A DNA stretch of 64,000 bases, taken from Mytilus californianus (Eukaryota). The stretch's first letter is position 1; every line of letters begins with the position of its first letter. This document shows, piece by piece, positions 1-64,000 of the stretch. The notes beneath the pieces were generated by a model. The model saw only the letters and a program-made list of their open reading frames with translations, was not told where the DNA came from and searched no databases. The position numbers and the translations under genes were made by a program. The stretch lies in contig NW_026262695.1 of assembly GCF_021869535.1 (NCBI RefSeq), positions 1,736,001 through 1,800,000 on the forward strand, written 5' to 3'.

Positions 1-17
1 ATATCTCGGGGGGAAAA

Positions 18-50
18 CTACTACTACTACTTCTACTACTACTACTACTA
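18..50. repeat. (CTA)n microsatellite
   Basis: ctactactac...ctacta run with one ctt interruption, seen directly. Confidence 0.9.
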
Positions 51-1922
51 TTGAAAATGAAGAAATAAAAAATATTATTTTACATAGTGTACTTCACCAT
101 GAAGAAATAAAAACCAAGTTTCGCTAAACGTTTATTAGTCAAGGTGTGAATCTTTATACTCACAAAAGTAAGTGACGCATTTGTTCGTATCTGACATTTG
201 TGGCTGTTTTGGAAATGCCCTTTATGGTTTTAATGTCGTAAACCTTGAAACATTAGGGTTCATGAAATATTCTGAATGTGCACACACTACGCCTATCCCA
301 AGATTGAAGATTGTAGTTTGCGTCCTGCTTTTGGCTTACTGGTAAATTTCATTGAAATTAGAGAAACATATAGATTTAAAGAAGTAACTTCTGCAACATT
401 GCAGGACATTTTAAAAGTAAGTCTAATCGGAGAGTTAGAATGGAGGGGAACATGTTTTCATATCTGATTTAAGAGCTATACTGATCAACAAATATTTTCT
501 TTGGTGTATATATTGCTAAAATCCACCAAATCTTAATCGTTAGAGTACCTATTGATTCGGTTGACTGATTTCAAACAGACAACTATCAATCAGATTGACA
601 GTACAGTAATAATTCACATTCTTTTATCGAGTCTATTGTCGTAAGAAAGACAAATCTGCCAAAGATTATAAAAATATAGAATTAGTTTCCAGAAAATTAG
701 GTATGAAATTTTTCAATTAGTAACAACATATATCACCTGCGTATGGTGTATACATATTACAGATAGATTGGTTTTCGAACATTGAATTGCATGAGAGTAC
801 AGACACTTTTACAGAAACTGCTTATTCATGAAGAAATCGTCACGAACAGGTCGATCGTTTTCTGTATGTAACAGAAATCACCATGATAACCTTTTATAGT
901 TCAATGATCACTGTTAATTTTTTGTGCCGAGTTTCGCTTGCCATTTGCTATAAGTTCATGAAAAAGGTCGCCTATATTGGATTATAGCATTATTGTGTGG
1001 GTAAAGATTGTCTGAAAGGCCTCACCTGAGCATAACGTTTTTGCACCGAAAAGAGAAAAAAACAAAAAAAAAAACAAAAAAAAAACAAAACAAAACAAAA
1101 GAGAAGGGACGAAAGTAGGACTGAATTATAGATAGTACAAATAATAAACGTTAGGTTTTCGTGCTGAAGTCAGTTTCAAATATTATTTACCATGATCAAT
1201 GATATTTCTATATTTTTATATCTCGTAGTTTATGACTGACATAGAAGTTTTTTTGCTACGTGCTACCTCGAATGATTACAATAAGGCAGAAAATGATAAG
1301 TCATATAATTCTTACTGTGAGCTGGCCAAACTTTTATCTGCATATCAACTGCAACGTTATTATCGGGAAACAAAATCTTAAGTCTCTTGTTTTCTTTCAT
1401 TGAACAATCTTGGGTCCTTAGAAATCAGTAGGAGCAAGCTTCACAATGGATACGACTTGCATAGTTAATGGATTGAGAAGATAAAATGACCGTTAATGGT
1501 TTTAACCTAATGTATTTACCATTCAAAACAACGAAGAAGTCATACACACCTAATAAAATACATTGTTTATAAAACATACACAAAAAACTAAAATTTTATT
1601 ATGTCTTTTAGTCATATCATAAATAATATTTAGTAAAAGAGATACTTACATATCACCCTGATCATTCTTTGATTGTATTTCTTCTAGGGTTATTTCTTGA
1701 GTTTTTTTGTCTATGAGAAATCAAAGAAATACTGATTAAGATGATCAAATATTTTCCGTTCATTTCAGATACTTGATAATTTTATTGACACCATAGTTGT
1801 TACGTTTGGAGTCTCCCGACATTCGGTATTCCTATGGAAACCTAATGGTCTCCTGTTAACTGGCTTGTTTCTTAATTCTTATCGGCTGATTTCATAGCTT
1901 TGGTTCTAAACTTTACTTTTCG

Positions 1923-1948
1923 ATATATATATATATATATATATATAT
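1923..1948. repeat. (AT)n microsatellite
   Basis: 13 uninterrupted AT units, immediately upstream of the Penelope-like fragment. Confidence 0.95.
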
Positions 1949-1980
1949 GATGCACTTATACTGAATAACAGTTTGGCCAG

Positions 1981-2290
1981 TATGTTGATCGCATCAATCC
2001 CATTGAACTTCAAATTATCGATAATACGGATACCGTTAAGTCTAATTCATCTCTTTACTTAAATCTACAAATTGACAATGAGGCTTGGTTGAGAACTAAA
2101 TTTTTGCGAAAAAGAGATTATATCCATTTTTCTTAATTTGAACTTTCCATTTCTGTGTAGCAACATTTCAGCAGCGCATTCATATGGAGTATACATTTTC
2201 ATGTTGGTACAATATTCCAAAGACATGAATTTCTTATCATCATTTTTTCTTATAGAGGATTTACAAGAAAGCCATTGGACCGATGGTTCC
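1981..2290 (+). mobile_element. Penelope-like retroelement RT C-terminal remnant (degenerate)
   Basis: Translation YVDRINPIELQIIDNTDTVKSNSSLYLNLQIDNEAWLRTKF, then frameshifted ...FPFLCSNISAAHSYGVYI. This matches the YPxELEIKDTTDT..SASYLDL..EID....KTKLYDKRDDF..FP...SNIP...AYGVYISQL pattern I recognise from Penelope-type RTs. Confidence 0.7.
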
Positions 2291-3984
2291 ACATGATTAA
2301 ATTGAAATCATCCTTTCAAAGGATTTACGTACGCGATGTATTGTCAAAAATAGAATATTTGTGTCACATAAATGACCACGGATATAGTTTACATGTCGTA
2401 GCCACAACCTTTTCCTCATTTTTTCGATGTAACTTCACCAAACGCGACTTATTTCTGATTTTTTACTTGTAATTAGTTTATACAACGGGTCCCAGTCGGG
2501 AAGCAGGAACTGCGTACATTGTCTTTAAATATATATATATGTTATGTTTACGGGACTTTTTGATAGTTGTATTTCCTTTTGATCATGATGTTGCTTGTTT
2601 GTATTTGTCTAATGGTTTTTAATTGCCCCTTGGTATCCTCTCCAGCCTTTTTCTATGTAATATAAACTTATCAAAGATACGAGGCTTATAATTTTGTACG
2701 CCAGATGCCCATTTCGTCTACAAAAGACTCATCACTGACACTATAGAATACATGCAAGGAACTTTCAGATAGTTGAATTTATATAAATGCACTGCTACAG
2801 TAATAGGGTAATACCTCTCACTTTTCTTTTCTTTGGTTGTGATTCGCTGTAAAGGTAATTTTAGAAAAAAACATGAATTAATAAATACGAATATTGCATT
2901 ATATTACAACAAAAACCAACCCAGTATCATACTTCTCGCGACTAAAAGATAAATGTACAAGACAAGTATACATATAGCTCAACCACCGCACAGTTTAAAT
3001 ACTTTATTAAATGTGTCTTTGGTCATATAGAAGTCTAGGATTACATGAATATGAATAACAATAAAATAGATTAGAAACTTTTGATATATTTCAAAAAACA
3101 TCTTTAAATGTATATAAGTTCTAATCGGATTTAATCAAATCAAGCATTACAATTATGTTAAAAGTCGACAAGCTGGCAAAACAAACATATGATCATCGAA
3201 CTATACCTTGATAGATGGTTCCAAACAAACCCAATGAAATTGATTCAAAATAAAAACGTCAGTTATCTAAAAACCAAAATTATTGAATTTTTCTCCGAAG
3301 CATTAATATCAATATAGAGGTAAAACCTTTTAGAGTACTCAGTTAAAAAGTGTCTTTTTGACCTACGCTACCTTTCTAGTGCTAGTAAAAAGTACTTCTA
3401 TTTCAAGGTATATTCAAGAAAAAACTAAGATTTCGGTGAAATAATAATCAATATATGGCTGTAATGTGAGAGTAACTTAAACAATACACATAAACAACAT
3501 AATCTTATTATTTCGTTTATTTTATGTCCTAAAATGATAGGTTTCCTCCACTTCCCTATTACTTTCATCTACATAAGTTTAGTATAAGTAGAAAATCGAA
3601 TTTATCATCTAGAAACCAAATATTTCTTCCCCCCCTATATTCCATTGGAAACAGTTTTCTTGTTAAATCATGCAAAAAAAAAAATAATAATTTCATCTCA
3701 AAAGCATTTGTTTGAAGAATATATGATTTTTCGTTACAGGGATCTTGAACCTTGGCCTATTTGTCTAAAATCAATAGGCTTCTGTCCTTGCTTTACATCT
3801 GCTATTGGTATATATTTGGCTGTACTCAAGTAAGAGAACACAATATTTCATCTGGAAACCATTTGTGTCAGTCCCATGAACGGATATACAGAAGGCTGGA
3901 CGGATGGACAAAGCAATGACTACATGCTCTAAAACGTTTTTTTCGGGAAACATAAGAAAAGATAGTTGCCTCAAAATAAATACG

Positions 3985-4107
3985 TCACCTTTGTATATTG
4001 GAACCTTCTTGATATATTATTCTTTTCCGTGGTCCACCTTTTTTGTTTCGGCGCTTTGTCTTTTTATTTTCTGCAACGCTACTGTAGCTGTGTTTCCGAC
4101 AATGTGG
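3985..4107 (-). CDS. Exon 14 (terminal): end of ePHD and basic NLS-like tail, PHCRKHSYSSVAENKKTKRRNKKGGPRKRIIYQEGSNIQR*
   Basis: Acceptor atatttctttcag|CCA. PHCRKHS supplies the final C/H ligands (compare JADE SYCPKHS). TGA at 3987-3985. Confidence 0.8.
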   Translation of the reverse strand, partial: PHCRKHSYSSVAENKKTKRRNKKGGPRKRIIYQEGSNIQR

Positions 4108-7100
4108 CTGAAAGAAATATTTTTGGAAGTTTATTCATGACGTGTGTAGACTCGTACGGTTATAATATACGTGTATTTGTTTCATTTCTTAAACTCGGGT
4201 CTCCGCTAATAGATTGCATATAAAAAAGAAGACGGCTATAAGGAGTAAAGAATGCAAATCGAATAGAAAGCGGCAACACTCTCCCCCTCCAAAAAAAAAA
4301 CCAAAAAAAAAAACCAAAAAACAAAAAACAAACAGAAGCTTACGAACACATAACACACAATCAAAGATTCAACAATACGAACCTAATCAATGCTTGGAAG
4401 AAGTCAATTGCTGCGGAATGTTAATATTTCTAAAGATGAATTTTCTTTTTGTTTTCGAAGTCTTGTTAACGAAATCATATTATGAGTATATTTGATACAG
4501 GTTTCTTCCTCAACTAAAATACTAGTATATATAATTGATTTAATGAAAGTAATGTCAGAATTTTCTGAAATAGATGCTTGGTAAACTTCTATAAAATCAG
4601 TATCTTTATGTTATTAAGACCAGTCAGATATAACCCTTCTTGACACTGCTAAGCAATGCACCATTACCACTCCCTGGCCAATTTGAATTCGTATCTGTTC
4701 AGCTTTTTTAAAGACGCCGACATTTGGATTTCCGCACCTGCAAACCAGCGTTTTGACATTTTACTGCAAATTATACCTTAAACACCAATTCTGGTTCTTC
4801 AATCATTTCCATTAGCAAATTGTTTTCAAAACCACATCTACTGTGGAATGCCTTGTAGCAGCCTTTAACGCAACATTGAATGCAAGCGCCCTCCTGTTGT
4901 TTACAAAGACAGCATGTCATCGTCCATCGCTCTTTCTGAAAATTTCATGTAAAGCTGAACACGATTTAACTCGATGAACTACGATACTGTAAAGATATGT
5001 TATGTTATAGGGAATTTATATTGTATACTTCTTAATTTTTTTCCTTTGACAATTCTGAACTTAGAAAAAATTAGTGTTAAATTAGCGATCAATATGAAAA
5101 GAATATTTCAAGTTGGTTACAAGCCTCGAACCAACTCAAAGTATGTCTAAGAACGGACATTCATTATCAGCTCAGTTCGTCTTTAATTTGAAAGTGTTAA
5201 TATGAATTTTCATGTATGTATAAGTTTTACGGAGTTGGTGTGGTGGAATTCAATTTTTTTTATAAAATATTTTCACTTTTGCGTTTGTGTTTGAAAAGTG
5301 TTCTATTAAAAAATTGATTAATTAATTCTAAATAAATGATAGAAATATTATGTTCATATCAATTTCAGGGAAAAACATCTATCTTTAAGCATTTAATTCA
5401 TTGTATATTTAATTTTGCTATTGTTTTAAAATGTGTATTATGATTAAAAGTTTTTTGTCTGATTAAATAAGCATTTTTTGTTGTATTTTTTGTTGTTGTT
5501 TTTTTTAGTAATATCTTTTATTTTAAATCACCTGGAATACACAAACCCTATGCAGTCCAGGGCAGCTGACAGAGGGGTCCCTGCTTTCATTTAACATATC
5601 CCATTTGCCAGGGAAAATACAAATGGGTGAAAAAAAAAAGAAAAAACTCTTATATAATATATATTCAGTAAATCATAGACAGATGCTGTTTTTATATATA
5701 TATTCAGTATATATATATAAAAACAGCATCTGTCTATAATTAGTTACTGTATTCTTCCCTCGATTCTTTACACTTTGAAATCTTGCATTTTCATATAATT
5801 TTATCCGTTTAAGATACAATTATAAAATTATGTATAAGAGTTATTTATATTGTTTTCTTTCTAACAATTTGCACTGTTTAAAGTTCAATCCGAGCTCGTG
5901 TAAATAAGAGACAACCAATTATGAAATCTTTTGTTATTTAAATTGTGTTCCCGGTTAAATGCCTGTTAGATATTGACATAGCCAAAACACGTGCTTCAGT
6001 CACCAGAATTTTCGATGAATGGTTATTTGAGAAATTGTATGTTCACTTATGAACAAACACAGTCTGTGGTGAGTAAATTCTAGTTCAAAAAGGTTTACAA
6101 TTATATAGTATGTAATATAAATATGTATTAAGTATAAACTATAAAATAAACTTATATAAATAATGGCGGTTGTTTGTAAATAAAGGTGTAAACAATATAC
6201 TAGTTCAAAGTGTGCTTTTTGTATTCAAATGATAAATATAGCTATAATACCGGGGCACAGGTTCTTTCATAATTATATATATAATTCTGCATAATGAGCA
6301 AAGAATAAACAAGTGATGTCAAATTCGACCATTTATAGTGAATACAATATTTGAGATAAATGTTCAAGTTTGTCTATTCCGAATAAGTTCTTTTTGTTTG
6401 ATTAAGCGATCATTTTGATAAAATCATTCATATCTTTCTTAAAAATTCGGAAAATGGATGTTTCATTAAAAAATTGTTTTGTTGAATTTAATGTCGTTCC
6501 GACCTTTCCAAATACTAAATTTCCCCTAAAAACACTATCAAATTTCCAATATTTATTTCCGTTTTATCAATATCTTGGTTATATCCAATAATCATGTTTT
6601 GGACCTCAAAGTTAAGTGTTTTATCTATGCACAGAGATAGCAATATTTTTATTTCTTCAATGATTCTTTGAATTTTACAACAATAATAGAATAGATACTC
6701 TTGGGTTTCAAAAAATTTGCCACATAAGTTACATAAGCCATCGGACTTTCGCATTTAATACAATTTAAATTCAGTGTAATGAATATTATGTAATGATTTC
6801 CATTGAAATTGGAATATATTGTTTGATACAGGCAGCTTGTGTAGCTTTTTCCAAACTGATTGCCAGCCTAGTTCCGTATTAAATGTACTGTTCCATTTTA
6901 TTTCACATTTTGCACTTGTACATTTATTAAGTATTTTTTTGTAATGATTTTAATTGCATTTTTTCTGGGGGTATAAAATTACTTTTCATATCAAATATTT
7001 TGTTATTCTGGATTTTTATGTTCTTCAAATTTGTTGCATTACTAATGGCGCTTCTTAGTTCGTTAATCCAATCACTGGGGATTGATTTCTTTTTTTTTTT

Positions 7101-10100
7101 TTTGTTGTCTTTAATTTTTCATGGATTTAAACTGCATGCGTTACTATAATCATAATTTACCAATGCAAATAAATATGCAAATGATTTTAGGTAAAATGTA
7201 TAGCGTTACATTAAGTTGCAAAATTCAGTCCTTTAAAATAATGGACAGCTACAACTTAATTTTGTTTTAACTTTATGCCCATGCTTTAAAGTATGGACCT
7301 CATTATATATGTAAGCCTAAAATCTATGTTTTTTTCCGCAAATCTATGTCCTTTTTAATATTGCGTCATAGACGTTCCAAATTTATGTCCTTTATTGTCT
7401 CAAATCTATGTCTATTATTGTCTCAAATCTATGCTCTGTATTGTCTCAAATCTATGTTCTTTATTTACTCAAATCTATGGCCATTTTTGTCTCAAATCTA
7501 TGTCCTTTATCGAAATGTGGTGACGTAAGACATAGCAAGACGTATATGACGTCACTGCATAAAGGGAATGATGGCGGAGCAGGACACTATTCAAAACGAG
7601 GGATATATTATATTTAGTAAGCGGAAAAAGGGTTTTTCAAAGGATCCAAATCCAGAAGCGTTTTTGGCGGATATTCCTCACATTCTACAGATTGCTAAAG
7701 CAAAAGAAGAACATCAAAACTGGGGAGCAAAGAAAATTGTTGACGAATTGAAGGTGCCGTTTTCGGACAGAATGGTAAAAAAGTTTTTGTCGCTTTACTT
7801 TTATGACCAAGAATCTAAATGTATATACAAGAAATCTCAAGACTTAAATAGCAATCATAGGAAATGTTTGGACAAAGAGCAATTGATTGATATGATAAGC
7901 AAAAAACACATGAAGGACCACAGAAAATATGAAGCAATTTATGACTGTTTAAGAAGTACAATATTTAATAAGATAAAACATCGAGATACTATTTAAATTA
8001 AACGTCAACTGTCCGTGCTGTAACAATGCCGTAGAAATTCCTAAAACAACAGTTTTAAGGCGCCCAATTCCTGCAACTTACGCTATCAGTCGTTGGCAAA
8101 AGACTTAAAGAAAATGCCACCAGGCAAAGGTTACAACTACTTTTGTAACATAGTAGATTGCTATTCTCGTTTAGCATTTGGTGGTCCATTAAAAGGGAAA
8201 TTCGCAAAAGATGTAGCTGAACTTACTTTAAAATGAGTATATCTCTATGGTTCACAAAGAATATTACAAAGTGACAACGGAAAAGAATTCACAAATGCAA
8301 ACTTGGCTGAAGTTGTGTCAATTTTCAAGACCCGGCAGTTACATGGACGTCCCTATCACCCACATAGCCAAGGACGTGTATAACGCTTCAATAAAACACT
8401 AACAGAATATTTTAGAAAAGAGATGTTGTTAGAAAAAGACTGGCCTTCAAAATTTTATTACAACTAGGTACACAAAAGTACAATGCCTTCAACACCATAT
8501 CAGCTTTACTTTAAAAGACCTAACTTTGCACCACCTATTGATGAACAGGTAACTATAAAAACGAATAGAATTTGAAAAAAAAGAAATATAAATATTTATA
8601 GAAAGTCACGAATTACGTTTTTTAAATAAATGATATTCATCTTGTCCTATTATTTTTATTATACTACACATTATATAATACACTTACCTTAATGTTTTAT
8701 TAATTAGACGCGAATTTAAAAGCTGAATAAAAACCCCCAACCCCAACCCCCAACCCCCAACACAGACACATACTTACACATGAATAATTTGATATCTTGT
8801 GAAACTATATGAAAGTTACATACTACATGCATTGTAATTCATTAATGATAACTGAATTATTCTGTAATGCAATGTTCAAAATAATATAAAATGTCAAAGT
8901 AATACATGTATGTATATATGACGTATATAAACCTATTGTAGTATTGTTGAAAATATATACGTGCCATAAAACCGTTTTTATTTTTATAGCTTCCATTTGT
9001 GCACCTAACTGAAGATGAAAGAAAATTTCTAGCACAGGCACACTTAGATGTAGAGGTTAAAGAAGAAGAGATTGATGAAATAGTACCTGACAGTGACTTA
9101 AATGAAAATGGAAATTTTGAGATGTTAAGGAACATGGATGACAGAGATTTAACGTTTGAAGGTAATGATACAAGTCTTTATTTACTAAAATAACAATCTG
9201 AAAGTTTTTAATTTTATAAGGCACCGATATCATTTAAACAAAGTTTTTTTTAATACATGTTTATGAAAAACAAATATTAAAATGCATATTTTGAATTTAC
9301 TGTGTTATCATGTCATTATTCTATATATACGTATGAATTTTGCCCCTGGACGTTACACAACCATCGATAGTACTGTTTAATTTGTTTAACCTAATTTTTT
9401 TAAAAGAAGCCATGGATATTGTGTCGGAACCTAACGAAGAAAACCAAGAAGTTCAGGAGACAAACAAAGGAAGGCAGTTGAAAAATGATCATATAGTTAC
9501 AGAAACCGGGGATACAAACTTCACTACGGAAACAGATGATATTGCAAATTTAGAAGTCGTAAGTAATGTTTTAGTATGATAAAATATTTTGCTACATTAA
9601 ACATGTGTGCATTGTGCATGTGCGTTTTGAAAAAAAAATGTTATACGCTAATTAAAAAAAAGTTGAAGATTGAGGTAAAGCCGTCATTCACCTTTTCACT
9701 TTAAAAAGTTTGAATAAATAAAAACGAATCGAAAAGAAAAATATTCATGTAAATTTAATGATGTCTTTTTTTTTCATTTAATTATTTTTCCACATATTTT
9801 ACTTTATTTACTTTAAGATGCAAAATAATCTTGATCCCATGGAAGGTGCAAGTCCGTATTACAAGGAACTATACAAAAGGTGTTTTGGAAATGCTAGCAA
9901 CGATAAAGAAAATGCTATTCAGGTAAGTCATAGATATAAAAAGATCATATGTTGATTGCAAAATTAATTTGTCTTTTTTTCTTATCCTAATATTTTTTAT
10001 ATAGATATAAGAAGATGTGGTATGAGTGCCAATGAGACAACTCTCTATCGAGAAAATCCCGCACCCGGAGGCGTGCTTTAGCTGGCCCCTAAACAAAAAT

Positions 10101-13100
10101 GTGTATTAGCTCAGTGATAATGGATGTCATACTAAACTACAAAATATATAAATATGAAATGAAATTAAAAATCATACAAAACTAACAAATGCCAGAGGCC
10201 CCTGACTTGGGACAACCCTCCCCCTATACCTCTAGTCAATGTAGAAAAACAAACACACAGTAATACGCACAGTAAAACTCAGTTAAAAAGAAGTCCGAGT
10301 CCGATGTCAGAATAGGTAACAAAAGAAACTAAACAAAAATACAATGATTCATAATTTAACAAAGGACTACTAGCAGTTACTGACATGCCAGCTCCAGACG
10401 GCCTTTAACACGGAGCATTGACTCACACCAAACAAGCATTGTACAAGTGGTTCATATGACAAAAGCAAGATTAACATTTTATTTATTAATACAGAGGGTT
10501 TTAAAATGCTTTATGATTTTTTTTTAGACTGGAGGAAAATCTGTTATAAATACTGGACTGATGGAGAATTTAAAAACATCTACTAGAGATTTATCCTCTT
10601 GAAATGTTTTCTGACAATTATCAGGACATCTTTACTCCGGCTATTGGGGAATATTTACAATTCAGGACAAATCCAGCCATGAACAAATGGACTGCAGTGT
10701 TTACATCTGGTTTCTGGAGAGAACGAATATGCCAAAACATAAAGAATGATTCTTCTCGGGGAAAGATTTTCGTTATTAAAGACATAATTACAAATTTTAC
10801 ATTTGAACTAAATAGATATCAGCTAAGACCAAAAAGTTAATATATGTCCCATTGTGATTCACAAATTCTTCAATTAAATATATAAAACACATTTTATTTT
10901 TAGCGATTTAGAATGATTTTTTGTTATTCAGGGTAAAACATAGATAAAGTGGTATGAATGTCCATGAAACAGCTATATGGAGGAGAGACAAAATGAAGTA
11001 TGTTGATATTGCAAAAACATATTCAGTCTTAACTGTTTTTTTAGTGAAAAAAAAATTATGTGTAGTTTCATTCTTGAAGGCCCACAATAATTACACAGGA
11101 TTTAAATTATTAAGCACACACATGGAGAATTATGGGAAAATCCTATAAGGCCGTACTTATTAGACGGGCATACATTTGCGCATGGCGAAACAAACTGGAA
11201 AAAAAATTTAAGAAAAGCTCACAGATTTGAGGCCGTATCTTTTTAAACGGACATAGATTTGCGAATGACGTCACGATTGAAAATAGGACACAGATTTGAG
11301 GCCGTATTTTTTTTATGGACATAGATTAGCGATTGACGTCACGATGGGGCACAGATTTGAGAAACTGACACAGATTTCAGGCCGTACACAGATCTGAGGT
11401 TTACATATATACAGACTTTTGACGTTTATATGTTCCCATCAAATTGAAAGGACAAGAAAAACGTTGTCTCATAATCAATTATTTTCTATGATGCCTAACG
11501 GGGGGTCTGATATTTATATTCGACTTATTGTGACGTGATGAGGCATATTATAAATGTTATTGCCGGCTTTGCACTAGCTGAACCTGTAGGATATGATCGT
11601 ATCCGCGAACTGGTATGACGTATCTTTTTACTTTCGGTCACTTAAATGAACAGCAATACGAATATGATTGCTATATGTGTGATGAACATCTTTCCATTAC
11701 GTTGATAAAATACGTACAGGTATCTTATCAAGACTTTCCATTTTCTCCATTCGTTGTGCATCCTCAAACCTAATTTCTGGTATCCACCATACACACTGCA
11801 CATGAGCCCATTCTCTACCGTCACTATAATACAAAAAAAGTGCTTGTTATAGGAAACACTTGAAAATCATTTTTTTTTCAAACAACATCCTTTAACACTT
11901 TCGTCTGTTAGAAACGAATAGGTACATTTTATGATTTTGTCTGCTTTATTTTCTTTAAGGTTTACAACTTTTTGTATTTGACGCAAAACTGCAAACCGTA
12001 AAACTAATTGATTTAAGTTTTTTACCGAAAGAGACATATTGAATAGTTTAGTAAATGTCTTAGAAATTATGCTGGCAACCGCTGGTATACGTGTATCTAT
12101 ATTCAAAATTTTTATCTTGTCTAAAATTTCTTTCTCAGGGATGAAATATTTGTTTAAACGACAAAGAGTTAGATATTAAGCAGACCTCAACTTTTGGTAT
12201 TTGCCTTAATATAATGTTCACGAGGATATATGAGATACATGCACTTGCGGAGATGTATGATATTTGGTGAGTTAGAGGACATCGTCAATACTTTTGTATT
12301 CAAAACTAAAGATTGTGGAAAGATGTTCATTTCTTTTTGTCTCTGGAAATGATTTTTATGATTTCGTGTTCATATGAATATAAAAACCATTCGATCTGTG
12401 GGGATGAACAATAAGTACATATTGGAATTCCGAGTATTTGTCGAAATATCAATTTTCAAATATCAAAGACATACAATCTCAAATATGCCAATGTTTACGT
12501 TTTAATGACACCAAAATGGCATAAAAGAAGAAAGCTTTGCATTTCAGTAGAAAATTGTATATAACCTATTTACCGATAACCATGTGTTTGGTTTAACTTT
12601 GAGAGTTTTCCTCTGCATTCCACAAAGAAAAGCAACATTCAGGATAAATGCTGTATCATATTACGCCAGTCTTATAAGTTTTTAGGCGGGTTGAGGCGAC
12701 AACAATAATAAAATATGATGTGATGTTCCTTTTTTCGGCAGTTTAGTAACATTAATCAATTTTACTGCACCAGATGCACATTTCGACAATTAATATTTCT
12801 TCAGGGGTTATACCAGTACCAAAGTACTAAGTGATATTCGTAGGACAAGGCAGCACAACTCAGATCTATATGGGTTAAAACTGTGTGTTTCACTAGTATT
12901 GTTGTATTGTTGCTAAAACGTAAAATAACAAAAATACCACAAATACTCGGAATTCCAATATGTACTTATTGTTCATCCCCACAGATCGAATGGTTTTTAT
13001 GTTCATATGAACACGAAATCATAAAAATTAAAACGGTAAGTCTTTTATCAAATGGAAAAATCAAAAGCTCAAACACATCAAACGAATGGAAAACAACTGT

Positions 13101-16100
13101 CATATTCCTGACTTGTTACGTGCATTTCCTTCTTTAGAAAATGGTGGATTTAACCTGGTTTTATAGTAAACTAAACCTGTCACATGTATGACAGTCGCAT
13201 AGAATTCCATTATATTGACAACAATGTGTGAGCAAAACAAACAGACATAATAGGTAAAAATATTAAAAATTGACTACAGGTACCCAATGAAACAGAAAAG
13301 AAGAAAATATGCTATCAGGATAGTCAAAATCTTTGTAAAGCAACAGATGGATATATATTGAGTAGTCAATACCTGTATGTATTTTTGATGCATAATGCTT
13401 TTTTATTAGCACTTATTTGCTTTTCTTTTTTTTGGCATACCTAATTTTGTTGGAATGCCTAATTTTACTTTCCGGATCACCTTATTAACTTAACATTAGA
13501 ATTGATATTATTTTGAATTTTGAAATTTCAGTGGCCAGATCATATCAAACCTGCTTTTTTTGTAATTACAAAAAAGTAAATATATATGTTTACTTCGTAA
13601 CTGCTATATAGAAACATGTATTCTGTAATTTGTTTTTCTCATAAAATAAAAAAAAAAACACACAAACGTAGATGTGAACACAATGTTATATACATTTGTT
13701 TTCATAATACCTTGTTTTCGCCATCGCCCCTTTATTTTGGTTACACAAGATGCACTTGGGTTGAACTCCTTCGGAACAGGGTCTGCAAATCCAATCTTCA
13801 TCAGGAATGTCTGGTATGTAATAGCATCCCTTAAGAAGAAAGACAAAGTAAGGAAAATAACAAGAGCCAAGTTGAAGATTCCGAATATTTGTGTATTCAA
13901 TTCCAAGATGAAGATAAACAAATGACTAATATCAAAATATTAACATGTCTAAAAAACGTCAGTTTCACATAATAAGATTACACAGAATTATACTATTAAG
14001 GTCGTGTAAAATCTATAATAGTTAAATAGATGTCTATTACAACACGTATAAGTTCTATACAATCGTTTTTAAAAGTAAAACAGTGAGAGCGGTCGTTCCA
14101 TGGTGCATTTTTGTAAAAGCCTCATGTGACTTTGAGAATAAAAAAAATAATATTGTATTTCCTTTATGGTTTCGTTAAGTGCATGCATGAATGTCGGACC
14201 ATGAAATAATATACCAGATTTTCTCTCTTTTTCAAAACATTGACAAATTTTGCCCTGTTGATTGGCCAAAGAAAGTTATTCCGTGCTTCATGTGCTACTG
14301 TCAAGTATGTAAACTAATGACGTATTTATTCTTGTGATAACTTTTCTTATTTGAATTACATCACTCGTTCATGGTTTGGTTTGTTCGTTTATCAAAAAAG
14401 TAACATGCATATATATTGTATGTTATTCAGGTCTCAGACAGGGTACATAATGTGACATTCCCGGCTTAGAGTTTATATTCCCTGAGCCGAAGGCGAAGGG
14501 GATATAAACCCTAAGCCGGGAATGTCACATTATATACCCTGTTTGAAACCTGAATTACACATATACTACGGATTACCCCTGCCTTTATGTTTTTTCCAGT
14601 ACCAAATATTTATTAAACATTAACATGCAGTATAAATATTTTCCGCATATGTGAAGGATTATGTAATTTGCTGTAAAAATAATTATATCGTAAAATTGAG
14701 AATGGAAATGGGGAATGTGTCAAAGAGACAACAACCCGACAACAGCCGAAGGCCACCAATGGGTCTTCAATGCAGCGAGAAACGCCTGCACCCGGAGGCG
14801 TCCTTCAGCTGGCCCCTAAACAAATATGTAAACTAGTTCAGTGATAATGGACGTCATACTAAACTCCAAATTATACACAAAAAACTAATATTGTATGCAA
14901 TAATTTGTAATAACACTTTGTGACATTAATTAAATATTTGGTGTGTAAATCGCGTGATTTCAAATTAAAAACGTATTATTGGCGGATATCCGTCATTATT
15001 TTCCCTCTGTGAGCCTCTGACGTTCTTTAAGTGTTCTGTGTAGCGACTACGTCGCATAGTAACGTTCGTTATGATGACGTTGTTGAGGTTCCAATTTGGG
15101 TAAAAATTGTCGTATATACCCCGGCAGTTTCCTGAATATATACTGACATCTCTGTGATGTTATCTAATCACACAAATCGACACATTTGTAATTCGTAATA
15201 AATTCAATAAAAGTCTATCCTAAATTGAGGTAAATTGTTGGGCTTTCCAAATACCGTTTCGATTCCTAACATCACTGAAGAGATATTATTTGTCGAAATC
15301 CGGATAAGGTGTACAAAAAACGTTGCACATTTTATTGCGGTATATCATCTTTTCCGACTTTATTGTTTTCTGTTTAGTATTAAATTTAAAATTAAGATCC
15401 ATTTATTACATCGGTGATCCGTTTATTTGGCAATCACCAATGGCAGTCAGAAGGGTATAAGAACATTTGCTGTTCGACCTGTTAGTCAAATGCGTTTTGT
15501 TAAAATATAATTTTTCACTTTTTTAGTCTTTTGGAAAATGTTGTTTGTGCTGTATATAGACCCCTCTAACAAGAAATTTGTTTTGCAGCACACGTAAAAA
15601 AATTTCGGTTTTTATCCAACGCAATCATAGGTTTAAACGTTGTTTTCAATTTAGACTTGTTTATATTTTTTCGTTTGGGATTGTATCATATTTGCCTTAG
15701 GGTTTATATGATCCGTTCATCCTATTTTGACTCCTCCAAATGCAAGAGTCTATCCTAAATTGAGGTAAATTGTTGGGCTTTCCAAATACCGTTTCGATTC
15801 CTAACATCACTGAAGAGACATTATTTGTCGAAATCCGGATAAGGTGTACAAAAAACTTTGCACCTTTTGTTTGCGGTATATCATCTTTTCCGATTTTATT
15901 ATTTTCTGTTTAGTATTAAATTGATAATTAAGATCCATTTATTACATCGGTGATCCGCTTATTTGGCAATCGCCAATGACAGTCAGCAGGATTTAAGAAC
16001 ATTTGTTGTTCGACCAGTTAGTCAAATGCGTTTTGTTAAAATATACTTTTTCACTTTTTTGGTCTTTTGGAAAATGTTGTTTGTGCTGTATATAGACCCC

Positions 16101-17802
16101 TCTAACAAGAAATTTCTTTTGCAGCACACGTAAAAAAAATTGCGGTTTTTATCCAACGCAATCATAGGTTTGAACGTTGTTTTCAATTTAGACTTGTTTA
16201 TATTTTTTCGTTTGGGATTGTATCATATTTGCTTTAGGGTTTATATGATCCGTTCATCCTATTTTGACTCCTCCAAATGCAAGAGTCTATCCTAAATTGA
16301 GGTAAATTGTTGGGCTTTCCAAATACCGTTTCGATTCCTAACATCACTGAAGAGACATTATTTGTCGAACTCCGGATAAGGTGTACAAAAAACTTTGCAC
16401 CTTTTGTTTGCGGTATATCATCTTTTCCGACTTTATTGTTTTTTGTTTAGTATCAAATTTAAAATTAAGATCCATTTATTACATCGGTGATCCGTTTAAT
16501 TGGCAATCGCCAATGGCAGTCAGAAGGGTTTAAGAACATTTGTTGTTCGACCTGTTAGTCAAATGCGTTTTGTTAAAATATACTTTTTCACTTTTTTGGT
16601 CTTTTGGAAAATGTTGTTTGTGCTGTAAATAGACCCCTCTAACAAGAAATTTGTTTTGCAACACACGTAAAAAAATTGCGGTTTTTATCCAACGCAATCA
16701 TAGGTTTAAACGTTGTTTTCAATTTAGACTTGTTTATATTTTTTCGTTTGGGATGGTATCATATTTGCCTTAGGGTTTATATGATCCGTTCATCTTATTT
16801 TGACTCCTCAAAATTCAAGAGTCTATCCTAAATTGAGGTAAATTGTTGGGCTTTCCAAATACCGTTGCGATTCCTAACATCACTGAAGAGACATTATTTG
16901 TCGAAATCCGGATATGGTGAACAAAAATTTTGCACCTTTCGTTTGCAATATATCATCTTTTCCGACTTTATTATTTTCTGTTTAGTATTAAATTTAAAAT
17001 TAAGATCCATTTATTACATCGGTGATCCGTTTATTTGGCTATTGCCAATGGCAGTCAGAAGGGTTTAAGAACATTTGTTGTTCGACCTGTTAGTCAAATG
17101 CGTTTTGTTAAAATATACTTTTTCACTTTTTTGGTCTTTTGGAAAATGTTGTTTGTGCTGTATTTAGACCCCTCTTACAAGAAATTTCTTTTGAAGCACA
17201 CGTAAAAAAATTGCGGTTTTTATCCAACGCAATCATAGGTTTGAACGTTGTTTTCAATTTAGACTTGTTTATATTTTTTCGTTTGGGATTGTATCATATT
17301 TGCCTTAGGGTTGATATGATCCGTTCATCCTATTTTGACTCCTCCAAATGCAAGAGTCTATCCTAAATTGAGGTAAATTGTTGGGCTTTCCAAATACCGT
17401 TTCGATTCCTAACATCACTGAAGAGACATTATTTGTCGAACTCCGGATAAGGTGTACAAAAAACTGTGCACCTTTTGTTTGCGGTATATCATCTTTTCCG
17501 ACTTTATTGTTTTCTGTTTAGTATTAAATTTAAAATTAAGATCCATTTATTACATCGGTGATCCGTTTATTTGGCAATCGCCAATGGCAGTCAGAAGGGT
17601 TTAAGAACATTTGTTGTTCGACCTGTTAGTCAAATGCGTTTTGTTAAAATATACTTTTTCACTTTTTTGGTCTTTTGGAAAATGTTGTTTGTGCTGTAAA
17701 TAGACCCCTCTAACAAGAAATTTCTTTTGCAGCACACGTATAAAAATTGCGGTTTTTATCCAACGCAATCATAGGTTTGAACGTTGTTTTCAATTTAGAC
17801 TT

Positions 17803-17842
<40 letters not shown>

Positions 17843-20800
17843 AATGACTGAATAATAGCCAACGATAAATCTTTCGGGGCGATGGATCATATAATTATGA
17901 TACAGTACACTACAAAATATAATATATAACCAGTCTAAATGGGTACAACATCACCAAAAAATAACAATAAAATGAACAAATGTAACTATATTGTACCCTG
18001 TTAGACTGGTTATATATATGTACTCCCTCTGTATCAATAATCCGTATGATATGTTGTGTCTCGTTGGTGTGAAATGAATGTATCTAAATGATTATGATAT
18101 AACGGTAAATTATATAATATAACAATGACAGTATTTGTTAGATTTGTTTTTCCATTTAATTATGGTATTTGTTAATTTATTGCTGTGTCTGTTGTCAATG
18201 CACATGTGTCAGTTTATCGAGACATTGCAAAGAACTTCAATCATATTAATGATAGGGACTGACTTGACCTTGCAGTAAGATGCAATTTTTTATCCGTATG
18301 AAAGACCTGATTGTGACTTTGCAAGGAATGACAACAATCGGAGCACGGTTCCGGTTATTTAGGTTTATTTAAGTGCGTGTAGAAATTTTGTTTCATGAAA
18401 TAATACAGCATAATCCTTCGTTTCCATATATCGATAATAGGAATTCAGAGCAAGGTACATCAAAAACAGTTAACAACAGTTGACTGTTTGGTGTTAGTGA
18501 AATGACCTGTTCGGTTTTTATGCTATCAAATATTTTACATTTTGGATTTTTTAAACGTTTGACAACGAGCGTATAAGATAGATGATATACCACAAACACG
18601 TGTTGTGAGTTTGAAAATCCCATTAAATTAATTTGATACATTTAAAGAAGGAACGCTTGCTCTTTTCTACAGTTATTGTGACTGTTATATAGCTCTTCAA
18701 TTGTTTCGGTTCTTATACATCATTGGCTTTCAAATATTCAGCTTTGAGCGTTCCTGATGAAAAACACTGCAGAAAATTGCTTCGGAAGTGTTGTTTTCAT
18801 TTTATTACGACAATGGGTCGACACCTCTGCTGTTGAGGGAGTCATTAGCTTAGTAGTCAGTACTGACATGAAGTATATATAACAAACATTTCTGAAATTG
18901 TCCGTTTAGTAAATTTTGAAATTATTAAGAAACTAAGGTGTCAACTTCCTCAGGCAAAGTTGACTTTAGATGAATTTGGTTTTTAATGTCCTTTTTGGTC
19001 ATTTTACCCTCCAACTGTTTCGGTTCTTTTACATCCTTTGCTTTGAAATATTCAGCTTTGAGCGTTTCTGATGAAGGTAAATCCAGAAAAGCGCTTCGGA
19101 CGAATGAAGTGTTGTGTTCATGTTTTCTTATTTATTCATTCAATATTGTATTACTTACCTGGTGAACTAGAACTTCACACATTCCACAGTAAACCAACTC
19201 GTTGTTATCTTCCTTTTCTTTCTAAAATCAGTTACAGTTCAATTCAAAATAGCATATATTTACAAATATGAAGTTATTCTTGAAATCAAGGTAAGAAAAA
19301 TTACAGCCTTATTATGATTGACTAAAAGGATATTTGGGGTATACTTCACTGATACAGCAACCTAAAGACAACAAAATAACCAAAAGACATATAGAATGAA
19401 ACATACAGTCTGTAGCAATTTTTCTAAATAAATTCATAGCTTTAAATTCAACAGAGTCTGATAATGATTGCTCTAGAAACAAAGAGAATGTTTACATGCA
19501 AATAAAAGTCGCCGTAAGACCTTTAACGTTAAACAAAACCCTTATCGTTTAGTAAGCAATGAACGAACGGTATTACAAAATGTGACTAATACAATCTACT
19601 AAGACTATGATTTGAAATTTTAGAACTGGGTAGTTGTAGAAAACAATAGACTATCAAACATATACTATCAATACCAAATTCGCAAAATAACAAAAAACAT
19701 TAGGCTTGACAAAAAAGTCACTAACAAGGTTCCTGACTCTGGATAGGCACATGGACATGAGGGGGTGAAACTATGTTATAAACTTACGCCTCCACAAACA
19801 TCACAAGGATCATCCGTGATTGACTCTATATCCTCTGTCTGTTCCTGGTGATCTGCTGTAAATTCTAAATGTAAGTGTAAATGTACGTGTAAACTTGTCA
19901 ATTCTTTCATTATCACAAATTACTTAAAACCTTTAATACATTATTTCATCCATACAAAGTTTTGTTTGAAGTTTTCATGTACCTGTTCAAAACCTTTAAC
20001 AAACGGGATTTCACATTCTAGTTTTTACGCTGATGTTGCTTATAATTCAGAAACGGTCCATGTAAACTTGTTGATCCTTTCAATAAATGTATTCTTAAAT
20101 AAAATTGAGAATGAAAATGAGGAATATGTCAAAGAGACAGCAACCCGACCAAAGAGCAGAAAACAGTTATCAAGGTTATCAAATTAACATTGTTAGATCT
20201 TTCAATACTGACTTTATTAGTACTAACAATGCTTTTAACTTTAATAGTTTGATACATAAATGAACGTTCATTGCTATCCAGTGTTGTGATCTTACAGCAT
20301 GTAGATACATTTATTTTAGCTTTTCATAGAATAATCAGGAATTTTTAAACGAAATAGGTTGGAGGTATACTGCTGGATATCTGGGAATACTTGATTTATT
20401 TATTACTTGAAGTTCGATAGTGAAAAGCTTTAAGTATCTGCAAGTATCTGATGAGTCAAGCACTTTGAAACTGATTTTATAGTATATCCCTTACGTTGGG
20501 CTATTAAACTGTCCAAGAAAAGGGAGAGAGTTGAGTGCTCAAAAACATAGTTCACCCGGCCACATTGTTAATATGTATGTGCCCGTCCAAGATAAGTCTG
20601 AGAATCTGAAATCAAGTGGTTGTCGTTGGTTGCTATCTATCATATCTGTTTTAGCAAAAATCACGCCGTGGTGTTTCTCTTTTGAATTGTTTCACATTTT
20701 TTTCATGCCAAGGCTTACTGCGTGGTACGGGTTGTGCTCTATTTTGAAGGCCATACGATGGACTGTAGGTGATTACATTATCGTCATGTGGTCTCTGGTA

Positions 20801-23800
20801 TATAGTTGACTATTTGGCAATCGAACCACATGTAACTTATTTTCATATAAGTAAATGGGAGAATTCTTAAAATGTTATTCAATTGTTATTGAGAAAGAAA
20901 ATCCACAACAATAAAAACTGCAAGTCAAGATAGATGTTGGATAAATTAAACTGACAATGAACACCAAATTACTAAAAGAACAAAACTATTTAGACAAAAA
21001 TAAAAGAACTCGTGACGAAGTTATTTTAAATCCAAGTTTTCCTCTGGTGTCAGGACAACCATTTTTGCAGATTCTGATCTAATAGAGAAAAGAATATGTA
21101 AGGTATGGACTGTTAATGACGTCTGTACACTAAATCCATTGGATACTAGATGTTTACTGGTTGATATATTAGTCTTAGATACATTATTTTTATTGGCTTC
21201 GAACTGGCGTTCGATGACTGCGGTTGCTCTCAGGTATGTTTTTTTGTGGTTTTGTTAGGGTTTTTTTGTCATTTGTACTGATCGGATAAGTTGAGCCCTT
21301 TTCAACTGATTTTTATAGTTTGTTCGATGTTGAACTGTTACACAACTCTCCCAGGTAAGGAGGAGGGTTTGGCGCCAACAAACATGTTAATCCCGCCACA
21401 TTCTGTATGTGCCTGTCCCAAGTCAGGAGCCTGTAATTCAGTGGTTGTCATGTGTTGCTGTTTATCGTATTTGTTTTTCGTCGTATTGTTTTGTAGGTAA
21501 ATCATGCTGCTATTGTTTTCGTTTGAATTGTTTTACATTTGTCATTTTGGGACCTTTTTACATTTATAGCTTACTATGTGGTATGGGTTTTGCTCATTGT
21601 TGAAGGCCGGATAATTGTTATCTTCTACGTCATTTGGTCTTATTGGAAATCATCCTACATCTTCTTATTTTTATATTAAAGTAGTTTCCTTGAGATTTAA
21701 CAAATGAAATATTCGTTTTATCTCGATCAGTGGAACACCAACATACACATAATAAATATGCAATAAAAGTACTCAAACTATGTAAAGTGAAATCATACCG
21801 TTCTTTGCATAAATATCGGGGGCGTTACTTAAAGTTACGTTTCATGAAGCAACGTAACAAAATATAATGAATTTTTAATCTTAGATCATCTGAAAATCTT
21901 ACCATTTTTGCTTTGAATAAAATAATTAATATCTGCAAATCATTTTGTTCTCATAATTCTATATATAGTATGTTGTCATTCTTCACAAAGTGTGGAATAA
22001 CATCGATGTCTACGTGGTAACGGCTTATGCGTTTCAACAGTGTTTTAATAAATGAAAACAACACATTATGAATGTCATGCTACAAAAAATAAAGGCAACA
22101 GTAGTATACCGCTGTTCAAAAGTCATAAATCGATTGAGAGAAAAAAATCCGGGTTTCGAACTAAAACCGAGGGAAACACTTCAACAAAGCGCTTTTCTGG
22201 ATTTACCTTCATCAGGAACGCCTAAAACCGAATATTTGAAAGCCAAGGATATCTAAGAACCGAAAAAGTTTAAGAGCTATATGACCAAAAAGGACATAAA
22301 AAATAGCCAAATCCATCTAAGGTCAGCTTTGCTAGAGGGAGTTGAAACCTTAGATTCTTTATAATTCAAAAAATTATAAACGGATAATTTTAGAAAGGTT
22401 TATTATAAATCATGTCATTACCGAAGTACTGACTACTGAGCTGATCATACCCTCGGGGACTGATAGTCCACCAGCAGAGGTATAAACCCAGTGCTGTAAA
22501 AAAATTAAAACAACACGTTATGAATCTTATGCGTCCAAAGCGCTTTTCTGGATTTACCTTTCAAATATACAGAAAAATAAAAGTGGAAAAATATTAAACT
22601 TTTGCTGAATTACTAATACAAACGGAACTACCTTTAATGAGTAGGTCCTCTTCCTCTGTCTTAACGTATATTGGGGGTGGTTCTAGAAATAAATACATCT
22701 GATATAATATTGTAGTTGTAAGAGAAAATTAATCAAAATTTAATTAATCCAAGAGGAAATCAAAAACCTTGATTAAAAAAGTAGTATGAAAATATATTTA
22801 TTGATATATATTGAATAAGTTAAATTACTAATTTTTATGTAAACACGACAAGATACGGCAAGAAAAATATTGTTTTGTTACAATACAAGATGGTTGATTA
22901 TTCCAAATAATACAATTCCAATTTGAACTAGAAAAAGAAAAAAAAAATATATTTTTTACCTTGAAATTCATTCTTGGTGCTGATCAGTCCTTGCAACACA
23001 CCTATAAAAAATAGTGTGCAAAAAGTGAATATTTAGACACCAGTATTATCGTCTGATATGTAATTTTACCGATTGTGTTCTATTTCTGATTGTGACATTT
23101 TGACTAAATGTGGATTTGCAACCCAAATTTTTTTGGTTTATTACAATATCAAAAATCATGAATTATTTTCGCAAATTTAATTTACATTATTTCAGGTTTT
23201 GTGTTACATTTTACGGTAGATTGAATAACATGCCCTGTATTTAATTACGCGTTAAGATGTTGATTTTCACGTTATTACTGTAGCGTAAAAAAATAATTCG
23301 GTAATGACAATTTTTATAATAGTATTAATTAAACAGATTAACAATGAGTCAGATGTATACGTCATTTATCAAGTTACTAAAATCATTTTTTAACTTTCTT
23401 TGATTTTTTCTAAAGAGGTCTTGGTTAAATTTAAAAACATTTTGATCACCATTGGTGACAACATCATACTGAAAATAAGCAAATAAAATAAACCCCTTGA
23501 AACACTTCAAATAATAACCAACCACAATATAATTGTAATTTTAATAAAACAAACAGTAAACTATAATGATTTTGTAGACAACTCCTTAACCTTATTGCTT
23601 TATGAACAATATTACTTAACGAATTGGTGTGAAATGCTACTTTTTCAACTTCCTGCATGTCGAATCATACACCCACAATGTTTTCAGTACTTTGTGATTA
23701 TTACGTTCCGGTGAAGTATAAATTGTATAAAAGTATTTGTTATGGTACGACAATGAAATGAAATACAATTTGGGAGTACAGTGATTACCGTGAGAACTTA

Positions 23801-26800
23801 TAATAGTAAGTCTACTAAGAAAAGACTACACGAAAATGTTGTCTATATATATCTGAATATATTGTTGATGATTGTTTTTTTATAAAATGGAATTTAGTTT
23901 GACCATTTTTAACTTAAGCTATAAACTGAGCTTCATAACAGCAAAGAAATACAAATGCGATTAGAGGGGCATATTTAGTAGATGTAGCATTTTAATTACA
24001 TTGTGGTTTACTTAATGGCCTAATTTCTTTCATTTGAAAATAAAAATTGTGTTTGTGTTATATTTTATTAGTGCAAAAGATATAGTTCAATATATACCAA
24101 AAAATGTCAAATAGACCTTTTCGTCAAAAAGAAAAAAAAAAACAACTGTGATAAGATTATTTGATAGTGTCTTATACACAGAAGGAAAGTCATACGATGC
24201 AAAATCAACGTCGAGAAGAAAATACACGACAGGGAGTTATGGAGGACATGTTGAGGGCATTTTTTGCACCAATGCACGAAAAAATTAAGTTAAAAAGTTA
24301 TTACTACATACCGTTATTAAAATAAGCTTTTGAGAGCGAGTTTCACACACACAAATAGCTATTGTTGGATATTTACAGGATGCAGATATAAAACAGATTT
24401 GTTTTATGTTTTGTATGTATTCAGTTAGCTATATCATTGTGGGAACTATGTGATGTTCAGTATTGTTTAACATATGGCAGTGTATTTATCAATTTTGAAT
24501 GTAAGAGAAGTAATTTCCCGATTTGATCTGTTATGTTAGAATTTATTAAACATCGTTTCAGTTAACCTAATAGTATGTATAAACTAAAAATAGCAGTGAC
24601 TGCTTTCTATTTTGAAAACAAAACCAGTAAAAGTGCTTGTCATTGCATGTGGCAAGCATCATGGGAATGTGGAATTGTCATTTTTTTACTTTTGTAATTT
24701 TAGTGGAATAGCCGTAGTCGCATACAGGTTCAGTTCAACATATCACAAATATATGTTGCAAATCAACACGTGTTCAAACCTGATATCCAGTATAAATGTT
24801 CATATGTTATTTTGAAATTTTTTTCGTTTTTTTCTTCTAGTAGTAAAGATTTACCAGTTTATTCTCGAAATATGTCTATCTTATTTCTCCTTTGTTTTGT
24901 TAAATTTACTGTGTTAAACTGATTTCATGTTCATTGTAGATGTATGCCTGTTTTACTAATGTTTCAGAATTTTTGAGATTCAAACATATTGAACACTTCG
25001 CGGCGTTAGTCAGTTTTCTCCCTTTCTTTTTTCAAAATGTTTAATATGCAAGACTTTTTTTTATTTTGATATTTATATATGATTACATAATTTAATATTA
25101 TATATATATTAGTAATATTAACGTCGTCATCATAGAATTAACCATTAAGGCAACAGTAGTATACCGCTGTTGCTTTAATGGTTAATTCTGTGATTTTAAT
25201 AGATTGAAAAAAAAACTAATCCGGGTAACAAACTAAAACTGAGGGAAACACATCAAATATAAGAGAACTACGACACAACAGAATCACAACATTAAATTGT
25301 AACACACACAGAAACGAACTATAATATAATAATGGCCATAGCCCCAATAAGATAAGAAACACATAAAAATTAAACCAATAAACAAAATAACCAAGGTATT
25401 ATATATTTTGAATATTAATCAAAGAAATTTATTTAGACATCAACACAATTTAGATACTGACACAAAATTTTAATGCAGCACTTTCGAGAAAACTTTCAGC
25501 TGTCTTGATCGAGTGGTATGGTGCACGAAATGAGAATATAACTGTGACTGAGATAAACGCACATAAGTTCGATTCTCACATGTGGCATTCGTTTTTGATA
25601 GGATACATTGCTAGTAGGATGAGGCTTAACATATGAAATAACTAAACTGGACGGTTGATTCTTGAAAAATTTCCTTCAGTTAGAACGATCAGAGAATTTG
25701 GTAAAGCATTTTTCGACACTGAAGGGCAGTTAAGCTTAACGTTTGGTCAGTCTGTAATTACATTCTTTCGTACACAAACAAACAGATTAAACGTCCTATT
25801 TTATTAAACGCAAAAATACGGATACAACAACAATAATATTGTTAACTTGAATTATCACATTTGACCGAAAACAGAATGAATTATGTTACTACGAAAATAA
25901 AATGAATTAGATCTGCAAAAAATACATGAATCAGACTTTCAAAGAGGGGAATTAAAATATAACACAACCAGGAAATTATATTATATAATAGGCCATACTG
26001 GATAATGAAAATTATATCATGAATGCGTTACTATAATTATTTATTTATTTATTCATTTATTATTCCTCACACTTATGTTGCCGTATAACATCATGAGCTT
26101 CGCCCTGCACTATGAGTTGCGGTCGCTGTCTACATTGTTATTAAAAAAATATTCCTTTGGCATGTTTGAGCTATTTGTAAATACTTAATGCACTCACCCA
26201 TGACATGTCGAATCTGTAAGTTATAGCTCCCCCTTTTAGACATAAGGTTTTGCATGATAAGAAGTTTTGAATTACATTGACCACATTTGAATTTGTTATG
26301 GCACTTTGGACATTCTACGATTTCTTCACTGTCTTTCTGGAGTATTTGTAAGTTTCCCTTCGTTTTTATTGCTCCTCTTATTTCTCTGGCATCTTCTATA
26401 TCTATATAAATATATATTGAAACAAATTGTTACAAATGTTTGACTAATCCCCAAAATGCCTTGATAAACCTGACGATGAAAAGTGATATACCCAACATGT
26501 CCTTTTTATTCCTATCGAAGTTAAATTTAACTTCAGTGAGAAAAGACGCAAATGTGATCACTTACTTTTTGAACATGTAAGAAATGAACTCGGACGTTAA
26601 CCTCAATACAAACCAATAAAGCCTCCAATGTAGGCCAGAATAGGATTTTTTTTACTGTCTTTAATGTATCCTTATATTTGTATAGGTCATGTACTATTTA
26701 AAATTACGATCTGAATCGCCATTTTGCATATTATGTCAAACCAATATATATATATAAAGTTCATAGTAACTTGTCTCTAATGACAGACTCACATAATCTC

Positions 26801-29800
26801 ATTGATCTACTCTTACACCAATTGTACTATTGCATGTCACTTAGTATCTGAGATCTGAACTCAGACCTACAACTTGACATAATTAATGCAGAGTAAAGTT
26901 TAAATCATAGTGACATACTTTTGTTTCATTCTGTCAAGACCTCCAAATAGTAATGATGAAGTAATCTCTTCTAAAGATTTACACATGTTACATACTCTAT
27001 CGTGATTTGGTCGACCGTTATGGAATATCTTTGTCTTTTTTGCTGGTAGCGTTCGTGATTTTAAGTTCCTAGTTTTCCTTGCAATGTTTTGTGGACTATT
27101 GTTTGTCGTTTTATTTGGTCATTGTTTTGATTGTTATTCTTCGACTTATAATTTAATTCATCATTGGTATCTTTTGCCTTTTGTTAGCTATTATTCGTAT
27201 GTTTCTCTGTCCTATATGTTCTCCCATTAATTTGTACTGTAATCCTGTCAAGTAATGTTGTCATTATAATGTTATATTTAACATTGCCATAAAAGCGGGA
27301 GGTTTGGCTAGCCAGAAAACCAGGTTCAACCAACCATTTTTTTTTCTTAAAATGTCCTGTACCAAGTCAGGAAAATTGCCATTGTTATATTATAGTTCGT
27401 TTCTGTGTGTGTTACATTTTAATGTTGTGTTTCTGTTGTGTCGTAGTTCTCCTCTTATATTTGATGTGTTTCCATCAATTTTAGTTTGTTTCCAGGGTTT
27501 GTTTTTTTCTCAATCGATTAATGAATTTCGAACAGCGGTATACTACTGTTGCCTTTATTCAATAACATTGTTTGCAATATCATTGTCAGTTCGTTTTCGA
27601 CATGCGAGTTTGAGTATCACTTTGATATCTTTTGTCTTTCTGTTAGATAAAACAGTAATATAGAAATGATGAGAATGACGCTATAATTCGTTAAACAGGC
27701 ACACATGCCTTAAAATTTTGCTCTTTGTTAATTTAGCAAAAGTATTCCTTGTTTAAGCTATCTCACTTTAATGAATGAAAATAACATTTTTTAAGTTCGT
27801 GCGTCCGGAACGCTTTTTAGGATAAAATCAAGAAATGACATTGAATTGGAAATACATATTAAACCGACGCTAATATGTTTATGTTGTTAACACCTTCATT
27901 CAGAAGTATTCTCTGCTTCACCAACTGCACATACCTTGAGGTAGAAGTATTTCTCCTGTGGACGTCATGTTTTCTTCTGATTTGTTTCTAAATTCACTTT
28001 GATGTTTGGACGACTTAGAGAAAACATTTCTTAAAACGTTTTCCTCCTCTGTGATTAAAAATAAAAATAAAATGTATATAAGATAGTGATCACAGAATTA
28101 TATGCCCGCCTGCAGATGAAGATTACAACTGGGATAAAATTATGAATCATTTGGACAGGAAATGTCTTATGTCTTTTCTCATTTTATAGGGTTAACATGC
28201 GGCATAAATTTATATAACATCTTTTGTGTTTTACGATGGACAGAACGCAAATTATTAGTTCTTCTTCACAGGAAGTACCATAATTCACATGGAACTAAGT
28301 GTTCTTGAAACATGATCTTTGAATTATCATCTGAAGACCACATCATCTATAATGATTTTAACAATCAAGGACAATAATCATTTAAAAACAAAAACTACAA
28401 AATCAAACTGAACCAGAGGTTATTGATTTAATACACTCCCTTAGAGTACACTTCTTAAAATTTACTATCTATTTCAAGAAGCAGTTTGTATTTATCGTCT
28501 GTAAACCATATGTCGAAATTTACATCTGATGCAGTAAAACTGGTACTGTTATTGCTTTGCTTCCTCTGGTAATCTACAGGTAATCAGAGCTATCCATGTA
28601 CATTGACATATGAACTATGGTAATAACGTCAAGATCAAATGAACCCTGCCAAACGGAGATGTACACATGACAATCAATCCATACAAACAATATAAGTGAC
28701 CTATACATGAAAGTGACCTTACCACGTAAGCAGGATATGCTTACCCTTCCGGAGCACCTGAGATTACCCCAGTTTTTGGTTGGGTTCGTGTTGCTCAGTC
28801 TTAAGTTTCTATGTTGTGTTTTGTGTACTATTGTTTGTATGATGGTCTTTTTCTTTTTTAGCCATGGCGTTGTCAGTTTATTTTCGATTTTAAATGTTTG
28901 AATATCCCTTTGGCATTTTTCGCCTCTCTTTTACAAATGAGGTCAAGGACAATCGAAAAAAACAGACAGAAACATAAGAGCATAAGACATCTGTATACAA
29001 GATATAAATATGCAGATATTCAATTTATGAAATAGTTTAAAGTGTTATGCAAAGAGCGCTAACACTGCCACCCTCACTGCCGCCCAAGCTACCGGATTAT
29101 CATCCCTATAATTCAGTTTATGCGATATTATTATCCAGTACCAGTGTATTGGTAACCTGGCTGGTGATACCCTATGACACTTACAGTCCATGAGCCGAGG
29201 TATCGACCCAGTGGTATAAATCATATAAGACAGTACCAAATGAATTGCAACAAATAGCATTTCGACAACAAATGTCTCTTCTTGAACATGTTGAATGCTG
29301 AAGGCCAAATATTTGAAACTCCAAAATAGTCTTCAAACATTATAGAAGTGATTAAACCAATAATAGACCAAACGTTGAGCGTAACCCGGACAAGGAATCA
29401 TAGCTGTGCATAATGCAGATACTTTCCTGAATTTAAAATCATTCCCAGGAATTTCATAACAACAAATTGTAATCAGTCAATATCTTTATTTTAATGTCAT
29501 TACCGAGGTACTGGCAATCGGGCTGGTGATTTATATATGTGTGCATAGTAGATTCCATATCCTTTTTAGTAAAAGAACATATATAATTGTTAAAATCTAC
29601 TGAATTGACATACTATTGGTTAAATAAATAAATATGCGATATCGACAGGACGTCCGAATATAACTAATCTAAATATAGATTACCCGAAGAGTTATGGCAG
29701 TACATTCAATATGGGTGGACAAGACAAAGATTATAAAATATATGAAACTCATACAAAACAGTGTCTGCTTTATGATATTTGTATAAATTTTGTCTGCTTA

Positions 29801-32800
29801 TTATTGAAATGTTTTACTAGATTGTGGCAGTCCTTTATTAATTGAGATGTAATTTTGCTTGATCCCAACCTGATCATGAACGTTTTGAATGTATAACTTT
29901 GAATATCGACTTTTTCAAGAGATTATACTTAAAAATGTGATGAATGATTCAAACAAGCCTTTTGTCATAACATTACTGTTATAAGCAGATTTATTGGAGA
30001 TTTTAGATCAGATTTATCGTTATTCCTATCATAAGCTTTATGAATGATCATGAAAGAGAAGTTTTATGGTCATCATAACGAATTGGTTGACGGATACGAA
30101 GTGTCCAAGTCTCATCATACTAGCGACATATTTTCTGAAAAAAAGACATATTGTTGGATTTGAAAATTAAAACTTCACGTTGAAAAATCAACGTGGGGTT
30201 CCTCTCAATAAATTGAGAACTTTTCATAAAAAGATTTATACCTAGAATTTGACATAAGCAGTCATCTCAGTTTCCTAATCTATGACCAACGAGAAGATTT
30301 TGATTTTGAAATTATAAATTTACCCCACCTTAGCAGCAATATACCAACTTCTGATACGTATGGGATATACATTTCCCTACTCAATCGGTATTAAAGAGCT
30401 TGCAGCTGCTACTCAGACTATATAAAACATCACATGTTTTCTGAGCAGAAAGTTAATGAACCAAGGTAATGTCAAAGAACGTCTCGTCTTTTTTCTAAAA
30501 ATATTCGTCGAAAGAAACCATGACCTTGTTTATAAATATTCCGTATCAACTTCACAAAAAATACATGATGGTCTTGAAGTATAGATTTTAGGAACTGACG
30601 TTGTTTATCATCTTAATTACTTGTTCATGTTGTTATAGTATTCTTTTTATTTGTTTTTGTATATTTTTTACCTTTACTGTTTAGTTCATTATTGGTAATG
30701 TCCTTTTGGCGTGGCTCTATATTTATACATCCCGCCATAGTGTTATTGTGCTATGGTAATTTTTTGTATTCTTATTTTTGTTTATGTGCTTTGTGTATAG
30801 AGTGTCTATATGTCATTTTGTTTTTCTTTGTTGACATAGTTGTTTGTTTTTTAGTGATTAAGATTATAACACAATGTTGACTGCTGTACCCGAATTTTTA
30901 ACATTTCTACCCATCATGTCTGTTTGTGTTGCATGCACATTGTTGTCAATATATGTGTATGCAACTGTCATACAAGTGAGAGGTTTAGCTAGCTATAAAC
31001 GTTTAGTCCACCATTTTCTACACGAGGAAATGCCTGTACCAAGTCAGGAATATGACAGTTGTTTTCCATTCGTTTTAAGTGTTTGAGTTTTTGATTTCGC
31101 CGACTTTCAGTTTTGAATTTTCCTTGGAGTTCGGTATTTTTGTTATTTTACTTGTTAAGAGATTAATATAAAGCCTTATGGAGTAATCAAGGCTGAAATG
31201 GTTAAATAAGATTGACGAAAAATTACAGTTTATTTTGAGACGATGAACTTCTGATAATGTTAAAAGCTTGCTTTTCGTTGTCCATTACCGGCCATCATCC
31301 ATAGGTTTTGTTCAAAATAGATATAAGAGAAGCAGTCGTCATGCGCACATAAGCCGGTATCATTCAATTTTAAATACATCTGTGTCTATACTATCAATGT
31401 CCCAAGTAACCATGCACACGGTAGTCTTTTGTTTGGTTCAAAAATCATCTGATTTTAATGATACATACAGATATAATCGTAATTTTACCATTCAAACCTT
31501 TCCAAACATTTTAAATTTGTCTCGAGTGTATCAAATGAATTTTCTTTAAAATATAAGTATTCTGGATCCTAAAATTGGTGTCATACGTTTTGGTTTTTGT
31601 TTTTAAATTACATGCCCATTACAGTCTTCTGATCACTTTCACTGTCACGTGGTGTGATAAAAAATGGATGTAATGAAAGTGACCAATTTGTAAATTTATA
31701 GTATATAAAAATAGCTTTGAAAATGAGCCACAATAGTGTTCGTTACATGACTCACCTGTTGTCAAAGGACTTTTAACATTAAATCTAATATAGATTTCTG
31801 CCTGCTCAGAAGTGTCCACTTGTCCTGTTATCAAAATTCTCTCAACCAATGTTTGCATTCTGGAATTAAGTATATGTTCACTTTTGAAAGTGTCTGGCAG
31901 TGTTCTTATTTCCAGTAATATGCACCCTTATTTAACGTTGTCAATTTTCCATCCGTCATTTCTTTCAAACGATTTATCCTTTTCTAGACCATTTCTCATC
32001 TTATCTTCATCTAAGTCATGTTGTTTTATTTTTACCTCTATTTCCTTGTTATATTCTACAGTAAAAAAAAAAAACACGCAGGTTGACATTGTATTTTTAC
32101 TTGTACCAAGTCAGGAATGTGAGAGTTGATGTAGCCGAGCTTTTGGTTTTGTCAGTTTTCATGGACTACCCATTTTTAAATTTATCTTAGAGTTTAGTAT
32201 TTTTGATATTACATTTTCAATAAGCTTATCGAAATAAATTAATTTTGCTTATTAAGGAAAACGACAGCAATGTCATATTTTCTGTGTGGCTAAAAAAAGA
32301 TTTGTTCAGACATTCAGCATTGATGTATCATTTTAAAAGAAACTAACTGAGTAACATTATGTATTCAATACACTTGTTGCTGTTTCTGAATTTTCATTTG
32401 TTAATGCTATGATTTACATGCCATCTATTCATCTGGAATTTGTAGCCCTATTACTTATTCCCACGTGTTTATTAAAAAGAAAATAGATGGAGAGTACGTG
32501 TGAAACGAAGACTTGGAGGTGTTATGGCCGCTGAAAAGGCCACACTTCGAATTATATTTCAGATATTTAAGATGAAATTGAAGTCGAAGAAGCAACAAAG
32601 CGTGACGAAAAACTAACAGATGTCATACAAGCAAATAGGGAGACGGTTCTTTGGGGACAAAAATTGGTGGAACAGAGAGTGCTGCTACCAAAAGACAAAC
32701 AGAATACGGAGTTATCATATTTAAGCATATAGTCCATATATTTCTTTTCTCTAACAATCACCTTCCCTTACAGTGTCTCTTAGATATAAAACATATGCAT

Positions 32801-35800
32801 TTTCATACACATGTGCATAGGTAAAAAACCATTACCATATATTTTAGGCCAGGCAAGAAAAATGTTCCTGAAACCAGGCCTCAGAAGTCATATAAATTTG
32901 ACCTTTTTTTAATGAAAGACTGATTAGCGGGTTTGCATACAACATGTACAAATACTGATAAAAAAATACCTATCTTGAAAAGTACATTCAAAAATGTTAT
33001 GTAACAAACATGAAAAAATTTGACATGTGAGCATTTGCCACTTTATTTGAGAATTCAAATTAAACAAGATTGTTGTTGTGTATCTGTTGTTGATGATAAT
33101 GTTCCCGACAGAGAAATTGTTGGGCAGGCCCTATAAGCAATCAGCCATTTATGGTCTGCAAATTATCAAAAATTATCACAAGGACCATAAGAGCTACGTT
33201 TCCGCAGTTATGTATCAGTAAAAAGTCGGAATGTTAAAATTTGAACGGGTTGATCCAAACAACACTTTACTAAACTAACTTAATAATAGTCTTAAAGTTA
33301 TACAATGTCCAATAAATACCTTCTGATAGAAGTGAGCCAGATGTTGATGAACTTGTACCAGGTGATATTGACGCTGAAAAAATGGCTTTGACATTCTTCA
33401 CTTCTTTTGTCAGTTCTCCCAAAATGTTACACACTTGATCTGTATTAAATGATACATGGCGTTTTAAATGTATTTTGTTAAAATAAAACTGTGCAGGTAG
33501 CGCTGTAAACGGTAAACTACGAATTTATTCTAATGAGATTGTTTTTAAGTTAAAGTTCTTTAATCTTTATTTTTCGACAGGATGTAACAATACTAAAATC
33601 GTTAAAAAAATTCAAATGAGAAACAAAAATTACACACAAAAAACAAATAATACACACATTTCGCTCATGTTTGTTATATGCATACACTTCAAATGATTTA
33701 ATCTTGAACATATATAAGGTTTCCAATTATTTGTTGTTGTTGTTCAATTGAGTTTGTTGTTGTTTCTATCTCTTTTTGTTTGTTTGTTTTTTCTTTCTTT
33801 TTTATCCTGTAAAAGGATACATTTTAATCAACTCACTAAATGCTGACTAAGTTGAATATTATAAGTTAGATGAATAGATAAAAGAATTATTTACCATCTC
33901 AAACAACAAACGTTAATATTACTAAATAAATCATGAATTTAAAACATTGGTATAGAAATTCGGGACAAGCACCGACTCAAACTTTCTGTTAACCGTTTCA
34001 TTTTTATGAATACAGTGCTATTTTCATTTATCTTCATTAATATCTTCTTTAGAACATAATTTTGTTTAGATTTTTAAATATGGCACAGACTTTTGGTGAA
34101 GATCACATAGCTTTCTTTTAATTTCTTTTGCCATGCTTTGAATTGCTTTTATGTTGAATGAATAAACCAACATGTCTTTTATGCAATATAAAATAGCATG
34201 AAAACCATAGTCTTGACCAGTTCATTAACTTCACATCACTTAGTCTTTAAAACAAATGACCTAACGCAATCTCATTTGCTATGAATGTGTAATTACGAAA
34301 TCAATGTGTACTGTTATTGAATATATTACAAAACGCGAAATACTAATAAGTCAAACTATGTTTCAAAGTGATTGCTTATTTAAGTAATTGGACAAATTTA
34401 ATGATGATATAAACATTCCTAACTTTATTTTGCCTCAGTTGTTAACAGGACATGCTTTTTAAGCTTTTTAAATTCAAATGCAGTCCTGTATTCATGATAA
34501 TAAAGTTAGGCCAAAAATTGATAACGTTACAATAAACTCACCTTGCGTAAGAGTACAATAATAAGTAAAAAATCTTTAGTCATGGGAGAACATGATTTAT
34601 GTACTAATTGTTATCAGATTTGATCTAGCTTTCAGTAACTGCGAGTACTCTTGTATCTTTAATCTGTATGGCAGTTGTTTTTGAGCTTTGTGTCAAAATT
34701 ATGAGTCAAGCCATTTTCAACTGATTTTTATGGTTAGATTTATGCGGTGCTGTTTCACCAATGGCCAAGGAGAGGGTTGAGAACTAAGAAACATGTTTAA
34801 TCCCATGTCAGAAGCCTGTAATTTAGTAGAAGTCGTTGGTTGCTTAGTCATATTTGCTTTTTGATTATCGTTTTGTCATAAATCAGGCTTTTAGTTTTTA
34901 ATGTTGAGTTGTGAACGTTTCGGAAATTCAGAGCCTTTCTACTTACTATACAATGAGTTTTGATCATTTGTACCGTATGGTGACATTTACTTGCTTTAGT
35001 CATTAAGAATCTGGTAAATTTGTTGTCTCTTTTAAAATCATACCACATTTCCTAATTTTATTTTTTAGTAAGAATCTATTTTTGATTATATACGAACTAT
35101 CTTCAAATACCTTTAAATTCTTTATTTTGTTCTTCCTGGCGATTTTGTGAATCTCTTATTTCCCCCAATATAGTTGTCAGTCCCTCCGTCTGTTTCGTTT
35201 GTTCTCTAATATGGTCTATGCACATTTTGGTATCCTATAAAATAGAAGAGAATGGAAGACCTGCACGAAAATGTATAATATGAACAATCATTCTAGATTC
35301 TTTTTTAAATTTTATAAATAACTATATATTTTTGATATATTTTCACACTGAAGATGCCAAAGAAAAAATAGAATTATTTTGTTCATATATTATTGACAGG
35401 TGACACTCCTTCAGAGGTACCTGACCAAGCGGTCTAAGCAGTTTGATTTCAGTGAGTCATGGACTTTCAACACCGGGGTTGTGAGTTCGAAATTCGAAGG
35501 TGTTTTTAACTTCGATCTGAACTGAAAAGAATTGTCATTTTTACCGCGGAAGGGTGTTTGTTCTCTCCGGTTACAAAAGCATTTCTCTATCAACAAAAGT
35601 TGGCTGCCATGGTATAGAAAAAGTTTCTAAAAGATGCGTTAAACATCAACAAACGAACACACATTCTTTCAGAAATCGTACAATAAACAAGGTAAGATGG
35701 GCGGGATAGATATTGAGGATGATCTACAATTGTATCTTATGTTAGATAAACATGACCAAATAATTAGCCATACCGTTAAAACCTGGTCAACGTTCGAAAG

Positions 35801-36442
35801 TAATCCCTGAATTTCTTTGTCATTCAAAACGGTTTGCCTTGTAGTTTTGATTAGCCTCTTTATATATTTTGCATGATCTGGAGACAATAGACATAATGCA
35901 TCAGAAAATTCGGTCCACATGGAATTAAGGTCAGTTTCTAAAAATATCTTGCTATTTACTGCGTGACATACTTTATTTCTTATATTTTTTAACAAGTCTA
36001 GTTGTTCTTCTTCAGATGATGTTAATAACGTTGACAATGGAGAATTCCGACATAAGAAATTTAGGTCGGTTAAATCTAAGTCTGCGATAGAAATGCTCTT
36101 TTCTGTGTAATCACATATGCACTTAATAATTGATGTACCATTCCTCCTTGTGTGTCCAAAGGAACAACCCCCTGATTTGCCATACGCATACAGTTTTTCG
36201 AATATTGCTCTATTCAAATATCCTGTTGGTCGAATTGAACATCCTACTTTTGGACATTCACAACACAACTGATTTTTCTTTGCTAATTGATGATACATAT
36301 GGTGCTTAATCTTTTTTAGAAAATCATTACAAAAATTAGTTTGATAATTTTTCTGTATCTTTTCATTTGCTAAGTCTCGTACAACCTCTGCACCCAAGTC
36401 TATAATGCACTGGAAAAATAGAAGAAAGTCTCTTTGGTTCAT
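3985..36442 (-). CDS. 14-exon gene: DZIP3-like HEPN + TRADD-N-like + CxxC-CxxC + JADE-type PZP (PHD/Zn-knuckle/ePHD) protein; ~756 codons with one in-frame TAA in exon 4
   Basis: Exons in transcript order: 36442-35774, 35234-35111, 33439-33320, 32055-31756, 28048-27935, 26401-26198, 23001-22960, 22682-22632, 19864-19788, 19221-19159, 13829-13711, 11823-11718, 4935-4777, 4107-3985. All 13 introns are GT-AG and phases chain (0,1,1,1,1,1,1,1,0,0,2,0,0). Total 2271 nt. The PZP sequence reads continuously across 6 exons. Confidence 0.8.
4777..4935 (-). CDS. Exon 13: ePHD (PHD2), KERWTMTCCLCKQQEGACIQCCVKGCYKAFHSRCGFENNLLMEMIEEPELVFK
   Basis: ttttcag|AAA ... AAG|gtataa, 159 nt, phase 0-0. Matches JADE/BRPF RWxLxCxLC...GAxIQC...C..AFHxxC. 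Confidence 0.88.
5675..5737. repeat. Perfect inverted repeat (hairpin), 26-bp arms
   Basis: atagacagatgctgtttttatatata ... tatatataaaaacagcatctgtctat are exact reverse complements around a short spacer. Confidence 0.9.
6330..6960 (-). mobile_element. Tx1/L1-clade LINE 3' remnant (zf-RVT region)
   Basis: Minus-strand translation IFQFQWKSLHNIHYTEFKLY*MRKSDGLCNLCGKFFETQEYLFYYC..., followed by ..SIWKGRNDIKFNK. This is the CxxC..ET..HL...C and IWKxRN signature of L1/Tx1 ORF2 C-termini. Stops and frameshifts are present. Confidence 0.75.
7317..7510 (+). repeat. Left subterminal ~23-bp tandem array of the Ginger-like element
   Basis: The tctcaaatctatg core recurs at 7398, 7421, 7444, 7467 and 7490 (period 23), with degenerate copies leftward to the TIR. 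Confidence 0.85.
7568..10840 (+). pseudogene. Multi-exon KRBA2/SCAND3-type integrase-like transposase pseudogene
   Basis: Exon A 7568-8548 has HH (KKHMKDH) and CC (CPCC) zinc ligands, RWQxDL, NIVDCYSR, LQSDNGKEF and RPYHPHSQGRV*RFN, with frameshifts and stops (TGA 8234, TAA 8381 at the catalytic Glu). Exons B 8990-9161, C 9407-9558 and D 9818-9922 splice in frame via GT-AG. Exon E (from 10528) is degenerate. Confidence 0.8.
10010..10420 (+). repeat. Dispersed bivalve-type repeat(s) inserted in the last intron of the transposase
   Basis: gcacccggaggcgt..ttagctggcccctaaacaaa..tcagtgataatgga.gtcatactaaact is shared with the copy at 14695-14890. Confidence 0.65.
11170..11400 (-). repeat. Right subterminal repeats of the Ginger-like element (inverted CAAATCTRTG motifs)
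   Basis: Repeated cacagatttg/catagatttg motifs, the reverse complement of the left-array core, irregularly spaced up to the right TIR. Confidence 0.8.
11718..11823 (-). CDS. Exon 12: Zn-knuckle end, (S)DGREWAHVQCVWWIPEIRFEDAQRMEKMESLDKIP
   Basis: ttttttgtattatag|T ... CCT|gtacgt, 106 nt, phase 2-0. Matches JADE WVHVSCALWIPEV...MEPI..V..IP. Confidence 0.88.
12995..13270 (+). repeat. Dispersed repeat family A (SINE/Helitron-like non-autonomous element)
   Basis: aaaatcaaaagctcaaacacatcaaac.aatggaaaacaactgtcatattcct... is also present at ~37790-38180 (+) and inverted at ~30730-31160. Confidence 0.7.
13711..13829 (-). CDS. Exon 11: PHD1 end and Zn-knuckle start, GCYYIPDIPDEDWICRPCSEGVQPKCILCNQNKGAMAKT
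   Basis: ctttcttcttaag|GGA ... ACA AG|gtatta, 119 nt, phase 0-2. CSEGVQPKCILC closely matches JADE CALGVQPKCLLC. Confidence 0.9.
14425..14555. repeat. Long imperfect palindrome (~55-bp arms, loop gagccgaaggcga)
   Basis: attcaggtctcagacagggtacataatgtgacattcccggcttagagtttatat pairs with atataaaccctaagccgggaatgtcacattatataccctgtttgaaacctgaat. Confidence 0.85.
15213..17806 (+). repeat. Tandem array of ~536-bp units (about 4.8 copies)
   Basis: The anchor gtctatcctaaattgaggtaaattgttgggc recurs at 15213, 15748, 16285, 16821 and 17356 (periods 535-537). The units look near-identical by eye. Confidence 0.95.
17806..17837. repeat. (TA)n microsatellite terminating the tandem array
   Basis: About 16 TA units directly fused to the truncated last array unit. 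Confidence 0.9.
19159..19221 (-). CDS. Exon 10: PHD1 middle, KEKEDNNELVYCGMCEVLVHQ
   Basis: gattttag|AAA ... CAC CAG|gtaagt, 63 nt, phase 0-0. Compare JADE DGNEMVFCDKCNICVHQ. Confidence 0.88.
19788..19864 (-). CDS. Exon 9: acidic lead-in and PHD1 start, (E)FTADHQEQTEDIESITDDPCDVCGG
   Basis: cacttacatttag|AA ... GGC|gtaagt, 77 nt, phase 1-0. Contains the CDVC motif. Confidence 0.85.
21290..21680 (+). repeat. Dispersed repeat family B
   Basis: tttcaactgatttttatag...ttaatccc...agtcaggagcctgtaattcagtggttgtc...ggcaatcataccaca. Related copies at ~20550-20850 and ~34700-35060, and inverted at ~58700-59020. Confidence 0.7.
22632..22682 (-). CDS. Exon 8: (E)PPPIYVKTEEEDLLIK
   Basis: tatttatttctag|AA ... 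AAA G|gtagtt, 51 nt, phase 1-1, open frame. Confidence 0.65.
22960..23001 (-). CDS. Exon 7: (G)VLQGLISTKNEFQ
   Basis: ctattttttatag|GT ... CAA G|gtaaaa, 42 nt, phase 1-1, open frame. Confidence 0.65.
25129..25194. repeat. Fold-back hairpin (28-bp arms, 10-nt loop) at the head of a repeat family C copy
   Basis: atcatagaattaaccattaaggcaacag / ctgttgctttaatggttaattctgtgat, 26/28 complementary. Family C (aaggcaacagtagtataccgctgtt) also occurs at ~22070 and, inverted, at ~27555 and ~63500. Confidence 0.85.
26198..26401 (-). CDS. Exon 6: CxxC-x5-CxxC module, (D)IEDAREIRGAIKTKGNLQILQKDSEEIVECPKCHNKFKCGQCNSKLLIMQNLMSKRGSYNLQIRHVM
   Basis: tatttatatag|AT ... ATG G|gtgagt, 204 nt, phase 1-1, fully open. 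Confidence 0.75.
27935..28048 (-). CDS. Exon 5: (E)EENVLRNVFSKSSKHQSEFRNKSEENMTSTGEILLPQ
   Basis: ttttaatcacag|AG ... CAA G|gtatgt, 114 nt, phase 1-1, open frame. Confidence 0.75.
30242..30584 (+). mobile_element. Penelope-like retroelement RT C-terminal remnant
   Basis: LEFDISSHLSFLIYDQREDFDFEIINLPHLSSNIPTSDTYGIYISLLNRY*RACSCYSDY...LSRKLMNQG: the same family signature as 1981-2290, with a stop and a frameshift. Confidence 0.75.
31756..32055 (-). CDS. Exon 4: TRADD-N-like module with in-frame TAA at 31930-31928
   Basis: ttttactgtag|AA ... ACA G|gtgagt, 300 nt, phase 1-1. Reads YNKEIEVKIKQHDLDEDKMRNGLEKDKSFERNDGWKIDNVK*GCILLEIRTLPDTFKSEHILNSRMQTLVERILITGQVDTSEQAEIYIRFNVKSPLTT. The fold call is an inference from the I.xV.xGCILL motif. 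Confidence 0.75.
33320..33439 (-). CDS. Exon 3: (D)QVCNILGELTKEVKNVKAIFSASISPGTSSSTSGSLLSE
   Basis: catttaatacag|AT ... GAA G|gtattt, 120 nt, phase 1-1. A helix followed by a Ser-rich linker. Confidence 0.78.
35111..35234 (-). CDS. Exon 2: coiled-coil-like, DTKMCIDHIREQTKQTEGLTTILGEIRDSQNRQEEQNKEFK
   Basis: ctcttctattttatag|GAT ... AAA G|gtattt, 124 nt, phase 0-1. Bridges exon 1 (phase 0) to exon 3 (phase 1). Confidence 0.78.
35416..35658 (+). mobile_element. tRNA-derived SINE (degenerate), antisense in intron 1
   Basis: A-box-like tgaccaagcggtctaag at 35422 and B-box-like gagttcgaaat at ~35483, followed by a mollusc-SINE-like tail (..gctgccatggtatag...gcgttaaacatcaac). No complete cloverleaf. 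Confidence 0.55.
35774..36442 (-). CDS. Exon 1 (first coding): DZIP3-like HEPN domain, 223 aa
   Basis: ORF-track protein up to VLT, then donor ACG|gtatgg; acceptor tttgtttcttgcag| at 36446. Shows the LDLTDLNFL...LKNIRNKVCHA...LNSMW..FSDAL pattern with the Rx4H motif at 35980-35963, plus an HxxYH...CCEC...C...CIC cluster. Confidence 0.85.
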
Positions 36443-39400
36443 TTTTCTGCAAGAAACAAAGATAGATAAAAAGAAATTAAATAGCGTCTGCTTTTGAATA
36501 CCATTTTGGTAGGAATATAAATAATTTAAAACACATTGTTTAACCAGATATAGTTCGAAATTTTATTCATATCTTTATTGTTGTTAAAATAACAGTAGTT
36601 TCGAAGGGAATTCTGTGAATCGGCGTTTGCATACTTGTAAGAGGTGACACAGAAGAAGCAACGAGCAAATAAAGTCCAAAGCCGATTAGAATTAACAATA
36701 CAATGGCCAAAAGAAATAAGACAAAAAACTCAAAATAGAAAACTTAAGATTTGATGAACAGGGAATAACTTAGTGATGAAAGCATAAGGTCTAAAAAGAG
36801 TAAAACAGTTTCTATTGTTTTAACTCACGTATAAAGAGACATACAAGAGGGAAGAATATTTAGTGAGCCTTCATACACATTCGATAATCTTGAACCGAAA
36901 TCTTCACCGTTCAAATAAGGCTGTTCATTTTTCAGATTTTATAAAATGTCATATGTATGTTATTGTGAATGTCACAATTATTATAGAAATTCTAAGCCAT
37001 ACTCTTCGTGAATATATATGAAAAGTAAAATTAAAAGTGAAAAGTACATATGTGATGAAAGACCTGGCTGTTTTGTTTCCAGAGAACCGAGGCTGCTTAT
37101 ACACAAAAAAGATATTGATTAATAAATAAAGTTTGTAAAGATTAGCTTGCTATGAGCATTATACATAAATCAACAATATACCTCGATATTTTAACTATAT
37201 ATACAAGTTGTGTCATCTGTTGAATTATAAATGTCTATATCATTTCAAACTTTATAGTACCGAAATGCAAATGTAATATGAATGAAGAATCACGTTTAAT
37301 TAAAATAAGATAGGTACACGTTGATGCAAGTAAATCAGAAAAAGATTTGAAATCAAAATAATCAAAATGCAACATCAATCTTAAAAGGACCATATAGGGA
37401 GTAATCATCTTCGTATATGCGATTATCACAGAGAGTTCAAGTTAAAAAATATACACATTAGTAAGAATCAAGGTCACGAATGTTCAAAAAGCAGCAATAA
37501 TGACCAGTAGAAATGTCAGGCTGATGACATAATCTTCAAATTCCTAATATACACTTCAGAAATAACAAAGTAATGATTTCAGATGTTTTCCAATTAATCT
37601 TAATTTTTCTGTGTAATGTTTTGAGGATTTGTTTGTATATTCGTCGTTTTTCGTTTTTAATTTGCCGCTTATTTAGTTATTTTTTTACTTGTGTGTTTTG
37701 AATGTATTCCTGGTATCTCCCGCCTCTTTTTTGCATCGTTACCTTATTTTAGTCAATTGTTTTACTAAACATCTCATCGTTTAGATAGCAAAAAGTAAAA
37801 TAACAAAAAAACCGAACTCCAAGGAAAATTCAAAACGGAAAGTCCCGCATCAATTGGCAAAATCAAAAGCTCAAACACATCAAACAAATGGAAAACAACT
37901 GTCATATTCCTAACTTGGTACAGGCACTTCTTTATGTAGAAAATGGTGGACCAAACCTGGTTTTATAGCTAGCCAAACCTCTCACCTGTATGACAGTCGC
38001 ATTAAATTCCATTATATTGACAACAATGTGTGAACAAAACAAGCAAACATAAGAGGTTAAAATGTCACAAATAAAGATACAGCAGTCAACATTGTGTTAT
38101 AATCTTAATCACTATAAAAACAAACAAATATGTCAACAAAGAAAAACAAAATAGCATATAGACAAATCACATAAGCAACAATGAAAGACAGGAATACAAA
38201 ATTCCGAGTATCGAATAGTAAACATACAAATTTTGGCAGACATATGATTGATTTTTGTACTGATTATAATACAGGATATATGATAGACGAAACATATCAG
38301 TCGAGTTTCATAATGTGAAAGAGACAATCCTGTATAAGCTACAAACAAACAAGACAAAAAGACTGCACATATGTAATGATACAACTATGATTATATATTA
38401 TCAATAAAATGAAAAGGCTCAGCAAAAAGTAAGAACTTTATATAACAAATAATATTTGTTTGCTTTAATGTAATATTAATATGTACAATTCGAAAATAGT
38501 GAAACAACGGTAATACAAAATAAACATGATAAAACTCAATGCGAATTTTGACTCTTCCACTTATTTACTTCCCAAGCATCAACTGTAAAAAATGTTTATT
38601 AGCCAATGTTGTAATGCTAGATATTTAAAATCATAAAAATGGTCATTAAGATTAAAAATTATTTTTTTTCATATTTGACACAATATTCGTAAAAGCAGAT
38701 TAGGACAATATAAGTATTCAAAGGAAATTCGTGTAAAAATTTGCGCACATCGATAAATTGATCACTGATTAATTTTCGTCATATTTAAACAAACAGAGTT
38801 TCCTATATTGCCACATATTTGCATTGGACCTAGTTGATCGATCAAAAAACAAAGCAAAAAATGAAAATTTTTTGTTCATTAGTTAACAAAATAAGAAAGT
38901 TAAAAAAAGATGCGTAGTCATGGGAAAACAAATTTAAGAAGACTGAACATGTTAAAAAAGAAATGTCGACAGCAGGTATTGCAGTGATTTGAATCCCTTA
39001 ATACGTAAATGTTTAATGGTTATGAAAACAATTGCTACTTCAGATATGATATAAGTTTGAAAAATCAATCGATTAAACACCTTAATCTATATACTTTACT
39101 CAAGTTATTAAGATAACAAAATAAGATAGTTCATGTGCAAGTCGACAATGAGATAATGGATATCATGTGACTACTGCCTTATATGGTTAAACCTTTACGA
39201 CTTTGTGTGATTGACTTATCTATCATTTCATGCGTCCTTATTTATTCAAATGACAGTCTATTTAATGAAATATATTTACTTTTGTGTGTTTGATATACGA
39301 CACTTTGAACTTATCTTCTGCAAGAAACTAATTTGAATCAAAAGTGTTATTAAGGCATTGTAAAACGGTCATAACAATCTCTGTAATGATCAAAAACATC

Positions 39401-41728
39401 CATCATCTTCAGCAACAAAGAAGGCAAGAAAAAGCACCTTGGGTATACGCGGAAGGTTTAGGTACATTTAAATCAAAATTAAGACTAATGTATCAACAAA
39501 AACGAAAGTAAAACTAAACATTAATAAAAGCACAAACAACAAAATAAATCGCATAGTTTTAAGAATAATAATTTATCCGTTTGGACTTACCTGGTTTACT
39601 CTTTACGAACATACACTTGAATACATGTGACTAAACATTCATTTACAGTACTCGCCATTTTCAGGTATTCAAACGAGAAAGGCTTAAATGTAATGCGCAT
39701 GTGTTGACATTGACTGAAAGTCCGCCAAATTTAAAAACAAAATATCAAAATCCTGTGAACCTTATTAGTATCTCTGAAGCAAAATGTGACTAGTGTTTTA
39801 CATTGTAGAGTAATCAGAGTTGACGAAAAACAGATTAAAGCTGTGCTTGAATAAAAATATAAACAGTTTCTAAAAAGTATGTAACTGGATTGAATACAAA
39901 GACTCCCGACTGTATCCCTCATGCTGCCAATGCAAATCATGTCTTTGTAGTAGGCCAATAGAATAAAATACAAATAGTTTCCTGATACGAAAGTTCAAAA
40001 GCATCGGAAACAGACGATAAAATAAAGTGAATTTGACATATTTGACGCAAAAACAAATGGAAAGGTCTAAAAGCCGGTAAATGCGATTAAACTTTAAAAT
40101 CTAAAACTTCAATTGACTTTCTTGCTTCTCTTATCTCGATTGATTACAGCACAAAATCGCCTAGCTCTTCCTGTCTTCTAGAATCGTTATGTCTGTGGTT
40201 TTACTGTAGTATGCACGGAAAATATGAGAATTTATTGGAAGCTGACAATATATTCTGTCGTGATAAGTTAAGTTAATAGTCTGTACCGCAAACATCACCA
40301 ACACTGAATTATGTAATAACAGAGTCATGTGCCGGAACGCATTTTTTTCTTGAAACTCGCTTCTATAATATCTATGAAAACAGTAGTCAGTATAACATGC
40401 AACAAATACTGATTCCAGTATATGACAAATAAGAACTTGTGGAATATGTTGGTTTTTTTTTGTCTATTCTGAGAATACTTCATGATCAAACGTGTGTGTG
40501 ATATATAATCACTCACTTATGCAATTATATTATTGTATGAGGACACTCGTAATGGATACTGTATGTTAAAGGATTGTTTTACTCTCCGATTGTTACGCGT
40601 TTAACATATTCTATGAGAAATGAAATCAGGTGTTTGGAAAAATTAAAACACAGTGACTAGGTCCCAAAGTGATGGTGTTAGACCACCAAGTCATAATTCC
40701 TATCTATTCAAACACATTTGTCAATTTTCACAGTTTTCTAAATATTTTATTTTAAACTAACTTCATAGAAACCAGATATGTTCTGAAATGTACATATATC
40801 ACCTTTCTACATGCCATTTTTCAACCAATGTCTAAAGTCTTGTTACGAAATACCACCGTTCAGTAGGCAAATACTACTAAAAATAACCCCTGGTTTTCTT
40901 GAAATCTTAAATAAGTATACTATGGACATGATTGATATGAATTAATCCTCAATTTTTAACGAAACTCACGGACAAGTAAATGTTGGCTCAAAATGGTCTA
41001 AATATATTTCTCTTTCACCAAAAGTTTCATTTCTGCAAATGTGCTGGTTAGATTAAGTAAACAATGAAATATAAAAGACTATTTTTTGTCAGGGAAGTGC
41101 TACTTTTACATACGTGAGTGAATTGGTGGCCTGACACTTAATGTATTCAGGTTAGTCTTTAAAATATCTTTAAAGGACACAAATACATATTTTATGCAAC
41201 AATAACATTCATTTCCCGCGTAAAAATAAAAACATACCTCCTCCCCCCAAAAAATTAAATTAGACAAAAAAAGACACGCACCTACATTTTAATAAATTTT
41301 GATGTTTATTAGCACATAGAACAGACCCTATCCCATGTTTCGAAAAGTGCAATAAACGAATGGAAGCTTAACTATAACATGTATAAATATAGAAACAATA
41401 AACAAGGTATTAGTGTCATACCAAGTACATAGTCACTACTACATGTTGCCCTATTGGATAATTTCAACAAAAGATAACGTCTAAATAAACAATTCAAAGC
41501 GTCTCAAAAGAAAAAAAAATCGGTATATCAAATAAGTTCGTTCCTATAGACGCATGATTCACACGATAATAAATACGAACAATACAATAGTCATGTCAAT
41601 CAAAACTCTTTGCACTTAAAAAAACGCACAATATAAATAATACTTACCATGCTAACACACAATACATTTTTTCGGTCAAAACTAAACTTTTAAACAGCAA
41701 ATTCCGATGATTCAATATAATGTATTAT

Positions 41729-42627
41729 TGTAAAAATGTAAACAGCCGAGCGGATTAGTAGAAAAGGCTGCAAATTAACAAATAGTTATAAATAAAATAA
41801 TTTATTATGAAGGAATATTAATTTCAATACGTTCAGATACAACTAATTCACATAATTTAGATCAAGTCAAAGAATGCATAATGTCAGTGTTTAGACAAAA
41901 ATAACGAATATCAATAAATATATGTTTCAATAATAATCGAACAATTCCAAATTTAGGCCCGGTTTGGGCTAAAAATGTTTCACGGCAAAAACACCACCGT
42001 CAAGTACAATGTGTAACGGAATTCATCGTCTTTTTACACAAATAATACATGAAGATGTGTAATTAAATGCTAAAATAGCTTAACTTAACTTCTTTCATAA
42101 ATTCACAAAGCCAAACGTAAAATGAATAGGTCAGGCGAACGAAAAGCAGCCGTTCTCTGGGACAGTTAAATTTCAACTTACCAAGTTGTTTACCAAGATG
42201 GTATTATCACGGAATATTTCCCATAATTACTTACATTTCGAGGATCTCGTGTACGCGATCATTACACTGACAAATATGCATGACCATACATTTTATACAA
42301 TAAATAGTTTTATTCCGTTATAACAATATTTCAATAAGCACACCCGGAATTAAATCCCGTATTTCAGAAATAACTTCTTTGTTGTGATAAGAACGACAAC
42401 TTTTGCACAAAACATGGAACTATTGTTTGGCGGAAAATGTATCAACACAGTACATTCTACTGAAAACGTTGATTGATAAATGAAACGAGACTTAAATGTG
42501 CTTTTTCAGGTCTGTCATACCATTACACAAATTGGGCAAACTTAAATAATATGAAAGGAATGATATTTCATGAGAAATCATCATTAAAGATCGAGATTTG
42601 TCCAAATACCATTTCAGTTTCACAACA
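41729..42627 (-). repeat. 3' LTR (899 bp)
   Basis: tgtaaaaatg...ttcacaaca aligns along its length with 48659-49569 (scattered substitutions and small indels). A purine tract (aaggggtag on minus) is adjacent at 42628-42636. Confidence 0.9.
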
Positions 42628-42689
42628 CTACCCCTTGAAGAATACATTTCGTTCCCGAGGTTCCATAATTTAATTCACCAAAATAGTAT

Positions 42690-42930
42690 GCTTATGATTG
42701 ATTTTGATTTTTGGTGTTTTAATGCCACTTTTAATCACTGCTTTTGGGCTATTCGTGGCGGCCAGTTTTTATTGGTGGAGGAAGCCGGAGTGCCGGGAGA
42801 AAACCACCGACCTTCGATAGGAAAACTGACAATCCTAGTCAATTAAGATTGGAGTCGAGCTCAAATCTTCGAACTCACAACCTCAGTGTTGACTGGCTAG
42901 TGATTACAGTACTGTAGTAACTACTTAAAC
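42690..42930 (+). repeat. SINE-like dispersed repeat inserted inside the Gypsy element
   Basis: ttttattggtggaggaagccggagtgccgggagaaaaccaccgacctt...gaaaactgacaat. Partial relatives at ~49660-49830 and ~62830-62920. Confidence 0.65.
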
Positions 42931-43248
42931 CACGCGGCCACCGAGTTCCCTTAGTATGCTTATTAAATATAATAAAATTCACTAACTATGTTTGACGCTG
43001 AGGACTTCGTCTCCTTTAAGTATCACATTAAATTTATATATAAAATATATACACAATAACAACGAAAAGTATTTGAGGACTTCACCTCCTTTTGAACACT
43101 TAAATATCTTATAAAGTGAAGACAAAATTGGTTTTCAAAATTAAGAATCAATAAAACAGGTAAATGATTAAAGCTCCAAATGAAAACTAATTTCATTTCA
43201 TATTTACACCTGTCATTTAAAAATTCATTTTCTTATTTCATATAAAGA

Positions 43249-43914
43249 TTACGGGAACCAATTTTGTCTACAACAAATGCATGCATATGACATTTCAATA
43301 TAAAGATAAAGATTAACATAATGTCTAAAATATTTTTTCACAACATAGGCTTTTAACTTCTTCCTTGGCATCTCATTTTCTTTCTCATCATCTGTGTCAT
43401 CTTCCTGCACTCTCAGTTTTCTCCTCAGAACTTCCACTTCACTGTCCTTATGTCGGAGTTTCCTCTCTTGTTTCCCTATAAGATCGTCTTTTTCCTGTAA
43501 TTGTTTCTTGCTTCCCTCTTCTCCCTTCCTAAGTTTCCTTTCAGCTGACTGGACATCCTCTTCCTTGGCTTTTAATCTTTGCTCCAAACGGGCAATATAG
43601 CTTCCAAATCTATTCAATTCAGCCTGGTGACTTCCTTTTAATACATTCATCTCCGCCTTAAGCTCTCTGGAAGATAAGAACTCACCACTGTTTTCCATAA
43701 TTTCGATGATATGTTCCTCTACCTCTTCAGTTACAGTACAGGAGTGATCCTTGTATATGGCATCACAAGATACGTCTGTTCCCATTTTTACAAAATATGG
43801 ATTAAAGGATTTAATAATACAACTATTGCAATAATCTATATTGAAATGTTCCATCTTCTCTTTGAAAATTTTCCAATTCTTTTGTAGTGTACCCACTAAG
43901 CCAATTTGAATCAA
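43249..43914 (-). CDS. 221-codon open frame with a long coiled coil, between RNase H and the 3' LTR
   Basis: ORF track; E/K/R/Q-rich helical stretch (IARLEQRLKAKEEDVQSAERKLRK...). It begins at TTG after a stop, so the true start is uncertain. Confidence 0.5.
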   Translation of the reverse strand: MIQIGLVGTLQKNWKIFKEKMEHFNIDYCNSCIIKSFNPYFVKMGTDVSCDAIYKDHSCTVTEEVEEHIIEIMENSGEFLSSRELKAEMNVLKGSHQAELNRFGSYIARLEQRLKAKEEDVQSAERKLRKGEEGSKKQLQEKDDLIGKQERKLRHKDSEVEVLRRKLRVQEDDTDDEKENEMPRKKLKAYVVKKYFRHYVNLYLYIEMSYACICCRQNWFP

Positions 43915-43954
43915 TTAACTTGGAATTTTGACTTCTTGTGACAGCACAATTTTT

Positions 43955-44505
43955 TTAAACAAATGGCTTGTCACTTAAATTAGTGAAATTATCTACATCA
44001 GTTTTAAAATCTACCCAATCAGCATCCATAGATTTGCAATTTTTACATTCAGGATTTCTAACTCCCTGTTTAATATGATCACAGAGTGATATGTCATATT
44101 CACGTCGTGAAAGCGAGTCAGCATTTTGATGTTTAACCCCTGGTCTGTGTTGAATATCAAAATTATACTGTGAGAGGGTCTCGAGCCAACGAGCCAACTG
44201 CCCCTGTTGGTCTTCAAAATTAAACAACCATCTCAAGGATGCATGGTCGGACCTTAGCAAAATTTTCGACCAACTAAGTAATGGCGAAACTGATGTATAA
44301 ATGTAATGACTGCTAAAAGCTCACGTCTGGTCACACTATATCGTTGTTGTGGTTTATCTAATTTTGTGGACCCATAGGCAATCACCTTTTCCTTCCTATT
44401 TTGAATTTGAGAAAGTACTGACCCAATTCCAATATTAGATGCGTCAGTATCTAAAATAAACTGACCTTCTGGTAATGGATATGCCAAAATTGGAGCTACA
44501 CACAA
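43955..44505 (-). pseudogene. Gypsy RNase H (frameshifted)
   Basis: APILAYP...FILDTDASNIGIGSVLSQ...VIAYGS...YSVTRRELLAV / LRSDHASLRWL...GQLARWLETL...IQHRPGVKHQNADSLSR. Confidence 0.92.
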
Positions 44506-44651
44506 AGCTTTTCGTAATATTTCAAATGAACTTTGTCATTCACTTGACCAATTAAAGGAACATCTTTTGTAGTTAGTCTACTTAAAGGAGATGCTATTTC
44601 ATTAATCTTCTGAACACATTGTCGATAGTAATTACAAAGACCCAAAAATTG

Positions 44652-45334
44652 CTAAACTTCCTTGACTGAATTCGGAACCTGCCATTTACTCACTGATTCA
44701 ACAATCTGTGAATTCGGACTAATGCCATTTTTATTGACAGTATGCCCTAAATAAAGGACTTGATCTTTAATAAATTCACACTTAGAAGGTTTAAGTTTCA
44801 AACCAACATTTTGTAATCTACCTAGAACTTCATCTAATTTATTAATATGGTCTTCTAAATTTGAACTATAAATTATAATATCATCCAAATAAATCAAAAG
44901 GGTTTTCCATTGCATTCCACGAAAAATTAACTCCATACATCTTTGAAAAGTTAAAGGAGCATTACACAGTCCAAAAGGCATCTTAGTGTACTCAAAACGA
45001 CCATATTTTGTAACAAATGCAGTTGTATTTCGATCTTCTGGCGCCATTTCCAATTGCCAATAACCAGACTGAAGGTCCATGACTGAAAATATGCTAGCGC
45101 CGGCTAGACAATCTAGGCACATATATATATATTTGGTATCGGGTAGGCATCCTTGATAGTCGACTCATTGAGTTTCCTGTAATCTATACACCACCTAACC
45201 GAACCGGCCTTCTTACGAACCAAACAAATATTTGACATCCATGCTGATGAAGAAGGTTTAATGACCCCCCTTTCCAATTGATCTTTCAAATACGCCTCTT
45301 CCTCTCCTTCAAAATTTTTAGGTGTACGTCTCAA
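44652..45334 (-). pseudogene. Gypsy reverse transcriptase (frameshifted at an (AT)n tract near 45119-45131)
   Basis: VIKPSSSAW...LVRKKAGSVRWCIDYRKLN...DAYPIP / FSVMDLQSGYWQ...TAFVT..GRFEYTKMPFGLCNAP.TFQR...YLDDIIIYS. Confidence 0.93.
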
Positions 45335-46021
45335 AGGTTGACTAGTAGGTGCTGCCCCTGCAGTATCTATTTTATGTTAAATAAGGGGACAAGAACCCAA
45401 GTCAAGTTTATCTTTTGCAAAAGCACCCTGATTTTTCAATAGAACTTTGGCTAATTTCAATTTTTGCTCTTGGTCACTAATCTTTTCGCAACTTTTCTGA
45501 TATAGTTCAGAAAGAAAATCTGGTAGTTTTGGAATTTCGGACTCAATTTCAAAACTATCAGTTTTGGTACTCAACACTTTAAGACTTTTCCAATTTTCAG
45601 GAATTACTGGGGTATCTATTATGTCACCTTAACTCATGCCAATACAGAAATCTTTATATAAAACAGAATCATACAATTCAACATCAGCATTGCTGTCAAT
45701 GAAGACATCAAACTATTCTACAGAATGTAATTCACCTAATAATTAGTTTGTACGAATTCTTATTGGATACTTTTCTACATTTACTATTCTAAAAGGAATA
45801 GTGTCCTTATACGGATCAACCAATGACATAATTTTTCTTTCATCTTCAACGTCACTTTATCTGACCTCCTAGTGACGTCACAATTAATCCATTTACCTTT
45901 AATTTCTAAGCCCCTCTTAGTATTAATTGTGATATCATGCTCAACTTGTTCTACAGGATGTAATTCACCTAATAAATAGTTTTTACGAATTCTAATTGGA
46001 TACTTTTCTACATTTACTATT

Positions 46022-47997
46022 CTAACAGGATATAACACTACAATAACGGGAATCAAGTATTTCTGAATTAATACTTAAACCTGGTAAAATCACCTCTGAA
46101 TTAGCTTGAATAGTAACTGCTTCTTTCAAAACAACCCTCGCAACTTTATCTAACCTCCTAGTGACGTCACAATTAATCCATTGACCTTTAATTTCTAAGC
46201 CCCTCTTAGTATTAATTGTGATATCATGCTCATCTATTATATCACAGCCTAGCAACAACTCGTCACCAATAGGCGCAATATATACAGACCAAATAAAATT
46301 CAATGGACCTATTTGACATGAAAAATCAGCCATACCTAAAGTTTGCATTTCCTTGCCTGCCTCTGCGACAACTAAGTTTCTCTCAGCTCGATATATTTTT
46401 GGACGTCTATTCTCTGGAATTTTTAAGAACTTTTCCTGACTCATAACAGTAACCTCAGCACCTGTATCAATGACTGCATTCAAATAGTCACACTCAATAA
46501 TAATAGGTACCCTCAAAGTAACTGCCCTAACCCTATCTATAACAACATCAACACTAGTCATATCAACAGAAGGGTCAACAGCAACATATTTATCAAGAAA
46601 GGAACTGTCTGACATATTTATTTCAGCATCACCAAACTGACCAGAAGCTACGGCGAGCTTTGATCTGTCAGGCTCATCACCACTACCTTGATATTTTTTA
46701 TTTGGACAATATTTACTGATATGTCCTTTTTTCTGGCATGAAAAACAAATAGTTTCATTAAACCTCCTTTTGTTATTCTGATTTTTATTCAGACTGGTAC
46801 TCAATTTACTTATTTCTCCCTTTAAATTATTTTCAACGGCAGAAAATTCAGTTTTTATTTCTCGAGAGAAAATTTCTAGTTTTTTATCTAACCTCTCTTC
46901 AGTTACAAAACGAGTATTCCCTGAAACTTTTCTTATTTCATTCTCTTCAATAAGCTCAGTATGTTCATACTGATCCTCAGTTTCAATCTGTCTTACCTCG
47001 GCACGCTTCTTAAAAATATTGCCATTACAACATTCATGCCAATTAAAGCATTCAATTGCATCATCAATACTTTGTGGTTTTCTGATTTCAACCTCGTATG
47101 CAATACTTTGGTCTGGGAGCCCGTTTAAGATATTTTCAACTTTCAAGGTATTTAATAAATCAATCTCTTTTAAATGTGGGTACCCCCTACAAACTAATTT
47201 TTTTACTCTTGCAGCGTATTCCGACAAGGTCTCTTTGAAGTGCTTTTTAATGTTTGCCAGATCTTCTCTATACCAATCCGGTAAACGGTTATCTCCATAT
47301 CGTCTTTGCAAAGCATCTCTAAATTGCGAAATATTATTTTGCACATCCGGGGACAATTTACATGCGAAATCCAAAGCGTCATCTTTAAGGGAACACCATA
47401 AATTCTCTATTTTTGCTTGATTATTCCATTGGAACTTTTTAGTGCCAAGTTCAGAAATAGTCAAGAACCCCTCAAATTTACTTTTCCCATTAAAATATGG
47501 TATTCTGAATTTAGGTTCATCAGAATTATTGGTATTTCTGTGTGCACTTCTATTGAACGAAACTGAAGGATCGGGCATATGGGTAGCCATAGAAACCATA
47601 GGCTGGACCGTGTCTTTCACGCCTTCTCTTGCGTAATTACCATACGTAGGATTTTGCTGATACCTAATTTCTTGATTGTTTTTATAGATATTTTCTCAAT
47701 TCAAACTAGTCTCCATCTGTCTATTATCTACTACCTGATTTTTGGCAATTTTGGACTGAGCAAATAATAGATCTTGCTGTATGCGATTTAAATCTGGTTC
47801 AGTGTTTTCTAATACATCTGATTAAAAGCTTCATCTTTACGTCTCAACTCTGCATCTTTTGCTTCATGTCTTACCCTTGTTTCAGCTAGCTCTTTCTTTG
47901 TATTTACTAATTCTCTCCTTAATTCAGCACACATCTCTTCTATATTCGTGAATGATCTGTTTTCTGTACTTACTACACTTTCACTTGTGTCTGACAT
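46022..47997 (-). pseudogene. Gypsy gag-protease (small N-terminal ORF 47997-47809, then 532-aa ORF 47620-46022)
   Basis: Capsid-like region (IPYFNGK...LKDDALDF...ALQRRYG), CCHC knuckle CFSCQKKGHISKYC and aspartic protease AVIDTGAEVTVM, all in one frame. Confidence 0.88.
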
Positions 47998-48636
47998 ATT
48001 TCTATTTTTTGCATAATTATCTGATCTGAAATCTCAATATCATCGGGAGTTTGAGATCTACGATTATCGTACTCTAAAGCTTTGCTAATAATACTATCAC
48101 CTGTGTGCTTTTGCTTTTCTTCTGCATGTACTTCAATAGCCTCAAACTTAAAAAAGATGAAATTCTAGCTATTGTATTACTACCTTCCTCAATATCCATT
48201 TCTGTTTCATAAGTACTCATACTTTAACTTTAACCAAATTTACCTCTACCTCTCCCTCCTTTAAAAGGTTGTGAACGGGTCAGGGATCTAGAGCGAAAGG
48301 TTTTCCCGTATCAGACATTACAATGTATCAAAGATCGATTTTACTGCTCTTTTTTCAAAAGTCAAATGTATTTAACTCAAATCTCTTCCAAAAAAAAAAC
48401 AAAATTAAAATGCAAATGTACTTCAAACTTCAAGTAATACCCTGTTGACTTCTCAACTACAAAGGCTATTAATTTTTACTTAAAATGCTGCATAAATAAA
48501 GCAACTTCTCAACTATAAAAGTTGTTTAATGCAAACGATAAAAAATATGAATATATATAACCTGTTCAATTCACAACCACAAAGGTTATATAATTCCAAA
48601 ACTCATTAGGATTATAAAATCCCGTAACAATTAATA

Positions 48637-48654
48637 ATCCAACCGCTGCCACCA
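48637..48654 (-). promoter_or_regulatory. Primer-binding site, probably tRNA-Leu
   Basis: Minus strand TGGTGGCAGCGGTTGGAT starts 4 nt inside the 5' LTR edge. The plus strand atccaaccgctgccacca resembles the ATCCCACCGCTGCCACCA 3' end of eukaryotic tRNA-Leu (isotype from memory). Confidence 0.75.
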
Positions 48655-48658
48655 GTAT

Positions 48659-49569
48659 TGTAAAAATGTAAACTACCGAGCGGAATAGTAGAAAAGGCTG
48701 CAAATTAACAAAGAGTTCTAAATAAAATAATTTATTATGCAGGAATATTAATTTCAATACGTTCAGATACAACTAATTCACACAATTTAAATCAAGTCAA
48801 AGAAACCTGCATAATGTCAGTTTTTAGACAAAAATAACGAATATCAATAAATATATGTTTCAATAATAATCGAACAATTCCAAATTTAGGCCAGGGTTGG
48901 GCTAAAAATGTTTCACGGCAAAAACACCACCGTCAAGTACAATGTGTAACGGAATTCACCGTCTTTTTACACAAATAAAACATGAAAATGTGTAATTAAA
49001 TGCTAAAATAGCTTAACTTAACTTCTTACATAAATTCACAAAGCCAAACGTAAAATGAATAGGTCAGGCGAACGAAAAGCAGCCGTTCTCTGGGACAGTT
49101 AAATTTCAACTTACCAAGTTGTTTACGTTGGAAACAAAGATGTCATTATCACGGAATATTTCCCGTAATTACTTACATTTCGCGGATCTCGTGTACGCGA
49201 TCATTACACTGACAAATATGCATGACCATAAATTATATACAATAAATAGTTTTATTCCGTAATAACAATATTTCAATAAGCACACCCGGAATTCAATCCC
49301 GTATTTCAGAAATAACTTCTTTGTTGTGATCAGAACGACAACTCTTGAACAAAACATGGAACTACGGTTTGGCGGAAAATGTGTCAACACAGTAAATTCT
49401 ACTGAAAACGTTGATTAATAAATGAAAAGAGACTAAAATATGCTTTATCAGGTCTGTCATACCATTACACAAATTGGGCAAACTTAAATAATATGAAAGG
49501 AATGGTACTTCATAAGAAATCATCATTAAAGATCGAGATTTGTCCAAATATCATTTCAGTTTCACAACA
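48659..49569 (-). repeat. 5' LTR (911 bp)
   Basis: Direct repeat of 41729-42627, adjacent to the PBS. Confidence 0.9.
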
Positions 49570-50429
49570 GTATCATTATACATTGTTTTATGAATAACTG
49601 ATTGTTGTTGTTAAGACTTTCCTTCAGTCCTTTCATATATAGCATGACTACCAGTGTGTATTTGAAGAGACATCCGGAGTGACTTGAAAGAACCACAGAC
49701 TACGGAAGAAAAACTGACAATTATTATCAAAGTTGACAACACCTGCTACGAATGGGGTTTACCCTCACAACCTCAATCTTGAAAGGCTATTGATCACTGT
49801 AGATGAACTACTTAGACGACTCGGCTTCCTGTTATTATTGAAATACTGACTTTTTATCATTATGATTTTTAATAATTATTATTAATATTACTTTTATTTC
49901 AATCCTTGTTATTAATTTTATTATTATAACTATCGTTATCATTTTTATTTTTGTTTACGTAGAGTTTCGTCCCCGAGGGTATCACCAGCCCTGTAGTCAG
50001 CACTGGGTTTCCATCCCGTGCATAGTTAGCCTCAATCGTATTTTGTACAATTTTTTTTCAATGAAACTTTGGTTTTCAATGCTTTTCATCTGCATTTATG
50101 ATTTGGCCATCCAACTGTTTTATTCGAGCACCACTGATGGGTCCTATGTAGACGAAACGTGTGTCTGACTACAGAATTAAAAGGCTGGTATCTTTGACTA
50201 TCTTTTACAACCATTGGGTTTATTCCACTGCTCGTTGACATTTCATTCCAAAGGGTATCTTCAGCCAAGTAGTCATACCACTTCTATGTTGAAATGAAAT
50301 GTCAATGATATGTTAATGTTCTATATATTTACTGTGCATAAAATGTCAAATTATTCGACCTTCTCAGATTTTAAAAAAAAATAAACAACAACGAAGAGAC
50401 GTCCTATGGAGCACAAGACGACACTTTCT

Positions 50430-52250
50430 GTCTGATATTGAACATTACTTTGTAACAACATAAACGATGAACGGGTTTCAAGGTTAGTCACTCATTCGAA
50501 AGGACCACCTCGATTATTGGACGAAAAGGGTTTGTAACACCTCCTTCAGGTTAAATCATTAAAAAAATATTCATTCGTCTAATTGGCCAATATCAACGTG
50601 CCACTGAAGCGTCCCTAACAACGTATCGACCGATAACGTTTTATGATCAATTTTGAACTTTTTTTGTCAGCAGATTTAGTATACGATTCTTTCAGGTAAT
50701 CTTATATGTTCCAGAGCCTTCAACGAAACTCTTCAAGATTCCAATTTGTTATACAGCTCCTGAGGAAGAGGCTCATACCAGTCTGACGTGTTTTGAAGTG
50801 GTGATCTGAATATCAATTTTCCTAGAATAATTTCTGGTGACAGAAAAGCCATCGGGTCAAATATTGAGCTAATAGTTGGTAGTATGCCTCGGCGTGCATG
50901 AGGTTTGGATTTAGTTTCAAGCTTAATGATGAACGCATCAAAATCTAGACCGCAATGTAAGCCTAGACGTCTGTGAGCTGGCAATATATCTTCAGACAAA
51001 CCAACTTCTTTCGTTCATAACTTTAACAAGATTTTCCTAATGAAAAGGCATTTATAACTTATAAAGCCAGACTTTGCTCTCTGAACTGAGAGCCATTTGA
51101 GTCCTTAGCATTAAATAGATAGCAATAGATTATGACGGGAGACAAGTAAGTCAATCATCGACGCAAAAGTCTCTTGGGACAAAGTTAACGACATCAGGAT
51201 CAAATTTGTCCGCACTTATTTTTGCTGTTTTTCGTAACTCGTAATTTGCAATGGTATGGACTGGTTGGTTACCAAAACATGCACGCACATTAGATATTTT
51301 ATTAGCTGATTTTTTGGATTATTGTCGTTAAGAAGGCTGTTGTCGAGGGGTGTCGAGTGACCTTGCTCTTTAAGCTGCTTGTTCTTCGTTGAAATGTAAT
51401 TTTGATTTATTGTTTCGGAATGGAATTGACAGTCCCTCACATGATCCCAAACCAGAGTCAATTAATGTAAGGTTTGGGATCATTCCCATGTTATTTTTCG
51501 CCTAAGATAGTCCATTTAAGTGAAATACGTTGTGCATAAGGTGAGCTACCTCGTCCAATTATTTGTTCCAGGACATGATGCACTGTAATAATGTCTCGGC
51601 CTAAGAGTAGAAGAATGTTTGTATTGTCATCTAGCGTTCGGTTGTATTATTTGATGTCGTTGCGGTGAGGATTGTATAATGTAACATATAGTGTTGCAAT
51701 ATCTGAGCACTTACCAGGTACGTCGGTACACTCTTTGAGTGTAAGCAAGTTGAGAAGCATTCCTATCAAGAGATTCACAACAAGTTCTTGAAGTTTCATC
51801 CTTCCACCACAAGGCAACAACGAATTGTTAATTTGTTCACATTTAATCTCGAAGTTCTAATTTAGCTAGTGAATTGCTTGATTGATCATCACTAATAGCA
51901 TACAACTTGACAGCTTTATCGTGTTTTGATATACTTTGGATATAAATGCATTGACTAGGAATGTTTTAGCACACGATTTTCTCCTAATGTCTTTCCGTAA
52001 ATTTAGGAGCATCGTGATTCAAAGAACCTAATAACGTGAATTATGCAGAGGACAATGCTTTTCACTAAATGAAATATTTTGCACTGATTGAACTGTTTTG
52101 TGTATTCTATATAACTGATCTTTAACCGATGATTTATGAAATCCTCGCTGTCTCTTTCCTCTACTTTTCACTGACTAATCATCATAGCTAACGCTTGGAT
52201 TGTTTTTAATTTTGCTCTGATCTCTGCTAAGCTTTACAAGACAGTATATG
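50430..52250 (-). mobile_element. BEL/Pao LTR retrotransposon remnant (heavily decayed)
   Basis: ILLLLGRDIITVHHVLEQIIGRGSSPYAQRISLKWTILG (Pao protease-linker pattern, ~51490-51630) and KPHARRGILPTISSIFDPMAFLSPEIILGKL...WYEPLP (Pao RNase H lead-in, ~50760-50920). Confidence 0.8.
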
Positions 52251-52629
52251 GAGGAAGTGTTACGTAATGAGTGTTCGTGTATTTTTAAAAGGTCCGTTAA
52301 TAGCATTAGAAATTATTAACTAATTCAGGCAACATTTGCCCTTAGATGTATTTTGCTATAAATGTTAAGCCCTTTTTGGGATATATGTCTGTTGTCATCT
52401 GTGAAACAGATTATCCAGAACGGTCAAACAACTCGAGATGACGTCCATAACATTTTCAAAGGGATGACTTCAACTTTATTACAAACAGTCAAAATGTTGT
52501 AAAATCTTTTGTTAGTACAACTTTGAAGGTCACTAGCTTTTATCAACCCCAGCTGTGGTGCGTGTTACTTAGTCACACATCAAACATTCATACAGTTATA
52601 TTAGCAATACATTTTGAATATCTATTTAT

Positions 52630-55600
52630 CTATAACAATAATGGTATCAAAGTTCCATTTTCTTTTATTTTTGACTGCCATTATCTTTACTAAATTGTAC
52701 ATATATTTGAGGTTTTCTTTAATGACACTGAGTGAAAGATTCTTTAAAAAACATCTACTGTTGTATATATATTGTTTCATGTATAGAAAAATCAAATTAT
52801 ATGGGTCACCTTTTCGAACTTTTGATAATTCTCCAAAAATAAAATTTAACTTATTCAATGGCTGGCGTACCCCAGCAAATAAAAACCAATAATCAATATA
52901 TTGTAAAACATTTTGGATAATCTCACAATTCCACAGAATATGTTCAACAGTTTCATCTTCTAATTTACAAAAAGTACATAAAGGGTTATCAATAAGTTTG
53001 ATTTCACATAAACATTTATTTGTGGAAAGAATTCTGTGGTTGATTCTGTACTCATGCCACTGTAGTTTAGTATTGACAGTGACTGTAAAAGGTAGTTTGA
53101 ATATATGTTTCCAAATGAGATCTTCCCCAAATATTTCACCCCACTTCAGTTGTCCTGTTGGAGTTACATTGTTATTAATAAGTACTTTCTACATATCTTT
53201 AGAACCTTTTCTACTTTTAAAAAAGATTTGTAAGCAAGCCGGAATGAATGGACAACATAACTTTTATTAATCTTTCTTGTAATTATTTGCTGCCTTTTTA
53301 ATAGCAGAAATAACACTCATGTAATTCAAAATTAAAAAAAAAAAACATTGATATTGTAACATTGCTATAACAATTCTAATGAAATATAAAATCCATTTTC
53401 ATCTATTACATCATTTACATATTGTAACCAATGTTGATAAAAAACAGGTTTATTGCCAATTCTGATCATATTGTTAAACCAAATAGGGCTAAATAAAAAA
53501 TATTCATAGTCCATATTTCTCTCTTTATCAATTATCATTTCCCATGCTCTGAATACATCTTTCCAAAAACGGATTTTAATATATAAACAAACTTGTTTGA
53601 TATACTGAACACCACAGTTAAAAAATTTATTTTTATCAATATCAGACATCAGGATACTTTGCCACTTATTATCTCTCTGAAAAATCCTTCTAATCCATGA
53701 TGATTTTAGTGCCATAGTAAAACTATAAAGATCTGTCATTTTTAATTCACCCTCCAAATATACTTTAATCAATACGTCTTTCTTCACTCTATGTTTAGGA
53801 GAGTTCCATACAAACTTATAAAAAATTTCATTATTTTTTTTGGAATACACTGTCTGAAGGAGTAGGCAAAGAAATAATAAGGTGGTTTAAAAAAGGTAAA
53901 ACAAGAGTTTTTATCACAGTTATTCTACCTATTTCTGTAAGGTTTCTTTTTAACCGCTGTTTTATTATGTTCTTAATCTGTACAACTTTATCATTATAGT
54001 TGATGATGACAATATTTTCTAAGTCCACATCAAAATGTATACCTAGTAATTTAAAAGTTGTCTCTCCCCATGAAAGGTTTACATCAAGACATAAAATGTC
54101 CTTGCTATACTTTTTACTTCCAATCAAAATTACTTGTGTTTTTGCTAAATTTATATTTAGGCCAGATATTTTTTTCAAACCAATCCAACTCAGATAAGGA
54201 TTCATATCAAGATTTTTCACTACCATCTAAAATCAATGAAGTGTCATCAGCAAACTGTGACAACTAATGCTCAACTTGAGTAACTTCAATACCACAAATT
54301 TCCTTATTTCCTCTTATCTTGATTTCAAGAATCTCAGCACATAGTATGAAAAGATAAGGTAAAAGCATATCACCTTGTCGACAGCCCCGACCTATGTTAA
54401 AAAATTCAGAAAGGTTACCCCTGTATAATTGCAGACTTGATATTTTTATAAAACGCTTTTATCCAGTTGATAATTGATTCCCCAAAATTAAAGAACTTTG
54501 AAACATTTAGCAAGAAATCCAAAGAAATAGAATCAAAAGCTTTTTCAAAATCAATTAACAACAAGAGCCCAGGTATTTCATGATCTTCTGTATATTGCAT
54601 GCTATCATATAAAAGCCTTATATTTTCTCCTATGTACCTCCCACAAATAAAACCAGTCTGATCTAGATTAAAAAGTTTGTCAAGGACACTCTAATATCTG
54701 TTTGCAATTATTGCTGACCCAATCTTATAGGCAGTGTTTAAAAGTGTAATAGGACGCCAATTTCCGACGAGGCTTATTTCCTTTTGGAAGACAAGTAATA
54801 ATTCCTTGTTTTTGTGTTACTGACAATTCTGCTTGTTCTGAATCATAATTTAAAGATTCAATCACAAAAACACTGGAGATCTTTAAAAAAAAAATGAAAA
54901 ATTCAGTTGAAAAGCCATCAGAGCCTGGAGTTTTATTATTTTTCATATGTTTAATGCTTGTCCGGCCACTTTGAGTGTGATTCTACCCTCCAAGCTCTCC
55001 TTCCCATCACTTAAAAGTATTGAAACATTTACATGTTTAAGATCTTCTTTCAGATCAGCTACTGAACTTGAGTTATATCTCTTTTTATACAAATTTTCGT
55101 GGAAAAGCTTTAAATATGGTTCTGATCAGTAAGTATAACCCCATTATCTTTTTCAATTTTTGGTATAATTTTACTCATAAAATTTTTTGACTCCAGTCCA
55201 CAAAAATAATTTGTTGGTTTTTCTCCTTCCTCTGTCCATTGAACACGTGATCTGACTATTTTCCCCTTTAACTTCTTACTACGTAATTATTCAAGTTCAA
55301 CTTTTTGCTCTCAAGTTTAGTCATTGAAAGTCCGTCAACATTATCCTCTAACTGTATAATGTCATTTCGTGAAGTTGTTTCACTTTTTTTCAGATTCCCT
55401 CTTTTTGTAACTGGAGTAAGAAATACTTTTTCCCCTGATTTCCATCAATAAAGTTTCACGAAAATGATGGTGATAAATTATTAATTAAATATCTTCATTA
55501 TCAATCTCATCAATATTATCGAAATTATAAACAAGTGCATAATATTGCGCTTTGATTTCACTTATCTTTTGTTTAACTGTATTTATATTCTATATCATAC

Positions 55601-56200
55601 AGTAAAGAGATCTTGAATTTCCTTAAACCTTTTCCTCTAATAAAAGGATTAAGTTCCAGTTCAAGTAATACCATAGAATGATCTGAACGATAGCTTGGAT
55701 GTACTTCACAGTTTGTGAGACTATTTAACAAACGATAGCTTAGATGTACTTCACAGTTTTTGAGACTATTTAACATATTATCTGTAAGAAGAAAGAAGTC
55801 TAATCTAGCATGTTTAAATGGAGTTCTTTTTCTCCAAGAATACCTACTTTCTTCAATGTATTCTAAAATACTTTCTCTAGCCTTATTGTTATAAGTATGT
55901 TTTTAGTTACAATAATCTATATAAGGTTTCTGTACAAAATTGAAATCACCACAAATTATGTAACTTTCGTTTTCAAAATCATCAACAATGCTCATAATAT
56001 TATCAAAAAATTCAGGACTATCCATATTTTGTCCATATAAGCACACTACAGTATTTTTTGATTTTCTACAAAAACTTCTAAAACTTAAATAGTGACCATT
56101 TATATCTTTTTTGCTTTTAACACTTTGAACTCAAAATTATTGTTGAATAATATGGCAACATCTCTAGAATTTGAACTGACAGAAGAAAAATAACTTATTT
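52630..56200 (-). mobile_element. Tx1/L1-clade LINE ORF2, 5'-truncated and fragmented (APE endonuclease, RT, zf-RVT)
   Basis: APE: SNSRDVAILF, ICGDFNF, ARLDFFL, YRSDHS. RT: KTPGSDGF, GLLLLIDFEKAFDSI, RQGD, QFADDT, GLNINLAKT, FKLLGIHF. 3' region: KFVWNS..HRVKK. Many stops and frameshifts. Confidence 0.92.
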
Positions 56201-59200
56201 AGTCTTTAGTATTCTAGGTGTTTTCTGAAGTATTCAACGTCTTTCGGGTTGGTTTCTTTTTTTTTTTTTTGTCATGAAGTTGTCAGTTTATCTTCTACTT
56301 ATGAGTATTGAATGTCCCCTTGATATCTTTTCAGTTATATATAAGCATTTGAAATCCGGTTAAATGATCAGAAAATAAAAACAATTTTCAGTGCAAATTT
56401 AAAGCTGTAAAAAAAGTGCGTTTGAACAGAGTTTGAGAAACATTTTCCTCATAACCCTGGAAATATTTTTGAATATGTTTTAACCGTTGTCATGTTATTG
56501 AAACACGGATTTAAATTAGACATTGTTAGAATCAATACCCTTGGTCTAGTTTGGCTTACTTTGTTCCAGAGAATTGACGGAAGAGTGTTAAGTTAGAGTT
56601 CGTTTCATATTTGTTTGTTTTCTATATATATAAACCAGGGTGGACTCTGGAAAATGGAACGTTTCAGGAACATGCACCTTTTTTATTGTAGATAGGAGTT
56701 GTAAATAAATGTTGGTTTTCAAACATAATGAAGTTTAGAAAAAATACAATTTTAATGAATATCGACAGAAATGGCTGCCTGAAAAATACAAATGATTGAG
56801 TTGAACTGCAAAGTAAAAAAAAATAAAAATAAAACTCGACACAAAATAATGTTGTTAAAGAACAGTTTGTGTGTTTTTTTTTTGTGCCAAAGAACTACTA
56901 TTTTCACATTTCTGAAATTTGAAAAACTATAGTATGTTGGAATTATTTTTAATAGAAAGCTTATCCAGCTAGATTTAAAAATTTCAGAAAATTAAATGAT
57001 ATATAACATGTTTTTACAAAGTGTAGAATATATTTAAAGTATTCAAGAAGTAGCCATAATAATAACTTGCTTTTCCTATTTAGTACATTTTTTTTATAAC
57101 TGTATATGGTTTTGCCGCATTATCATATACTTCGTTTTTGTTGTAAAACGCTGACATTCCTAGTAGACATCAGTTTACTGCATCTAGAAAACTTGATTTA
57201 CATCAGATTTCCCTTCTACCGGAAAAAAAGAAATATATCATCGGCTATTTTTGTTTTCGGTATAAGGGAGATACGTTTGTTGTTAATAAGGTTTTCCAGA
57301 TACTGTATACTTATGTCTGATGAGATCTTGAAAAATCTCAACAAAGATTTTCGAATGTCTTTTATAACATTTCCTGTCTATTTCAAATTTAGAAAACTTT
57401 GACAATTCAGATTCTAGATGTAAAAAAAAAAAAAAAAACCCACGCACACATCAAAAAATCGTACCAACAAAATTTTGAAACAAGACAAGGCTGGTAGTGT
57501 CCCGAAAACAAGCACCCAAACGGGACCAAAACAGATTCTAAGCTACTGTAAGGGGTGTTTGCTGGACTTGTCAGAGTACACAGATTCAATCTTGGGTCAG
57601 TGCTCTTCGAAACACTCTTCAATCAACTCTTTTGAAAACATAAGCAACACAATCGTATTTTCCAAATAAAAGACAATTTGAAATCAAAAACAATAACTTA
57701 ATAAGGTTTCAAATACCGGATAATGAGCATTAGTATGTAAAATTGACATATGAATAATTTTATTAGAATAATAATGACAATTTACTTCTGTATACAAAAA
57801 AAAAACATTGGTTAAGATTTTTTAAATCATGTATAAGGAGGGGTCATCTACATTAGATCACATGCTGTAGTATATAAGGGATAAATTCAGTAAATAAATA
57901 ACGTCATTAAGGACTGCCCATTTGGGGAAGAGCTTTCTGTTTAACACTGAAGTCCTGTGCTCTTCTGATTGGTAGATAATGTTTTTGATAATTATTTTTT
58001 AATAGATAGATCAAAACTATGGTTAAAAAAAAATGAATATTGAATGCACTTAATTTTTTTTACTGCTAGGTTGAAAAGGGTCAATGTAGAAATTAAGTGC
58101 GAAATTACAGTGTTTGAAAACAAGGCCATGTGAATTGCTCAAAAAATGCCGCATGACCCTGTGTTTTTAAAGATGCAAAAGATGGGACTATATTTGTATT
58201 TTGATGAATAATATGAGAACTTATGATTTCCAGATGTAAAGCAGGTATAAATTGAATTCAAAAAATAGGTTTGCATTGAAGTCAATGGGAGATTTTTTAC
58301 TGAATTTACCCCATTAGCCTCTATAGAATATATTCAATAAATCTTTGTAGTATTGTAGGTTTCCTTATGTATGAAAACACTTTTTTTAATCATATTAAAA
58401 AGGCAAGACCCCTTAAGCTCAAGTTATTTTTTTTTAAATCAAAACAATGCATCTTTTTACAGATCTGTATATTACAATTTTCTGATAGAAATCTAGCATA
58501 AACAGCAAGTAATATAACTTACACCAAGATGTCGTTAAATGAAATTTGATACCCTGCATTTATCACGCTTTTCAATAAATTATGGTCAAATCGCTGTAAG
58601 ACTCCCCTCCTAAATATATGAAAACTATCATTCTACATTAACAATAATATCTTGGTGTAAATTATATACACCCATTCGGACTAACGCCCTCAATGTGTAT
58701 CTAATATATATATATGTCACCATAATCCTTCAACAATGAGTAAAAGCCATACCGTATAAAGTCAGCTGTTATATGTCCGACATGACAACAAGTGAAACAA
58801 TTCAAACATAAAACCCAACAGCCTGATTTATAACAAAGTAATAAATAAAAAACAGATATAACAGCCAGAAACCAAAGAAAACGCTTGTATCAAAGGCTCC
58901 TGATTTTGAATAGACAAGTGCAGAATATGGCGGGGTTAAAAATGCTTGTGAGTGCTCAAAACTACCCTTTACCTGGGACAATGGTGTAACTGCACAACAT
59001 AAGAACAAACTGTAAAAAGAGCAACTTAAAACATACAGACAAATGACACAACGTAACGATCTTAGGATTCTCACAGTTACTGAAGGCTAGGTATATACGT
59101 AACGATATCGATACCAATTTCACGGCACTAGATGCGCACTTTGGTAATGAATGTCTTCATTGATGCTCGAGGCCAAAATATGTTAAATCCAAAACATAAT

Positions 59201-59709
59201 TCAAATAACGTAGAGCTGATAAAATCAAAGGTGCTTACCGCACAGAAAGTAATGCTCTAATCAAGGATCAATGAGTTCACATGGATCGTTTCTAAATGTA
59301 CAGGTTCTATAACCAACATCATCGAAAGTTTAGATTTGACCCTCTAGAAAAGATTTAAGAAATGTATAAAAATTCCACATGTGGCTCATTTTCAAAAAGA
59401 CGAGGTCTACGAAATTTTAGCCAATCATTTTATTGTTTTGTGCATAAATAAGGCATTTGGTTTTCACGTATGAATGGTTTTATATTTCATAATTCGGGGC
59501 CTTTTATAGCTAACTATGCGGTATGACTTTCGCTCATTGTTGAAGCTCGTACGGTGGCCTGTAGTGGGTAACTTTTGTATCATTTGGTCTCTAGTGAAAA
59601 GTTTTCTCATTGGCAATCATACCACAACTTCTCATTTTTAAAAGAGCCGTGGATTGCTGAATACCGTAGGCATATTTCCTAAACGTTCATGTAAAATAAT
59701 GCGTCAACA

Positions 59710-59857
59710 GTTATTGGCCATTCAAATCGGTATATATCATTTAATCTGCACGGTCGATATGACCCTTTAACCCGAAATCATACGTCGTTTTGGGTCAAGT
59801 AAGGTCACCCGAACCATGCAGTTTAAATGACATATATCGATTTAATTGTTCAATAAC
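59710..59857. repeat. Imperfect palindrome (~55-bp arms)
   Basis: gttattggccattcaaatcggtatatatcatttaatctgcacggtcgatatgacc pairs with ggtcacccgaaccatgcagtttaaatgacatatatcgatttaattgttcaataac. Confidence 0.7.
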
Positions 59858-61089
59858 TATAACATATTTATTCGGGTATCAAATATATCAAACCGTTATC
59901 ACAATAGACAGACTGAAAGAAAGATATAGGAAAATAAACAAACTCTTAGCGGGATACAGAGTCTTCGTTGAACATGACTTTTGTTTAAGTGAACATCTAA
60001 ATGCATTCATGTTGGACTATTGCTCAATTTTGAGACTGAGTGTCGTATTTATATTTCACCTAATTTTCAATCTTATCAATGGAAATAAACTATTTTCCAC
60101 TTCCCTATTGAAACAAAAAAAGTTCCTCTAAAAGTATAGAATAAAACGATTAATTCAGAAGAAACAGGCTCCCACTTCAACAAAAAATGAGTGGTCAGTG
60201 CCTAACACGTTTTATTTTATTGACGAGATAAATACTAATGCCCACATTGATTTTGCCTTGTTGGGCATTCATCGACGATCATATAACTAACATAAAAACC
60301 ATAGACAAAAAACACCAATATAAGAGAACTTGCAGTTACTGAAAGCTAGTTCAAAGTCAATTACAGCTAATAAATAGTTCATGTTCTCCAAGTCTAAAAT
60401 ATCAATCAGAACACAACCAACGGATTTACTGTAAAGACGTCATTAACAGTCTGGGACCTTGTGCAATGCTAAAATATAAGTAAACAGTATCGACAGAATG
60501 TATGATGAGTTCTCATACCTGTCCATATAAAGCCATATATTTCGATATGTTTTCATTTGCCAAAAACAAAATCAATATTTATACCGATACAAACAAAATT
60601 TATAGATGTTTCTACTGTGTTAAATTGACAACCTTTAAAAATAAGTTTATTCAAAGGATCAATGAGTTTATATGGATTGTTTCTAAATTTACAGGCTCTA
60701 TAAACAACTTCACATTAGGATGTGATATCCTGTTTTCAATAAGAATTCTCCAGGAACAGGCAAACTCCTAACCACAATTTTGTATCTATGAAAGAATCAG
60801 ATAAAATTTTAAATTAATTTGTGGTAACAAAATCCCTGCCTTAATTTGTTTTTTAAATAATACCAAGTCGGTTTACGATTTCTACAGAGCTCATGTTACT
60901 ATATTTAGCTGTAACTATCTTGTTTGACTTTGCATATAAAATTTACCTACTTACTTACTTACAGATAGTATCTTCAATGCGGCGTTCATACAGTGCCGAT
61001 TATGGCTCCGGTTTGAGATCAGACAGCGCTAAGACACGAAAAGTTAAAAAGTCAAATTACTATCTTCATTGATCTGTGATGTCCTAACA

Positions 61090-61825
61090 TTGTCTTAACG
61101 AAGTCGTACACGTTCGTAACAGATTCCTATGGATCTGGAATGGCACGGAAAGGTCGGACAAGCACCTCCGACAGTTAGGTGCGTCCCGTAACATTCGGGG
61201 AAACTCAGCCGATTTTGTCTAGTCGGATTACAATCGTGATTATGTCGTGACAGATTCTGATGTATCGGATTAAAATCGTAACAATGTTCTGTGTTTTCTG
61301 CAAGTTGTCCTCTGGAACGTGCATGATCTGGAGAATTTGTCATTGCTGTTTTTTTTGCCGATTGAGTCCAGATTGCATCCAGATCTTGCCGAAACCGTCC
61401 TGGAATAGTCCCGTTAATAATACGAAATTCCGCAATGATTCCCACGTCAGAGTCATAACAATTACAGATCACAATACGACTGAGTCCAGACAAAGCCGTG
61501 TACAATGCGGTACAGCAGACTGTGATAGGATTGCGTTCCGACAGTACCCGATCATCCCGAATATGGCATCAGTTTTCTAACGGATATCTTCCGTCAGCGT
61601 CGATTCACCGTCCGGTCACTGTCTGATCTATGTCGGATCACATTCGTTAGAATCGGGACGCTGTTGGGACAGATTCGGTCGTTTTGCACCATGCGAAAGA
61701 TACAAATCGGATGAGAATCGGATTGAGAACAGGTTAATTGGGACAAATTCGTTTGGAAACGGCTGAATTTGGACGCTTTCTGAACAATATCTGATTGTTT
61801 TCGTGATAGACGAGTGACATTAACC
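61090..61825. other. GC/CpG-enriched non-coding island, possible MITE
   Basis: Sharp compositional shift with many cg, tcgg and atcgga words, bounded by ttaa words with weak inverted similarity. None of its ORFs resembles a protein I recognise. Confidence 0.35.
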
Positions 61826-64000
61826 ATAAAATTTTATTTTTAATGCACCCACCTAACATACGGCTAAATCGTATACTATTCGAAAGCACAACATTTGTAC
61901 TATCTTTTTTGCCCGGTCGTCAAAAATTCGTATGGTGCAGTTTCCGTCAAATCACAACGAAAGGTCAAGGACAGACAACTTCTAATTTTACAAGATGTCA
62001 GCATATTTGCATATTCTGTCTTCTGACTAATAATATTTTGTATGGAAATATAGAAATCTGTTAGAACAGATGTTAATAGTAATTTTTCAAAAACAGTTTG
62101 AAATATTAATGTCGGATTATTAGTAAATAGCGCGGTTTTCCAGAAATTTCATTGAAAATGACAAAAATGCATGAAAACAAACTATTTTGTCTGTGCATCA
62201 ACTGTTATTCACCATAAAACAACAAATAACATATTTAATTTGGTGTTAAGGATGTTTTTGACATAATTAGATTACTGCAATTACGCTTCTTGTTAGGTAA
62301 ACAGCCAATTATAACAACCATGCAGTTGCCCAAAATACCGCCATCTGCAAAAAGATAGCTTTTTAGCTGTTCTTTGTTAAAACAATTTGTATGTAGTCGA
62401 TATTAGGTTGAAAAACACGAATCTTAAAAGTGCAAAAATGTTAAAGGACAGAATACACAGGTCATTCATGCTTTTAGGGGAATGTTTTGGAGCGAAACTT
62501 TGATATTTCAATATTTCAATATTTATATGTTTTCTTGGTTGCTTATACTACATCTTGCATTGACTGAGGAAGTGAAAAATATTAAAAGCTAGCCACTGAA
62601 ATGTTCTTTATGCCTGGTCAAGGTATTTAATCCTATCAAACTACGAAATTCTTGGAATAAATTGAGACTTTCGCATTTATATTTACTTACATTATTTTTT
62701 TAGATGGAAATTCTAGCAATTCGCAATAACAATACATACACTTCCTGAATAGTTTACATATACATACATTGTAATATAAAGATGATTGATGAATTGTTAG
62801 TGTTTGACGCAATTTTCAGCACTTTTGGCTACTAAAGTATTTAGCGGCGATCAGTTTTTATTGGTTTAGGCCCACGGAGTGCCCAAGGAACCACCGACCT
62901 TTGGCAGGAAAACTGGCAATCCCCATCAACAATTCATTAGTTATAGTTATTTAGTATCAAGGATGAAATTACTGTGTAGGTGTCACAACAAAAATCTACC
63001 AATCAGCATCAATTATCTTTTGTAAAAGTAGGCAACATCTTACAAAACAAAGCAGTTTTGATATTGATGTTTACTTCAGCTAAATGTTGCAAGTAGTAAA
63101 GTTGCTTAATAGAAACAGAAATGCATTTGAACAACTTTTATTTAAAATCTAATTTGCCATGTTTTTGCAGCATTGGTTGGACATTGACATATTAACCTAA
63201 AGATAGACATGTACATTAAGAATAAATATGGTTAAAATGAAGTTATTTTATTCTAAAATATCTATACAATTGTGAGAAATGAAAATTGTGGTTGAAATTA
63301 TCCAGTGGCAGTCGGTCGGTCCTATGTATGTTGCATTGTTGTTTTTTTTTTTGTTTTTTTTTGTTGCACTTCAGTGTTCCTGTTGTTTCGTTGTTTTCCT
63401 CTTAATGTTGATGTATTACCCTTGGTTTTAGTTTGTATCCCAAATTTGTTTTCTCCCAATCGATTTACGACTTTTGAACAGGGTATACTACTGTTGCCTT
63501 TATTTATCCAGTTTTTTAATTGGTTTCATGTCATCTAATCTTAAGTTTTGTTTGTAGATATTTATTGTGCACTGAGCCCTTTGTTGTTGATCTGACAGCG
63601 ACTTTTGGTGATTTTCATATTTTTTCCGTTCGGGTTTCTAATGGTGCGAAGATCTCACAACACTAATAAGTGATATATAAATTCAGATCTATCACGACTC
63701 GCCTGCTTATTTATCATATGAGAATAACGAAATCAGAGATCTACATTTTAATAAGATTGGGATTAATATTATGAGATAGCTTGAAAGCAGGTATGCTCTG
63801 GTAACTTTTAAGAGATTACTATTTTTAACTCTATTTGAATATGTTTATTATGAAACAAATTCCTTCACGTATAACCTCCATATGTGCACTTTGAACTTCC
63901 TTACTTCTACCAAGCAATGTCGGAGGAATATTGCTCATTACAATTTGTTTAGACTAACTGGAGTCGATTTCACAAAAGCACTTACGACTAAGATTGGTCG

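What the first reader, a model, noticed from the sequence alone, without database searches (positions are those of the whole stretch)
3985..36442. Hidden 14-exon gene fusing a DZIP3-like HEPN domain to a complete JADE-type PZP histone reader
Seen: 14 exons with canonical GT-AG sites whose phases chain into one ~756-codon frame. Only exon 1 appears in the ORF track as a recognisable protein. Established: HEPN domains with an Rx4H motif are mostly RNases acting in defence, toxin or RNA-processing roles. PZP modules of JADE/BRPF/AF10 bind nucleosomes (histone H3 tail and DNA) and normally sit behind an EPC-N region in histone acetyltransferase scaffolds. Inference: this architecture would put a candidate ribonuclease on chromatin, for example for co-transcriptional silencing of transposon or viral RNA, or as a nuclear immune effector. 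I know of no described HEPN-PZP fusion, but I cannot search.
Basis: partly seen in the sequence, partly recalled or inferred. Interest (0 to 1): 0.92.

Follow-up and report, generated by a model that had tools for sequence, protein, structure and literature searches.

The report
Mussel HEPN–JADE-reader–ankyrin fusion gene, broken copy
This mussel locus belongs to a small Mytilus gene family that joins a predicted RNA-cutting HEPN domain to a JADE-type histone-H3 reader, a nuclear import signal and ankyrin repeats in one protein, but this particular copy carries a stop codon in its fourth exon and gave no RNA reads.

Summary
The exons are real. On the minus strand I rebuilt 13 coding exons (36442 to 2795), all GT-AG and all phase-compatible. 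They are collinear over 738 codons with a 741-aa protein encoded without interruption on a 2,530-nt transcript-like contig from a relative.

The architecture is also real:
- Exon 1 folds as a DZIP3-type HEPN domain with R155x4H160.
- The C-terminal module is a complete JADE-type PZP, with the same intron positions as the genome's own JADE gene.

1. The frame is not open. Codon 347 in exon 4 is TAA, where relatives have CAA, CAT or CGT.
2. The gene does not end at 3985. It continues through a PKKRKV exon and five ankyrin-repeat exons, four of them beyond the window's left edge.
3. It is not wholly hidden. RefSeq annotates the PZP-ankyrin half of this locus, and M. edulis models already merge HEPN, PHD and ankyrin parts.

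An intact 735-codon paralog lies on another contig of this genome. One RNA-seq run gave zero reads on exons 4-6.

Verdict: this is a real Mytilus family with a domain combination I found in no paper. This copy is a nonsense allele or young pseudogene. RNase activity and chromatin binding are inferred, not shown. Two first-reader notes on this window cover the stop codon and the HEPN exon.

The parts
35774..36442 (-). Exon 1, codons 1-223: DZIP3-like HEPN domain with R155x4H160 and a conserved Cys/His cluster (KHH 46-48, CCxCP 60-64, C108). An acceptor AG lies 4 nt before the ATG, so a 5'UTR exon probably lies upstream.
35111..35234 (-). Exon 2 (124 nt, phase 0 to 1): charged helical linker, probably coiled coil
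33320..33439 (-). Exon 3 (120 nt, phase 1 to 1): linker ending in a Ser/Thr-rich stretch
31756..32055 (-). Exon 4 (300 nt, phase 1 to 1): core of a ferredoxin-like (beta-alpha-beta-beta-alpha-beta) middle domain shared with HEPN-only relatives
31928..31930 (-). In-frame TAA, codon 347, between strands 2 and 3 of the middle domain. Relatives have CAA (M. edulis, M. coruscus), CAT (own paralog, M. coruscus) or CGT (cDNA).
27935..28048 (-). Exon 5 (114 nt, phase 1 to 1). Its donor G|GTATGT read through gives the 'QGMCSW*' end of the split M. coruscus models.
26198..26401 (-). Exon 6 (204 nt, phase 1 to 1): CPKC(473-476)...CGQC(482-485), a possible small zinc ribbon. It links the two halves.
22632..22682 (-). 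Optional 51-nt cassette exon (phase 1 to 1, EPPPIYVKTEEEDLLIK). It is used in M. edulis model CAG2246465.1 and absent from the cDNA relative.
19788..19855 (-). Exon 7 (68 nt): start of PHD1 (PCDVC). The RefSeq model instead starts at an ATG at 19910, inside intron 6, and reads into this exon.
19159..19221 (-). Exon 8 (63 nt): middle of PHD1
13711..13829 (-). Exon 9 (119 nt): end of PHD1 and start of the zinc knuckle
11718..11823 (-). Exon 10 (106 nt): zinc knuckle and start of the extended PHD
4777..4935 (-). Exon 11 (159 nt): extended PHD (zf-HC5HC2H, E 2.6e-13)
3989..4107 (-). Exon 12 (119 nt): end of the PZP (PHCRKHS) and basic stretch KKTKRRNKK.
2795..2846 (-). Exon 13: SESQPKKRKVR, a PKKRKV nuclear-localisation-like motif. 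Read through, it ends at TAG (2797-2795). In the RefSeq model a donor after KKRKVR (about 2814) splices on to the ankyrin exons.
1649..1711 (-). Exon 14 (approximate bounds): DKKTQEITLEEIQSKNDQGD, the lead-in to the ankyrin repeats. Four more ankyrin exons lie 430 to 8,522 bases left of the window start (C115:1727479-1735571).

Best explanation
The window comes from Mytilus californianus. Its PZP and ankyrin exons match RefSeq XP_052059273.1 at 100% over most exons.

The locus belongs to a Mytilus multigene family. From N- to C-terminus the full-length product has:
- a DZIP3-type HEPN domain;
- a helical linker;
- a ferredoxin-like middle domain;
- a CxxC...CxxC motif;
- a JADE-type PZP histone reader;
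- a PKKRKV nuclear signal;
- in some forms, ankyrin repeats.

The family arose by exon shuffling. The PZP-coding exons of a JADE gene were copied as DNA, introns included, downstream of a HEPN gene.

In this assembly the copy has a C-to-T change that turns CAA into TAA at codon 347. This allele therefore cannot make the fusion protein. It could make a 346-residue HEPN fragment from a message that should be prone to nonsense-mediated decay. It could also make the PZP-signal-ankyrin protein from an internal start, as RefSeq models it. An intact paralog on contig C35 encodes the full fusion.

Inferred mechanism of the intact protein:
- the nuclear signal imports it;
- the PZP holds it on the unmodified N-terminal tail of histone H3;
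- two HEPN domains pair through helix 1 and the Rx4H helix into a composite RNase site that would cut RNA near chromatin;
- the ankyrin repeats bind a partner.

Shown here: the exons, the domains, the stop codon, the paralog and the spliced relative. Inferred: nuclear location, H3 binding, dimerisation and any RNase activity.
For: Collinearity: P0003 (741 aa) aligns exon by exon to the window. It sits uninterrupted on a 2,530-nt Logan contig, whereas the genomic copies carry kb-scale introns at the same points.

Other loci with the same layout:
- A second locus in the same genome (C35:32.625-32.652 Mb) has all 13 exons with matching phases, nine of the same length, and an intact 735-codon frame.
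- The M. edulis locus L019 has all 13 exons in order.
- In M. coruscus a HEPN model is followed 5.3 kb downstream, on the same strand, by an exon-6+PZP+ankyrin model.

Stop codon: the window has TAA where relatives have CAA, CAT or CGT.

Constraint:
- dN/dS against the paralog and the cDNA is 0.25-0.36 in the PZP and about 0.47 overall.
- Against M. edulis it is 0.43 in the HEPN half and 0.38-0.43 in the PZP half.
Both halves were therefore under selection until recently.

HEPN.

Dimer: ipSAE 0.59 against a best control of 0.00. The mark was reached by 21 of 30 solved homodimers and 0 of 23 monomers. The runs share at least 76% of contacts and partner pLDDT is at least 78. The interface is residues 3-18, 120-125 and 159-165, which includes H160.

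PZP. JADE PZPs bind the H3 tail, and JADE1 also binds DNA (PMC13483916). Intron positions are shared with the canonical JADE gene on C165.

Ankyrin exons and the RefSeq match.
Against: - No RNA read fell on exons 4, 5 or 6 in the one RNA-seq run available. Only about 6% of that run was read. Splicing of this copy is therefore unproven.
- RefSeq starts its model inside intron 6, and the M. coruscus annotation splits the two halves.
- The Pfam HEPN score for this sequence is below the curated cutoff.
- PDB fold matches to HEPN proteins are weak (Z about 7, in the range common for helical bundles).
- The dimer pass comes from a model that may be recalling known HEPN dimers.
- I do not know the organism, or whether the run was RNA or DNA, for the contig that carries P0003. 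A processed retrocopy would equally derive from a spliced mRNA.
- The M. edulis copy has frame-breaking length differences in several exons, so this lineage of the family may be decaying. Assembly errors are not excluded.
Confidence: 0.72

Rival explanations
1. The TAA is not fixed. It is a segregating null allele of the sequenced animal, or a base error. In other individuals this locus makes the full HEPN-PZP-ankyrin protein.
For: There is a single lesion in 738 codons. It is a one-step C-to-T change from the CAA seen in M. edulis and M. coruscus. dN/dS is well below 1 on both sides of the stop. Bivalve immune-type HEPN genes are reported to vary strongly between haplotypes (PMC9646362).
Against: No read data cover the codon, because the RNA run had zero depth there. 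I could lay no DNA run. The related M. edulis locus also shows damage.
Confidence: 0.3
2. There are two separate genes. A HEPN-only gene ends at or before exon 5, and an independent PZP-ankyrin gene starts near 19.9 kb. The apparent fusion is a by-product of neighbourhood and occasional read-through transcripts.
For: RefSeq XP_052059273.1 starts at an ATG at 19910 in intron 6. The M. coruscus annotation splits at exon 5/6. No RNA reads were seen on exons 4-6.
Against: The transcript-like contig joins exons 1-13 in one open frame. All linker exons keep phase 1 to 1 in two paralogs and keep an intact 735-codon frame on C35. Exons 5-6 are conserved with dN/dS 0.5-0.7. The M. coruscus P0001 model stops where its contig ends. 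The 'QGMCSW*' end of the split models is read-through of a GTATGT donor. Two M. edulis models merge the parts.
Confidence: 0.15
3. Exon 4 is skipped, or the TAA is read through, so this allele still yields a functional fusion protein that lacks or keeps the middle domain.
For: Exon 4 is symmetric (300 nt, phase 1 to 1), so skipping it keeps the frame.
Against: Exon 4 encodes four of the six core elements of a middle domain conserved even in HEPN-only relatives. The cDNA relative includes it. Nothing here indicates programmed read-through, and no junction reads are available.
Confidence: 0.05
4. The whole locus is an old dead pseudogene.
For: There is a stop codon, no RNA reads on three exons, and damage in the M. 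edulis relative.
Against: Only one lesion lies in 2.2 kb of coding sequence. All 24 splice sites are intact. All PZP zinc ligands are kept. dN/dS is 0.25-0.47. The RefSeq model has an open 495-codon frame over the 3' half.
Confidence: 0.08

Closest known systems
DZIP3/hRUL138-like HEPN domain proteins of bivalves and cnidarians (Pfam PF18738)
   Same: An N-terminal all-helical domain with Rx4H and Asn after the Arg. It is used as a head domain that is shuffled onto many C-terminal modules. Lineage-specific expansions occur in molluscs (PMC3710099; PMC9646362). Structure search puts exon 1 next to these clusters.
   Different: [quoted passage not shown] No PHD or PZP partner is listed. Here there is no NTPase switch. 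The sequence is too divergent to reach Pfam's cutoff.
JADE1/2/3, scaffold subunits of the HBO1 histone acetyltransferase complex
   Same: The PHD1-zinc knuckle-extended PHD module is closest to JADE (E 1e-50). It shares the JADE gene's intron positions. JADE PZPs bind the H3 tail. An M. edulis family member is even named 'JADE3'.
   Different: No EPC-N/EPL1 region was found in any family member. That region is present in true JADE and BRPF proteins (PF10513 in P0066). The protein therefore should not scaffold HBO1. The true JADE gene is elsewhere, at C165:32.53 Mb.
RNase L (ankyrin repeats plus a KEN/HEPN-type RNase domain)
   Same: It combines ankyrin repeats with a HEPN-superfamily nuclease that acts as a dimer. 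Weak hits appear to both parts: Ribonuc_2-5A at E 0.049 on the Rx4H stretch, and RNase L ankyrin at E 2e-10.
   Different: The domain order is reversed, there is no pseudokinase and there is no chromatin reader. The ankyrin hits are generic. This is an analogy, not homology of architecture.
Swt1 and Las1, nuclear HEPN endoribonucleases of eukaryotes
   Same: They are a precedent for HEPN RNases working in the nucleus (from my own knowledge and PMC3710099). The Swt1 HEPN domain is among the top structural rows (Z 6.2).
   Different: They have no histone-reader domain. They are conserved housekeeping factors, not a lineage-specific family.

Membership tests
HEPN superfamily, DZIP3-like branch (PF18738) | Profile match at Pfam's curated cutoff | tested here: inconclusive
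   The window's exon 1 scores 20.3-21 bits, E 3e-4 to 5e-4, against a cutoff of 27. Of 40 aligned relatives, 12 hit PF18738 at E<0.01 (best 6.6e-7). Single relatives hit HEPN_Apea and HEPN_RiboL-PSP.
HEPN superfamily, DZIP3-like branch (PF18738) | All-alpha HEPN fold | tested here: met
   AlphaFold model has pLDDT 90.8. The top ESM Atlas cluster gives TM 0.77, 200 residues aligned, rmsd 2.7, with 78% of members carrying PF18738. Further rows are NACHT or COR-Roc proteins with PF18738. In the PDB: Csm6 Z 7.2, AbiF 7.1, Swt1 6.2. These are weak for a helical bundle.
HEPN superfamily, DZIP3-like branch (PF18738) | Rx4-6H motif, usually with Asn after the Arg | tested here: met
   R155-N-K-V-C-H160 is present. 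The motif is conserved in most of the 40 relatives.
HEPN superfamily, DZIP3-like branch (PF18738) | Dimer that brings two Rx4H motifs together | tested here: met
   Prediction only. ipSAE is 0.59 against a best control of 0.00. The mark was reached by 21 of 30 solved homodimers and 0 of 23 monomers. The interface includes residues 159-165 of both copies. The pass may reflect memory of known HEPN dimers.
HEPN superfamily, DZIP3-like branch (PF18738) | Metal-independent RNase activity | not testable with these tools
   Needs an enzyme assay.
PZP module (PHD-zinc knuckle-PHD) of JADE type | PHD1 C4HC3, zinc knuckle C2HC and extended PHD ligands all present | tested here: met
   All Cys/His are present in the spliced window protein. 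Pfam zf-HC5HC2H scores E 2.6e-13 on exon 11 and zf-HC5HC2H_2 scores 1.3e-6 on exon 10. RefSeq protein XP_052059273.1, from the same exons, scores PHD 2.4e-7 and zf-HC5HC2H_2 9.6e-29.
PZP module (PHD-zinc knuckle-PHD) of JADE type | Closer to JADE than to BRPF, AF10 or PHF14 PZPs | tested here: met
   Tested on the relative P0003: JADE3/JADE1 E 7e-51 to 1e-50, NTO1/BRPF1 1e-36 to 1e-34, AF10 2.5e-22, PHF14 4e-20. The window's PZP is 65% identical to P0003's.
PZP module (PHD-zinc knuckle-PHD) of JADE type | Gene structure shared with JADE | tested here: met
   The four intron positions between exons 7-11 coincide with those of the canonical JADE gene at C165:32.53 Mb.
PZP module (PHD-zinc knuckle-PHD) of JADE type | Binding of the histone H3 tail and DNA | not testable with these tools
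   Known for human JADE PZPs (PMC13483916). Untested here.
JADE protein family (HBO1 scaffold) | EPC-N/EPL1 region (PF10513) ahead of the PZP | tested here: not met
   No PF10513 hit in P0003, P0065 or P0072. It is present in the true JADE protein P0066. This is not a JADE orthologue, despite the M. edulis name.
Ankyrin-repeat proteins | Tandem ANK repeats | tested here: met
   In XP_052059273.1, Ank scores E 9.4e-20 and Ank_2 2.3e-19. The exons map at 1711-1649 and left of the window.

The most novel reading that the evidence does not exclude
Mytilus mussels carry a small family of nuclear HEPN ribonucleases that are tethered to nucleosomes by a JADE-derived H3-tail reader. They cut chromatin-associated RNA, for example nascent transposon or viral transcripts. 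This would be a kind of co-transcriptional defence effector not described in animals. The ankyrin repeats would act as a regulatory or partner-binding module.
Probability: 0.2. Interest if true: 0.85.

Novelty: new variant of a known kind. Interest (0 to 1): 0.55.

Why it matters
DZIP3-type HEPN domains are among the most expanded putative immune effector heads in bivalves, and none has been tested at the bench.

A version attached to a histone-H3 reader and a nuclear signal would place a candidate RNase on chromatin. Its target site would then be predictable, and three things become directly testable: H3 peptide binding, localisation, and RNase activity with Rx4H mutants.

The locus is also a clean case of exon shuffling, because the JADE PZP exons were copied with their introns.

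For annotation, three Mytilus genome annotations treat the same gene layout in three different ways: split, merged and half. The name 'JADE3' given to an M. edulis member is misleading.

For this copy the practical message is that the intact C35 paralog, not this locus, is the one to study.

Tried and rejected
- **RNA reads.** I laid run X1 on 26150-32100 (5,951 letters, within the operators' limit). Depth was zero on exons 4-6 and no joints were seen. All reads sat on intronic repeats at 95-99% likeness. This is no evidence for or against splicing. It used my only reads call, so exons 1-3, exons 7-13 and the C35 paralog were not tested.
- **Run search.** No run is on record as RNA that holds exon 1.
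- **PDB sequence search with exon 1.** Only chance-level hits.
- **Foldseek against PDB.** Nothing at E<=0.001, although the top weak rows were AbiF and Csm6.
- **Middle domain.** A generic ferredoxin-like fold with best Z 5.5. No family assigned.
- **Pfam on the linker and on HEPN-only relatives.** No families.
- **The look-up of encoding contigs for the RefSeq protein P0065.** Not on record.
- **Last protein search, with exon 1.** No M. californianus protein of 122-388 aa. I found no public model for the HEPN half of this locus, though that search sees only this length range.
- **Bacterial-type promoter scan near 19.9 kb.** Not meaningful for a eukaryote; disregarded.
- **Tandem Repeats Finder.** Nothing.
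- **Rejected idea: conserved short isoform.** The 'QGMCSW*' end of M. coruscus P0001 looked like a conserved short form. It is read-through of a GTATGT donor, and that gene sits at the end of its contig.
- **Rejected idea: shared stop in the paralog.** The 'stop inside' flagged for the C35 exon-4 match is not the window's stop. The paralog has CAT at that codon.

Full report
**What is in the sequence**

The window has no N, is AT-rich (about 31% GC) and is plainly eukaryotic. The only long ORF in the finding's range is 35669-36442 on the minus strand (257 aa). Its coding part ends at a GT donor after 35774.

A search of 1.84 billion protein representatives with exon 1 found 62 relatives. One of them, P0003 (741 aa), carries PHD and zf-HC5HC2H domains at residues 533-694, behind the exon-1-like N-terminus.

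tblastn of P0003 against the window gave a fully collinear series of minus-strand matches from 36442 down to 2813. From these and the flanking sequence I fixed 13 exons:
- 36442-35774
- 35234-35111
- 33439-33320
- 32055-31756
- 28048-27935
- 26401-26198
- 19855-19788
- 19221-19159
- 13829-13711
- 11823-11718
- 4935-4777
- 4107-3989
- 2846-2795

Every intron is GT-AG with a pyrimidine-rich acceptor. The phases chain into 738 codons.

First, codon 347 is TAA (31930-31928), in the middle of exon 4. A first-reader note on this window flagged the same stop (s1-318238).

Second, the TGA at 3985 is not the end. A donor at 3989|GT leads to a conserved exon encoding SESQPKKRKVR. The same exon is present in the paralog (SESQKKKRKF...) and in the cDNA relative (SEPQKKKRKVR...).

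Third, the gene runs on. RefSeq protein XP_052059273.1 (LOC127699935, Mytilus californianus, 495 aa) matches the window's exons 7-13 at 100% over most exons. It then matches an exon at 1711-1649 and four exons 430 to 8,522 bases left of the window, which encode ankyrin repeats. This also identifies the genome as M. californianus.

The full layout would be about 18 coding exons and roughly 985 codons. A 51-nt cassette at 22682-22632 keeps the frame and is used in an M. edulis model.

**Is it one gene?**

Evidence for one gene:
- P0003 lies as one uninterrupted ORF (110-2335) on a 2,530-nt Logan contig. The three genomic loci I examined have kb-scale introns at the same places, so that contig derives from a spliced mRNA joining exons 1-13. 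Its 3' end is a different short terminal exon with AATAAA signals, which is a form without ankyrin repeats.
- The same genome has a second complete locus on contig C35 (32.625-32.652 Mb). It has all 13 exons with matching phases, nine of the same length, and an intact 735-codon frame.
- The M. edulis locus L019 has all 13 exons in order. Two M. edulis models (CAG2246465.1 'JADE3' and CAG2188356.1) merge HEPN, PHD and ankyrin parts.
- In M. coruscus a 446-aa HEPN model is followed 5.3 kb later, on the same strand, by a model that starts in exon 6 and continues through PZP and ankyrin repeats.
- The other M. coruscus HEPN model (P0001) stops 409 bp before its contig ends. Its 'QGMCSW*' tail is read-through of the exon-5 donor G|GTATGT.

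Evidence against, or missing:
- The only RNA-seq run of this species that I could lay (X1, about 6% read) gave zero depth on exons 4, 5 and 6, and no joints. All reads sat on intronic repeats.
- RefSeq begins its model at an ATG at 19910, inside intron 6.
- I found no public protein of 122-388 aa for the HEPN half of this locus.

**State of this copy**

The stop is a single C-to-T step from the CAA seen in M. edulis and one M. coruscus copy. Other copies have CAT or CGT. No other lesion was found.

Against the paralog and the cDNA, dN/dS is about 0.47 overall and 0.25-0.36 in the PZP. Against M. edulis it is 0.43 for exons 1-4 and 0.38-0.43 for exons 7-13. Both halves were therefore under moderate purifying selection until recently. 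The stop is young, segregating, or (less likely for a substitution) an error.

The M. edulis locus has two 1-bp insertions in exon 1. It also has length differences that are not multiples of three in exons 2, 3, 5 and 10. I did not inspect those individually, and assembly errors are not excluded.

**The domains**

*HEPN.* Pfam PF18738 scores below its cutoff for this sequence, but 12 of 40 relatives hit it. The second-best hit is the KEN/RNase L family, on the Rx4H stretch. The AlphaFold model is confident (pLDDT 90.8). Its best ESM Atlas neighbours are mollusc and cnidarian clusters that carry PF18738, with TM up to 0.77. In the PDB the top rows are Csm6, AbiF and Swt1, at weak Z.

R155-N-K-V-C-H160 is present. 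A homodimer prediction passed its controls: ipSAE 0.59 against 0.00. The mark was reached by 21 of 30 solved homodimers and 0 of 23 monomers. Runs agree in at least 76% of contacts and pLDDT is at least 78. The interface is formed by helix 1, residues 120-125, and 159-165 including H160. This is the usual HEPN arrangement, but the pass may come from memory of solved dimers.

A conserved His/Cys cluster (K46, H47, H51, C60, C61, C63, C108) looks like a metal site. I did not test it.

*Middle region.* Exons 4-5 fold as a beta-alpha-beta-beta-alpha-beta unit (pLDDT about 80) with no specific relative. The stop falls between strands 2 and 3. Exon 6 carries CPKC...CGQC.

*PZP.* All zinc ligands are present. 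The relative's PZP is far closer to JADE1/JADE3 than to BRPF1, AF10 or PHF14. The four intron positions inside the module equal those of the genome's canonical JADE gene on C165. The module was therefore copied as genomic DNA, not by retroposition. No EPC-N/EPL1 region is present, so the protein is not a JADE scaffold.

*Tail.* The basic stretch KKTKRRNKK and the PKKRKV motif resemble classical nuclear signals, judged from my own knowledge. The ankyrin repeats are generic, with a full-length weak match to I-kappa-B zeta.

**How it most likely works**

Shown here: the architecture, its conservation and the broken state of this copy.

From established knowledge:
- JADE PZPs bind the free N-terminus and residues 20-28 of H3, and JADE1 also binds DNA (PMC13483916).
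- HEPN domains with Rx4-6H are mostly dimeric RNases (PMC3710099).
- DZIP3-type HEPN heads are expanded in bivalves and proposed to degrade viral or transposon RNA (PMC9646362).

Inference: the intact family members are nuclear, sit on H3 tails, and bring a dimeric HEPN site next to chromatin-associated RNA. This allele cannot do that. At most it yields a truncated HEPN fragment and/or the PZP-ankyrin protein.

**Novelty**

Full-text searches found no paper that combines HEPN with PZP, JADE or PHD in this sense. [quoted passage not shown]

Predicted proteins with the combination are already public, but uncharacterised and in one case misnamed. I rate it a new variant of a known kind.

Other notes of this scan report HEPN fused to a beta-propeller and to STAND-ankyrin in the same genome. 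This fits a picture of free shuffling of the HEPN head. I did not test those notes.

Noticed in passing
window 43250-47620, minus strand: An LTR-retrotransposon-like element. It has a gag plus aspartyl protease ORF (46022-47620), a reverse transcriptase ORF (44652-45122, RVT_1 E 1e-31), then RNase H/integrase-like frames (43958-44535) and a coiled-coil ORF (43249-43914).
   Followed up: partly
window 15200-17800, minus-strand frames (intron 8): Several near-identical repeated units about 0.5-1.1 kb apart. They show up as recurring peptide strings in the stop-to-stop listing. Tandem Repeats Finder reported nothing (longest period 500).
   Followed up: no
window 27150-27750, 28700-28900, 30700-31320 (introns 4 and 5): RNA-seq reads pile up here at 95-99% likeness, with many fixed differences and loose ends. 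They probably come from expressed repeat copies elsewhere in the genome, not from this locus.
   Followed up: no
G000 C35:32625001-32652000, minus strand (L015-L018): An intact paralog of the whole HEPN-PZP gene (735 codons, His at the stop position) with ankyrin exons downstream. It is 79-81% identical to M. coruscus P0001 over the HEPN half.
   Followed up: yes
L019:9702-10372 (M. edulis CAJPWZ010002868.1): Exon 1 of the M. edulis counterpart has two 1-bp insertions, one in an A-run. This explains why the 'JADE3' model starts at an internal Met. It could be real decay or an assembly error.
   Followed up: partly
L020 (M. coruscus CACVKT020003474.1:570603-639390): Model P0064 contains the PHD1-zinc knuckle exons twice in tandem (residues 88-182 and 184-279) before the ankyrin repeats. 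This is either an internal exon duplication or an assembly or annotation artefact.
   Followed up: no
G000 C1:114907170-114907625, minus strand (L006): A PZP-like stretch (39% identity to P0003 residues 529-678) in one 295-aa open frame without introns. It could be a retrocopy or a different PZP gene.
   Followed up: no
window 36443-36470, minus strand: A strong acceptor (tttgtttcttgcag) lies 4 nt upstream of the ATG of exon 1, so at least one non-coding 5' exon should lie further upstream. It was not located.
   Followed up: no
exon 1 protein residues 46-63 and 108: A nearly invariant KH..YH...CC.C...C pattern runs across the 40 relatives, in loops of the HEPN model. It may be a zinc site that is not part of the classical HEPN core.
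   Followed up: no
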